DNA of 64,000 nucleotides from Ginglymostoma cirratum. Lineage: Eukaryota. Where the stretch lies: contig JAHRHZ010000004.1 in the NCBI GenBank assembly GCA_024137785.1, positions 11,418,393 through 11,482,392 of the forward strand, given 5' to 3'. Below are positions 1 through 64,000 of the stretch, in pieces (positions within the stretch are counted from its first letter, which is position 1; each line of letters starts with the position of its first letter). The position numbers and the translations under genes were made by a program. The notes under the pieces are model-generated. The model searched no databases, was not told where the DNA came from, and saw nothing but the letters and a program-made list of their open reading frames with translations.

Positions 1-147
1 TCCCCTCCCCCATTTCTGATGAAGGGTTTAGGCCCGAAACGTCAAGTTTTCCTGCTCCTATGATGCTGCTTGACCTGCTGTGTTCATCCAGCCCCATGCT
101 TGTTATCTCGGATTCTCCAGCATCTGCAGTACCTTTTATCTCTGATA
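1..147 (+). mobile_element. Penelope-like element terminus (pLTR-type), family 1, young copy; probably extends left of the window
   Basis: Positions 11-147 match 16003-16140 except CCCCATGCTTG vs CCCCACACCTTG; contains a hammerhead motif, a known feature of Penelope-like pLTRs. Confidence 0.75.
12..47 (+). ncRNA. Minimal type I hammerhead ribozyme motif
   Basis: AUUU-CUGAUGA(16-22)-A-GGG[UUUAGG]CCC-GAAAC(36-40)-GUC(41-43)-AAGU. Both core boxes intact; stem I AUUU/AAGU (one G-U); stem III reduced to self-complementary ACGU. Confidence 0.7.
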
Positions 148-149
148 TC

Positions 150-270
150 GGTGAAACAGAGTTAATGGTTTGAGTCCGGAGTGAATCTTCAAAATTGTTG
201 CGTTTCTCCAGGTTTATTTGTGTTTGTTTCCAATTTCCAGCATCCACAATATTTTGCCTTTTCTCTTTTC
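150..270. mobile_element. Degenerate Penelope-like terminus, family 2
   Basis: CAGAGTTAATGGTTTGAGTCC and TTTCCAGCATCCACA resemble the arms of 29591-29837 and 59446-59705. Confidence 0.45.
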
Positions 271-974
271 AAATTAACACGTTGCAACCAACCAAGAGAG
301 TGGGTAAATAAGGTAGTGAAGCCCATTCATCTCTCCTCACCCCAGGATCTTAACAGTTTGGGGTGTCACATCTGGGAACATAACAAATTGGGGAACTTTT
401 CCAGGAGTCCAGTTGTAACAACAGTATCTGAATTCTTTAGCCTAATTTTCAACTGTTTCCATATGAATAGATTTTATTCAGCTATCTGGATGGTCTTCAG
501 TTTTTTTTAAAAAAGCTCTTTCTTTCTGTTAAGCTGGTTAGAAGAGTAAAGTTGATCAGCGCTGATCGCACGTCAAGTGTTAACAAGATACTGCTTGCAA
601 TCAAGTAAAACAAATGCGGTCATGTTGCATGCAAGTCAGTGACATTATTTGAATATGACTTGATGAGGCTGAGATTGGCACTCAGCAATGACTGGAAGTA
701 ATGAGTTAGATTCATATAACACTGCCCCGAGGTATTTCAACAACGTATAAGAAAAAATGGGTGCAAAACCAAAGGAGATTTGTCAAACAAGTTGGGTTTT
801 AAGGAGGATTTTGTAACAGTGGCATTTATACAGCAACTATATATGTTTGAACATCCTGTCCAACACCGTACCAGACAAACGATTTTCAAGTACTATCATT
901 TGTTCCCATTCTCTGTGTTTAGTATGATCCTCTGAGCAATACTTGCTTTCTGACACTTCTCCCAAATGACTCTG

Positions 975-1245
975 CTCCATTTGTGAAAATGTACTGGGCT
1001 ATTGGTAGATTAATTGCCCAGGAGTGCACCACAAGCAGGCCCAATCCTGCCTTCACCTGGATTATATTAACATTTCATTAAGAATACAATCTGGAGCACA
1101 GTTCTTTTCTCATTGGTCTTGGCACTGCTGAAACTAATTGTATCATCCCCATTACTTTCCTGCCAAGATTGGCTGACTCTGAACAAAGTGAGGGTCAGAT
1201 ACAGTACTTTGGTCTGTGAGGTTCAGTGAAACACTGCAGGATGTA
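975..1245 (-). mobile_element. Ancient tRNA-derived SINE-like remnant
   Basis: Diffuse similarity to degenerate segments near 26080-26350 and 55130-55350; recognised by eye only. Confidence 0.3.
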
Positions 1246-1822
1246 TTTTCTGACTGAACGAAAACCTATTCATGAAAACAGTGGCCCCCTTCAACAGAAA
1301 TCTGATGAGGAGGACTTGTAGTTCAGCTGGAGAAGATTTACAAGCAGGGAACCAAAAAAAAAACAATGATGTAGGTAAAGTTGTAATGACCAGAGCTGAA
1401 GGATGATTGGAATTACATGGTTGTAGCAATCAACAGCTTCTTTCTGGAGAGAATTTCTCCACTGAGGGGATTGGGTGTTGCTGACAGGAGGGAACGTAAG
1501 TAAGTGCTTAGTTTTTTTTTGTATATATATATCCCCTGAAATTGCAATCAAGAATGGAATGTTTGTACATAATGTTCAGAAAGGACTGGCATTGCACTGC
1601 CTTCGCAGATTGTTGCCCCTATATTATTCGTAACTGGATTGTTCAGTCTTTTTATTCATCTTCCAGTTTTATTTCCAACTTCTATAATAGCCTCCACCCC
1701 ACCACCACCAAAATACACTTGCTTTTGATGGGGTTACCGTCTGCCAATGCTGCCTAAGCTATGTTATCCAGCACAAGTCCACATTTGTCATCTATAAGCT
1801 GTTCCATCATGGAATGAAGGAG

Positions 1823-2625
1823 TCAGAGAAGGAAAAGGCTCACTAGGAAGATCCCTGGTATGGAGGGATTGTCGTATGAGCCAAGGCTAAACAGTTTGGG
1901 ACTCTGCTCACTGGAGTTTAGAAGAATGAGAGGTGATCCCATTGAAACATATAGGATTCTTAAGGAGATTAACAGGGCAAATGCTGGGAGAATGTTTCCC
2001 CACCCCCTCCCCCGGGGAGAGTTTAGGATCAGAGGACATAGTCTCAGAGTAAAGGGATGAAATTTAAGACAGGTTAGGAGGAATTTCTTCATCCAGAGGG
2101 TGAGAGTCTTTGGAACACCTTGCCACAGAGATCTGTGGAGGCAGAGTCCTTGCATATATTTAAGGTTGAGATAGATTCTTTATCAGTGGGGAATCAAGGG
2201 TTGCAGGCAGCCACCGTAATCAAAGACCCCTCCCACCCTATTTATTCTCTCTTCCACCTTCTTCCATCGGGCAGAGGATATAGAAATTAGAACACAGGCA
2301 TGAACAGATTCAAGAACAGCTTCTTCCCCACTTTTGTCAGAATTTTGGATGGGCCTCTCGCATGTTAATGTTGATCTCTCTCTCTCTGCATCTTCTCTGC
2401 TGCTGTAAAACTATATTCTGCACACTGATGTACTTTGTATGATACAATCTGCCTGTATAGCATGCAAAACAACACTTTTCACTGTATCTCAGTACATGTG
2501 ATAACAGTAAGTCAAACTCAAAGTGGAAGTGAGGAACGTCGGGTCAGATCAGCCATGATCTTATTGATTGATAGAGCAGGCTTGAGGGGCCGAATGGCCT
2601 ACTCCTGTTCCTTATGGTATTATGG
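1823..2625 (+). mobile_element. CR1-clade LINE 3' fragment, interrupted by an insertion at 2209-2522
   Basis: ORF 1860-2060 reads GLSYEPRLNSLGLCSLEFRRMRGDPIETYRILK...RIRGHSLRVKG (CR1 ORF2 C-terminus); 3' tail GGGCCGAATGGCCTACTCCTGTTCCT resumes after 2522. Confidence 0.85.
2209..2522 (+). mobile_element. Rex1/Babar-like LINE 3' end nested in CR1
   Basis: Encodes KDPSHPIYSLFHLLPSGRGYRN*NTGMNRFKNSFFP, matching the LPSGRRYRS...NSFFP C-terminus of Rex1/Babar ORFs. Confidence 0.65.
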
Positions 2626-3069
2626 TCTTCTCATCACCCAGCTCAAGCCCATGCTTTACTTTTCCATATGAACTTGCCTGTCAGGGAATCCATGTGTTCG
2701 TGATCAGGAGCAGGGACCCCATTTTGGCCTTACAATCCCAACTGCATCTCTGGCCTGGGAATTCTAGAACTAATTGTAAGACCTGTCTTACTGTTCCAAC
2801 TAACTCTAGAAATAAACTTAAATTGGAGACCATGAAGTTCAGGCATGCAAATGGCAGGAGGAAAAATGGGTCTTTTAAGTGGAATTCAAATCCACAATCA
2901 CTGTCCAGTGTGTTAGTGAATCAGTCAACCTAGGAAACTTCCTGATCTGTCCTTGACCTGCAATTTCTAACTTGTCTTGAGGAAATCACAGAGAAAGTAG
3001 ATGGTCATTATTTTATTGTGATACCGTCAAGTCCAAGTAACAGTAAGTTATCCCAAGTTCAGCATTACC

Positions 3070-3330
3070 ATTAGATGTCGGAGCAGAAGTGGGCCATTCA
3101 GCCCATTGAGTCTGTACCACCATTTAATGAGATTGTGGCTGATCTGATAATCCTCAACTCCATTTTCCTGCCTTTTCCCTTGATTTCTTTACTGATTACA
3201 AATCTATCTCAGCCTTGAATTTACTTCACAACCCAATGTCTACAGTCCGCCGCAATATAGATTTCCACAGATTCGCTACCGTCAAAGAGAATAAATTCTT
3301 ACTCATTTCGGTTTTAAAAGGGCAACCAAT
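3070..3330 (-). mobile_element. CR1 LINE 3' end
   Basis: GGAGCAGAAGTGGGCCATTCAGCCC is the reverse complement of the CR1 3' tail seen at about 2590-2612 and 24060-24090. Confidence 0.7.
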
Positions 3331-3391
3331 TATGATTGTTTTCAAAAGAATCATATTCTACAACCTTAAAGCCATTAATAAAATTCCTGAA

Positions 3392-3725
3392 GTGCAGAAA
3401 GAGGTCATTCAAACCACCAAGTCTACAGTGACCCTCCAAAGAGCATTCCATCTGGACTCAGTCCCCTGTTCTATCCCCATAACCCTGCATTTACCGTTGC
3501 TAACCCAACTAGCCTGCACATTTCTGGACACTATGGGTGATTTAGTATGGCCAGTCTGTCTAACTTCCAAATGTTTGGACAGTGGGAGGAAACCGATGCA
3601 TCCAAAGGAAACCCAGGCATGCAGAACATGCAATCTCCATACAAACAGCACCCAAGGCTGGAATCAAACTGAGGTCCCTGACATTGTGAGGCAGCAGTGC
3701 TAACCACTGAGCCACCGTGCCACCC
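3392..3725 (-). mobile_element. HE1/V-SINE-like tRNA-derived SINE
   Basis: Minus strand starts GGGTGGCACGGTGGCTCAGTGGTTAGCACTGCTGCCTCAC (A-box), has V-domain-like GGTTTCCTCCCAC...CCAAA and a CR1-like tail; sister copies at 13432-13789 and 60157-60487. Confidence 0.85.
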
Positions 3726-4093
3726 GCACTAGTGACAATCTTTATCCAAGTGTGTGGGGCAGCTGTTGATGCTGTCTCTGTATGTTATGTTGATGCATGA
3801 CTCCAGGAACACAGAAAATTCCTGGCAAGGTTGATGACCAGCTTATCTTTTGTGAACATTCACACAAGTATAACAAAGGAACACCTAACAGTAGTAAGGG
3901 AAAGTTCCATGCAGAACTTATGATCTTAACTTTGGATCATTTTGGGACAAACTAAAGATCTAAGAAATGATTTCCCATCGTGTTGCAGGTTTTTGGCAAT
4001 GTGGGCCAAATGAGAAATGCTATGAAATCCGCAAGCTTTTTACTGCACTCAAAGTTAACTATGAAGTTCTTTGATATGTTTATAAACATATAT

Positions 4094-4900
4094 GAGCAGA
4101 ATTTAATATCCTCCCCGTGACCAATTTTGTCTTGGGGGTTTTGGCATTTAGTTGAGTGGGCACACTATCACCTTCCTTCTGTCACCTTGATTAAGTCTTT
4201 GGTAGGAAGGCCCATGAATGGTGTTTCCATCCCAGTGCTAAAGGAGGGTCTTCATCCCAGTGCTACCAGTGTTATCCCACTGGTAGACAGGATATCCCAA
4301 GCTGGACACTCGACAAGGGACTCATGTTTGTTTATGGGTTCCTGGGTAATCGTTCATTGGCCAGGCACTCAATGTTTGATTGAGGTACCTGGCATTGGGA
4401 AAAGGGGACCCACCAAGAAGCAACCCTTGTTGCCAATCTCCCTCTCCACTCCCCCTCAATCAACACTGCATGACCCCCTTCCTACCATCAGTGTCCTGTG
4501 GCCAGGGATCCACAATACCAGGCTTTAGCTGGGTGTCATGCTGGCAACAAACTACTGCCTCACCAGTGGTGCTGCCTTTCAATAGAACTGCCAGTGCCTG
4601 ATGGACTGACTGGCAGCTCTCCACAAGCAGGCCTTCCATACCCTTCCGCCACCCTGATCCCATGCAATGCCCACTCTTGTTCAGTTAAGTGTCCTCTTTC
4701 CAATGGGTTTGCCCATTTCCCCATTCTGCTCCATTAAACAACTGCCTGCTAATTTCCCACCTAAGGACCTCATTTGGCTGGCATGGGACTTCCTGCCATG
4801 GAGTTAATTGAGGTAAGGTATCTGCCCAGCAAACCCCTGGCTAAATAAATGTCCCCTTGCTATTAAACCTGCCATGAGAGCAGGGCAGTAAATTCTGCCC
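4094..4900. mobile_element. Non-autonomous TIR DNA element (PIF/Harbinger-like MITE)
   Basis: Terminal inverted repeats GAGCAGAATTTA (4094-4105) and TAAATTCTGCCC (4889-4900), 11/12 match; a similar GGGCGGAATTTT end occurs at 60937. Confidence 0.55.
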
Positions 4901-5039
4901 AAGGTGTCTCTACTATCTCAACGTTATGAAAAATCTATTTGCTATTTTTACATATAATTATCTTGGAGTAAATGCCTTTTTCTTTCCTTTGTGGACAAGG
5001 GACTTTGTGGTTTTTGCAATATCACTTCCTGTGTAAATG

Positions 5040-5990
5040 TACCCCCCACCCGTCCAAAAGTAGCGCCGGGGGCTGCCATTTGCAAGTTGACATTCCTGTG
5101 TCTTGTTTGTCAATGCACTTGGCCTAGACTTTTCCCTGCTGATCCTGTTAGTGTTCAAACACATTAAATGAGAGATAGTGGCCAGCATCCAGTCCAGCCC
5201 CGCTAATCACTCTCCATCGTGGGAAAGCCACAAGATGGGGTCTAAAAAACAGGTCATTGTCTCTGCAAGATTAAAGCAGAAAAAGCGGTATTGTGTGGCA
5301 GAGGGATAAATCTTCCTGCTGTCACTCAAAGTCTGAATTAAACTCTCCTTCATTTCTAAGGGGCTTATCTGTGCTGAATAGGTTGTTACACCACAAATGT
5401 AAGGGAATGTATTTAGTGAGCTTCCACTCAGCCACCTTCTCACAGAGCACATAGAAGGCGAAAAACTCAAGGCGAAAAATAAAAATGAAAACCTCCAGAT
5501 TATGAAAGAGGATGTTCATGCTGCTAGATTGTTATCATGTGAAGAGGCAAATGGTCTTGGCTTCATTGCCAGTGCTTTGCATTGTCCGGCCCTAATTCCA
5601 CCACTTCCTCCTCTGGGCCGAACAACTGCTGTGTGGCTGCTGTTTTCCGGAGGTTATCTGCTATTGAAGGAAGAAGAAAGCAGCTTGTGCCTGCTAGGGG
5701 GAGAAAAGGGGCAGCTAGAGCCTGGGCGAAGCGTAATATTGCAAAGAGAAACTCTCACGTAGCGAAGAATGCAAAAGCCCGGGCTACAATGTGCCTGAAG
5801 GGTTTGCAATTTAATTTTCACCTTTTTGAATCACTTTTGTTTGTTAATTTCTCTAATTGTTGGTTGAGTTTACAAATGTACTCTCTTGCCCTTCCATTGA
5901 CATTTTGAAAGTTGCAAAACAGGTTAGTTTGCAACTGGGGAATTACTGAGACATCAAGATGGTTGATCTCTGGTGTCATGGCGACGCTGC
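5040..5990. promoter_or_regulatory. Candidate conserved non-coding element / enhancer block
   Basis: No recognisable repeat; CpGs retained in a CpG-depleted background; several TAAT/ATTA sites. Inference only. Confidence 0.3.
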
Positions 5991-6135
5991 AGTAGGGTAA
6001 AGATTAAGGAGTATCTTAGACTCTCAATCATAGAAAGCAAATTAAACATTCAATTTCTTGCTCCAGGTTCAATTATTTGTGCACATTGACTCTTTTTCTT
6101 TTAAAAAAAGGGCATCATTACTTAGGATGATGGTA

Positions 6136-7620
6136 ACTTGAATTTTTATAGCACCTTTTAAAGCAATAACATGTCATAAGGTGCTTTCCAAGAACATTTA
6201 AAATAAAGTGTGACAGCAAACTGTTTAAGAGGATTTCAGGTCAGATGACCAAAAACCTGGGCAAAGATGTGAGGTTAGTAACTTAATGAAGGAAAGTGAG
6301 CTAGAGAGACCGAGAGGTGCAGGAAGGGACCCTAGAACTTAGGGTCTCAGAAACTGTAGATATGGCCAGCAATGATGGACTAATTAAAATTAGGGATGCA
6401 TGTGAAGATACCTTAAGGGGTTGTGGAGCTGGAGCAAATTAGATGAGGAGGGGCTTCGACTAGGAAAGAGACAAGAGATGCTGCTTGAACAGGGACCCAG
6501 TATTGGTCAGGGAACATTGGGTAATAGGGCAGTTCGAGTTGGTGAGATTTAACACATGGGAAGCAGAGTTTTGAATGACCTCCGGTGAGAGACCAGCTAG
6601 GACTGCATTGGAACTCCGAGGCAGGGATGATATTTTCAGCAGTAGGTCTGTATTGAGACAGGGTGAAGTTACAGTGGTGAAAATAGAGAATGTCAGTGCT
6701 GGCACAAACATGGGCTTAGAAGCTGATCTTATGGTTGAATGTGACACTAAGGTTGCAAAGAGATTGGCTTAATCCTAGCCTGGGGGGTCAGTGGGGGGTG
6801 GAGGAGGAAGAGGAGGTTGGGGCTTGTGATGAAAGGTGAAGAAGCAGGATTTGGAATGGGCCATGTGAACCTCAGCCTTCTCAAAATATAATTGGTGTAA
6901 ATTCTGTTCCTTCAGCACTTGATGTTGGATAAGCAGTCTGATTATTTAACAACAGTGAAGGAGTGAAGAAATTTGGTGGTGGAGCAGATGTAATTAGTGA
7001 ACACGTTAGAACTGGCGCTGTGCTTTTGGCTGAGTTCAACTGGCAGCATAGCATGGAGACGAGAAAGTAGGAGGGAGCCAGAGGGAGATCCATGGGATCC
7101 AGAGGAAATGACATGGAAAAAAAGCCATTGAAGGTGAAGAAGCCACTGTAAGTGAGTCACTGTCTACAATTAGCTAGATAAGAAAGCCTTCTCAGATTAG
7201 TAACACATAGACAGATGACTGTGGAGATGTACCGACAGAGAATGGCAGAGTCTTCCATGTTAAAGACTACAAACTGGTTGAAAAGAATGAAGAGGTAAAG
7301 TTTACCTATGCCATAAACAGGTGGAATGTCATCTGTGATTTTAGTGTGAGTTGTTTTGATACGATGAAAGGGGAAGGAAGCTGATTGGAGGCATTCAAAC
7401 CTGGCATTCTGGAAAAGATGGGAAATGATTTGGGAGGCAACAACGCATTCAAGGATTTAAAAGGAAAGGGAGCTAGTGATGGAATGGTTGTTTGCAAACA
7501 TGATGAGGTCAAAGTCTTTTTTTTGCAGGAATAGATGTTGATGGCAGATTTAGAGAGAAGATAGGGACCATAAAAGAAGAGGAAAGTAGCAGATTATATT
7601 GTTTAGCAATGGGTTAACAT
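6136..7620 (-). mobile_element. L2-clade LINE remnant
   Basis: Begins AACTTGAATTTTTATAGCACCTTT (reverse complement of an L2-type 3' tail), followed by about 1.4 kb of purine-rich plus strand typical of antisense L2. Confidence 0.6.
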
Positions 7621-7760
7621 GGCAAACTCATCTTAGTAAGACATTTTAACAGGACTTCACTTATGACACTAGGTGAAAAGATGACTATAAAACAGAGATG
7701 ACCACATGGAAATGGATCCTTCGGTTCAACTCATTCTTGTAGTTTAGACCATTGTGGTTC

Positions 7761-8090
7761 TTTTATTCGTTCACAGGGTGAGACCGTCATTGACTAGACC
7801 AGCATTTTTTGCCCATCTCTAATTTCCCAGAGCACAGTTAAGAGCCAACCACATTGCTGGGGGTCTGGAGTTACATGTAAGTCAGACCAGGCAAGGTTGG
7901 CAGATTTCCTTCCCAGAAGGGCATTAGTGGCCCAGATTTCATAGTCAGCATTAGACTCTTATTACCAGATATTTATTGAATTCAAATTCCATTATCTGCC
8001 GTGGTCGGATTTGAACCTGGATCCCCAGAACATCACCTGGATCTCTGGATTAATAGTCTAGTGATAATACTGCTATGTCATCAACTCTGC
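7761..8090 (-). mobile_element. tRNA-derived SINE, family B
   Basis: Shares GGTTCAAATCC B-box, GAATTTGAATTCAAT, GGGAAGGAAATCTGCC and GACTCCAGACCC core with copies at 20030, 24705, 35440, 43470 and 61740. Confidence 0.8.
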
Positions 8091-9381
8091 CCATGACAAG
8101 GTGCCCTTCTAATGGATAGTATCATGTCATTGATTATAACTGAATAATTTCTCCCTGACTGCAAACTAAATATATTTTACAAGCAGCAGTTATCTGATGA
8201 ACTTTCATGGGGAAGATATTCTGCTGGATCTGCTGAGTTATGAACTTAGATGACCTGTTCTTTTGATCCTTACAAGGTATGAAGGTCAGGGCAAGGTTAT
8301 CTTGTACATATGGTGAAGGTGTCATCTCGTGAATCGGTACATCTAGTGAACCAGTCGGACAATGGACAGCCGAAATTTCAGCAGAGGTAGCCTCCCTCTA
8401 CCTACCCTCCCCCCTTTCCTAAAAATAATTTTGAAAGCTCTTTGTGGATCTGGCACAAATGATGGAGCCGAATCCCCAAGTGAATCCATTTTGGATTGAA
8501 ATAAAACCAATGTGGGCTTCTGCCCTTTCCTCCTCACATTGTCACAGTCAGATTGCAGGGTGAGTGTGACTGAAATGATATCATACCCCAAACTATACAA
8601 TAAACTGGTGAAAATATGAACGAACATATTCAGGTCTCCACAAAATTAACAGTCCTTCTGCCAGGCTACAGGGCAGGATGTTGGTCATAAAGTGAGACTG
8701 AAAATAGACAATTGTGGGCCTGGAAATTTTCTGACACAGGCCAACATGCAAATTTCCATCCTAATTCTAAATCCTAATCCTAATTTTACAGGAGGTTATC
8801 CTGCGTGCAAAAAGGACTGCCTTGTAAAAGCAGTATCCAGTCAATAGAATAGATTAAATGATTTATTAGTGCCCTTTCCCATATCAAATGGACTTTACCA
8901 GTCAGAAAGCAAGCCCTCTAAAGGGAGTGGAAACATGACCAGAAGGGGTGGCCTCCAGCTGGGTGACCAGGGGGGGAAAATTTCCATGAGGGCCATCAGG
9001 CACTTGTGGCTATGTGTAGTTTTTTGAGAAACATTGAAAATGCTGGGAGAATACCTCCATCTTGATGCACCCTCTCTCACTGTTACCTGCACTAAAAGGT
9101 TTCCACTCCACAGGAATTGAAGAGCTTTCTAATAAGCTCTTCATTGTTGGACTTTGCTGTTGTCCTTAAGTAAATCCTCTAATTGTCCTTTCCTTGAGAA
9201 ATTGAGTCTGATGATCAGTCATCACGCAGTGCAGAGTCCAGACCTAGGTTGAGAAGCAGGAAAATCTTCCCTAGTAATGGAGTAATTTCACCATTTTAAT
9301 TGATGTTGGACTGAAATAATTACAACTAGTTCTGACCATATCAATTCATGACAGATTTCCTGATCAATAGCATTTGGGAAG

Positions 9382-9559
9382 TCTCAGCAGGTTTAGCAAC
9401 AGTTGCGGGGAGAAAACAGAGTTAATGTTTTGGGTCTAGTGAACCTTCTTCTGAACTGTTTTTGAAACATTGACTCTGCTTGTTTCCCATAGATGCTGCC
9501 AGACCTGCTGAGTTTCTCCAGTAGTTTCATTTTCTGTTTCAGACTTTTTAGTTTTGTTT
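9382..9559. mobile_element. Fold-back Penelope-like terminus, family 2, with 14-bp TSD
   Basis: Inverted arms CTCAGCAGGTTTAGCA.../...TGCCAGACCTGCTGAG; exact flanking direct repeat TAGCATTTGGGAAG at 9368-9381 and 9560-9573. Confidence 0.75.
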
Positions 9560-10269
9560 TAGCATTTGGGAAGGGTGTCGTTCAATGGACAGATTAATGT
9601 TTGTTAAATCTCGAAGATCCACTTCAACGTCAAATTTTGTGAAAAGGAATAAAACTTGAAACTTGTGTTGGTTGATAGAATTGTTTATGATTGGTAAGGT
9701 AAGGAGGAGGGGTGTGGTAAGGTGATGTGTACAAGAGTTAGATTTCATTCCCCTTCCCTGAAATGGATTTGGTGGCAATTAATGCCACAATGGATATTAA
9801 ACAGCTATGGCTGAGGGATTGTCATGTGGGAAACTGACACAGGAAATCCTATCAGACCTGTTTGCAGTCTTCAATGCAAGGTCCTTTTGTTTTCAAGCTT
9901 GATAGAAGAATCCAATATTGGGAAGTGGGTGTCCACTGAGAACTATATCCTTATGTACCTAGCGATCCCTTTACCTCCATTCCCCAAAAGTTCTCCACAC
10001 TCCATAGTGTGACTTACCTGTAAGGTAGGAAGATTTCCTTTGCCCCATTAAGTGCTTGACAAGTATCTAAGTTAGTGAACCTTCGCTAAAGCAAGTGACT
10101 TAGGCCCCTCAGCAGCTTTCTGGCCGCTAGGCGACATCACTGCCACCTACATCAAATTCCATGCCATGTTATCAAAGTGGATCTCTTCGCCACTGGATAA
10201 GTGATAATGCCTTGACTAGCCTTCAATTTTCTGCATATATTTAAGTATACTTTTTGGAATAATCACTTT

Positions 10270-10615
10270 GTCGCCCCTATACCCTTTTGATTCCCTCATT
10301 ACTCAAGATTCTATGTACCTCTGCCTTAAAAATATTCAATGGCACTGCCTCTCCAGCTCTCTAGGGTAGGGAATTTCACACATCTACAACCCTCTGAGAG
10401 AAAGAACAGCTCCTCATTTCCATCTTATTTGGGGGACCTCTTATTTTTATCCCTTATCTCTCTTACATGAGGAAACATCCTTTCAGGATCTACCTTGAGA
10501 AATCCTTTCAGGATCTTGCATACCACAATAATATCACCTCTAATTCTTCTAAATTCCAATGAACACAGGCCCAACCTGTCCATCCTTTCCTCTCAAGACA
10601 ATCTCCACTAAGGAC
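10270..10615 (-). mobile_element. CR1 LINE 3' fragment
   Basis: CCTCTGCCTTAAAAATATTC...ACAACCCTCTGAGAG...ATCACCTCTAATTCTTCTAAATTCCA is antisense to the CR1 'LEFRR.RGD' region. Confidence 0.7.
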
Positions 10616-10899
10616 AGAAATCCACCAATAGCCCTTGAATTAGTGAGTCAGCAGGCTATTAGAATAAGGGATGGGTGGGGACCTCACAGACAATTTGCCT
10701 CCAGCTGTGCCTCAGTCAAGTGGGAAGAGGAACAAATATAGTCCAACTTCTCCACTGTAGCCAACACCTCCAATATTGCAACTGTGACTGTGCAAATCTA
10801 ACTCCTAGAATCTGACACCTCATCCATATACCAAGTAGTTGGCTTCCGAAGCAGATTGTCTTCAAAAGCCTACAGATTTTGAGCGATGTGGGAAAAACC

Positions 10900-11160
10900 T
10901 GTAATAGTCACAAGTCGCAATAGAGGTAATTCCAGGCATGAGAAATAAAAGCTGTTTTCACCTTTTTTAGTTGTTGCTGCACGTGACTGGTTTGTATTGC
11001 TGACTCTTATAAAGATTAATTTGCTGAATTTCCATCTAATAATTGTAATGATTTTTATGCAAATAAGGACCTGCGCTTGCATGATTGATAACATGCTCCA
11101 GGGTGAGCATTAGGGTCATTTGCCAAGTCTGCTTTGTCCTTTTGGGAAAAAAAATGGATG
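10900..11160. promoter_or_regulatory. Candidate enhancer / CNE
   Basis: Repeat-free; E-box CACGTG 10980-10985, Sox-like ATTGT 11042-11046, octamer ATGCAAAT 11057-11064, clustered TAAT. Confidence 0.35.
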
Positions 11161-11759
11161 TTGGCCCCAACTTGCCAATGACTGTCATGCATTATCCTCT
11201 ACTGTTTGGTATGAGTCAGGACAGGTACACTTTCTGTAACATATTCAGTACTTGGTGCTATTGGTTGTATTCCTACCCATCAACCAGAAGGCTGAGATTT
11301 TAAGTTCATTATCCAAGCAGCAACTTTAGGGAAAATGTATGAGTATGCACTGGTATGCCCTGACTGAGATTTCCTGATTAAGTAGCAGCAGCAAACTATC
11401 TCCCTGCAGCTAGTGCGCACTTCAGAAAAGGCCATTAAGGTATTGTTTCATATAGTGTGCTTAATGGCTACTCATTGAAAGCTAAATCAACTCACAGAAG
11501 AGATCACATGACTATAACAAGTCACCAGTGTAGTGTCCTCATAATTGCATTTCTCCAAATGTCCCTCTTTTCATTAAAAAAGCTTTGCACTTAAATTTGA
11601 GTTACCTAATCTACTCAATTTTATTAATTGACTTTTATTTATTTTCATTCACAATCAAGGTTGTGTTTTAATTCATGTCTTTCCCATTTGCATCAGTCTC
11701 TACAGATACATTCCATATGTAGTTTTTTTAAGTCATGCAGGTCTTCTAATGGTACAAGT

Positions 11760-13142
11760 ATGTGGTGTTGTTGGCTGTTCATCTGCTGGCAGTGCATTCC
11801 TGAGTTGATGGTCCTTCTCTGGCAAGTATTGTTCTTCAGGTGAATGTTGTTTCTATGGTAATTGTTGTTGTTCCACTTCGATTGTTGAGATACAATGAAT
11901 CCCAAGGACTAATGGTCATTTTGTGCTCTCATATCTTCCTAATCAGCTGTCAATAGTGAAGGTACAGCCCCTCCAATTGGTTGCGTATTTCTGTGGTTGT
12001 CAGGATGTAGCTGGTCCATGAATTCCTCTTATTGTGGTGGAAACCGCTCCCAAGTTGTCATGTAGGTTGACTCTTGTTCATATCAACCACTTGCATTCTG
12101 ACTGGCTCTCCAATGCCTAGATCTGGGAACAAATTCATCATTTTAACAAAATGAATTTGGCTTACTGTCTTTTTATTCTTGTTGCAGGGTCCTGTAAAGA
12201 CTTTAAGGTTTAACAAGTTTTTGGTGATTCGAGAAAATGTTTGAGTGCAGCATGATATTTGATAGTTAGACTGGATTACTTTCTACATGATCAGTGGATG
12301 CATTTCTTCACTCTTTACCTTTATACATGATGATGCCAACCTGTTGTATGGTGGAGAGTACATTGTCAGAGCCAATGCCTGGCTTCTCCTCAGCAGCCAT
12401 CTTTTATAGATTTGTTTTGCTTCCTGAAGCTAATTATTTGCATGAATAGTAATTCAACTCCTTGCAAGCAAACGATCACTTATCCACTGCTACGCCTGCT
12501 TCATTTTCTTTTGTGTAATCTCTTCTGCAATATGTACATACTGTATTCTGGCCTCAATCTTTCTGCTGGCCCTTCTGAAAATATTTCTTCCTTTTCTTCA
12601 TTATGTTCGTGTTAGGCCTGGACTGTCTCTCTTCAAAATGTAAAGCTTCATCCATTCTAGCATTAGTACTCTTTAGCTAATGATTCAAAAACTCAGCTTT
12701 TGTGCATATCGTTAGATTTTTTGAGGGTAGGATGCTTCTCTCTCAGCAGACTCGGTCTCATGGCAGAATCCCTTAAAGATAATTGTTATCTTTGCTGACA
12801 TTAGCATTTTTCATTTATCCAGACTCACTGGTATCAGCTGGATTTGATAGCCCACTCACACACTGATCACTGTTCTCCCTCTAATTTAATATTAGTACAG
12901 GATTAAAAACGTGGCTTTAAGGCATTCAAAATTTCTTGAATCAGGTTTTTCTGCTCCTCAGTAAAGTGTAGTTTATCATACTCTTTCCCCAGTACTGGTA
13001 ACAAAGAGTCACTCTTATTTGTTCAGACATCTTACTTAATTAAATAGCTATTTCATAATTTTGTTGAGACTAGACAGAGTTCCTTTTGCTTTCTCATATC
13101 ACTGTTCATTTCTATATCACGAATTAGTACATTCCTGGCCAT
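11760..13142 (-). pseudogene. Decayed Ty3/Gypsy LTR-retrotransposon remnant: gag followed directly by integrase C-terminus
   Basis: Manual minus-strand translation across frameshifts: MARNV..IEMNSD, SQQNYEIAI*LSKMSEQIRV, LHFTEEQKNLIQEILNALKPRF, SLLREKHPTLKKS, zinc-knuckle-like CTYCRR...ACKELNYYSC; then LFPDLGIGEPVRMQ and YHRNNIHLK (integrase tail). Protease, RT and RNase H not seen. Confidence 0.7.
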
Positions 13143-13431
13143 TTTGACCTACCCTGTACTTTAAACGTTGCAGACTGCAGTCAACATTTCCTTTCAGCTG
13201 CATGGCTGCTTCATAGTTCTGTGCATGGAGATCAGCTTCAGCAATGCTGATCGAGACATTGACTTCCACTTCCAGGAGTCACTACTACACACAGACCTTG
13301 GATGCACATGTAACCAGAAAGAAAATGAGACAGAACATTAGCTGCAATTCTAATTCTTCTTTACTTTTCTTTTACAATACCTGGCTTTCTTACAGCTCTG
13401 AAAATCGGCACAATTTCAGTTTCATACTTAT

Positions 13432-13789
13432 AGAATAGAACTCATAGAACCATTACAGTGCCGAAAGAGGCTGTCAGCCCATCAAGTCTGCACCAATCCT
13501 TTAAAGAGTATCCCACCCAGACCCAGTTCCCACCCTAACCCCATATTTCCCATGGCTAATCCCCCTAGCATACATACACATCCCTGAATGCTATGGGAAG
13601 TGTAGCACGGCCAATCCATCTGACCTGCACATCTTTGCACTGTGGGAGGAAACAAGAGCACCTGAGAACCCAAAACAGGCACAGGGAGAATATGCAAGCT
13701 CCCTGCAGACAGTTGCCCCAGGGTGGAGTCAAAGCCAGATCCCAGACACAGTGAGGCAGCAGTGCTAACCACTGAGCCACTGTGCACCC
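13432..13789 (-). mobile_element. HE1/V-SINE-like SINE
   Basis: GAGGCAGCAGTGCTAACCACTGAGCCAC identical to the copy at 3392-3725; V-domain-like core and CR1-like tail present. Confidence 0.85.
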
Positions 13790-14479
13790 AAACCTTCTGA
13801 TACCATGTTTCATGTAGCGTATTTAATGGCTACTCATTCTAAAAGAACATAACTTACAGCAGAAGACATAGTTAAGGCAAGTCATAGGTGTACGGTGCCC
13901 TTACGAATGTGTTTCCTCAAACATTTATTTTGGAAGGTGCTGCAATATCCTTCAAATGAGATAGTAAACCACGGTCAAATTAGCCTCAACATAAAATATC
14001 ATACAATCCTCTCTTTATTAATACCAACAAAAACACTACAAATGCCCATTAATGTTCTGGCTCTGTATAGGACATAGTTGCAGTATCTGGTAGCTACATT
14101 TACCCTCGTGGCATTTGAAAAGCAATTCTTTATATGAAGACGCACTGTAAGAGTAGGCATTCAACCTCAGCCAATCCCTACTCTGAAGACAGATAATGAG
14201 CACTCCACTTATTGCTTCTATACACACGGAAAATGCCATAACCTTCTCCCATCTAATCCAGACTGAAGTCCGTATTCTTCCAATCCTTTGTCACTGATAT
14301 CTTGACCACATGTGGTTACCAAATGTCTTATTAACACAAGTGGGTTCATCCATGGTGTGACTCTGAACCAACAAGTGCAGCAGATGTTCTCATTTCTTTA
14401 CTTGTGACTTTATAACATTTGTGGGAAGAATACTCCCTAATACTACCTGCAGTCAAAGATGTTCACATTCAAAGAACTG

Positions 14480-14850
14480 AATTCCAGAGGAAGAGTAACT
14501 GCCCTTGATATTGAGGTACCGTTTCACTGTGCAATCATAACAAATTGGAACAAAAATAAGAATCAGGGTGAAAATCTCCACTAACTGGAGTCAAGAAAAG
14601 AAGGATCACTGGACCTGAAACTTTAATTCTGTTTTCACTCCTCAGATGCTGCCAGACCTGCTGAGTTTCTCCAGCAATTTCTGTTGTTGTTTCTGATATA
14701 TAGCATCGGCAGTTCTTAGGTGTTTCTCTAAAGGAAGATGGTTGTGGTTGTTGGAAGCCAATTAACTCATCACCAGGATTTTGCTGTAAGAATTCCTCAG
14801 GGCACTTTTCCAGATCCAACCATCTTCAACTACTTCATCAGTGACCTTCA
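14480..14850 (+). mobile_element. CR1-like RT fragment, interrupted at about 14598-14729
   Basis: ACTGCCCTTGATATT ('ALDI') and GAATTCCTCAGGGC...CCAACCATCTTCAACTACTTCATCAGTGACCTT ('IPQG..PTIFNYFISDL'); homologous to 26843-27325. Confidence 0.65.
14598..14729 (+). mobile_element. Penelope-like terminus, family 2, single arm
   Basis: AAGGATCACTGGACCTGAAAC...AGATGCTGCCAGACCTGCTGAGTTTCTCCAGCAATTTCTG matches family-2 arms. Confidence 0.7.
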
Positions 14851-15184
14851 GCTTAGATTTCTAGCACCGAGAGACACACAAAGCTGGCACAGACTTACAT
14901 ATGTCTGTTTTCTGTAGCTTGTTATTATTGGAACAGGTCACTGTTCCGAACCCAGAGGCAATAGCTTGAGGAGTGGCACACTGCATCAAGCATGGATGAC
15001 TAGGAGTCTCGCTCTCTCTTACCATCTATGAAAGGAATACTGGAAGGATTTGTAATTTGAGCCTATGAGAAACTTTTCATGAGCTAAGGTGTCTTCAGAA
15101 CACACAGAGTTAACACACATGTCAAAAAACATTGACTCACAACCCGGTCTGATGCAACTTATATCCATCCTTCAATCCCTTCCT

Positions 15185-15560
15185 TATGATACTGATTAAG
15201 GCAAAGGGGATGAATAGATCGAGCAATCATTCCTATGGCAACCTACGGGACACATTCCTTTTGGAGACGCGCCCACTCAGGCTAATTACATTCTTAACTT
15301 GCCTAAGAAACAGCATGCTAATTAGATGCTTTACCAGCTTCATTACATTAGCTTCACTGGTTAGATGATTTTACGTTTGTAATTAATTCAGAAAACACCA
15401 CAGATTGAGGGCAGCTCATTAAATTTCATTTAAATATGTGTTTTGCTCTCTTCTTTTTACCTCCAAATTTGAGTCGGTTGTTGCAAAAGTGAATGTGTAA
15501 AGCCACCTGTCATGTTGCAAACAGATCTAATAGAGCTGGCACACTATTTATTGACATCTA
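15185..15560. promoter_or_regulatory. Candidate enhancer / CNE
   Basis: Repeat-free; RFX X-box-like ATTCCTATGGCAAC 15229-15242, CTAATTAG palindrome 15318-15325, GTAATTAATT 15379-15388; CpGs retained. Confidence 0.35.
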
Positions 15561-15966
15561 TTCTAGTTTCTTACCAATTCTCTCTCCCCTGTATTTGATT
15601 GGACTGGACATTCTGGGATGAACTTCTTAGCATTTTCCCCAGAACAAGTGCCATGATTCAATGAGATGTCCGTTGTTTTGTTTCTTTCATTATGCAATGT
15701 GGGTTGGACAATGGCCTTCTCTATGAACATCTCCATGTCATGTTCTTTCAATGATATACACTGTCCGAGTTGTCAAATTCCACGACACCTTTGGAAGCAT
15801 GTGCTTTGATTTCTAAAGTTTTCTCCCCGACAACTTACCCAAAGCTGCTGACTTACCCTTGTGTACATTATTGTCATTTTGACAAACCTCCACATTTATG
15901 ATTGAGATAACAAGCATGGGGCTGGATGAACACAGCAGGTCAAGCAGCATCATAGGAGCAGGAAAA

Positions 15967-16000
15967 CTTGACGTTTCGGGCCTAAACCCTTCATCAGAAA
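15967..16000 (-). ncRNA. Minimal hammerhead ribozyme motif (minus strand)
   Basis: Reverse complement reads UUU-CUGAUGA-AGGGUUUAGGCCC-GAAAC-GUC-AAG. Confidence 0.65.
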
Positions 16001-16003
16001 ATC

Positions 16004-16039
16004 ATTTCTGATGAAGGGTTTAGGCCCGAAACGTCAAGT
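16004..16039 (+). ncRNA. Minimal hammerhead ribozyme motif (plus strand)
   Basis: CUGAUGA 16008-16014, GAAAC 16028-16032, GUC 16033-16035; identical to 12-47. Confidence 0.7.
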
Positions 16040-16154
16040 TTTCCTGCTCCTATGATGCTGCTTGACCTGCTGTGTTCATCCAGCCCCACACCTTGTTATC
16101 TCGGATTCTCCAGCATCTGCAGTACCTTTTATCTCTGATACATTTATGATTGAG

Positions 16155-17340
16155 CTGGTGCCTGGCGATTCTACAATGACAATGTCATTGACTATCAGGG
16201 TGGGATAATCAGGCTTTTTACTGCAGATGATTATTGCCCAGCACTTGAGTTGCCCCTTGACATGTATCAGCTATAGATTTAATGTTGTCCACATATTGTT
16301 TTATGTGAGCTTGCTTTATTACCTGAGGAGTTCCAAATGGAACCGAACAATCATTAGTGAGCATCTCCACTTCTGATCTTATGATGGAGGGAAGGCCATT
16401 GATTAAAGGAGCTCTTGTGATAATGACTAATATCCTATCTCTGCTCCAGAGGGTTGGGGTTCAAGTCCCACTCTCGGACTTGAAGCTGTACTCATAACAC
16501 AACCTAACAGGTTAATTGTCAACATACAGATCCTTTCAATGTGTCACCTTTGGCAGATGGTATGTGAGGAAGAAACAGTGTTTTGCCATGCTTGATACAG
16601 AGTAGCACTCCTCGAGGTGCAGCGTCTGGGTTATATCGCCATGGAATCATACAGCACAGAAGAGGCCCTTCAGCCCACTGAGTCTACACTAATCACACTT
16701 TCCAGTACTTGGCCCATAGCCTTGAATGTTATGACAGTTCAAGTGCTCATCCAGAGACTTTTTAAAGGTTGTGAGGTTTTCTGCCTCTATTACTCCCCCA
16801 GGTACGGCATTCCAGACCAACCTGTGCCAATGAAAACAAGCTACAGAAAAAGATAAATGTAGGTGCATTGTCATCCTAGTACGTCTTTAGATATTAGAAG
16901 TCTTCTAAGTCTAAGGTCCTCAATGAAGTAGTTAAAGACGGTTGGAACTGGAACTCTGCCCTGAGGAATTCCTGCGGCAATATCCTGGTGATGAAACGAT
17001 TAGCCTCCAAAAACCATAACCACCTCCTCTTATACTTTGACTCCAGCCACTGGAGATTTTCACACTATTCTTACGGATTTCAATTTAAGGTTTCGCTCTC
17101 AATCAAATGTTATCTCGATATCAAGTGCAGTCACTCTCGCCTCAGGAATTCAGTTCTTTGTGACCAAGGTTGCAATGAAGTGTGAATCTGAGATGTCCTG
17201 GCTGCAAGCAAACTGAGCTTAGATGATCGGATTATCATTGAGTTAACCTCCCATTCAGCTATCCCAGTCAGGTTTGTTGGAATCAGCAAGTGTGGCTGCC
17301 TTGCCATCACTTTGCTGATGGGGTAGTAGTTGGTTGCATC
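16155..17340 (-). mobile_element. CR1-like RT remnant split by a short SINE (about 16415-16620) and a CR1 3' end (16640-16820)
   Basis: CATCTCCACTTCTGATCTTATGATGGAGGGAAGG and CCCTGAGGAATTCCTGC are antisense to the RT region seen at 26930-27050. Confidence 0.6.
16640..16820 (-). mobile_element. CR1 LINE 3' end
   Basis: ORF 16689-16874 contains VWNAVPGGVIEAENLTTFKKSLDEHLN..IQGYGPSTGKCD, a CR1 C-terminus. Confidence 0.8.
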
Positions 17341-17444
17341 AAGATATGGGCAATTTTCCCCCTTCTCGCTAGTAAGATCCTGCAAAAGTCAATAAATGAA
17401 TAAGCGGACAATTCTTACTTGATGCACAATGAATAAGACCGTTG

Positions 17445-17625
17445 GACAGTTCCCTTCACTTTGAATTGAATCATATGAGCCTTCATATCAACTTCAGTAG
17501 ATAAATGGAACCTTAGTTTATGAAATGGGTACCATTGTAATGCAGCAATCCCTCAATACTGCACTAAACCATCAGCTAAATCCGTACACTCAAATCTGAT
17601 AACTTTCTGATTTGGAGGCTGTTTG
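17445..17625 (-). mobile_element. Degenerate DeuSINE-like fragment
   Basis: GCAGCAATCCCTCAATACTGCACT and CCTTAGTTTA are antisense to motifs in the 55600-55990 copy. Confidence 0.4.
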
Positions 17626-18072
17626 AGTCAAAACAATTTTCCCATCTGAGTTGTACTCTGTGGAGCAGTTCAAATTAGTAAGATGATCCTAAATTTAATC
17701 CACCAATGATATTGTGAATGGAAACCAAACAGCATCTGTTTCTGAATTGAAAATTGATGTGTAATTAAGCACAATCCAACATCGGACTAGGATTCTAATG
17801 GACTGCACAAGTGTAAACGGTCAGACATCAGGCAGTTACACAATCCTCTAGACTAGTGAACCTGTTATTTAACGGATCTTCATGGGAAAAAGTGACAGAT
17901 AATTTGTCTGCAAGCCTGTGATAGGGTTGAGTCAACTGTATTTAGGATTAAATTTCCTATACACTAATGAAAATCATGCATAAATCTTCATGCTCCTTGA
18001 GCCAAAGATTTTGCTGAACACTTAATGAAAGAGGGCTCTTTTAAATACATAAATGTTAGGGTAGGATTTAAC

Positions 18073-18185
18073 TTAGAACATAGAACAGTACAGCACAGTT
18101 CAGGCCCTTCAGCCCACGATGTTGTGCCGAACTTTTACCCTAAACCTAAGGTCTATCTAACCTCCACCCCTACCTTATACTATCA
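18073..18185 (-). mobile_element. CR1 LINE extreme 3' end
   Basis: TAGAACATAGAACAGTACAGCACAG...GGCCCTTCAGCCCACGATGTTGTGCCGA: reverse complement of a CR1 tail with short terminal repeats. Confidence 0.7.
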
Positions 18186-18639
18186 TTTGTCTCTTTCAAG
18201 TTTCCAGCACACATTTAGTAACTATAGGGAAATATATAGATGTTTCCACAAGACAGTTGTAAATTGAAATTGTGAGGTTGGCACTTGGTTGGTTCATCAT
18301 TTCAGTCTTGTTCCATGCTCTAGCTTTTACATTGCTCTAACTAACCATTCCTATAAAACTTACAGAACAAGAGCTTTCATTATGGCTTACAAGAAGACCA
18401 GCTGCTAAGAAGGGAGAGAAAGGGGAGAAACCATTGACCAGTTAACTGATTGGGACAAACCCAAGGGTAGCATTGTCTAGTGATTCTCTTGACACAGATG
18501 AAATAAAGGAAAAGAGAGAATAATCCAGCTGATCTGTTTGTTTGGACATAAGTTATTGGACTGAATTCTTAACAAACAATTAAAGTGATCTATAGAGGAA
18601 ATCTTCATGGCTTTAAAGACAGCAAACAAGCAATGGCCT

Positions 18640-19330
18640 GCTCTCAAATGTAAATTGACTCCGAGCTAATTCTGAACTGTGTAATTCCTATTCCTCTTTC
18701 CGAGTCATTTAAAGCATGCACGGTAAGGGATGTTTTATTCTTGGCAATTTTTCTCCTATTTTGGGAAAAAATTCTGCAGCTCTTCCCAAACATCTGAGGG
18801 CAGATAAACACAGGATTTGCATTCTGAATCAATGAAATTATTTTTGACAGCATGGTTCAGGTTTTGCAGGTAATGTGATAAATGCAAACTTCAACCAGAA
18901 TGACACATCAGTCACTGTGACAGAAACCTTTCAGTCGGCCCGGTAGGTGGACGCAGCATTTAATGATTTTATTCCCTTGCCACCCACTAACAGACAAATG
19001 GGCTGGCTGGCATTCACAGGGTTAAACTGCTCCAGCCTGTGAGCGGAGGCAGCCTGTGACTTTTCAGGCAGCTTTGATCCCTTCAGGTATTCCACTATTG
19101 TCTAGAGATATAACGGCAGCCTGTCAGCCCTCTGTCAGGGGCCTAATCTTTTTTCTGTGTGCCGTGAATGGTCCCAGTGCCATGTCAGGGCAACACGCCG
19201 ACTGCCTATTCTTGCTCCCAACAGAATGCAATCATTCGACAACCTGATGATAATTCACTCTCTGACCAGCTTTTACAAAAGGTGCTTGCTCAATGCTGTT
19301 AGCACAGCAAGATAAATCATGTACTTCAAA
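18640..19330. promoter_or_regulatory. Candidate CNE / enhancer
   Basis: About 700 bp repeat-free, many retained CpGs, multiple TGACAG/CTGTCA (TALE-type) sites, CTTTGAT (TCF-type) at about 19072. Confidence 0.4.
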
Positions 19331-20029
19331 TTAACTTCTATTGAAGAAAATAAAAGCAGTGGTCAGGCAAGGAGTTAGAAGAAAGATGACTAGGGTTGAT
19401 AAATGTCAATGCATATAATTTGGCTGTGATTAAGATCTTATCTTAGTAGGAACTAAATGGAAAGGATTTAATAAAATTCCAGCAAGGAGACCCTGGCATA
19501 CAGCAATGTCAGTGTGTTTGTGAAGTTGTTTTTTGTTTAACAGGAGAAAAAGGCCTGAACAGTGAGAGCCAGGAAGGAAGAAACTGATATTCAGGGTGTC
19601 AAGCAAAGGGATTAGTGACCCCAGGTGAAGCCAGCGCACTCTCTTTTTTTTTATTTTCCTTTTCAGACCAGAAAATCTTGCACAAATAACATCTATGTTA
19701 GGGAGAAAGAGAGAAAGGGAAACATGGGAACAAGAGAGGAAAGTTGAGCGCAGTTGGTCAGCAGAGAAGGTCTCTCTTTAGATCTTGGGGCTATTCCAGA
19801 TCCAAAACATGAGGCGGGTCATGGTGCCAGGGGAGTGGATGAGTCAGGCATGGTGCCCATTCCTGATGATTATCCAGAGACTCCTACTGCAGCGCAAAAG
19901 CAAAGTACTTTGGGTTCTGCCAATTTGGAAAATTTAACTGCAAATGCTGGAATACTCTGCAAATCTATCTATGGAGGGGAAAATTCAGTTCACATTTCAG
20001 ATCTGTAAGGTTGGGTGATCTAAAGATGG

Positions 20030-20428
20030 AGGGGGTGGTGGATTGGTTTTGACACTAAACTTGCAATCCAGAATCCCAGGCTAATGCTATGGAATAATGG
20101 TTTGAGTCCCACCACAGCAGAGAAGTATGAATAAGTGAAATATGATTCTAGGTTTTCATTGATTTAATAACAGGCCTCATGGTGATCATATAGCCACTAT
20201 CAATTGTCACAAAATCCCCTATATTCACTAATATACTTCAGGAAGGAAATATGTCATCCTTATTTGGTCTGTCCTACATCTGAATCTAGACACACGTCAA
20301 TGTGCTTGACTCTTAATTGCCTTGTAAAGTTGTGCTAGAAAGCGTAGTCAGTTTGTGTAGCGGTTAGTGATGGGCAATAAATGCTAACCCAGTCAGCATT
20401 ACATGCGCACTGTGAATAAATTAAGAAA
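20030..20428 (+). mobile_element. tRNA-derived SINE, family B
   Basis: GGTTTGAGTCCCACCACAGCAGA, TCACTAAT...GGAAGGAAAT and GATGGGCAATAAATGCT tail. Confidence 0.7.
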
Positions 20429-22814
20429 AGAGGTGTTGGTACCTTAACTGGCAGGAACCCCAGACTGAAGTCATGGAATGGGGGCTTGGCAGCAATGCCT
20501 AGGTGGCCCTGCCAACCTATGTTCTATCTTTTGAACATGAGACCCACCACCACATCTTACCCATGAGACTGTTAGCAACCAAATAAAGTTTGCTTTTTAC
20601 AGTTTCTGGGTGATTACTGCCCTATCCATCACTGGATGAAACCCAGCACTGATGGGATAAGACCCTTAAAGGGTCACTAAATACTGAGTCTGCTTTACAA
20701 AGTTCACCTTCCACTGGTGGTGAGCCCAAGTGAGGCCCTCAATGGGCAGTAAAGCCATGTCTCAATTGCAACAAAGCAGAATGGCTGTTCATGCGTCGTC
20801 TTCTTAATCAAGGTGGATGAAAGAAAATACAAAGTCCCCAGTCAGCACCTTCTGCTTGATTAAATTCTAGCCTCTTACCTTGAATCATCCTTCAGGACAG
20901 TGATTTAAATTCCACTCATTAACTCTGTTTCTCTTGTCACAAAGGATGACAGATATGCTGAATATTTCCAGCACATTTTTGTTTCTATTTCAGACTCTTC
21001 TTGTGAAGTGGGGTAAGAACAGGCTCAAACTCAGCTCTGATGCTCCCCTAGAACAGAATTAATTTAGGAATAAATGGGCAAAGTAACGATTTGGATCATG
21101 CACAGGAAGTAGGTTGGCCCAATGGAATTGTGCTTCAGTAACGTTCAGCCTCTTCAGGATTGGGAGGTGGTGGTAAGGATGGAAGGGGCCCACTAGGAAA
21201 TAAAAATTGCACGTATTTAAAGGAAGCACACCACTAGAAGAAGATGAGAAGTGGAGGGGGATGTTTCACTCTCACACCTGAGTAGAAAGTAATTCTGCCC
21301 TTCAGGTCAAGTTTGGGGCATTTAATCAGATAGGAACATGCAAAGTGTAAATGTCATCTCTTTCCCATGGCTTGTAGACTCATCTCTCAATTCCAATTAA
21401 GCTCCTTATGTGGAAACACTGAAGGTTGTCAACCCACCACCAATAGTGTTCAGGGAGTGGAAGGGCTCTTATGTAGCAGTGCTGGTGTTCCCTATCTCTG
21501 AGCCAGGAGACTTTGGTTCAAGTCCCACCTTCTCCAGAAGTGCGCATCACCTCCGAATAGCTTGATTATGAAATTAACCAGTGATAGACAGGACAATGGC
21601 CTTGTAAAAACATTTTACAACCAAATGGGGGCTCCCAGGTCAAGGGTGTCCCTTATTGAAAGAAACTCCCTGTTTGGCCAAGGGACCTAGCGTGGGAAAT
21701 AAGATTCAGCTGAGAGCTACGCTCTTGCCTCGTTGCCAATGCCTCCTCTCTGCCCTGTACTGCAACTTCCATTTGGCATTACAATTCCACTCTCAATCAC
21801 CCATTGCCTCATTGATCCTAGGCCTTAGTGTGTGCATCACTGGTAGCTGCCAACACTTCACCGGGTTCACATTGTGCGCAAGACACAGCTCTCCATCTCT
21901 GCCTGGCAGCTCTAGGGATGATTGAAGCAGCAACATTTCCAATCCCCATGGTCCTTGCTCAGCAATGGCTAACTGCTGGTCACCTAAGTGTATGAGGGTG
22001 CCTAATTTGGTGAGGCTTCTTTGAAGGAAATGATGCGGGGCACAAGAAACCTCCCTCTCTACACACTCCCCACACTACACATCATCTGCATGAAATGCCA
22101 ACTCTGCTCTCTGTCTCTAAGAAACATTAGTGTAACAATACAACTCACCAACAGCCTCCACTAGTAGCTTTTAAATATTTATCAGTCTGGAGGGAGTGGT
22201 GTTCTCATGGCCTGGGAAACATTCCCAGTCTCTGATGCATTCTTTCAGACCAGAGAAGTATTTTATGTGCACACATTTAATAAAACATGCTTTGCCAAAA
22301 ATCACATGGAAGAAGAGCCAACTCTCCCCTGATGTGATGCTATGTACTCGTTGACAAAATCAATTTGCTGGATACTTTATACTGGATGAGATTGCTATAC
22401 AGGAAAAATGTGTGATATAGAGCCAAGCATTGCTATTCTCTTGGGCAAAAATATTTTGACAAAGCTGTTTTTTGGCATTTCAGGCAGATGCCCAGTGTAA
22501 GGATAATGAAACAGGTCATTACTTCCTTCGTAACTTGATACCGTCACAATGTTCTTCTTCCCCAGCCAACTACCCCCAAACATTAAAAAAAGGTCCTTTT
22601 CCATTAAGGTTATGTTTCTTCAGTTTCTTGAAAACTCAATTCCCTTTGAAATCTTCTTATTTGTTCTCCTTCTACAATCCAGGTTCAAAGTGTACCAAAG
22701 CTGGACATTCACAGCAACATTACAAAGGTGTTACATCATGTCATCTGGATCTGAAGAGAAAGGGCTTACATAGATACTACTAACCACCATTTAGGAATGT
22801 GAAAATACATTAAC

Positions 22815-23090
22815 AGCAGCTTGTATCTCTAAAGCTCCTCTTGATGTATAAAAACGTCCACAGATATTTCTCCAGGCCACCTTCAAATTGTTAGACACGG
22901 AAAAGTGAGAGATATTAAATGGTTCTTTAAAAGCTTGGTCAATGATGTGAGTTTTATGGAGCACCTAAGAGGGTGAATGAGAAATGCAGAAATGATGAGG
23001 TTTAAGTGGTACGTTCTGGAGTGTGCAGTTCAAACACTAACCACACAGCCTACAATGATGGAGTGAAGCTAAGGAAAGATGTAGAAAAGA
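22815..23090 (-). mobile_element. L2-like 3' remnant
   Basis: Parallels 6136-6400 (CTTGTATCTCTAAAGCTCCT...AAAAGCTTGGTCAATGATGTGAG). Confidence 0.45.
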
Positions 23091-23911
23091 AATTCACTTT
23101 CTACTTTAGCTCTTTTATTTGGCATTAGTCACTAAATTGAGCTATCTTAATGGTAAAAAGCCAAGAAAGACAGTTCCTTTTTAAAATCCATTCTTGGGAT
23201 GTGGTTGTTGTGGGAAGCTGACTTTTGTTAACTGTCTTGGCCTGAGAAGAGTGTGATGGGTTTACTACAATGTCACAGTTTGATACAATGCAATGGTTTG
23301 TTAAGTAATTTTGGATGGTATTTAAAAATCAACAATGTTGATGTGAAATATATGTCTGGTAATCCCAACTGGATATGAACAGCAAGTCTCTTTCACTACA
23401 TTTGGATGCTTATAAAAATTTGACAGCTTCATGGTCACTTTTACCGATCTAATTTTGTAACTCATTTCAAATTGGCAAGTTGTCATGGTAAGATTTGAAG
23501 ACAAGCTCTCCTAGATTAGGGGTAGCGACCTCAAAATTGTCAATTTGGTAGTATAACCATTATGTGGTCAAACCCTCTCCTGAGACCGAAAAGAGAAAAA
23601 CAAAATCGAAGTGAATACAAGTAGTAATACTGAAGTAAAGCCAAGTTTGTGTTTCTAAAGCATTTAGATTATAGAGAGAGGAGAAGACTGAGGGAAGTAA
23701 ATTCTATTATTGAAATTTATTACCTGATTCCTAATTTGTTCAAAGTTCCATTCATCTGGCACCCTGACTTCCGATTAGCTCCTGGTCTCAAACACCTTTT
23801 TTCAAATTTAACATTCTCGCATGTATTCAAATTTCTCCTTGCCTCACCCATCCTTGTTTCTATAACCTCCTCAGAACCACAATCGTCCAGCAACTAATCC
23901 ATAAAGTCATT

Positions 23912-24095
23912 GCTGCGAGGGCTTTGGAGGCCAAGTCATTGAGTGTATATAAGACAGAGATAGGTTCTTGACTTGTAAGGGAAACAAGGATTACAAGGAG
24001 GAGGCAGGAGAATGGGGTTGAGAAACATATCAGTCATGATCGAATGGTGGAGCAGACTAAATGGGCTGAATGGTGTAATTCTGCTCCTATATCTA
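23912..24095 (+). mobile_element. CR1 LINE 3' end
   Basis: GGAGGCCAAGTCATTGAGTGTAT...GAATGGTGGAGCAGAC...GGGCTGAATGG...TCTGCTCCTAT tail. Confidence 0.75.
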
Positions 24096-24199
24096 ATAGT
24101 GTTATAGTTTCTCCAATTTCCTTTGTCTTTCCTTTGACAATGGTCTATACTGGTGCAACTGAGCCACTTTTGGGATGGACATTTCTGTCCTCCACACAG

Positions 24200-24700
24200 A
24201 AAATGTTCTCCGCTTTTGCCCCCTTCACTGTGTCCTACTGGCGCTCAAAGTGGAAGAAAATAGATTCATTGTCTGATGGGGATGGGGGTTTGGGGGTAGA
24301 GGTGCGGTAAGTGGCGGTCAGCGGGGCATTTGAACTGATGCCATGAGGCTTCATTTTGTCCAGAGTAAATACCGAAGACTCCCAGGGCAACTCCTTCCTG
24401 ACTGTATACCACTCTGCTGCCACTTCTAGAATGACTGACTGTCTTGCTTCTGGACAGGAAATACCTTGGGACATTGTCTGCAGGGTGTAATTCTATAAAT
24501 ATGACAATACCAGGTGTTGCTTGGTGAGTATGTGAGACAATTCTCCTAATTTAGGTGCAAACCCCCAGGTATTGGTAAGGAGGAATCTACAAGGGGGACA
24601 GACTGAGCTTGCCTTTGCTGTTTCCTGTGTTTGGGTCAGAGTAGGCAATTTCCTTACTTTCTTCAGATTTCGTATCTGTTTGATACAGATTGAACACATG
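24200..24700 (-). mobile_element. LINE ORF2 5' (AP-endonuclease start) remnant
   Basis: ORF 24493-24714 contains PPCRFLLTNTWGFAPKLGELSHILTKQH, resembling the first APE motif (N..GL..K..EL). Confidence 0.5.
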
Positions 24701-24704
24701 TAAG

Positions 24705-24982
24705 AACCAACCACATTGTTGTAGATCTGCAGTCATGAACCAAATAATGACAGCCGATTTCCTTCCCTAAAGAACTTCAGTGAGCCAAATGAGTTTTTTT
24801 TTTAAACAACAAGCTGCAAAGGTTTAGGGGTCACCATTGGACTAGCTTTCCAATCCCAGTTTTATGAACTGAATTCAAATCTTACCATTTGCCATATTGT
24901 GATTTGAACTCTTGTCCAAGAATGTAGTCCTGGGTCTCCAGATTACAACCCAGTGGCATTACCGCCGTGTCACCTCTTCCCC
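24705..24982 (-). mobile_element. tRNA-derived SINE, family B
   Basis: CCACATTGTTGTAGATCTGCAGTC, GATTTCCTTCCCTAAAG, GAATTCAAAT and GATTTGAAC match antisense family B. Confidence 0.7.
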
Positions 24983-25282
24983 AAACATGTAATTTATTTG
25001 TTTTTCAGCTTTCAGTCTTCCCTCTAAATCAGGAGATTGTAGGTTAATGTTGCAAACTCTAGATGATGAATTCCTGGAGGTTTGATCATGTAACAGGCAA
25101 ATAAGCACCATAACGTCAGCAGAAATTTGACAAGCTGTATTTCCAGCAACAGAGTGACTAGTCAGAAGGGTATTTCAGCATGGATTGAACAACTGACTAG
25201 CTAAACTGCAGATAGCTGATGTGCCCAGAAGGTGAACAGGACAGTGTGGGAGTAGCAATTCAGCATCCATGGAGATAATTTA

Positions 25283-25505
25283 GAGAAAAACTGAAAGAAC
25301 TGCGGGTGCTGTGAATCAGAAACAAAAATCGAAGTTGCTGGTAAGGCTCAGCAGGTCTAGCAGCATCTGTTGCGAGAAATCAAAGTGAATGTTTCAGGTT
25401 GTGTGACCCTTCCTCAGAATGGGGTTCTGAAACATTAACTCAGATTTCTTTCTACAGATGCAGCCAGACCTGCTGAGCTTTTCCTGCAATTTCTGTTTTT
25501 GTTTG
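25283..25505. mobile_element. Fold-back Penelope-like terminus, family 2
   Basis: Inverted arms GCTCAGCAGGTCTAGCAGCATCTGT / ACAGATGCAGCCAGACCTGCTGAGC; the right arm lacks hammerhead stem II. Confidence 0.75.
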
Positions 25506-26734
25506 AGGCCATTTATAGCTCTATTTAAATGCTAACTCTTTCCTTTCTACAAATGCAGGATTCGAACTCCGGTCCTGTCAGGTTATGATATGAGCCCAGT
25601 TAAGTATTTGGAATCTTTAAGCGAGAACTTGGTAGGGTTTCTCAGTGGTGAAATTTCCACAATTTCTGTCAATAATTTTCTAGCTGATAATTTCCTCATT
25701 TGTTAAATACACAGCCATTGATATTCAGCTGCTATAAACTTAACGAAAAATTAAAATTCCCTTCTGCTAGAACTGATGGTAACAGTACAGAAGGATAAAT
25801 AATAATCAACTGAGAAAATACAAGCAAATATTAGGGAATTTTTATGCTTTAAGGATGAAGGAAAACATTCCAGGGTTATACTGCCTGTTCTGTAAACTTA
25901 TTCTGGCCACTTCACTCCCTTACTCATCCCTGTTCTCCCTCAGCTACAGACTACTCCACTCCTAAATATTTCATCTGTTTCCCTCCTATCTCTCTATTCC
26001 TTTCTCACTCTTTCTATCACACCTTGAGATAATGCATTTCTGTTGAAGCCTAGGTTAACAAGTAGACCACAATCTCCCTCATTTTAACCTAGTGTCAACA
26101 TTCACACCAGAATGGTGTGGATGGTACTACAGTCAAGTACATGACTGGTCTTGTGTTACTTCCACATAGTCACACAACAAGGAGGGGTGTCTGGGCAGAA
26201 ATCCTATTTGAATTATCACCCTCACCCCAGTATCCAGGAGAGCTGAGACCAACTGTACTGCCTCCAGCATCATTACAAATAAGATTGGCTAACTTGGCAT
26301 ACGCCAAAGATAAAATTGGTCCTTCACCCATTTACTGAATGACGCCACACTGTCATCAAGGCAGTTCAAGCCCTTTTTAAATTGAAATCATGCCCAAATG
26401 TTGCATTTCTGCTCATTTGTTGAATCAGTCCAGCTGTCAAGGATTATTTGAGTACGTGTTAATCAAGTTTCTAATCTCAGCGCAGTTTCCTTGTGGCATC
26501 AGAACAAGCCTTTAGTCAGTAAATTTTCTCAGTTTCCCTATTCATTGAATCTTAGTTTAAATGTGGAAGACCAAATAAATATTGCTTTCTATGTTGTCAA
26601 TCTTAAGTTAGACAAAAGGTGGAGGAAGAAATTATGATTGAGTTGGTTCTTTCATGTACTCCCATCTGGGATTAAGTAATTCACTATTTGATTAATCAAT
26701 TGGAGTCAGTGAGAATCAGAACAGTCCCTACCTG

Positions 26735-26840
26735 AATCATCAACTTTCCTGCTCCTCTATTGCTGCCTGACCTGCTGTGGTCCCCCAGCTCCACACTGTG
26801 TTATCTCTGACTCCAGCATCTGCAGTTCTTGCTGTCTCTG
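26735..26840 (+). mobile_element. Older family-1 Penelope-like terminus
   Basis: TTTCCTGCTCCTCTATTGCTGCCTGACCTGCTGTG...TTATCTC...CTCCAGCATCTGCAGT aligns with 48-130. Confidence 0.7.
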
Positions 26841-26842
26841 AG

Positions 26843-27325
26843 AGGTAAACTCTCACTGCTTGGTGTCAAACCTGGCACAAATGAGGATGGTGCTGGTTGT
26901 TGGAGGTGAGTCTTCTCAGCTTCAGGACATCTCTGTAGGAGTTTCTCAGCATAGTATCCTGGGCTCAACCATCTTTAGCTGCTTCATCAATTCCCTTCCC
27001 TTCATCAAAAGGTCAGAAGTGGGGATACTCACTGATGATTACACAATGTTCAGCAACTCCTCAGGCAATGAAGCAGTCCATATTCAGATGTAACAAGATC
27101 TGGACAACATCTGGATATGAGTTCACAATTGGCAAGTGACATTCGGGCAACACTAACACCAGTCAATGACCATATCCAACAAGAAGTAATCTAATCATCA
27201 CACGTTGACATTGAGTAGCATTGCCATCACTCTGCGTCCCCATCATCAACATCTTTAGAGTTATCATTAATGAGAATCTGAATTGGGCAAGCAATATAAA
27301 TATACTGTGGCAATAAGAGCAGGTA
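26843..27325 (+). mobile_element. CR1-like reverse-transcriptase fragment
   Basis: ORF 26860-27093: GVSQHSILGSTIFSCFINSLPFIKRSEVGILTDDYTMF, a degenerate GVPQGSVLGP...(Y/F)ADD RT core. Confidence 0.8.
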
Positions 27326-27929
27326 TGTGTTCATTGATTTTTGATCATTAGTAAAATGGATGACTTGGTGGTGGGTATTCAAAATAAGTAGAAAATAAAT
27401 ATATTCTCCCCAACAGAGGTTTTAAGAGCTGGGTGGGCAACACAGGGTTCAAATGTATTATTCCCCAACACCACCAACTCCATTTATTTTGTCCCTTTTT
27501 TTTCTCCTCCTTTGTTTTTCTTGTCACATCCCTGATTGGCTGTAATTTATAAACCGAGTGTTCATTTGGTAGTGGGTTTCATTTGAAAAAAACTGGGTTC
27601 TAGGACAGTGTTTGTAATTTCTCAATCAGGTGTTTAGTTCAGTTGGTGGCAGATTATTAAAACAAAGATACGGTTAGGACATTCCCCGCTTGGAGGTGGG
27701 GTTCAGTATTCTCCTTAGTAACACAGTTTTGATGTAGACCCCCCTCCTTTGTTTCCTCACCTTGTTGACTTTGGTTATTGTTATATTACTGCTGTTGGAC
27801 AGCAATTGTAGTTCGGTCTCTGGGTGATTTATAAATTTTGGTACTGGGTATATTGCAATAGCAATATTTTATATTAAAACAAAACTGTATTCTTCTTACA
27901 AATAGAGAAAAGTATTCTTTTGATACCTA

Positions 27930-28290
27930 GTGTGGAGGGCTGTTCTTTAGCCTGGCTAACGTCTCCATGAGTAGGTCCGGCAGTGGGCCATGGCAGGGAT
28001 CGGACGATTGAAAGCAAACTTAAATAAGCCTGAAGATGTTTTAAACCTGCAACTGCTGATAGGAGGGCCACCAGGCAGAAACGTCTCTGGAGTGTAATCC
28101 ACTGTCATCAACGCATTGTTCTCTTGAAGGGAAATTGAAGCAAAGCAGGAAACCTTTGAGGGAATTTAGTGAGTGTTGCACAAGGTGTGAGGCTAATGAT
28201 GCTCATTTAACTCACTGTGACGTGACTCTGGTATTTCCTGGTGTGAAAAGATACAATGATCATGATCTAGACTTTGAGGCCACCCACATT
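27930..28290. promoter_or_regulatory. Candidate CNE / enhancer
   Basis: Repeat-free, CpG-retaining; TGACGTGA CRE-like site, CATTGTT Sox site, TAATGA. Confidence 0.25.
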
Positions 28291-28764
28291 CCTCTCACCT
28301 ACATAGAAAAAACACATGTTGGACAAGACTTCATTGTTTTGCTGTAATTCCAGCAATTTATCTCTTGGGGAAAAGGAAGTTCATGATCAAAGACTTAAAA
28401 TGACGGGAGGGAACCAAATATAATTATTAGACTTTCACTATGAGGAAAAAAGATTGCAGTAAAGAAGTCCTCCAATCATATTTATGACCTCGACCTTGAA
28501 TTTCATGTATTTTTTTTGCTATAATCATTACATTATCAAACACCAACGCGGTTGCTAGATTTACAAGAATGATAGGCATGATTTCTTCTTTCTATTTCCA
28601 CACTGAAAGAAAGCCTTCAGTTTTAATATCACTCAGTGAACAGCTCTCCAAGCCATTTCCAAAATTTTGAATAACTTTGTGTCCTACGAGTTCATTATTC
28701 TTCACTATCCAATTCTTGGAGGCACAGGTGCCTGATGTTCTCTTAGTATTGAAATCGAATAGAT

Positions 28765-30375
28765 CTGGTTGGAAAGGCGATGTGTTGCAGCTGGTGCAAT
28801 CCACAGTGACCACACCTGCATCAAGTGTTAGCTGCTCAAGGAAACTTGGCTCAGAGTTGATGAGCTGGAGTCCAGGTTTGAACACTTGGTCAAGTTGATC
28901 AGAGAGGGGAAAGAAACTGTGTTTCCAAAGGCAGTCACACCTTTAGAATAATTGCATCAAATTTAGTCTGTGGTCAGTGACAGGAGGTGGTGACTGAGTG
29001 AGGCAGATATTGGGATTCACAATTAGGCTTTGGAGGAGGCTCAGCCAGTGCCTTTATCCAATAGGTATGAGGTTCTTGCTCCTAGTGTAGGTCAGGGTGC
29101 AGATTGCAGGACAGATATGCAAACTGACCAGATTACCATTCAAATGGGGAGAGAAAAAAGGAATGTATTCGTTAAATTAGAGAATAGCATCGGTAGGGGA
29201 ATAGATTCTGTTTTCTACAGCCAGGAGAGAGGGCCCAGAGGCTATGGTTACTTACCTGATGGCAAGGTTATGGACATCTCTTCTGGTCTTGGAATGGCAG
29301 GGAAAAGATCCAGTTATTGTGGTCCATATAGGTACCAAAGACTTGGATAGGACTAAGAAAGAAATGCTGCAAAAGGAATATGAACACCTTGGGGCTAATT
29401 CATGAAGTAGAATCTTAAAGGTAAAAGTCTCAGGATTACTACATCAGCCATGTGTAAATTGCCATATAGTAAATAATATTAGAGAGGTAATATATGGCTC
29501 AAAATATTGGTGTGTGAGAAATTGATTTTGAATCATAGGGCACTGGCCCCAATAGAGCATGTGCATGTGAGTGATTTAGAAATGAGAGTAACAAAAGGAG
29601 AATTTGCTGGGAAAGCTCAGCAGGTCTGGCAGCATCTGTGAAGAAAAATTCAGAGTTAACGTTTTGAGTCCAGTGACCCTCCCTCAGAATAGGGAAAGGG
29701 TCTGAGGAAGGGTCACCAAACCTGAAACATTAACTCTGATCTTTTCTTCATAGACGCTGCCAGACCTGCTGAGCTTTCCCAGCAATTTCTGTTTTTGTTC
29801 CTGATTTACAGCATCCGCAGTTCTTTCCGCTTTTATTGAGTACAGGTGCAGTGTTGTGGAGCAGTGAACAATAAACACAATGTGACAGGAAGGAGCAGAA
29901 AATATAAGTGAAGAATCAGCAGAAAATTAGAATCAGAAAAAGAATTAATGGTAAGAAGTCAAAGTTTAAGGCTTTTTATCTGAATGTTCACAGCATTTGA
30001 AACAAGCTAGGTAAACTGATGGTGCAAATAGAAACAAATTGATATAGCCTGGCAGGCATTGCAGAGACATGGTTGCAGGGTGACCAAGACTGGGAACTCA
30101 ATACTCAAAGATATTTAACTTTTGGGAAAATATGAAAAAAGGAGAAGGAAGTGGGGTAGCTTTGTTAATAAAATATGGATCTGAATGTGGTGGTGAGCAG
30201 TTATTTAGATGCATTAGATTGTGATCTAAAATCCATCTGTGCGGGAAATAAGAAATGACAAGGAAAAGAAGTCACAGGTAGGAGTCGCCTATAGGCTTCC
30301 AAAGAGTTACCTCACCCCAAGTCAAAATATAAATTAGGGAATAATGGACTTGTATAAAAAGGGCACTAGAGCCTA
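28765..30375 (+). mobile_element. CR1 LINE 5' portion: ORF1 (zinc finger + esterase-like) and ORF2 AP-endonuclease, decayed
   Basis: HSDHTCIKC*LLKETWLRVDELES and PVPLSNRYEVLAP...ENSIGRGID (ORF1); KALYLN-like motif at about 29965, GIAETWLQGDQDWELN and GSGVALLIK (APE). Confidence 0.8.
29591..29837. mobile_element. Fold-back Penelope-like terminus, family 2, inserted in CR1
   Basis: Arms about 29591-29689 and 29701-29799 around an 11-nt spacer; degenerate hammerhead motif on each strand; possible short TSD GAGTA (29586-29590, 29838-29842). Confidence 0.8.
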
Positions 30376-30544
30376 TTGGCCACCTTAAATTAAGGAAGTA
30401 TGTAAGAGGTGACGATTGAAACATGTAAGATCCTTGGAGGTCCTAACAAAGCAAATATGGGGAGGATACATTGTCTTATGGAATAATCTAGAATTAGGGG
30501 TGATTGTTTATAAATCAGGGTTTGCCCATTTAAAACTAGATGGT

Positions 30545-31010
30545 TGCTTCAGAGACAGTTCAGAGAAGGTTCACTTGACTCCTTCCTGGGATGAGGGACT
30601 TGTTTTGTGCAGAATGGTTAAACAGGTTGAGTCTGTTTGAAGGAATAAGAAATGATCTTATTGGAACAAATAGTATCTTGACTGGACTGAATTGGATTAA
30701 TGCCAAGAGGATGTTTCCACTTATGGGAGATATTGTGACAATGGGACATGGAAAGGGAGGTCTGCTGTTCGGGATTGAAAAGGAAACCAATTCCTTTCAA
30801 TGGGGAATTTTTGTCCCAAGATGTACCAGAGGCTGGGTCTTTAAGTTATTCAAGGCTAGTTAGGTAGATTTTCAAGAGACGGAAGTCAAGGGGTGCAGAC
30901 AGGAAAATGGAGCTGAACGCAAATCAGCTCAACTATGATCTTACTCAGTCATGGAGAAATCTCAGGGGTCCACCTGGCCCTACCCTGCTTCTAAGTATTA
31001 TGGTCCTATT
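30545..31010 (+). mobile_element. CR1 LINE 3' fragment
   Basis: ORF 30591-30863: MRDLFCAEWLNRLSLFEGIRNDLIGTNSILTGLNWINAKRMFPLMG. Confidence 0.7.
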
Positions 31011-31224
31011 GTATCCATAGTCTTAATAATGTTTTGCACATTTCCAACATATCGTGCCTTTTTCATACTCTTGGAATGCTCCAAATCGGAGAGAGACCCA
31101 TTTGCCTCTTGACCATCTTATCAACTGATATGGTACCTTTAGGATTCTGTGGACATTCAATCTAAGATTCTTCTGTTCCTCTGCCTTTCTCAAAATCTTA
31201 CCACTGAGTGTGATGTGAAGATAT

Positions 31225-31830
31225 TGCAGAGAGTAGGAAAAGTTTTAAAGAATGGCTTCAGGAACGAAAAGTTTATTTAACTTATGAAGCTAGATTAAAG
31301 AATTCGGAGGAGAGAAGGCTGAGAGGAGATCTGATTGAAGTTTTCAAAATCATGAGAAGTCTGGACCGAGTAAACAGGAAGAAATGTTCCCATTTGTAGA
31401 AGAATCAAGAACGAAAGAGTCAGATTTAAGTAATAAGTAGAAGAAGTAAAATGATGTGAGGACAAATACTTTCATGCAGTGTGTGGTACAAGTCTGGAAC
31501 ACATTGCCTGGGCCTGTGATAGACACAGATTCAACTGATGCATTGAAAAGGGAATTATTTGAAAAGAAAAGATAAGCAAGGTGTCAGGGAGAAGAAAGGA
31601 GAACAGCACAAAGTGAGATATTTGTTTGAAGGCTAATACAGACCCAATGGACCAAATGGCGGTCATGGGTCCTTGGAACTTTCTTCCTGAAAAGGCAATG
31701 GAAGCAGAGCCTTTGAATATTTTTAAGGCAGAATTGGGTATATTATAAGTGAGCAAGGGGGTAGAAATGTATTAGGGATAGGTAGAAATGTGGTGACAAT
31801 CAGATCAGACATGTTCCTATTAAATAGCTA
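31225..31830 (+). mobile_element. Two adjacent CR1 3' fragments
   Basis: GAGAGAAGGCTGAGAGGAGATCTGATTGAAGTTTTCAAAATCATGAGA ('RRLRGDLIEVFKIMR'); a second tail starts at about 31670. Confidence 0.65.
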
Positions 31831-33104
31831 TATATCATTATATTATTTTAAATGATTACATGGCATCTTACTGTCACTCCTTGTTCTTGTAGTGACTTAA
31901 AGGTTCAAGTCACCCACTACATTTAAACAGCTCTCCTAAATTTGTTAGAGCTCCTAGCCCCAAAGCAAAAGCCAAGACCGTAGTGCATGTTTGGAGGGTG
32001 TAGCTGGATGGAGAGTGGTTAGCAAGAAACATAAGTCGGAGTTTAAAAAGAGAGGGGACTTTACTGATAACGGTCAGGGAAGTGACAGTCTGGAGATAAA
32101 CAGGAGGGCTGTTTATTTTGAGTTTGACATTTCTGTTCAGACAGCTTTGTGTTTGGCAGCAGTATATCTCCACAGTTTGGCAAAACTTCATATATGCAAA
32201 TTAACCACCAATGCTTGCTTTCTTGGACCGTGTGTGGAATTGTATCATCAATTTTGATTTCTGCGCAAAGTCTGGCCAGCTGAGATGGAAGCTTCATAAC
32301 AGGGGAATGAACATTTGAGCTATATAGAATTGCTGGAAGTGGGCTCTCTGTCCAGTATTTCTGTGCTGACATATTTCCCTTTCGTACTTGACATCACTCC
32401 ACTCACTGCAGGCGGCAATGGGCCAATTTCTTTCTGTGTTCAGGCCATGGGTTGTGCTTGGTGACTGGGAGTTAGGGCTGTTTTAACCCTTGGTGTATGG
32501 CTGGCTTTGTGGATAAAGGCAACTTATGCAGGAACAGGCAGTCAGAAAGGGACCAGATACAATAACTGATCTGCATGGAATTAGCTAATCTCAGTACTGG
32601 ACTTGGAACATGATAGGTAAAATTAGCCTTAATGTCCCTGGAATATGTCTATGGATACTTCGCTGTGATTCTGGCCATGTTCTAATAGTTCACCATCTCT
32701 GAAATAATAAAAATACTACAAATAAACAAACATTTACGCAACGATTTCAAAAGAATAAAACACAGTAACACTTAGGACAGCAAATGATGAAACCACCAGG
32801 ATCATCCCAAAGTTGAATGGGTTTTCTCTTGAGATCAAGGTCTGGTGGGCCAGCTTAGCCAACTTTGTCTTGTGCCATCCACAACCCCAACAAATGGCAG
32901 GCCATCCACACACACTTTTTACTTTCTTCGGGGCCACATCCATGTTGAGGCACACTTGCATTCTTCTAGCTCCATCAGCAGCAGCCTACCTCATTTGGGG
33001 GGACTGCCACCTTGACATTCAGATGGAGCCTCCTGGGTCTCCAGATTCCCTGCTCTGCTTCATTGGATGAGGATTGTGGAAGTGCCTTCTTAATTGGCCG
33101 CCAT

Positions 33105-33235
33105 CGTCACTCCACCTGACAAAGGAGCACCGCTGTGAAAGCTTGTGATTTCAAATAAACCTGTTGGACTATAACCTAGTGTGGTGTGACTTCTGACCTT
33201 GTCTGTTCCAGTCCAAGCCCAGCAATTCCACATCA
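33105..33235 (+). mobile_element. Penelope-like terminus, family 3, degenerate hammerhead
   Basis: CUGACAA-AGGAGC[ACC]GCUGU-GAAAGCUU followed by AATAAA and CCTGTTGGACTATAACC; palindromic AAGCUU in the stem III position. Confidence 0.55.
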
Positions 33236-34675
33236 AAGATAAAAAAAGGTTGAGATAGCAGTCCCTAAAAGTTAAGTCAAAAATATGAAGAGAAATTGGA
33301 GGAATGAGTTGGAGAAGTATATGGAAGTCAGTATGAGCTAAAGTCAAACATTTGCTATATTTAGTTTTATGGTTTTATAGTAGTAAGGATTTATTTTGAC
33401 ACTGGAACAGATATGTTACTGCGATATTAAAATACTCTTTCTGAATTATAAGAAAGGAGCTGAAAATTGCCCAATCCAGAGAAATTGAAATTTGCTGAAA
33501 TTACTAGCAGTTTAAACATTGAGATATTTATAGCTCCAATTACAGCTTGAAAATAATTGGCTGTACTTCCTGATAAAAGAAACCTCACAGCATTATGGTC
33601 TACTGGACTTTTCTCCACTAGACAAACATAGCCTTCTTCACCACACCCAGATAGATGGGTGAACATTAAGTTCAAAACATTTACACACCATCAGACAATG
33701 TATCACATGCAACGACAGGAAATAAATGAGAAATCTCCTTACATCTGCAGTCTTTACCTGGTCTGATCTACATTTGACTCCAGACCTACAGCAATGTGGT
33801 CGACTCTTAACTGCACTCTGGGCAATTGGGGATGGGCAATAAATGAACATATTTTGTGAACACTGATGTTGATGACTCATGTGGCCTCCTCTTTGTCTGT
33901 CTGGTTTTGTTGTGATCATTCAGTTCCTTATAATTTCATTGCTACGGTGGGTAACTATATTTTGTAATTGGTAGTTAGATTATAATCTTGATTTCTCTTG
34001 TGCAATTTCAATGATCACATTATTTCTGTAGCTCTTTAACTCTGTATATACAGCTGTTTAAAAGATTTTATTGCTCCAATAAAAATATATTTTGATGCAT
34101 CCTTCTCTGGTGAATCTAAATGCACGTTACACTTATTTTACCATTTTCAATGCATTTTCCATTTAAAACATCACCCACACAGAGCAGAGATATCAGGAAC
34201 TTAGGCCCAAGGATCAGCTGGGCACATAACATAACTAATCATACGACCATTAAGTACCTTGGCCAAATAATCCTGGGACATTGATCTCTGATCTCTACAT
34301 CCACACTTATAAAAAGCTCTCCTGACAGGTCAGATTCCACGCTAAGAGCATGGTTATCTTTATAATTACAGTATCTTTATCTTTATGAACCTTATAATCT
34401 GCCTTGCAAAAATAAAAAAAGTACATTTACTATATTTTTAGTACCTTGCATTTAATGGTTTTAATCAATCCACATTACACAGTGAACAATATATAAGTTT
34501 AGTACACTTCTGGTATTTACCAAACCGTATCTTTACCATTTTTCACTATGTTCTATTTTAATTCAGAATTGTTACAGATTCCTCAGTAACCATTTCAGTG
34601 TAGTTGAAGTGAGGGGCAGCACTGTACAGGTTTCCCTTTAGAACGGATTGGGACACAGCTGACAGTTGGGAAGCC

Positions 34676-35440
34676 CTGGCACAGAAATTTAAGCGTTGAC
34701 CTGATATCCATCAAATAGCTTGGTCAAATCAGGGTCAGGATCATCTCCTCATAGGGTCAGCCAGCAACTCATCTTGGCTTTTTCTGCCTTACTGTGGGCT
34801 CTTTCCAGCTAGCTTGAGGGGAAAGGGGGGAATTAAGTGAGATGAAAGTGGTTGGCACAGCTGTCAGTGCTATTGGGGGAAAGGTGGTGAAATATCCTGA
34901 GTGAGTAAATAGGCAGTGCAGCGACCATTCATGTTAGGAGGAAAGGGGTTTGGGATGCCTGAGAGCAGTGAGGGAAGATGTGTATGTAACATTGGGACGG
35001 TGGCAGCATGATCCTTGCTAGAATGGGTGTATGGTATCAGAGAGAAGATCGTAGTTCTTACCATGGTCAAGTGGAGAAGGTCATTGACCGCTTTCCTTCA
35101 CAGCTGGGCATTCTACCAGTGATTGAGGAATGAGATTTCATTCCGAGGTTGAGATTGAAGAATTAGATTGCCTCCTGGTTCACTGCAATCTCAGACCAGG
35201 CTGGCAGGGTCTGAAGGGGTGGCTTCCTCCTGGAGAAAGAAGGCTTTCCTTCTCCTCCCCATCACATCCAGCAAGACTTCCGGGTGCCCATTCCCTTATG
35301 TGCCATGACCAGGGCAAATGTCACAACCCATTCAAAGCAACTCTGGACTTACAGAGCTCGTCAGTGTGCCCACCAGGCTTTTTAAAAGTGGCACTGCAAT
35401 GCCGGTCTATTCTGGGATATTCAGTAACGCCTAGCTTAGG
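34676..35440 (-). mobile_element. PIF/Harbinger-derived element with decayed Myb/SANT-like exon (35063-35306)
   Basis: Minus strand: PEVLLDVMGRRRKAFF / QTLPAWSEIAV / W*NAQL*RKAVNDLLHLTM|GTAAG, matching the Myb/SANT-like (AW.EIA...QCRK..NDL) accessory ORF of Harbingers. Confidence 0.6.
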
Positions 35441-35790
35441 GGAAATAATTACCTAATGGTGTTATTGCTATGCTATTAATCTGGAGACCCTGATAATAAC
35501 GTGGGGACCTGGGTTCAAATCCCACCATGGCAGATAATGGAGTTTGGATTCAATTAAAAATTTGGAACTGTGAGCCCTAATGATGAACATGAAACTGGCA
35601 TTGAATGTCCGAGGAAAATCCCCATCGGTTTCACTAATGCCTTTGAGGGAACGAAATTGCCATTCTTCCCTGGTCTGGCTTACTTGCAACTCTAGACCCA
35701 CAGCAGTGTGGTTGATTTTTAGCTGCCCTCTGAGCAACAAGCACTGGCCCAGCCAGCAATGCCCAACAACCCATGGATGAATGAAAAGAA
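35440..35790 (+). mobile_element. tRNA-derived SINE, family B
   Basis: GGGTTCAAATCCCACCATGGCAGAT B-box region, TCACTAATGCCTTTGAGGGAA and CTAGACCCACAGCAGTGTGGTTGA. Confidence 0.8.
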
Positions 35791-36394
35791 ATAGCGAGCT
35801 CTTCTCGATACAATGAGTAGTAAAACTGGGTTAGCATTTCATGTGAGTTTACCATTGGGACAGGGTAGGTAGTTACTGAGACAAGTTTGGGATGATAGCT
35901 CGGGAAAAGTCTCTAGGCTTTAAGGAGAGAAAATCTCCACAGAACACAATGAAATTGACACTTGGCTATAAACACATAGGACTCAGCCCTGGCTCTGTGT
36001 GTTTTTGCAGAATTAATCAACCTGCATGAGTTAGCATGGTCCCCCAGGATGATGTTGCATTATAATTACTGTCAGATCCCAAAATGACTTGTAAGCATCC
36101 TTGTTGCAGACTAACAACCCGACAGCGTTTATTTTGTCTCCTTATAACTGCAGTCTATTAAGGATGACAGAAAACAATGCTCAGTTGGAATATGTAATTA
36201 ATTGAAGATCACGCCTTAATTGTTCAGAGATAAGAAAGACATGAGGAGGGTTCTGGGTAGTGTGATAGCAGGTTTGTTATCATGAGTCATTCGTTGGATG
36301 GAAGCACAGCCATGGACCTAAAGCATTGATTTTAAGGCTTGGTAAAAATTTCTAAGCTTCATTCATTATTAAAATTAAAGTACCATTAATGTGT

Positions 36395-36490
36395 GATAAC
36401 AAGGCGTGGGGCTGGATGAACACAGCAGGCCAAGCAGCATCACAGGAGCAGGAAAACTTGACGTTTCGGGCCTAAACCCTTCATCAGAAT
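36395..36490 (-). mobile_element. About 95-bp family-1 Penelope-like fragment with intact hammerhead core and 14-bp TSD
   Basis: Minus strand AUU-CUGAUGA-AGGGUUUAGGCCC-GAAAC-GUC; exact repeat TACCATTAATGTGT at 36381-36394 and 36494-36507. Confidence 0.8.
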
Positions 36491-37974
36491 TATTACCATT
36501 AATGTGTTCTTTCTTTTTTCTACAGTGTTCAGTTTACCTCTCTCCTTCCCTCATTCCTCTATTTCTTCTTTCTTCCCAGACCACTTGCCTGTGAAATATG
36601 CAGGTTTCCTCTCTCTCTCTCCCTCTCTGCCAAACAAAATCCTCTGACGAACGAGGAGGAGGAGGTATCCTGTATTCAAGGCAGTAGTGGAAATCCTCTA
36701 TAATTGATCATTGAGAGCTTAATCCAGACCAAAATGGCTTTAATAAAGGCCTTTTTGTGTTGCTGTGAATTCCATTAGAGACACCTCAATAGAATCCTCT
36801 ACCTTTCTCTCCAGCAAAAGAAGTCAAGAAAAATATTTGTGAACTTGCAGCCTGGTCAAGGTTATGTCTAAATACCAGAATAGCAGGTCTGTGCTCCAAT
36901 TGTGACTCACTGTTTGAGGAGGCATTACAGGAGAGGTGGCAAAAATATAGGACAAGGACTGTATTTGGTTTAATTTTGAATCTTCTTTTCACCCTGGTTA
37001 AATTATTCAAACCCCATACTTACTAACAAGCATGGAGAATTATCAGATGGGTGAGATACTGAAAAACAAAATGATCACGGATTTCAAAACAAGCTGGCAC
37101 TTTCAAGAGTGTACACAAGTGTGGTAGTGAGGAGTGGGAGTGAAGATTTAACATTTTCATAAATCATATAAAAATTGTACAATCATCCAGAGACATTGAC
37201 TATTTTTGAGCTGAGTAAAATATGTATGGAATACATAGATAACACAGCTCTGGCTCCTCTGGCTGATACTTAACAGCCTATTAAAAATTATTCTATAAAT
37301 GCACTCCCTTCCACAAAGAATTTATTAGGCTGTAACTTTAGCCAAGAATCACATGAGATAGGAAGTTGAGCCTGTCTTATGAATATCCTTTTAAATCCGA
37401 GGAAGATCTACTAAAAAATAAACTGTCCCATTAAATGAAAAGCTCTTCCATTTGTTTTAAGGATCATTTCTTGCTGATTGTGATAAAATTCCTAACGTTT
37501 CTAGATTTGTTTTTGTTTGAAAATTGATATTACCTATTTACTACTTTTTTCCTACAAATCTACCTCCCTCCGCTTGAGAAGTTGACCAGGATGTGGTTCC
37601 CCCAACACTCTGTCAACCATGTTTGCTTTTCAGGTGAATATAGACAGTTTAATCTGGTAGGCGACATCTTAGCCAAGCTCTGTGCTGTCCTTGGTCAACA
37701 TCTGTCAATCTACATACAGCATTCATCAATATAACATATAAGCACACACATTCAATCAGACAAGCACTTAGCTCCTTTGTCATGGAGGGAGGTGGTTATG
37801 AGGACCCCTTAAGAAATAAGCAAGACCTTAGATTTTAATCCATGGCACTGCATTAGAATATGACAGCACACCAAGAGAAAACATACTGGCTAAATCTAAT
37901 TAAAGAACAATTTTGGATTGATGCCAGGAAGAACTTCTTACAAACGGTGGCCAAAACCTGGAAACGTCTAAAAC

Positions 37975-38075
37975 AAAATAAGCAATAACTAATTGCTGGA
38001 GAAACTCAGCAGGTCTGGCAGCATCTGTGGAGAGAAACATAATCAACATTTTGGGCTCATTGACACTTGTTCAGA
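37975..38075 (-). mobile_element. Family-2 Penelope-like single arm inside an old CR1 tail
   Basis: AATTGCTGGAGAAACTCAGCAGGTCTGGCAGCATCTGTGGAGAGAAAC; CCTGGAAA present on both sides. Confidence 0.65.
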
Positions 38076-38639
38076 TTGGAAATCCTGGAAAACTCTTCTT
38101 GATCACCTGATGGGACTGAAACTTGAGATTTAATTTTAAAAAGTTAGGTGATGTAATGGGAAGGGAGGAGGTGGTAAATGTAAGGATTTTCAATTCTTGA
38201 TGTCCAAATTAGATTCACTTCTTGAGTTCCCTCATCTGTATTTACCTTGCAATCTTGATTTCAACTATAGCCCTTTGACTTGGATATCAAATCATAAAGT
38301 GTCACCATACAAACTGTTCAATACTGCTGGTAAGCTGAAATCACGATAAATACAAACATGGGAACAGTTAAAAAGGCCCATTTTACAGTCCAGACCATTC
38401 CATCCGCAGATCAAGCACAATCTGATTGAATGCAAGCTCAATGATTAACCTTCAGAAAATCATTTTATGCCTGTCAAAAGTCAATCAGAAAATTCTTTAC
38501 CCGTTATGCAGTTTTAGGTATTACATTCTCTTGACTCTATGTGGCAGCTTAGGAATCCTGATGTTACACGAACCATTTGATCAGCTGTACGTACTTCCAT
38601 GCATTTGGAAATTGTACCTGTCACTTCATTATTTAGGAA

Positions 38640-40030
38640 TTGTGAGAGAACGAAATTAGGAGTCAGGATATTACTACAGTATATAATTAAGGAAAGAGTG
38701 ACTGAATATCTGGAAAATTTTCAGCTGATCAAAGAGACCCAACATGGATTTGTCAAGGATGAATGATATCTGACAAACATGATCGATATTGACCAAGATC
38801 TGCTTAAAGTATAAGATGAGGGGGAGGCCTGCTGTTACTATTTGTATGAAAATCAATGAAAGTTGAATTTGAAGCTAAAGTTGAAGCTCATAGAATTGAA
38901 AGCAATTTATTTACCTGGCTAGGAAATGGAAGAAGACAGAAAGTAGAGGTAATGGATCAGTACTCTAATTGATAGAATGTAACTAGAATTAGAGTTAGGT
39001 TTACTGTCACATGTACTCAAGTGCATGCATTGAAAAGTTTACAAAGTCGCCATTTAGAGCACCATCTTGGCATGCCTTGGTGACAATGACGGTACAGTCT
39101 GGGGGCAAGGCACAGTGCAGTTGCTGAACTTTTTATTTCATTATTTTTCTAATTGATTCCTAAGATCTTGTTAGAACCTCAAATATTCACCATATGTATT
39201 AATGATTTAGATGATGGTCTAGAAAGTCAGATATCTAAGTTTGTTCATGAGAGAAGCACGTTGCATTGTGAGCAACATGAAATTACAAAGATACATTGAT
39301 CAACGAAATGGATGGGCAAAACTGTGGCAAATGGATTTCAATGGGGGTCAATGTGAAATCATCCAATTTATACCCCAAAAACATAGAACAAAAAAATTCT
39401 CTAATGTTGGAAATTTTGAACCAAAGGAGTTCCAAAGAGATCAAGGAGGTTCTTGAACTTCAATCATTAAAATATCAGGATCATGCAAAATAATCAAAAA
39501 TGCTCATGGAATTATGACATTTATATATAAAGGTCTAGAATATGAATGGGTATATGTTGGCTACAGTAAGAGCAACTCATAGTTTGCCTACATCTGGAAA
39601 ACTGTGGGACGCGTTTCAGGCACCACACCTTAATTTGGATATGTTGTCGCTGGAGTGCGATGTAAATTAACCAGAATCATGCCTGAACTACAAGGCTTAA
39701 ATCAGAGGAGAGTTATAGAAATGAGGATTGCGCTGCCTGGAATTTAAAAAGGTTAAGGGTGGTTTGATGCGAGATTTTAAGGTAATAAGGAGCACTTAGG
39801 GTAAACAAGGATGAGTTAATTCTGTTGGTTGGGAAATCTAGGTCAAGGAGCATAGTCTGTAAATTATATTCAGCTCTCCTCAGAACAAAGTTAGGGAATG
39901 GCTCCGCATTGCAAACAATTATAAATGTTCAAAGCTCTTTTCCACAAATGGCAATTGATGCAGGACCAGTTGTTAATTTGAAAGTTACGATATATAGGTT
40001 TATTTTGTTAACTAAAGGGTATTGAGCTGA
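38640..40030 (+). mobile_element. CR1 LINE RT-to-3' remnant
   Basis: IKERVTEYLENFQLIKETQHGFVK, IFTICINDLDDGLESQISKF, KLQRYID..NGWAKLWQMDFNGGQCEIIQF. Confidence 0.8.
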
Positions 40031-43000
40031 TTCATTCCTCCTCACCTGGCTACACTATGGTGCAATGCAGAAAGTGTAAGGCTTTCTTTTAGTAGGTGGA
40101 TGAGCTAAGTTGGAGGATTCCTTATTTTTGGTCTTCTTTGTTTATCTTAGGTACTTCCTTCTATCTCTTCATTGTCATCCATAATTTCCAAGATTACAAC
40201 ATTTCTCTATTATAGTGATAAATGGAACATTTTGGGATCAGCACAACCAAAGTTGAGTTACCGTTTAGAGCAGCAAGCTCAACTTTCTGACTTGTGACTG
40301 AATGGTTACTATTAATTATTTTTGCATGGAGCAAACAATTCAGGCTAGTCTTTGGTTTTTCCCAAGTCCAGGCTCCTGCCTAGTTCTTAGTGTTTATGAC
40401 AGGATGTAATTAATGCATTATGTTGGCAGAGTCTGACGGTAAAACAATGAAAGCTCATACTTTCAGGCTACTAACAATCTAAATTTTCATTATGTTTTAA
40501 GCGTTCTCAAAGTTCAGCAATTAAGTCATTATCTTTTGAGAAAGTGCTGGAAGCATGTATTCATTTGCTTGCAGTGAGTAGCACTGAACAAGTCCCATTT
40601 CCTCCAGCAACACCAACTACAGAAATATTTGCTGTATTTCTCATTTCTTCGAAGAAACTACTCGTGCTGCTCGGGTGAAGTTCACTCTTGAAATAGATTG
40701 TTGCTTGATTTGCGGGAAAGCATTTGAGGGTTCATTTTGACTTGTGTTGGGAAGTGTATTGGGGCACTTCTTAACATTAAAGGTGTAAATTTGTGGTTGA
40801 ATGTTTGATTTTCCTGTTAAGGTGAGTACTGCCTAGTTTCCAGATGACTGAGGATCAACTAAGCAGTCATTTTTTGGTCTTTGAAATGTGAACTGTACAG
40901 GTTCAGTTTCTGATTATGTTTGTCCACTGTGTGCAGACGGTCTCTCTGAATGAGACTTGTCATGTTTAATATGAACATGACTGTTTTATTAATGCATGTA
41001 ACAGTTTCCCTTTTAAATACCATCCTTCTATCCTGATATTAAACTTGAAACCTAGTGTATGGTCTGGAAAATAAATAGGTTCAGCTCTGCCTGTTTGATT
41101 GCACTGGAAATTATGGAATATCTTTCTCAGATTTGTACCTGGTGTTGGAATTGTCAACTTGCAATCCCAGCTGTGAGCGTCATTTGGGGATTGCTAGGAA
41201 ATTGCATGTTGCCAACATTAGTCATTGTCTTCCAAAGTAATCAAGGTATGTTTTAATGTATTCAGTAAGCTGTGCATTCTGTCCTAGGCATTGTATCTCA
41301 GGAAAAATCTATAGCTTTCAGAAGGGATGCAGATTTGCTCAGTTCCCTGGATGACTCGAGTCTAATGCAGAATGATACCAGTTATGTTTGTTTGTAAAAT
41401 CTTTGCTTTATCCCACGTTTGTCTCTCAAACTTTACATAACTAATTATCTCTGAAGGAGAGAGAGATGCCTATAATCTGCGTGGACCATGGCTAATTCCA
41501 ATGGGGAAGTGAGTGCAGTGCAAATTCACCAAAATTACATCAGTGATAAATTATGAGGATAGGGTCATGATAAACTGGCTTTGATTACTAGAGTTTAAAC
41601 CATTTGTTGTGTTAAGTTTCATGTCGGGACCAAACAAGTCCGAAATGTCCAACAGTTAGTATAATCCTCCTAATAACAGTCTCTTACTTGGCTACTACAG
41701 GGTCTACCATGTTATAGATGGAGGGTTGGCTGTCCACAGCCATTGCAATCAAGGATCCAACAGTTCTTGAGCCTCCCGCGGGAAGCCACTGGGAAAGATA
41801 CCGCCCTGTAACTGCTGACCTCCCAGTGCATCAGGAGAGTACTCCACTGCTGGCAAAAATGGGACCCCAAACTTGAACCTGTTGTCTGCCCTCCCATTCC
41901 GCAGCACTGCAAACATTCTCTGTACCCACAAGCTACTTTGAAGGCTGGTTTTCGAAGGAGACTGTTTCAAAGAAAACCTTGTCTTTTTTTCACTCACCTT
42001 TAAAATCCAAGGTGTAATAACTTCTCAGCAGAGTCTGGGGAATTTAATGAATGGTACAATTTGGTTATCTTTAACAGGCCTGCGCTCAAAAAGCTCCTCA
42101 GCTTAGAAACATAGTAGATCAATTTTAGGAATAAGCCAACAATTTTTGTTTGTGTGTTAATTTCCCCTTTTCCTAATTTAAGTGCTTCCACCCACACAAA
42201 CTGCTCTCCGCTCCCTCTCACCTTAATGTATCTCCCAAGGTTAGGCTGACGTATCTTCAATGCTACTCTAGATATCTGGGGAATGAGGTACATGTAGAGT
42301 CCCTTTGGCAGCCCTCTGACTTGTGTGAAGATGAATTGAGCCTCAATGGCCTACTACGTGTTGAGGATTGTTTAGCAGGGCTTGGGATGACAGCTGTGGC
42401 CTGGAGGGATCTGCCACATTTGCTGCAAATAAAAAAAAGTGAGCTGAGCAGGTACAGGAGTCACTGGCCTCAGATTTTCTGGGCTGTCTTTCGGTCAGCT
42501 CAGCATTCTGTTTCGCTTTATGGGGAACCCCAATGATTTACTTGTCATTCCATGGACTGTGTTACATTGCAACTCAAAGTGATACTTTAATGTGCATGTA
42601 AGTTGCACTTTTCCACTTCACTTATTCCACAACATTCAGGACTTGAGCTGTACATTTTTACCAAAATTAACAATCTAGATTGTCAACATTTATATGTCGG
42701 TCGTCTTTGGCCAGAAAGACAATGTTATGAATTTTGAAGTGCAGACTGACAGCAGTAATATGGGACTGGACACATTGGCTAGCCCCGTGATCTGATATAA
42801 CCTACAATATGTCACAAGAGAGATTTTTTGAAGATAACTATTCTTACTCTGAAATACATCAATGAAGATATTAAGCTGTGATTAACTCAGGTCATAGGAC
42901 AATCCATGATCAGCAACAAGCCAAAGCCACAGTTTACCTATAGGCAATTCAGAACTGGTTTGGCGCTTCTGAATATCACATTTGAATTTTATCTTTAGAT

Positions 43001-43084
43001 TCGGCCAGAATTTATTGCCCTTCCCTCATAAGGCTGATGGTGCTAGACAGAGTACATTGCATCTTCATCATTGGAGAAACTGTA

Positions 43085-43365
43085 GTGGAGACTATCATTC
43101 CTGGTGTATTCCCCTGTGACAGTGCCCTATCTAATCAGTCTACCTTCTTGTTCTGAGTTTAACCATTAATTAAGATTGACAGTTAACTGCTCAACAGCTC
43201 CAAGCCAACCACAGTTGGACCAATCAGCACCCTCTTCTCAATCTGTTTAAATTGCTGCTCTCTTTCCAAGTTTGGTTTCATGCTTCTTGGTCCCAAAGAA
43301 TAAAAGGTGAAAAAAACCTTCAACCTTGTCACTCTTTATAGTAATGTTTAAATTGTGTCCTACCG
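43085..43365 (+). mobile_element. Dispersed repeat, family 4 (Penelope-like terminus, eroded hammerhead)
   Basis: CCAATCAGCACCCTCTTCTCA and AAGATTGACAGTTAACTG occur exactly in reverse complement within 57286-57555. Confidence 0.55.
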
Positions 43366-43469
43366 ATCAATCCCGAACGTGTTAATATTTTAACAAGGAC
43401 AAATGTATCTCAAAGGCAGTTAGGAGTGGGCAATAATTGCTGGCCCAGCCAATAACTTTTTTTTTTTTA

Positions 43470-43820
43470 AAATTCATTCATTCTCAAAATATAGTGATGC
43501 TGGCTAGACCAGAGTTTATTGTCCACTCTTAATTGCCCAGAGGGCAGTTAAGTGTGAAAAATTGCTGTGGGCCTGGAGTCACATGTAGGCCAGACCAGGT
43601 AAGGATGGCAGTTTCCTTCTCTAAAGGACATTAGTGGAGCAAATGGGTTTCTTTTTCCCCCTTGGCATAGGGTATGGTTTTATGTGCAACATTAGACTTT
43701 TAATTCCAGATTTTTATTGAATTTAAACTCTACCCTCAATGGCAGGACTTGAACCCAGAACATTACCTGGGACACTGCATTAATAGTTTAGTGACAATGC
43801 CAATATGCCATTGTTTCACC
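43470..43820 (-). mobile_element. tRNA-derived SINE, family B
   Basis: CTGGAGTCACATGTAGGCCAGACCAGGTAAGGATGGCAGTTTCCTTCTCTAAAGGACATTAGTG. Confidence 0.8.
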
Positions 43821-43981
43821 ACAATGGCTAAAACCCATGACTAAATAGGTAAATAATATATTCTCCTGTATGAATTTTAGGAGAAAAATCTACAAAGGGA
43901 ATTGATAATATTCATGTTTGCACCCTCCTTACTGAAGAAAATTAAAAAAAACACTTTGACACAAAATTTAGAATTGCATCC

Positions 43982-43985
43982 TGTG

Positions 43986-44036
<51 letters not shown>

Positions 44037-44058
44037 TTGTGCGCACGTGTGTGTGTGT
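43982..44058. repeat. (TG)n microsatellite with periodic TTTG interruptions (18-bp higher-order unit)
   Basis: Directly visible. Confidence 0.95.
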
Positions 44059-44209
44059 TGTATATGTGGGTGCGTGTACTGAAAACTGTCGAGCTTTGTT
44101 TAAGAGACCACAAAGCAATATTTGCCACTGATTATGAATTGCATCTTTTTTTCCAGGTATTGAGCATTAACTCCACATTCACTTGTGCTCACATAATAAC
44201 AAACAAAAG

Positions 44210-44400
44210 CTGAGTTGATTGAATTTGGAGTGTATGATTGTAATGTATGTTTCTGTAAATACTGAGGTTAGCATGAAAGACTCTCCTTCTCAATCTTACC
44301 CCTTGTCTGAGGTATGGTGACCCTTAGGTTAACCCACCACCAGTCATCTCTCTCTAATGGGAGAGTAACTGTATGGTCTGGTAAAACCATGGTGACTTTA
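44210..44400 (+). mobile_element. Short SINE-like repeat (family D)
   Basis: CCCCTTGTCTGAGGTATGGTGACCCTTAGGTTAACCCACCACCAGTC is the approximate reverse complement of the core of 56160-56292. Confidence 0.6.
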
Positions 44401-45715
44401 TTTATTTGTCAATGGAAAACATATAAACCTGATAAAGATTAGGCTCGGTTCCATCCTTCACTGAGTTTTTTTTTTGATAGGTGACACTAATGGAGCACTA
44501 GCAATCACCCAGACACTTTTAAGCAGCTGAAGTTGGTAACAGTGATGGTTGGGAACCCAGTGTAACACAGGCAAGTCAGCCGACTTGTCTGCAATGTTCT
44601 TCCTCGACAGCACCATCTGCTATGTGTTTAAACAGCACGATCCCAAGAGAGAAGCTGCAATCTGAAGATCTGACTGTTCAAACGTTTCACAAATAGAGGA
44701 AAGTGGATGGTTTGCTTATACCCCAGTGATGTCCCCTGACAGTATGATGGTGTTTAGTTTATTTAATTTCATTTAGAAGAGGGAGGTGACGAGAAGGGAT
44801 TTGTCATGTTGGATCAATGCATAGGAAATAGGACTTGCTCTTGTGTGTACATTATCTCACCACAACATGTCATTAGAAAACTAACTTAAGTTTGAGTGCA
44901 AGCGGAATGAAAATGAAAGGTGAAAATAAAAAGTTCTATCTTGATCTGCACCATTTTTGACTCCAGCAGCTGTTTGGGGTGAGAGGTAAGAATGATGTTG
45001 TTTGTACCTGAGACCCCATTCACCCATCCCTCTACCAGTATGAGACAAAGCAGTTCCTGCAACCATGACTCAAACCACTGAGGCCCTAAACTTTGGAATT
45101 CCTCCATAAAATCAGCTTCTTTATCTTTTTTTTTTGTTTTGCTCAGAATTCTCTACCCTAGAGAGTTGTGGATGTTTCTTTGTTGAATGCATTTCAGGCT
45201 GGGAATGGATATTTGGTCTTTCAAAATCAAGGGAGTTCTGGAATGGTTGGGAAAGAGGAGTTGAAGCCTGAAATGAGCCATGACTGTATTGAATGGCAGA
45301 ACCCAGTCTCAAAAGGCCATATGGTCTACTCTTGCTCCTACTTCTTGTGTTGAAGCCATTCCTCTCTCACCAATTGTTTGGTTACATCTCCTAATATCTC
45401 CTTATGTCACTTAAATTCAATGAAGTGCATTGGAACATTTTACGATGTTAAAGATGTTATGTGCAGTTGCTTGATTGTCAAAATCAGATAAAATTACATT
45501 CTACTTGCTTCAAAATTGTCAGCTATTCCATTGGCAGAATAGAAAATCCATGAGAAGGATGCCCAATTAGAGGTCCGAATTCCAGATTGGTAGAACTGGT
45601 TGAGCCAAGCTCATCGTGTGACCGTGCCAACTCAGAGCAGAGGTAAGCCAAACCAAAACAACAAATCACCAACAAGCCATCAGTCAAAATCAAGCTCTTC
45701 ATGGGAAGCTGGGCA

Positions 45716-47141
45716 ATGACGGCTAAATCCATGAGAAAGTTTGAAGTGTTGCCATTTAGAGACAAAATGATGATACAATAAGTAGAAATCTGCAGACCAA
45801 AGCAAGAAGTGAACATTGTGAAGAAATGGGAGACTCCAATGTTGAGTTTGTCAACTAATCTGAACCACAAAGTGAAAATTTTGGGATGATTTGACAAACC
45901 ATCATTCCCTACAACATCGGTCTATCCCAATATCGAAGGCTCTGTCCTAATGTGTTTCAAGGCATCTTGAGTCAAGATCATTTCCATTTCCAGTCCAATC
46001 CTGCAGGAGAGGGGAGCTATCTTGGCAAAGAGGCTGGATCATTGGGAATTCAGCTGCAGTGATGGATGGGCCTGGAGCAATTCAAGACAAGGCACAGCAT
46101 TGTCTACTGGGCAGTCAGTCATGTCAATACGATGCGATGGCAGCAATGGCAGATGATTGACTGCAAAATGATCTTGCACATGCCCTGAACAAGTAAGAGC
46201 TAAGGAAATTTTTTCATGTGGTTTAAACCAAATTGTTTTACCAACTTTTAACAGATCGCTACTTAATGTGCACCAACATGGATAGCACTGAAAAGCTGCC
46301 ACTTCCTGTGAAAGGAAAGTCTAAGAAGCTTTGCCAATGTCAAGATGCAATCCATGCAATATGAGAATGACGAAATGCCAGGATGACCCCCAGCATTTTC
46401 AAACTATGGATCAGAGCAGTGGGCAAAATATATCAGCGCAAGAAAAGGATGTTTATCACCATTACAGGTGTAATGTATACCCTGTATACTCTGACATCAT
46501 TGGCATCATGAGTTTCAAACTGATGTTTGTTCCTCCCAACACCATGGCCAAGTTCAAACTAATGAATTAGGGCTGATTAGGAATCTGAAAAATCAACTAC
46601 TGATGCCAACTCATTTCTCAGGCTATCAAAGCCATCGACCAGAATTAGGAATACAACACAACAGGTCTATGTTCATGATGAAGGATGCATGGAAGGTGTA
46701 ACAGAAGCCATAATTGCTAACTGCTTCCATTATACTGAGTTCAAACAAGTAATGACTGTGCAAGATGTTGAGGATAAGGAGGTGAGAGCAGCCAGCTTGA
46801 TGATGGGAGTCCGGATGAGAAGTTCCAATAGATCCAACCATGGAAGGTAGATGACACTATTTGCTGCACAGTGGAACTGACAGATGAGGCAATCCTTGGT
46901 GCAGTATCTTCTTCAATTGAGGAACTCAAGAAATTCAATGACTGTGAAGAGTCTATCCATCTATTCATCCACTAGTTTCCCGAGCTGTAGTTACAAAGGC
47001 CAAAGAGATGCTCCGATTTTTTGAACAGCAGTGTACTAACATAGAAAAGATGTTTGACTTCATTGAGAACATGACAGGTGTACTGTTATCATTAGTCAAA
47101 GACAGTATGCTAAGCACACAAAGATTACAAATCTTTTTTAG
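45716..47141 (+). pseudogene. Decayed Tigger/pogo-family (CENP-B-like, DDE_1) transposase
   Basis: Across stops and frameshifts: RKFEVLPFRDK...LSLSTNLNHKVKIL (N-terminal HTH), ISISSPILQERGAILAKRL..FSCSDGW/LEQFKTRHSI (CENP-B HTH), TKLFYQLL, CTNMDSTEKLPLPVKGKSKK, NARMTPSIFKLW, FVPPNTMAKFKLMN*G, DAW..VTEAIIANCF, and C-terminal KHTKITNLF* (47112-47141). Confidence 0.85.
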
Positions 47142-50100
47142 AGCTAACTCCCAACATCTTTCAGTGCTTTTTACTGCAGAAGGTCATGCCACTCATACAA
47201 ACAAATTGATACATAAATGCATTATTCACATATTTAGTGTTTTTTGTGTTTTCATTTTTTGTTTTGACAACGTGTAGGAAAATCCAGATTGCATAGGGAT
47301 CTCATTGGCTATCTCTAAGCTCTGCTTAACACAAATTATGGGCAGGCTCGATTTACCATGATTTTACTGCACATGAAAATTTTTGTTGTATTACCCTTGG
47401 TGCCATTCTGTCACTAAACATCCTAAGTAGCTTTTACTTTCTCTTGGTCCTTAACTGAAAAAACTTGTTTTACTGATATGTGGGTCAAAGTAAACCATTT
47501 TCTGAGATCATTTACTGCCCTAACCACATTTCCAAATGCGCCTTTTGACAATGGCTTTTTTTTCCCACAAAGGGCTTACAAATCACGAATGTTTGAATAT
47601 GAAAAGGTTAAAAATGAAGTGAAAGCTTGTATTATTAATTCTGCTCTCAACCCGCTCTCCCCCACCCCCAACTTTCCATTCAAATGAATTCACTTTAAAA
47701 TCCAGCAAAAAATTCTGTCAAGGAAAAGTGAGAGTGTACTTGGTTTCAAGCTCCCTCTGCTCCAAAGAGTCTCACCCATTGAATAAGTGAATTAAACTCC
47801 TCAGAGACAGGGGAGAAGTAAGTCAGGGACAAAGGGCAAACAGTGAAAAATGAAAACTGTTACCAATGCAGAGAAACAGATGTGGAACTCCACTGAAGGA
47901 AAGTGGAGAAGACTACTATATGAAGACAGGACAGAAAGCAGATTTACAGTTTAGAAGAATAAAAGTTACTTAGATCTGTGGTTCAGCAGCAGATATCATC
48001 ATTTGTTTACAGTGTCTAATGGGTTATAGAGTAGACAATGTCAAGGTATCACAAGTGCCTACAGACATTTAAAAAACAGATAATTATATATTGGAAGAAG
48101 AGGGGGCAAATTAGATTCTAAGGTTGCCAGCATGACCATCCATCCTTTCACTGCCCATTAACGTGGGCCAGGGGCAAGATTTACTGTCTGAGGTCAAATT
48201 CATGAGCTGCCAACGATGAGTAGGTTTGGCTGATGAAGGAGACGGGGAGCTTTTCTTTTACCATGAGCAAGTAGCTTGTAAATTCTGCTACTTAAAATGG
48301 CTTGTTTGACACAAATTCAGCTATTGTCCTAAACATCAAACTTTGGACCACAGTCCAAAACTGGGACACTTCTGCTCAAAGCATCTTCTCTGGGATTTTG
48401 TCTTGATGTTTTAGCATATGCAGCATTATAAAGATAGAAGTTTAGCAGATGTTGCAATAATGAGAATTTGCGGTATCATTTGCTTCTGACTTATTCGCCC
48501 TGTCAGAACATACACTGATGGTGTGGAATTGTAACTTATCTTCTGCTCTATTTAAATCTCTTAATAGACAGGACGGAAAAGGACTGTGAATGATTGGAGG
48601 ACTACTGAGACATTTCAATGAAATTGAAGTTAAATGCTAGTCATGGTATTCAGGTCAAGGTTGTGCTCATGATAACCTTTTGGGGAACTTGCTATTGATT
48701 ATTTCATAATCAAGCAACTTCTCTCCATTAATACTCCTCTTGTTATAGAGGAGGCTTGGAAACCAGAAGCTGCCCACTGTAGTTCATAGGTGACGAGCAA
48801 CAAATTCCAGCAAAGTCTCTAAAACTGCGCAGTCTCTGGACTTCAGTCTCTCTCCAATACCCCATCCATCTCCTTCATCTTCTCAAATAAATCTTTGCAG
48901 TGATTGCCAGCCGCTTCTTCAACCATGGATTCTGTTACCAATTTGTTACTCATCAGGCAACATGTGAGTTCCAGCAGGAATCGAGCTGATCAAGAGCATG
49001 TCCATGACTAATGACCAGAGGTCCTTCATGCAACAGATGGTCAATGTTAGCTCTGAATCCTAAGGCAGGCACTGCAGGCAAAAACATTAGCATTCTCCAA
49101 AGAGCCATTTGTAGGCTGGGTTAAAGAAGGATTTTGATTCTTTCAGGATTGAGAACCTGAATGATCAGAGGAGACTTCCTCATTCACTTTTATCTCATCA
49201 TTTTGAATGGACTTTGACCTAAATTGTTACATTGCTGACAAACTGAAAATCTAGACCAACATCAGGAAAAAAGAGCTTCCAGGAAATAATTGCTTTTCCA
49301 CTTATCTGATTTTGTATTTATTCATTTCAGTTACCAGTTCTAGATTTATCCCCGAGAACAGAAGATTGGATAGTTCACTTATTTTTACTCCTGACAGCTA
49401 GATTTACAACCATCTTAGATTGTTGGAGTAAAGGTCTACTCCACTTGTAAATATCCTACAAAGGGTAAATTTAAGGTCTTGCAGAGAACCATCCCTAATT
49501 TGGCATCAGAATGGCATCCTTACTTCAATGGCTGCCGTGGAAAATGAAAATGGTTAAAATGAGGCACTCTTAATACAGTTTAATGAGAATTTTACTCTGC
49601 AGCTTTACTAGACTGGAAATATTTAGTACTGTCATTATGTCCTTTAAATAAGAAGGTAGTCCATTTCTCAGGATTAACATGTCTTTCTCTGTACAATCCC
49701 AAAAATCTCTTTACTTCCCCTTCAAGGAATAATGATTGCTGATACTCCAATATGCCCCAGCCATTCAATTTCCATGAGAAATTGAAGTTGTGTCAAAATT
49801 GGAAATTGCTAGCAAGTCTTTTGTAAGTCACCTCCTGAGTTTGTTATGTCCTCATTACAATGAAGTGGTTATCTTTTCACCTGTACAGAAAATTGCAACT
49901 TATTTGTTTTAAAGTCAACACAAAGAAAGCAGAAATCTTGCAATGAGGACAAAAGGGTTAACAAATTATTCTGAAGTCCTTCCCCTTTCTGGGTTGATAT
50001 GATTGGAAGAAATATGCTGTGATATTTTCTTCCCATCATCTATCATTAGCTTCCAATCCTATCAGAGGTTAAGTAACAAGCTGGTGTGCTATCGTCCAGA

Positions 50101-50479
50101 CACACAGACAGAAACTCTCAATCAACACCTCTGTGATAGCATTTATTCTTCGGAGGCAAGGGAAACTGAGTGAGGAAGCCAAAAGTGCTTGTGTCGGAGC
50201 TGCATGTTTGTTTCTTGTGTAGTAGCTGGAGGAAAAACAGCACAGAGGTTCTAAAAGTGTTGAGCAACTATATACTGTCTGCTACATTTACTTTTAATGC
50301 CAGCTAGGTCTGAGCCTCAATTTGTAAGAAGTGAATAAACTATATGTTTCACTGCATGTTTCCAAATCTGCAACAAGAAAAATCACTTGGCAGAAATTCA
50401 TGGTGAAATATTTGGATATGTCAATTGTTGTGTTCTCAGCTGTCTTGAGGCAGATTGATAGATATTTTTTAATCTGGTG

Positions 50480-50860
50480 CAGACTTAGAGGGAAGAATTG
50501 TATTCTGAAGAAAGGAATTGGACAGGATCAGGCTGATCTTTGAGACTTGGAGATCTGAAAAATACGGGAAGACAACTATTCTGCCTTGAAAGTTTATTAT
50601 TAGATATAAGGTAGTAAATGTTATGGAAAAGACAGATCCAGAAGTTAGCTTTAAATTGTGAATAGGACATGATGACATGATACAGAAAATGGTCAATTTA
50701 GGATAAATATGAAGTTTTGTTCACACGAGTGATCAGAATTAAGAATAGAATAATCAAGGCAGAACCTTGGAATCTTCGGAAAATAATTGAATGTCATGAT
50801 GAGAAGCTCACTTGATCTTTCTGGATGAACGAACTAAGTTAAGCCAAATGACCTCCCTCA
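50480..50860 (+). mobile_element. Ancient CR1 3' remnant
   Basis: Degenerate CR1 C-terminal and tail organisation ending GCCAAATGACCTCCCTCA. Confidence 0.4.
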
Positions 50861-51068
50861 ACCATTTTGAAGTGATGATTATGACTTGTGGAAAATATGG
50901 GTCTTAATAAAATTGGATAGATGGAAAGGACAGCAACAGAATCATTTTGGTTCTGTTATTCCACAGCATCAGGATTCCAGTTTTTTGTTTTATTTTTAAG
51001 TTTGCAAATGTGATGTTCAGTACAAGTTATGTTGAAATAGTTTGTTCAACTTGGAAAGTTTTTGTATT

Positions 51069-51660
51069 AGAGTCATAGAGATATACAGCATGGAAACAGA
51101 CCCCTCGGTCCAACTCGTCCATGCTGACCAGATATCCTAAATTAATCTAGTCCCATTTGCCAGCATTTAGCTCATATCCTTCTAAACCGTTCCTATTCAT
51201 ATATTCATCCAGATGCCTTTTAAATGTTGTAATTATACCAACCTCCACCACTTCCTCCATACACACACTACCCTTTGCGTGAAAATGTTGCCCCTTATGT
51301 CCCTTTTTAAATCTTTCCCCTATCACCTTAAACCTATGCCCTCTAGTTTTGGACTCCCCCACCCTGGGGAAAAGATATTGCCTATTTACCCTATCCACGC
51401 CCCTCATGATTTTATAAACCTCTACAAGGTCACCCCTCAGCCTCCAATGCTCCAGGGAAAATAGGCCCAGTCTATTCAACATCTCCCTATAGCTCAAACA
51501 CTCCAACCCTGGCAACATCCTTGTAAGTCTTTTCTGAACACTATCAGGTTTCATAACATCCTTCCTATAGCAGGGAGACCAGAAATGAATGCAGTATTCT
51601 AATAATGGCCTAACCAATGTCCTGTACAACTGCAACATGACCTCCCAACTCCTATACTCA
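51069..51660 (-). mobile_element. Young CR1 (HER1-like) LINE, 5'-truncated
   Basis: Open 163-aa ORF 51147-51638: LYRTLVRPLLEYCIHFWSP...RLGLFSLEHWRLRGDLVEVYKIMRG...KTRGHRFKV; 3' tail at 51069-51146. Confidence 0.9.
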
Positions 51661-53582
51661 ATTAATATAATATCTCACTGCATCCTCAGGATCCAACAAC
51701 TTTTATTTGGGCGGTGCCTTTGTTGTAATTATTTCAAGGTGCTTCCCAAGAGCATTATAAAACAAATGAGGAGCAGGCCTGAGGGCTAAATAGTCTACTC
51801 TTGCCCCTAGTTTTTGTGTTTCCTACAATACGATACAGCAAATAACATAAGAAGAAATTGGACTCTTTATTTCATGCCCCACTTTGAGCATTTCAGTGGG
51901 TTGGGGAGGGATGTCAAATTGGTCGTGAGTCTTGGCTTCCATCTTTCTTCCTCCAGCTGAGCTCACCTCCATAAAGGGGTGCGGGTGGGTGTGAGGATGG
52001 TAGTGTCCAGGTACTAAAATCAACAGTCCAAACCGCTGTATGGAAATAAATGATTAAGTGTCAATTTAGCTTGTTAATACCTTAATTGACCCCAGCATCA
52101 CTCTGCCCAGACCATCACATGTTTGTTGTGGATAGTAGCAAGAGAGTGGGCGGTGCGTGCTCTTAAGTTTTTAAAATGGTAAGTGGGATGTAAGTTACAA
52201 TTTGAGGGTGCCCTTTGCCCGTGAGGGGCTGTCCCCAAGAAGAAAGCATCTTCTCCTTCCTTCCTACTCACTTTTTTACTTCAAAACCCATCTCTCTCCC
52301 TAAAGAAGGAGCAGCCTTCCCACTCCTCCACTGATAGAATGCCCTGAAGTAGACAATTGATGCCCTCTTAAGGGCCTCATTTCACTGTGGCTAGCATTAA
52401 CTCAATGGCAGGAAGGAGTTCTCACATCGTGGTGAGTTTGATAAAGAAACCCTGCCATGTTTGGTTGGAGTAACCAAGGAGGAGAAGGTCACTTTTCCTA
52501 TGGCATTCAGTGCCCCAATTAGGGGATCCAGCACTGGGAGGGTGGGCCTACTCTAGTACTCTACTGACCGCCCCCCTTCCCAAAACCCACCTTCAACCCT
52601 CACACACCTGTATTAAGATTCCTCCTTGACCTAAGATCTTGAGTGGATTTCCTACCAGGGATACCCATTGCCTGCCCCGTAGCAGTGCTGTGTTCAGAAG
52701 ACCTCCTGGCCACTGTTTGGAATGGCAGTTCTCAGTAGATGGAGCCAAGCCCCATTACCCTGGGGTCTCTGAACCTGGGAATATCTGCCCCCTGCCAACT
52801 GAGTGCCTGAGTGGCATGGGATGCAAGCATCTCAAAAACAGGCAATACAGCGGTTTCACTGGGTCTCTCGTGGTAGATGTGACCCACATCACCTTCTCAT
52901 GTAAACACATGAGCAAGGAACAACAGTAGGCCACTCAGCCTTCAAGTCTGCTCCACCAGTCAATAAGATGATCTTTTTGCCCACATTCTCGCCAATGGAC
53001 AACAATCCCCCAGTACTACACTTGCATCATTAAATATCTGCATTGTGTGCTCAAAAGTGTGACTTTCCCAACTAATGCTGCTCTAGTGTTGTTAAATATA
53101 GTGTACATGAGGCAAGGGAATGTGTACATTGCATTGACTGTCTATCTCCCTCCTGATTTCCTGTGAAAAAAAAATTCTAGGCCAGTGAGAACCAACAAAT
53201 GATCCCAAGAAGGGAATTCAGTGGCAGAGCCTCAAGCCAGACTCCCACGGGCTCACAGTTGACATAGCTGTGCTTCAAGGCTGTGTTTCAGCAACTTCAA
53301 ATATTTTTGTAACTTTGTGCTCATCAAACTAAGGTCAAATTAAAAACAAAACAATTTTCACAGCATTTGGCGTTCCTGGCTTAGGTATAAAGTAGATAGA
53401 TAGAAAATCTCATTTTCCTACCCAGAATGCATTAAACCTGACGTTGGAGGACCCCAAGAGTTGAAATGTGATGCTGTCCAATTGCCCACAACATTACGCA
53501 GTAGCCTCTCCTGTTGGAGACTATTTTGTGTGCAAACTTTGAAACTTTACTGCTCACATAATGTGAGACGAAAGGAATCCTT

Positions 53583-53805
53583 ACAGAGTCAGAGGGTAAT
53601 ACAGCACAGAAGTAGACCTTTTGGTCCAAACAGTCCATGCTGACCATAATCCCAAAATAAAATAAGCCCCACCTGCCTGTGCTTGATCCATACCTCTCCA
53701 AACATTTCTTATTCATGTACTTATCCAAATGTCATTTAAAAGTTGTAACTGTACATGTATCCACCACTTCCTCTGGAAGTTCATTCCACACACAGACCAC
53801 TCTCT
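53583..53805 (-). mobile_element. CR1 LINE 3' end
   Basis: MDKYMNKKCLERYGSSTGRW in ORF 53432-53728; tail homologous to 51069-51260. Confidence 0.75.
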
Positions 53806-54109
53806 CAATACAAGCCTAGACCTTAGAAACAAAAGAGCAATATTGCTCACCAATTACCTGAGGCTCACTATCATGCTCAATTTTATTTTGTAAATCAGCA
53901 TTTAAGATTCCAACTACAACCACTGACAACAGTTCTATGCATAACAACCAGCTGGCTGATTATTTTATTGGAGGGAAAGATTAAGTGGTTAACTTTTGCT
54001 ATGAGACTTACTACTTCATGTATCTCCACTGGTTGAAATAAACTGGGGACAAAAGCAATGGTTTTGTTTGTTGTGTGTAGATTAGGAAGCAGTTCTTAGT
54101 GGTAAAGAG

Positions 54110-54560
54110 ACTAGCAGCATCTGCTGTTTGCTTACTGTATGGCTGTTTGTCTCACACCGCCAGACCTATTGATGTCAAGTGTGCTGTTCAACATAATGAA
54201 ATTGTGTTTGAAACCCACAAGCAATTAACAGGGAGTAATTAGCCCTGAATTATAATTTAAGTGGTTGATCTTTGCTTAAACCCTTGTAAAAGCTGGTGCC
54301 ATTATCTGATTATGCATTGATCGCGAAGGTTAACACTGTCCTAAGGTAATTTTCCACTTGCTGTAAACTTTAAATATACAATTGTTTTAATATTCAATGC
54401 CTCTCATTAAGCACAGTGAAGTTTCATCATCAGTAGGCTTGTTACAATGCCACTAATGAGCTTCACATAAATTTTGCCCTACAGCATGAAGGCCAAGGCT
54501 TTGCACGCTTCTCACTGTCTCAACAGAAAGTGCAATTCCTTATAGCGATGGTTTCCTGAA
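54110..54560. promoter_or_regulatory. Candidate CNE / enhancer
   Basis: Repeat-free; dense TAAT/ATTA sites (GCAATTAAC, GTAATTAG, TGAATTATAATTTA, TGATTATGCATTGAT, TCATTAA, CTAATGA); retained TCGCGA. Confidence 0.4.
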
Positions 54561-55599
54561 AGGGTCTTATGTTATCCATTGCAAGACTTCAAAAAGAACA
54601 CATGCAACCTGCGACAATTTTATACATATACATTTCTGTGTTTTCTTCTCATCAATTTTTAAAAGCTTTAACTCTGTCAATTCTGTTGTGTCAAATTCTG
54701 GGGGGAAGTAAAGTCTTGAATCGTTTTTCAGAATGTTTGTGGTGAACATAAAAGACTGGTTCTTGGCTACAAAAGCTGGCTATCAAGTACATTAGTTATG
54801 GAGGACATTTTTAGCCAAAACTAAAGAAGTTGGAAATTTCAAGGCTTTTCTGTTGCTAATTTTCTGTTCTCAGTGAGCAAGATCTTTATTTTATAATAGG
54901 TCCATTATTTTTAAGAACAACATTTCAGTACGTTGCCTAAATAACCATTGGCCATCAGGGATCGTGAAAAATTGGTGACAGTGGAACAGCCACCCTTTGC
55001 ACACTTGTGAGATTTTCCTTTTTATTGAAGTCAAAAGACAATAGATCTATCACTGCTGAAAAAATAAAATCAATTCCACAGTTGAACGGGCAGTTTAACA
55101 CCAAAAGGCAATATTTTTGGATTTTGATCCTGCTTGCACCTCAAGTTCACTTCTCAGTAGTGACCACTTGATCTTTGGTTGGAGATTTGCACTCTTTATG
55201 CGCTCAGTTGAGGCTAAGACCATTTGTTCTGCTCCAAATGCCATCCATTTGAGATAGTTTAACCCAGTAAAGGGCAGGCATTGAACTTGGGTCTATGTGA
55301 TCACTATGGCTTAATTGAAATCTAGATGGTAAATTTACCAATGAAGCCAATCAATATTATTTTTTTAAAAAATGAACCTGAACTCCCAATATTTTAACTT
55401 CAAACCTAGTAGTGCGCCCTCTACTGCACTGATGACACCTCAATCATCCAAAGGTTCCTTTTGAGTGTGAATGCCATTCTACTTACACATTAGTGTAAGT
55501 TTACCTAGTGATCTCATGCCTATCAGAAATTGCTTTTAGTCCACTATGGACAAATTTTGCTTCATATTCTTACTGACAATGGAACTTCAAGAGTGTATT

Positions 55600-55990
55600 C
55601 CCAAGAATGTGAACTAGATTCAAGTTTAAACTCTATAGCATCTACGACAGCTTAACATTATAGTGCAGTATTAGAGAATACTCCACTGTTGAATTTACTA
55701 ACTTTCAGAGAAGAGATAAAACCGAAGTCCATCTGTCCTTTCAAATGGACATAAATGATGTCACGTTACTATTTGAAGAGAGCAGGCAAATTTTCCAGAC
55801 CAATCTTTAACCCTTACTCAACATTGCTAGAACATTATCTAACCATTATCTCATTTCTGTTAGTGGAACCTTGTGTGTGAAACTTGGCTATAACACTTTC
55901 TGTATTTTTCAAAAGTACTTTCTTGGCTGTAAAATGCTTTTTGGGATGTTCAGAGGTCATGCAAGGAGCTTTTTAAATCAAGTCTTGTCC
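55600..55990 (+). mobile_element. DeuSINE-like (SacSINE1/AmnSINE1-related) element
   Basis: GAGATAAAACCGAAGTCCATCTGTCC...GGACATAAATGATGTC...CTATTTGAAGAGAGCAGG resembles the Deu-domain; L2-type tail TCAAAAGTACTT..TTGGCTGTAAAATGCTT. Confidence 0.6.
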
Positions 55991-56159
55991 TTTCCGAATG
56001 GAAGCCAGGTGTTTGAGGCAAAAAGATGGATATGCAAACCTATAAATTATTAACACTCTCCTGCTTAAAATTACCGTATCTGTTCGTTAACATTTCAGTT
56101 TATCCTTAATCTAGATTAATGTATTATTTTCATTGAGTATTTTCTGGTGGATTTAGATG

Positions 56160-56292
56160 TAAAAGGTAATGTTGCCATAGTCTTACCAATCCGCAGGGCT
56201 GCTCCCTCAGTAGAGAGAGAAGACTGGCACTGGTTTAACCAGAGGATCACCACACCTCAGGCAAGGGGAGGGGCTGAGGAGGAGAGCTCTTT
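56160..56292 (-). mobile_element. Short SINE-like repeat (family D), 3' part
   Basis: Reverse-complement similarity to 44280-44400. Confidence 0.6.
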
Positions 56293-57285
56293 ATTTGTTT
56301 GGGATTCTGACATTAGGCTTGGTTTTAAAATTAGCCTTTGAGTAGCTTGAATTGACCTTGCAATGGGTACAAATAATTGGTTTCACTAACAAGGAAACCC
56401 AGTTATGCTGAAGGACAGACTGATAAAGGAGGAGTGCCTCTACAATCTTGGTGATAAAGGACTTTTGCTATCTCATCCATGATGCAAATAGAAGAGTAAC
56501 TCACCGAGTCACATTGTACAAATACCACCTTTGCACTTATAATTGCATTTAGTTACCTGTTTTGACAATAGAAAAGTAGACAGTAACAAGCTGGTGCCAG
56601 TTTTTTTTGTGTAGGTCATCCTGGGTAGAGATTGTGGATTACAGGAACATTAGTGATAGTGTCCAACCTCTGATTGAATGTACCACTACCCCTGTAGCAC
56701 TTAGCACCCACTGGAGTTCACAGGTAATTTAGAGATTCATTTCCTGTTGAATAATACTGCTTTCTTTCTCTTCCTGTCCCAATGTCACCCCACTCAACTC
56801 CCCTCCTTCTCAAACACATTGGCTTTTCTACCAGTACAGTCCTTTATTTCCCCTAATATGCTGCAGCCCTCCATCTATTTGACATTTTCCACGTGTACAT
56901 AAAAACGAAAGCTATTTTTACCATGGGAAGCATCAAATGTAGTTCTCATCGCCATCTACTAGCCTACTTTCTAAGCAGAGTTGCTTGTTTGCAATTAAGA
57001 GTGGGAACTCTAACTGGTTTCCTTTTTATTTCTTTTTCAAATTGTTTCTGTTGCCACTTCCCCTGTAATTAGGAAAACTCAGCACAGAAATAAATGCCTA
57101 CCCTCTTAGGCAAGTCTGGATGCCAGGGTGGGTCATTCGATCGGATGGGCGGCTAGCAGGTGAATATGCCACTGATTCCCACTTCCAACCTGATTAAGTC
57201 TAGGCCAAGATAACCTAGAGGCAGCCTTCCTGACTTTCAGCCAACCAAATCCTCCTAAGTGGGCAATTAATGGTTAATTAATGCC

Positions 57286-57555
57286 TGGTAGCATGGAACT
57301 TAAACATTGCTACAAGGAGACTAGAAGTTGAAGCTTTGTTTTTGCTTCCATCAGAAGTAGGACACAAGAAACAGACCGGAAATAGGATATGCCATTTTAT
57401 ACAGGATGAGAAGAGGGTGCTGATTGGTTGAAATGTAATTAGCTTGGAGATGAGCCAAGAACAGTTAACTGTCAATCTTATTTCTGAGACCAGACAGGTA
57501 GATATCGATTGGTCAGGGTGTTGCCATGAGAATGCAGCAGATTTTGGCTGTCTCC
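57286..57555 (-). mobile_element. Family-4 repeat (Penelope-like terminus)
   Basis: Homologous to 43085-43365; minus strand has eroded CUGAUGG...AAAGCUUC. Confidence 0.55.
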
Positions 57556-59044
57556 ATGAACTCTATTTTTGAGAAAGGTGCAATGTATGTACAAATTCCT
57601 TTTGCCCAGATAAAACAGGGTCCTGAGTATTTAAGTATGTAGATCTAGCACACACAAATACATCATAGAGCAGGCCAAGCTGATGATCTTAAACTAGGTT
57701 CTGGTATAACTCTTTACACAATTTGGATTATTGAATAAGTAATTTCCATAATCACAACTAATGGTGGATTAACTTTTCTGAAGCTTGTGGGCATGGCTGA
57801 GCAGAAGCAGCATGCTGCCAACTGTGAATGATCAATGACATGTCTTGTTTGAGATTATCTGCCAATCATTGGGATGGACAGTCTAAATATCTGGCATCAC
57901 ACTGGCACTGAAACTCATATATACCGTAACTCAGTTGCGTGGTAGTCAAAACATACTTTTGGCTTGATGTCTGCATGCTGATAGTGGAGAAAGCCTCTTG
58001 TGGATTTGCTGCATGAGGCAACTAGCTTGTTCAAAGTTTTGAAACATTGTCGACTTCTGGAGTCACTGGAGGTAGACTGGGCACTGCTCAAGTTCATTTT
58101 CATTAGTTTTTGTGGTATACAATGAGTGATTATTTGATCAGAACATCAGGTGTCGCGCAGGATGATTTTGATATGGTGTATCTCAACGTCAAGCTTCAAC
58201 AGTAAGCAGCTAGCTTAGAGCCCTTTTCATGAGCTTATCAATAAGAATAATCTTGTAGTGTGTGGAACTCTATGTGTATATTGACTGGCAAATGCAAGCT
58301 TTTGGTTGAAAATAGCTGATAATCCATTGCCCAACTTTTCAACCAATCCATTAAGGAAGGGGAGCTGATTTGACAGCTCCATTTCAATGATGATTCAACA
58401 GCAGGATGGAGTTTCTTAAGCTGTGTCAAGAAAATCTTTGATTGAAGTATCGAAAATGTGTTGGCTACGTAACAAGATGTGCAAGGGATAGGAGGTTAAA
58501 GGTCTTTCCATCAAAAAATCTGCTACTTATGGTAACCAACAAGGATTTTAGCAAGAACTGGGTCTAAAGGGAATTCCATGATAATGCTACCTATTTAGGT
58601 GTAAATAGCGTCCACTGACTAAATCATATGGTTTTTATACTTCACGTTATTTTGAGTTATCTACATGTTTTGTGTTTTTGATTATTTCTGAGCTCATCAA
58701 GATGACAATTATTAGCACTGCAAACAGAACTTATGTCAGATGTCAGCATCGAGCATCCCCCCAATCAACTATCGCATGGTCAAATGCAGAATAAGGCAGA
58801 TTTTATAATGAGTGTTAAACAGCATTATCAGGAATTTATGGTAATTGCATTCACCAAAATGCTAGAAATAGCACAGAAAGGAAATTCAACCACCTGGGGC
58901 TTTAATATCATTGGAGTGTGCCTATGGTATGACTGAGCTTAATAAATCCATATGCTTTTTCCTGGTTGTCTATTCGACTTTGTGAATTAGACTGAAAATT
59001 GGGGGTTGAGTTAAGCTAAAACTTGCAAAACGAATTTCTGCGAG

Positions 59045-59145
59045 CTCTTTGAGAAACTAACATCCCAAGTGGACAGTAGAAAGCCACATTATGTGGTGTA
59101 GCCCCTTAGATTTACAAAAAGCCTTTGATAAAGTCCCTCATTTAG
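59045..59145 (+). mobile_element. CR1 RT fragment
   Basis: FEKLTSQVDSRKPHYVV and LDLQKAFDKVPH, matching the D.VYLDFQKAFDKVPH motif. Confidence 0.65.
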
Positions 59146-59445
59146 CTGTTATTAGAACGGAAAGCGGTGGCAACTCAAAATCTAACTAGGATGAGGGGAA
59201 TTGCTGAAGACAGCAGTGCTATTTGCTATTTACAACTCAGGCTGTGAGGAGGAGAAGCACCAAGTGAATTAATAAATAAGGGTAAATACCAATGGGCCAG
59301 CAAATCTCAATTGCAGTATGACAGCAGGTAGAGCACGTCCAAGAGGAATGTTGGGTTCAGTCCAAAGTGGGATGCATTGCCTGGGGAAAGCAAGATCCCA
59401 CCTGACACCACCACCTCAGAGGTAGCATACTCAGGCAATAAATAA

Positions 59446-59705
59446 CCGGAACCAAAACAGAAATTGCTGGGAAAAATCGGCAGGTCTGGCAGCATTCGTG
59501 GAGAGAAAGCAGAGTTAACATTTTGGGTCCAGTGACCCTTCTTCAGAACTGGATTCTACAGAACGGTTCTGAAGCAGAGTCACTGGATCCGAAAAGTTAA
59601 CTCTGATTTCTCTCCACCAATGCTACCAGACATGCTGAATTTTCCCAACAATTTCTGTTTTTGTTTCTGATTTCCAGCATCTGCAGTTCTTTTGTTTTAC
59701 TTTTG
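59446..59705. mobile_element. Fold-back Penelope-like terminus, family 2
   Basis: Arms about 59446-59551 and 59565-59670; minus strand AGUU-CUGAAGA-AGGGUC[ACUG]GACCC-AAAAU-GUU-AACU; plus strand CUGAAGC-AGAGUC[ACUG]GAUCC-GAAAA-GUU. Confidence 0.8.
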
Positions 59706-60156
59706 TTAAATGAATTATAGGAATGGAATTATTGTGAAAGGATATTGTGGGGAATTGCATAAGCTAATTATCTGTTTATTGCCTGAACAGCATTACTCCT
59801 GACAAGAGCTTTTTTAAAAAAAAGATTGTGACTAAGTTATTAATTCTAAGTCAAGATGCTTTAGAAATCAGGGCTGGAAGTGGCCTGAGGTAAGGGTCAA
59901 GTTGGAAATTGGAAGCAGCAATGGTACAAGTTGCCTTCTGCTTTTTCATTGACTTTCTATGTAAGATCCCCCACACCCACTTCCCTCATTGTAGTTTATT
60001 TTTCTTTTCTCTCTCATTTGGCTAAATATTGGAAAGGCATATTGCCTCACAGGCATCTTCCAATGCTCTCTTCTCTCATCTCTCCCCTTAACTGTGTCTG
60101 AAAAACATCCCCAGAGAGTGTTCATTTATACAAGTGTAGAAAACTATAGCAGCTTT

Positions 60157-60487
60157 GGGGTGGCATGGTGGCTCACAGAGTCAGAAATCCAGGTTTGATT
60201 CTAGCCTTAGGAGACTGTCTGTGTAGAGTTTGTATATTCTCCCCGTGTCTTTGTGGGTTTCTGCTGGGTGCTGCAGTTTCTGCCCACAGTCCATAGGTGT
60301 GCAGGGTTAGATGGATTGGCCATGTTAAATTGCCCATATCGTCCAGGGATGTGTAATTTAGGTGGATTAGCCATGGGAGATGCAGGGTTTTCGGGATAGG
60401 GGGTGAGTCTGGGTGCAATGCTCTTCACAGATTCAGTGTGGACTTGTTGGGCCAAATGGCCTGTTTCCACATTATAGGAATTCTGTG
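60157..60487 (+). mobile_element. HE1/V-SINE-like SINE
   Basis: GGGGTGGCATGGTGGCTCA start; TGTAGAGTTTGTATATTCTCCCCGTGTCT...GGGTTTC V-domain; GGGCCAAATGGCCTGTTTCCAC tail. Confidence 0.85.
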
Positions 60488-60936
60488 AAGTTACAATACA
60501 GAAACAAACCATTTGGTCCAGCCAGCCTATCATTCAGCAATTTAATTACACGTTCAAACTGTAGTTCAAACTACATTTACTAATATTCCTGTAAATCCTT
60601 TTTCTTAATCTGTCCATCAATCTCATCTTGAAAAGTTGACATAACACAGAGAATTCAATCTGGCCAAACATCAACAGGAAACATGATAGCCAAACCCATT
60701 AAATTGTGCAGAAGGTTGAGTATTGATCAACCTGCAGCAGGAAAACCTCCCATGATTTTTAAAAATTGATTCATTCATGGGATATGGACTCATTGGCTTG
60801 GTCAGTATTTATTACCCATCCTTAATTGCTCTTGAGAAAGTGGTGGTGAGCCACCATTTTTAACTGCTTTGGTCCATGTGGTTTATGCACACCCGGAGCG
60901 ATATTAGGATTAAGACAGAGCTGGAGGTATCTGGAT

Positions 60937-61525
60937 GGGCGGAATTTTCCCACTTGTTGTGGGATGTCAGGCTTATTAGTGAATTCATTGGCGGATTGTT
61001 GGTTAAATGGGAGTCGCACCATTCTCCTATGCCTCCGTAAGGCTGGGTTTGCCTGTGATCTCGGCAGGGAGTCGGGAGTCCTCCTTCACAAACAGCCAGC
61101 GTCTGATTGAGGGACCCATTGTCAGCAAGACAGAGAAAGCCACAGTTGTCCCCTTGCCTCCGAACCCTGATGCCCTTACCTTGCAGCGACCACCCCCCCC
61201 CCAACTCCCTTGACCCCCACTCGCTTCATCACCTGTGTCCAGTGATCAACACTAATCCATGGTAAAATCTTTGGAATGTTACTAACATCAGCCATTGCTC
61301 CTGGTGGTGATGTTGCAATGAACAATTGTCAGCCTCTAAGTAACCAGCAGATTTCAGAGGTATTTCTACCCCCTGGGGTCTCAATTCCTACAGAAGGCCT
61401 CAGCTTAGCTCGTGAAAGGATGAATTGTCTACTTAATTTGGTAAGGCCCGCCACCTCCCATCAATAGAAGCGGCAATAGTTCTCTAACCAATGGGCAAGT
61501 GTCCTGTGACCCACATTAACCCTGG
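60937..61525. mobile_element. Harbinger-like MITE remnant
   Basis: Starts GGGCGGAATTTT like the 4094-4900 TIR; shares internal CTTAATT..GTAAGGCCCGCC-type motifs with similar blocks (about 20440-20915, 51870-52890, 63495-63870). Confidence 0.4.
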
Positions 61526-61739
61526 TCATTGATACTGCTTCAACCACCGCATCTGGAAGTCAGTTCCACTACCTCACAACAATCTCTGCAGGGACGTTTC
61601 TCCTACATTCTGTTCTGAATATTTATATTCCATTTTACACAACTCTCCCCTCATTTGCGACTCCTCAACTCCTGACATTTCTCTCCTCAAACTTTCTGAC
61701 TTGCTGTTATGATAAACCACACTTGCTCAGTTGAATCTT

Positions 61740-61920
61740 TTCTTTATTCATTCACGGGATGTGGGCGTCACTGGCTAGGTCAGCATTTATTGCCCATCGC
61801 TAAATGCCCAGGGGGTAGTTGAGAGTCAACTACGTTGCTATAGGTCTGGAGTCACAAGTAGGCCAGACTAGGTAAGGAAGGCAGTTTCCTTCCCTAAAAG
61901 ACATTAGTGAACCTGATGGG
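61740..61920 (-). mobile_element. Family-B SINE, 3' half
   Basis: TTATTCATTCACGGGATGTGGGCGTCACTGGCTAGGTCAGCATTTATTGCCCATC...GGTCTGGAGTCAC. Confidence 0.8.
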
Positions 61921-62189
61921 GCAATGGAGCCTATTTAGTGTATCTGATTTTTACTGCGACCAGGTCCTACATATTCTCTCCTGTTGTCCTTCCCCTCATG
62001 CACGTCCGCCACCCTTCTCAACTGCTATCCTGGGTGAGTTCCTTAGCCCTTTGGCTAATCAGAATACTAACTTGTTTGATAGATTGAAGTTAGACAAAAA
62101 TAAAATGTCTTTCTATGTTTCCTCTCTCCCCACGCTTTCTGGATGCATGTTGTGCCAGGGATTGGGAGGAATTAAGCAGAAAATATCTT

Positions 62190-62620
62190 AATAACCATTT
62201 CAACAGCAGAGCCCCTGTTCATGGGTGAGCAATATTTTGTCACAGTGAAAGCAAGCCAATTTTCTAATCACTCTGTTAATGCTCAGCCTCATTTGTTTTA
62301 GTGCTGATGGTTTAGTCATGTTTTCAGTGTCCCGCACACAGTGATCGAACACCTCGTCTCAATTTATTGCCGTCAGGCTCGGGTGAGTAACAAAAGGCAG
62401 ATTGTTCGCTTGCCCTTACCCTGAAGAAGCTTAGGAACATTTTTCTCATTTTTGAATGGCTAAAATCTTGCAAAGTTGCATAATCTCTTTAGTTAAAGCT
62501 TCATGTGGAAGCTTTAGGTATTGACGCTTATTGCCCGACAGGATTCCTGTGAGGCTTTTATTTTTCATGTCAAATATTTCTTGCTAAACCTGAGAAATAT
62601 ACAATAGTTTGTTTTCAGCT
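62190..62620. promoter_or_regulatory. Candidate CNE / enhancer
   Basis: Repeat-free, CpG-retaining block with TAAT, CAATTTATTG (posterior Hox/Cdx-like), AACAAAAG and ATTGTT (Sox) sites. Confidence 0.3.
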
Positions 62621-64000
62621 TTATTTATGAAAAACGCAGTTTTAATTATTAGTGTAAAATATTCTACTGTTTTAAGGAAGAGTGCTTGCTTTGATTCCAG
62701 GTCCATGCTGTGTTACCTGAAGTTTTTAGTGGTGCTGAGTAATCTATCGATGTAATAAAAACATATGTAAACAGGCTTATGTATGCCATGTGGCCTCTAG
62801 AACTTGCTCTGCCATTCAGAAAGATCATGGATGATCTGATCTTGACATCAGTTTCACTGTCCTGTCAGCATAACTCTTGGCTCCCTTGTTGTTCAAAAGT
62901 CTGTCCATCTGAATTCAGTCCCCCAGCAACCCTGGATTGGTAGGAATTGAAGAGATAAAAGTTGTCCTCCAAGAACTTCTGCCCCTAAACGCACTGAGAC
63001 AGGAAAATTTGCAGGATGATGTTGAATGCAGGCTGAGTTGGAAGATTGAGGCTGTATAAGATTGAGTTTTGTTCTGAAACCTGCCAACTAGGGTCATATT
63101 CTTGGAAATTTTGAAAACAATAAGGCATTGGGTGAAGAGCAAATTCCAGCATGTGAAGGCTCTTTTGTGCCTTACTGCCTGAATGCTAAATTAAATGTTG
63201 AAGAGGGCCTAATTAATATTGCAGCCTTCTTTGTTTAACCTGGCAATTTCTGAATGATATTACAATGACAAAAAGCGTCCCATACTTGAACTTGAGCTTT
63301 CCAGGGGTTATAACTGTCTACTGACATGTCAGTAAGATATGGAAGAGATTTTATCAGTAAATCGCAAAAGATTTTGAGTATTGGGAAAAAAGTAGCTTTC
63401 ACCTTCAGGTAAATATTCAGAGAGAAACACACGTTGCCATTTTAGAACTCTATGTTAGGAGCCCTGAAGAAACTTTAAAGTGTCTTTAAAGCCAGGGGAT
63501 GGATTTCTCAGGATGTGAGTGCTGGGGAAGAGAACTTCTTTCAGCTTAAACACCAGGATTGTTCTTGAAATATTTCAGGTGATATAGAGTTAAGTTTTCC
63601 CCCACCCCTGCTGTTTCACTAATATATTTTAGTCCTAAGCTCAAGACAACATCCCCTACTGTAAAGTGTTGCACTTCCTGTTTGCCAACATCCATAACTC
63701 CTGACCAAATAGTTGTGGCACCATGCCAGTGCAGTTAATTGGACCCCTACCTATTGGCAAGTTCAGGATTGGGTGGAGTCCAATTCAAGACCCCTTTAAT
63801 TATGTTGACAATGTCAATTCTGTATGACATAATTAAAAAGGTTTTGGATTCCCTGCTGCCCACTGGTGGGTGACTGGTATCAGTCTTTCAACAAAAGTGT
63901 TCAATTATACTGAAGCCAGCAGCTGATATATGATTCATACTAATGTAGTTAAACAGACCTTAAAATGTACTATGCCTACAGTTTGCTACAAAAATGAGAC

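Follow-up and report, generated by a model that had tools for sequence, protein, structure and literature searches.

Endonuclease-bearing (EN+) Penelope-like elements (PLEs), as described in portions of Craig et al. (2021; PMC8557442) and Arkhipova et al. (2013; PMC3846280), share an insertion layout in which an inverted, 5'-truncated copy joins the 5' end of the element head to head, one arm optionally carries a tail of 30-40 nt, and the target-site duplication (TSD) measures 8-10 bp. In Poseidon of Anolis carolinensis (PAc; Frangieh et al., 2024, PMC11167929), the tail is delimited by two 3' ends some 110-150 nt downstream of the hammerhead, and cutting and extension affect both target strands, a requirement of twin priming. 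The insertions studied here, from a window of 64 kb of Ginglymostoma cirratum DNA (the whole stretch that was analysed), have the same head-to-head joints, the same spacing of hammerhead and two tail-bounding 3' ends, a 38-nt tail and TSDs of similar size (12-15 bp); unlike EN+ PLEs, they are only 95-260 nt long in their entirety and have no ORF between the repeats. The combination of minimal hammerhead, 38-nt one-arm tail, inverted partner and 12-15 bp duplication is the published PLE insertion pattern, and the element type itself is ordinary. To this known layout we add one refinement, a sharp start point beside the hammerhead; the above-cited portions of PMC8557442 and PMC3846280 make no mention of a breakpoint fixed there.

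Insertions probably related to PLE pseudo-LTRs

An HMM scan of the window recovered 19 arms in 13 insertions, six of which have a head-to-head inverted partner (Table 1). All five inverted pairs cited in the first-pass annotation exist, with arm complementarities of 100, 84, 87, 82 and 75%; the single copy with C3 at 38074 had been missed there. Two 3' ends recur, at C3+92/93 and C3+131, i.e. 38 nt apart, and the tail is found on one arm only in the pairs at 15904, 25283, 29591 and 59446. Exact TSDs of 14-15 nt flank three of the 12 insertions tested and a near-exact one flanks a further insertion; the other eight, among them 25283, 29591 and 59446, have none above the null (maximum score 12 in 40 trials). 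No ORF of at least 120 aa overlaps any arm in the window, and ORF and protein searches linked no reverse transcriptase (RT) or endonuclease gene to the arms, such as the telomerase-like RT plus GIY-YIG ORF expected of an autonomous EN+ PLE. An open 48-codon frame gave no protein relative (nine candidates, none at E up to 10; zero matches among representatives). The insertions are likely short pieces from the pseudo-LTR (pLTR) of a Penelope-like retroelement.

Table 1. Arms, head-to-head pairs and duplications in the window
Feature	Position	Strand	Details
Family 1 single arm with tail	1..147	+	C3 at 16; includes at least 15 nt upstream of C3
Family 2 pair, sixth, decayed	148..265	.	abuts copy 1-147; right arm starts at ~+64
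Old family 2 head-to-head pair	9382..9559	.	left arm C3 at 9453, mutated core; right arm without stem II
TSD of 9382 pair	9368-9381 and 9560-9573		14 nt, exact
Family 2 single arm with tail	14598..14730	+	starts ~3 nt inside core
Left TSD of 15904 pair	15892..15906	+	15 nt, exact repeat at 16140-16154; last 3 nt equally fit outer end of inverted arm
Family 1 inverted arm without tail	15904..16000	-	C3 at 15997
Family 1 forward arm with tail	16003..16139	+	C3 at 16008, arm start 5 nt upstream; cut predicted after 16035; tail ~16102-16139
Right TSD of 15904 pair	16140..16154	+
Very old family 2 arm	19896..20004	-	starts at ~+15 to +17
Old family 2 arm	20919..20994	+	starts near predicted cut (~+27)
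Family 2 pair	25283..25505	.	tail-bearing arm on minus strand, C3 at 25417; partner without stem II, by later deletion between two CTGA words or by truncation
Older family 1-like single arm with tail	26731..26843	+	starts at ~+16
Family 2 pair	29591..29837	.	C3 at 29687 (-) and 29702 (+); 14-nt spacer; tail only on + arm
Family 1 single arm without tail	36395..36493	-	C3 at 36487, 6 nt from TSD
TSD of 36395 copy	36381-36394 and 36494-36507		14 nt, exact
Family 2 single arm	37965..38079	-	C3 at 38074, starts 5 nt upstream
TSD of 37965 copy	37953-37964 and 38080-38091		12 nt, one mismatch
Family 2 pair	59446..59705	.	C3 at 59546 (-) and 59569 (+); 22-nt spacer; tail only on + arm

The hammerhead core and its predicted cut

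CUGANGA together with GAAA..UH is complete in six of the 11 core-bearing arms and decayed in five. A literal CUGANGA, initially reported at the arm starts, is present in seven of the 11, with one arm each of 29591, 59446 and 9382 being mutated. Stems I and II and the palindrome in the place of helix III are paired in 82.9% of cells, as against 16-54% in slid controls; covariation is weak, both sides changing in only one of eight stem pairs. Stem I comprises only 3 bp and is absent from the predicted monomer folds, which gave no signal (z-scores of 11 folds from -1.2 to +1.2), and two copies co-fold via their stem II arms, not as a helix III dimer. An Rfam search of the window returned two weak matches and no hammerhead model at E up to 1. 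Pattern scans of viral contigs had zero matches; all 18 metagenome loci from the pattern scan showed similarity solely in the region of the search motif and were discounted as chance matches, as was one genome locus. The predicted scissile bond falls at C3+27 in family 1 and C3+29 in family 2, i.e. approximately 30 nt downstream of the apex of the pairs.

Clustering of 5' starts beside the core

The 5' breakpoints cluster just 5' of stem I. Ten of the 19 arms clearly start at -1 to -13, and an eleventh, old one (190) probably does so too. Counted by insertion, five of the six head-to-head pairs in the window have an arm with a clear start 1-13 nt upstream of the core, and the two TSD-bounded single copies at 36395 and 38074 start 6 and 5 nt upstream of C3, respectively. 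From C3 to C3 there are 10 bases in the 15904 pair, 14 in 29591 and 22 in 59446; the intact arm has at most 9 nt before its partner in 25283 and at most 8 nt in 9382, the short arms of these two lacking their first ~17 nt. The spacers thus measured, 8-22 nt, are different in every pair.

About half of the arms in the window start elsewhere: 14598 (~+3), 26731 and 20004 (~+15 to +17), 20919 (~+27) and 196 (~+64) begin inside or past the core, and the family extends at least 15 nt upstream of it in many copies. These arms and copy 1-147 are counter-examples that the first-pass annotation had omitted; the clustering it described is real but not absolute. Under exponential truncation with a mean of 60-500 nt, the probability of at least nine of 19 arms starting within one 15-nt interval is at most 4e-6, and that of at least seven of 13 insertions at most 2e-5, the interval having been picked after the data were seen. 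Since arms whose 3' terminus is the short one, 92-93 nt from C3, and those with the tail end (131 nt) share one stop, the stop is positional; a pure length limit was accordingly rejected as its main cause, the two kinds of arm differing by 38 nt. For comparison, the median length of Chlamys inserts that lack a hammerhead is 128 bp (PMC9977147).

Junctions and depth in related species

With copy 1-147 as the reference for contigs of related species (C3 = 16), six of the 14 readable junction ends start at positions 11-13, and one of these hot-spot junctions is preceded by one additional G, of the kind expected if a cap had been copied. Five of the 14, all from run X3, begin immediately after GUC, at the predicted cut, and are possibly a genomic trace of cleavage in vivo. 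Three opposite-strand joints were omitted as ambiguous; if head-to-head, their starts would be far from the hot spot. In depth runs from these relatives, rather than from Ginglymostoma cirratum itself, the gain is highest in bin 13-18 in all four runs, at 1.6-2.8 times the preceding bin. A faster-changing C-tract upstream may account for part of the depth step. For run X14, a three-class fit left a residual of 69k vs 377k for smooth truncation, and for run X18, which may be RNA-derived, the smooth model was only about twice as bad (132k vs 59k). A strict stop, as first envisaged, is not supported by these runs: by a rough fit, copies passing the hot spot make up 31-53% of the depth.

Origin of the pairs and of the shared start

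The pairs had been read as the fold-back of one cDNA. Such snap-back, or self-priming, in which a single cDNA folds at the stop and is copied back, with the endonuclease trimming the tail from one side, is proposed for palindromic PLE junctions in a portion of PMC3846280, and a portion of PMC8557442 ascribes the tail to endonuclease resolution. It would account for the identity of the 15904 arms across 84 nt and for one X14 junction whose inverted apex, at position 11, is perfect over 9 nt. However, the inverted arm of this pair (C3 15997) equals copy 16-109 in every column (100%) and is only 97% identical to its own partner, which differs at three neighbouring positions; the two arms thus carry different pre-existing variants, both of which are found in the related-species runs. 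Further, the 8-22 nt spacers are not self-complementary throughout, and snap-back explains the inversion but not its position. On these comparisons of sequence we regard it as doubtful. The outer end of the 15904 inverted arm coincides with the 3' end of the TSD-bounded single copy 36395. The two-template case consists of one pair, and gene conversion could mimic the same pattern.

In a structural alternative, RT copying a longer RNA would stall where it reaches the 5' edge of the hammerhead, folded or bound by protein, or the C-rich tract immediately above. RT generally stalls as it enters a structure, coming from the 3' side, rather than as it exits, which is at odds with this reading, as is the 3-bp stem I that does not form in the predicted monomers. 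The starts do fall on the 5' strand of stem I, and longer copies in the same family imply longer templates. PAc, the one PLE so studied, points both ways: its hammerhead cleavage requires bound protein, but catalytic mutants left the insertion products, including their size, unchanged in vitro (PMC11167929). Stalling appears to us improbable to about the same degree as snap-back. Still less likely is that the clustering reflects descent from a small number of short, non-autonomous master copies, whether single or palindromic, that were kept as the whole hammerhead is needed in cis. Junction depths of 102.8 and 319.6, against ~5-13 for unique contigs, indicate that some breakpoints were multiplied, and the 9382 pair, with its exact TSD despite 70%-diverged arms, could represent an old unit that re-inserted; but the longer copy 1-147 lies within the same young subfamily, arms match their own partners (84, 86, 82 and 70%) as well as, or nearly as well as, any other arm, and neither left-type or right-type groups nor a shared spacer are seen. 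The lack of such groups and of a shared spacer upholds the independence of the events, speaks against a shared palindromic master with identical loops, which the first-pass annotation had named as the refuting case, and led us to reject a palindromic MITE-like unit from one master.

That self-cleavage by the hammerhead sets the apex is very improbable: the whole core is kept at every cited apex, the predicted GUH cut is ~30 nt away, and no Anolis RNA-seq reads end at the cut (PMC11167929). The X3 junctions that begin right after GUC suggest that cut RNA may at times be copied. An RNA end near the ribozyme, the other cause put forward initially, is retained as the likeliest, only it would not be the end made by the cut.

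We favor, at somewhat short of an even chance, a run-off reading: copies would begin at the start of the template RNA, 3-5 bases before the core, and pairs would arise when two cDNAs, each primed on its own, are joined head to head. By analogy with the Anolis PLE (PMC11167929), the protein would nick and extend both DNA strands, and RT would start inside the RNA at the two sites bounding the tail. From priming sites 90-130 nt below the 5' end of the RNA, RT would run off to give a strong-stop-like cDNA; one such cDNA would yield a single arm, and one per strand a head-to-head pair whose spacer, made by repair, would vary. The ribozyme would mark the start by virtue of its location at the RNA 5' end, not by cutting there. 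Upstream-extended copies would come from longer read-through RNAs and, less securely, RNA cut at GUH might give a second class of copies starting at ~+28. An initiator-like YYANWYY motif is present in six of the 11 arms, a weak signal as it also precedes 18 of the 76 TTCTGA words in the window. The Penelope of D. virilis counts for run-off in having an internal promoter in its pLTR (PMC2377424), and against it in that its start lies 120 nt upstream of the end of an intron abutting stem I, not beside stem I (PMC2377424, PMC4209133). A splice-acceptor reading, modeled on that intron, was rejected: an AG is lacking at this place in family 1 and is retained inside the copy in the arms of family 2.

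More broadly, and tentatively, shark-type Penelope copies may bear the marks of two RNA 5' ends flanking the hammerhead, one at a capped start 3-5 nt upstream of the core, the other at the ribozyme's own cut ~30 nt further on, which would remove the cap, with inverted pLTRs arising via twin priming from two RNA templates on two nicked strands. If so, the second class of copies would be genomic evidence of in vivo cleavage by minimal PLE hammerheads. The origin of inverted pLTRs and the in vivo role of the hammerhead are posed as open questions in portions of PMC8557442, PMC4209133 and PMC11167929. Abundant short copies with sharp 5' ends make the genome a map of RT stops, and a census of arms with subfamily-diagnostic bases could tell twin priming apart from snap-back, and RNA run-off apart from stalling, by computation alone.

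Comparison with known systems

The cores in the window match the minimal type I PLE hammerheads, as portrayed in part of the published survey, in CUGANGA, the bulged A, a stem II of 4-5 bp, GAAA, a palindromic ACGU replacing helix III and a short stem I. The published motifs are mostly single, with some opposite-strand pairs 100-700 bp apart, whereas only 8-22 nt separate the pairs here; that part of the survey does not map insertion ends on the motif. Non-LTR retrozymes (PMC7229834; bioRxiv 10.64898/2026.07.22.740005) are likewise short, non-coding, type I hammerhead-bearing and tied to PLE pLTRs. They are, however, head-to-tail tandems with canonical hammerheads in PMC7229834, and we rejected this identity, as all copies in the window are single or head-to-head, with TSDs, and none forms head-to-tail tandem units. 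The PAc study (PMC11167929) maps where RT starts, and not where it stops at the 5' side.

Arm starts near the hammerhead core

The five inverted pairs of short hammerhead-bearing repeats described in the first-pass annotation (beginning at 9382, 15904, 25283, 29591 and 59446), each of two arms set head to head, were all found at those positions. With the C of CUGANGA (C3) taken as the zero point for arm starts, core-to-core spacing is 10 nt in 15904, 14 nt in 29591 and 22 nt in 59446; where only one arm is intact, its stretch before the partner begins is at most 9 nt in 25283 and 8 nt in 9382. Two single copies start 6 nt (36395, fixed by an exact 14-nt target-site duplication, TSD) and 5 nt (38074) upstream of C3. 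A profile scan of the window yielded 13 insertions with 19 arms; five more rows with E above 0.7 were left out, and the weak row 151-190 (E 1.1) was retained because it is paired with an arm at 196. A clear start at -1 to -13 is seen in 10 of the 19 arms and one further old arm probably starts there too; one continues past the window start (at -15), five begin within or beyond the core, and stem II is missing from two, which may originally have been complete and have lost the segment between two CTGA words afterwards. Random 5' truncation had been expected to scatter such breakpoints; under exponential truncation, the observed clustering has P ≤ 2e-5 by insertion, for a 15-nt region picked post hoc. 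Similarity between families 1 and 2 is about 60%, and they align over their full length. The clustering of starts near the hammerhead core is real and statistically sound.

The minimal type I hammerhead motif is complete in 6 of the 11 core-bearing arms; its stems are 82.9% paired with weak covariation, and no hammerhead model was matched in an Rfam search. On the 3' side, arms end at either C3+92/93 or C3+131, and in four pairs the extra 38 nt (the tail) are present on one arm only. Exact TSDs of 14-15 nt surround three of the 12 insertions tested. The window also holds at least two further dispersed SINE-like repeat families, listed below with other individual features.

Individual features of the window
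Feature	Coordinates	Strand	Remark
Open frame of 48 codons	3-146	+	Spans whole family 1 arm; no relative found in protein searches
Sixth head-to-head pair, decayed	148-265		Directly adjoins young family 1 copy, itself a possible insertion into this pair
Exact 14-nt TSD around a pair	9368-9573		Arms just 70% alike; TSD either survived by chance or an already old unit was re-inserted
Spacer of 22 nt	59547-59568		Contains a short additional repeat of the bases that open the arm, the pattern expected from repeated template switching at one point
Open frame of 175 codons	51147-51674	-	Related copy at 53585-53773; putative final part of a CR1-type LINE reverse transcriptase
SINE-like repeats	7762-8081, 43501-43811, 61743-61920
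Other SINE-like repeats	3517-3720, 13577-13785

Starts in related species

A wider sample came from four of the 24 listed sequencing runs (X3, X11, X14 and X18), whose contigs derive from organisms A, B and C, relatives sharing at most 0.21 of words. The contigs were aligned to window 1-180, with C3 at 16 and the predicted cut just after 43. Positions 1-6 have a depth of 181-467 thousand versus 1-274 past the 3' end; therefore, many copies of the family extend further upstream. In all four runs, depth gains most at 13-18. Depth is not equal to copy number, and part of the step could come from a variable upstream tract. In a rough three-class fit, calibrated against the true 3' end, read-through accounts for 31% in X14, starts near 12 for 53% and later starts for 16%; the corresponding values in X18 are 53%, 33% and 14%. 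A smooth alternative is much poorer in X14 but only about twice as bad in X18.

Besides 14 further rows, the listing contains 25 distinct joints, of which 13 were used, the 12 left out being six skips, three with unknown letters between and three opposite-strand joints of ambiguous direction, which would be evidence against clustering if head to head. The 13 give 14 starts: six at 11-13, five at the cut and three at 49-57. A long unmatched 5' side occurs in 9 of the 32 pieces listed, a biased sample picked as the longest, with starts at 5, 10, 13, 13, 13, 15, 20, 21 and 31. One X11 joint jumps back from 144 to 106, possibly because the 39-nt tail that separates the two 3' ends is duplicated in tandem.

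Starts at the predicted cut form a second class. In five listed X3 joints, the intervening letters place the restart on the first bases following the predicted GUC cut; upstream, these joints leave from four different positions (82, 84, ~98 twice and ~137), at depths of 18-320. Four of the five carry a common variant and may stem from a single master; taken as two independent events over ~27 possible positions, P is ~0.01. Two show partial microhomology. Among the joints listed for X11, X14 and X18 there are no such starts; the old window arm 20919 begins near the predicted cut. The X3 joints are possibly the trace of hammerhead-cut RNA being copied, a lead towards cleavage in vivo, which Frangieh et al. 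(PMC11167929) report not detecting by RNA-seq.

What sets the start point and how pairs form

Some 30 nt separate the apex from the predicted cut downstream of it and the whole core is retained, indicating that self-cleavage is not what positions the apex. Arms of two lengths stop at the same place; therefore, the stop is positional. We favor run-off, in which reverse transcriptase (RT) would reach an RNA 5' end close to the hammerhead; its main rival is that RT stalls at the folded or protein-bound motif. In favor of run-off, starts are centered around an A (-3 or -4) within a pyrimidine context, one junction carries a lone extra G, and Penelope is described as having an internal promoter within its pLTR (PMC2377424). 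The initiator match alone is weak (background 18/76), and the D. virilis Penelope start lies 120 nt further upstream than the start region here. The ribozyme as cause of breakpoint position, as first proposed, is unproven.

That proposal also had the cDNA folding back, which is probably wrong. In 15904, the inverted arm agrees fully with the separate copy 16-109 and has three neighboring differences from its own partner; both variants are present in the related-species runs. The outer end of this inverted arm is also the 3' end of single copy 36395. This fits separate priming, in which two nicked strands would each be primed to give a head-to-head pair, and less well the self-priming proposed for palindromic junctions of Penelope-like elements (PLEs; PMC3846280); the case is one young pair, the older ones being too decayed to decide. 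In vitro, an Anolis protein is reported to prime on both nicked strands and to begin RT at two sites that delimit the tail (PMC11167929).

Relationship to Penelope-like elements

PLE membership is assigned on architecture because an ORF search with protein comparison found no RT or endonuclease ORF linked to the repeat. In the portions of the literature searched, which took in few subscription journals, there is no report of 5' ends clustered at the hammerhead or of twin priming for PLEs; the 5' boundary may be implicit in curated repeat-database models. The element type is already known: published accounts of PLE insertions describe an inverted truncated partner, an optional 30-40 nt tail and a pLTR hammerhead (PMC8557442; PMC3846280; PMC4209133), and opposite-strand hammerhead pairs have been noted in PLEs (PMC4209133). 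The window insertions match this layout in inverted partner, optional tail and hammerhead, and the start clustering is a refinement of known Penelope behavior.

Follow-up and report, generated by a model that had tools for sequence, protein, structure and literature searches.

A 64,000-nt stretch of Ginglymostoma cirratum DNA (contig JAHRHZ010000004.1; the whole stretch is referred to below as the window) contains, at nt 15892–16154, a hairpin-shaped element with a hammerhead motif on each strand, and the locus raises the question of whether such a hairpin is copied as a unit or assembled anew at each insertion. The sequence-only reading had taken it for a palindromic, non-autonomous unit of roughly 236 bp, retrozyme- or SINE-like and mobilised by a Penelope reverse transcriptase (RT); if true, a self-copying hairpin of this type would add a new architecture to the known non-autonomous retroelements.

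A recent insertion with unequal arms

The insert between the two exact 15-bp repeats (Table 1) was 233 bp long (nt 15907–16139), and the size of 236 bp given earlier was reached only by including the last three bases of the left repeat, GAG, which also match the arm. These letters begin the left arm and represent a possible priming microhomology. The expectation for a 15-mer repeated by chance in flanks of 60 x 60 nt was about 5e-6. Four of 24 listed sequencing runs of relatives were aligned to nt 14900–17200. In related organism A, a single contig ran from nt 14922–15891 straight into nt 16140 (run X3 record 9; run X7 record 16), and the stretch missing from its contigs, 248 bp, corresponded to 233 + 15. 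The empty site was found in two of the four runs, these two coming from separate studies, whereas runs X9 and X12 had no contig bridging the site among the rows listed and were counted neither way. The flanks differed from those of organism A in 41 of 1222 letters (3.4%). Since the 15-mer is present only once at the empty site of organism A, the insertion is a true and young one, and the repeat pointed out by the sequence-only reading is confirmed as a target-site duplication (TSD). Thus, the 233-bp hairpin-shaped insertion is real and recent. CATT occurred near the start of all three TSDs of 14–15 bp found in the window, a small sample.

The inverted arms were perfect over 84 nt each (15917–16000 and 16005–16088), enclosing 4 nt, with a chance expectation of about 1e-43; past 84 nt they differed at three positions, including a 1-nt gap, and then matched again to about 97 nt. 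The 4-nt loop described earlier, composed of the two joint bases and the first two bases of the right arm, was retained, while the arms of about 97 bp were recovered only across this mismatch patch. The symmetry of the palindrome did not hold, as the right arm carried an extra tail of 37 to 40 bp, unmentioned in that reading, for which the left arm had no partner. Compared with the separate copy at nt 1–147, the tail was identical over 49 nt and the left arm had no differences in 94 nt, whereas the left arm differed from its own right arm at the three positions including the gap; the two arms are different variants of the family. The longest stop-free stretch in six frames was 50 codons, in agreement with the absence of an open reading frame (ORF) noted before. 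A different repeat flanks the element, with 129-nt inverted copies of 78% identity at nt 14729–14857 and 16904–17032, about 2 kb apart.

Table 1. Coordinates of the features at the insertion and of two related copies in the window
Feature	Position (nt)	Strand	Remarks
Left TSD copy, 15 bp	15892..15906	+	Exact direct repeat; single copy at the organism A empty site
Left arm, inverted tail-less pLTR copy	15904..16000	-	Matches the window 13–109 copy exactly for 97 nt
Minimal type I hammerhead core	15970..16000	-	3-bp stem I possible; predicted cut after 15970, minus-strand reading
Head-to-head joint	16001..16002	.	Two bases matching neither arm; compared with the copy at window 1–147
Right arm, direct pLTR copy	16003..16102	+	Begins 5 nt before the hammerhead core
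Minimal type I hammerhead	16004..16039	+	Predicted cut between 16035 and 16036; features as in the available text of PMC4209133
Tail, 37 bp (40 if counted from 16100)	16103..16139	+	Right side only; same sequence as the tail of the window 99–147 copy
Right TSD copy, 15 bp	16140..16154	+	Exact direct repeat
Separate young tailed copy	1..147	+	Preceded by native pyrimidine-rich sequence; truncated at the window edge
Separate young solo tail-less arm	36395..36489	-	Between 14-bp direct repeats 36381–36394 and 36494–36507

Hammerhead motif and predicted folding

Motif matches at nt 16008–16032 on the plus strand and 15973–15997 on the minus strand bore out the proposal of a hammerhead motif on each strand. 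The plus-strand motif consisted of a 4-bp stem I, CUGAUGA, an extra A, a 4-bp stem II with a 4-nt loop, GAA and the palindromic ACGU, with C17 of GUC at nt 16035, precisely where it had been placed before; stem I on the minus strand was 3 bp. By the criteria listed in PMC4209133, as far as its available text goes, the motif has the core nucleotides of hammerheads of Penelope-like elements (PLEs), the extra base at 9/10.1, the G10.1–C11.1 pair and the palindromic 15.2–16.2, so that its earlier assignment as a minimal type I hammerhead with an ACGU stem III agrees with that list. The available text of that report likewise gives metazoan PLE hammerheads a CUGANGA core, a loopless palindromic ACGU and a 4-bp helix I, as found here; it makes no mention of cartilaginous fish. 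Helix II was 4 bp (5 bp in the older subfamily described below) versus 7–8 bp in Schistosoma, and the two cores lay about 10 nt apart versus 100–700 bp in the dual minimal hammerheads on opposite strands already described there (Cervera and de la Pena 2014, PMC4209133).

A loose hammerhead pattern gave eight matches in the window versus 1.4 expected. Rfam hammerhead models, which the sequence-only reading had suggested as a check, gave no match at the gathering score in the whole window, and no hammerhead was among the 13 Rfam matches obtained for nt 15800–16250 up to E = 10. The miRNA and snoRNA matches, all below the gathering score, were driven by the hairpin and were rejected. Among 13 window copies, 80% of the cells in helices I and II were paired versus 18–53% in slid controls, and one helix pair changed on both sides; the observed pairing was reached by 49 of 500 shuffles and the observed covariation, which did not rise above that of the shuffles, by 68 of 500, the structure having been drawn from the same sequences.

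Because stem III is ACGU without a loop, it can be formed by a dimer only, and hammerheads with a stem III of this kind likely cleave as dimers according to the available portion of a review (PMC6765202). The two cores lie on opposite strands, so that no partnering is possible in cis. A read-through transcript entering from either flank would have its antisense arm synthesised before the other; the predicted pairing probability of stem II was 0.000 in both directions, and the predicted energies were -174 kcal/mol for the hairpin versus -3.4 kcal/mol for one dimer core. These predictions fit the earlier remark that the long hairpin would compete with ribozyme folding. Read-through transcription in either direction would meet a core, as had been proposed, but a working ribozyme in such RNA is unlikely. 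The hammerhead core is intact in sequence and probably silent at this locus. For the family of elements at large, the accessible part of PMC4209133 treats in vivo cleavage by minimal PLE hammerheads as unproven.

Pairing of GAUGCUG with CAGCAUC between arm and tail (16054–16061 with 16113–16119) was kept in both subfamilies. Predicted stem II pairing was 0.003 in the tailed arm versus 0.92 in the tail-less solo copy (36381–36507), an unclean comparison in that the copies also differ at three sites.

Class of the element and its assembly

PLE insertions typically have an inverted 5'-truncated copy next to the 5' end and a 30–40-bp tail at one end (Craig et al. 2021, PMC8557442, available text), and here the TSD, an inverted 5'-truncated copy adjoining a direct copy and a 30–40-bp tail at one end only were all present. 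As in EN+ PLE units (Penelope/Poseidon, Neptune) in the available descriptions (PMC8557442, PMC2377424), an inverted tail-less copy lies directly 5' of a direct copy, a 37–40-bp tail is found on one side only, a hammerhead lies in the repeat and the target is AT-rich; unlike those units, both copies here are only about 100–137 nt and have no ORF remnant between them. The Penelope-like origin and the retrotransposition with TSD put forward by the sequence-only reading thus gain support from the inverted copy, the one-sided tail, the PLE hammerhead of PMC4209133 (available text) and the empty site. No RT or GIY-YIG ORF was found among the 121 ORFs of at least 75 aa in the 64-kb window compared with Pfam, which gave two weak sub-threshold matches, and membership in the Penelope group therefore rests on non-coding anatomy. 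A 175-codon open stretch at nt 51147–51674 (minus strand) had no Pfam match and presumably shows similarity to the C-terminal region of CR1-type LINE proteins. Pattern scans of viral contigs and metagenome contigs gave no match, and seven matches in bacterial genomes were rejected as chance, their similarity extending no further than 32 nt.

A MITE is bounded on either side by a terminal inverted repeat and has a short fixed TSD. A DNA transposon of the MITE type, or else a microRNA-like hairpin, with an incidental hammerhead resemblance would account for a short, non-coding and very highly repeated element with long inverted arms, and for the sub-threshold miRNA matches. This origin is highly improbable: on the right the inverted repeat stops short of the insert end, the 37-bp tail lying outside the arm, the TSDs vary in length (14–15 bp) and sequence, solo arms insert alone, all Rfam matches lay far below the gathering score, and the motif shares with PLE hammerheads, as given in the available text of PMC4209133, an extra base at 9/10.1, the G10.1–C11.1 pair and the palindromic 15.2–16.2.

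The retrozyme-like or SINE-like character proposed earlier was not upheld. In animal retrozymes, the units follow one another head to tail in tandem arrays, the hammerheads lie on a single strand and circular RNA is released, according to the available text of PMC7229834 and bioRxiv 10.64898/2026.07.22.740005. The present element resembles non-LTR retrozymes (Cervera and de la Pena 2020, PMC7229834, same text) in being short, non-coding, PLE-related and furnished with a type I hammerhead; instead of head-to-tail repeats with at least two same-strand hammerheads, it has cores on opposite strands, and since the unit is head-to-head, unlike retrozymes, no monomer can be cut out. No tandem array of the unit was found in the window, where the only array was a TG microsatellite. 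As for a SINE head, the window contained no tRNA and no match to simple A/B box patterns, and Rfam gave no match there for 5S, 7SL or snRNA heads. The difference between the arm variants, a solo arm with its own 14-bp TSD and the hundreds of joints described below also speak against such a unit.

A profile built from window copies detected 16 arms at E < 1e-5, one more at 0.018 being excluded from the counts, and these split into a young and an older subfamily. Older fold-backs were located near 9.4, 25.3, 29.6, 38.0 and 59.4 kb; the loops of three of them were 29, 12 and 16 nt, and every measured loop in the window was different. In the relatives, 471 fold-back joints were found in total, hundreds of them different and some at depths tens of times the single-copy depth; a joint at the loop of the element itself was absent among the 15 of the 471 that were listed. 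Summed contig depth in the element bins was 1e5–1e6 versus 10–15 in the flanks, which is not a copy number but indicates that the family is very highly repeated in the relatives. Many of their contigs left the alignment at nt 16101/16102. Loose ends carried the upstream letters of the copy at nt 1–147 before nt 16003, the native upstream sequence being visible for about 10 nt, and the sharing of these letters indicates that the arm usually terminates a longer sequence. The sequence-only reading had named, as the pattern that would speak against it, homologues occurring only as random truncations of long elements with no recurrent fold-back structure; this was found by half only, as fold-backs recur and arm ends are clustered, which makes a short fixed RNA template plausible.

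Several individual copies showed further features. The young tailed copy at nt 1–147 appears nested in a decayed fold-back of the older subfamily (148–270); its interpretation as an assembly duplication was rejected, since the flanks differ. The older fold-back at nt 9368–9573 had a 14-bp direct repeat (9368–9381 and 9560–9573) and a shortened left arm, and that at nt 25286–25504 had the opposite orientation, with the tail on the left and the other arm lacking most of the hammerhead core. A decayed older arm (20917–20991), too degraded to score, started no more than about 4 nt from the predicted cut.

The reading preferred here, with a probability of roughly 0.7, is that of an ordinary short Penelope-type insertion, in which two short pLTR copies were joined head to head at a 15-bp staggered cut. 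A Penelope-like enzyme would prime reverse transcription from both nicks of the cut, the outer start at one nick giving the tailed right arm and the inner start at the other giving the tail-less inverted left arm, whose three initial bases coincide with the last three of the target repeat. The templates would be two distinct RNAs or would derive from two distinct pLTRs, each cDNA would run off the 5' end of an uncut RNA beginning just upstream of the hammerhead, and the two cDNA ends would be joined with two extra bases. The product was probably dead on arrival, as its read-through RNA would zip into an 84-bp duplex and block ribozyme folding. Two 3' end points about 38 nt apart were each used alone in the window, one in the tailed copy at nt 1–147 and the other in the tail-less arm at nt 36395–36489.

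A biochemical parallel is provided by the Poseidon protein PAc of the green anole. In the available text of Frangieh et al. (2024, PMC11167929), this protein, a predicted dimer with a preference for ATT, nicks both strands and extends them, and it starts reverse transcription at two internal sites bounding the tail, hammerhead cleavage being unnecessary. The present family is similar to what that text describes in having two start sites bounding the tail, about 90–130 nt downstream of the AUG inside CUGAUGA, in its ATT-containing targets and in that both strands are usable as primers; the AUG of PAc opens an ORF, whereas the frame here closes after 15 codons.

The left arm shares its gap-bearing variant with the copy at nt 1–147 and not with its partner, so that the arms look copied from different templates. 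This bears on a snap-back origin, in which the first cDNA from one RNA would run off the 5' end of that RNA, fold on itself and be copied back to the inner start, producing the inverted arm. Such a process would explain why the two arm ends at the apex lie no more than 2 nt apart and why 84 nt are perfectly complementary, but it predicts identical arms, the 1-nt-gap variant of the left arm is shared exactly with another locus, and the solo copy stops at the same place without a partner arm. Judged by these sequence variants, the different arms would argue against snap-back, although an asymmetric fold-back master or later gene conversion could also give the asymmetry; snap-back is considered improbable, slightly more so than the master itself.

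A non-autonomous fold-back master, transcribed whole and copied by a Penelope enzyme as one 233-bp unit, is also unlikely. It would be in line with the clustering of arm 5' ends, 10 of 16 lying within 1–5 nt of the core, with the recurrence of fold-backs in the window and the depth of some joints in relatives, and with the known existence of non-autonomous PLE derivatives (Li et al. 2026, bioRxiv 10.64898/2026.07.22.740005, available text). However, the measured window loops all differ and the relatives have 471 joints, the solo arm is flanked by a separate TSD, the window showed neither a tandem array of the unit nor a tRNA head or a Pol III box, the template would be a duplex of -174 kcal/mol (predicted), and the left arm begins at the inner end point with a 3-nt target match. 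Fresh assembly at each insertion is favoured over a self-copying mini-element because of the different variants in the two arms, the separate TSD of the solo arm and the wide variation among fold-back joints.

Arm end points in the window and in relatives

Ten of the 16 window arms had 5' ends 1–5 nt before CUGA, five began further 3', and one was native to the window edge. The solo arm stops at -2 without a partner arm, which indicates that pairing is not the cause of the stop. The letters at the arm 5' stops fit an initiator-like YYANWYY, a fit of about 1% by chance at a fixed site; the native upstream sequence of the older subfamily was deduced from only two copies. An initiator of this kind would make the arms run-off copies from an RNA 5' end, with stem I pairing also constraining the letters. 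Schostak et al. (2008, PMC2377424, available text) located an internal promoter in the Drosophila pLTR, at a considerable distance upstream of where the intron ends.

Junctions at the predicted cut site were collected from the best-supported 12 of 504 rows, nine of which belonged to organism A and represented six distinct junctions. In all six, within these best 12 of 504 rows, one arm ended at the first base after GUC; no native base was kept upstream in five and one base in the sixth, and the partner end varied. None of the three junctions of organism B among the same best 12 mapped to the cut site. The flanking letters were taken from the window, and microhomology leaves the exact end uncertain by as much as 3 nt; divergence between the subfamilies biases the detection of junctions to this region, and a small number of events may underlie the deep joints. 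Taken from genomic sequence, the copies of organism A that end at the predicted cut hint that the ribozyme cuts in living cells. A literature search, covering sources outside subscription journals and repeat databases, returned no report of PLE copies ending at a hammerhead cut. For PAc, the available text of PMC11167929 reports no RNA-seq ends at the position of hammerhead cleavage, in contrast to the genomic junctions of organism A that end there.

A wider interpretation, tentatively advanced and given somewhat below an even chance, is that the fold-backs constitute a genome-wide fossil record of Penelope transposition, in which each arm would be a run-off cDNA from one nick on its own RNA and the arm ends would map two RNA 5' ends, namely, in uncut RNA, the start just upstream of helix I and, in self-cleaved RNA, the hammerhead cut site. 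If true, this would be in vivo evidence of cleavage by a minimal PLE hammerhead, with the cleaved 3' product being retrotransposed, and would explain inverted pLTRs, the origin of which is given as undefined in the available text of PMC8557442, as the result of two-template priming. The element, a single young copy of a highly abundant repeat, follows the published Penelope pattern, and its value lies in the end-point evidence; a young, high-copy family with empty-site relatives makes both hammerhead cleavage and the origin of inverted pLTRs testable by arm end points and variants.

A deep head-to-tail joint, 15961 to 15919, was present in all three organism-A runs and connected a point near the inner 3' end of the arm to the first base after the cut. 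It could represent a template jump or a short tandem unit without the 5' half of the ribozyme.
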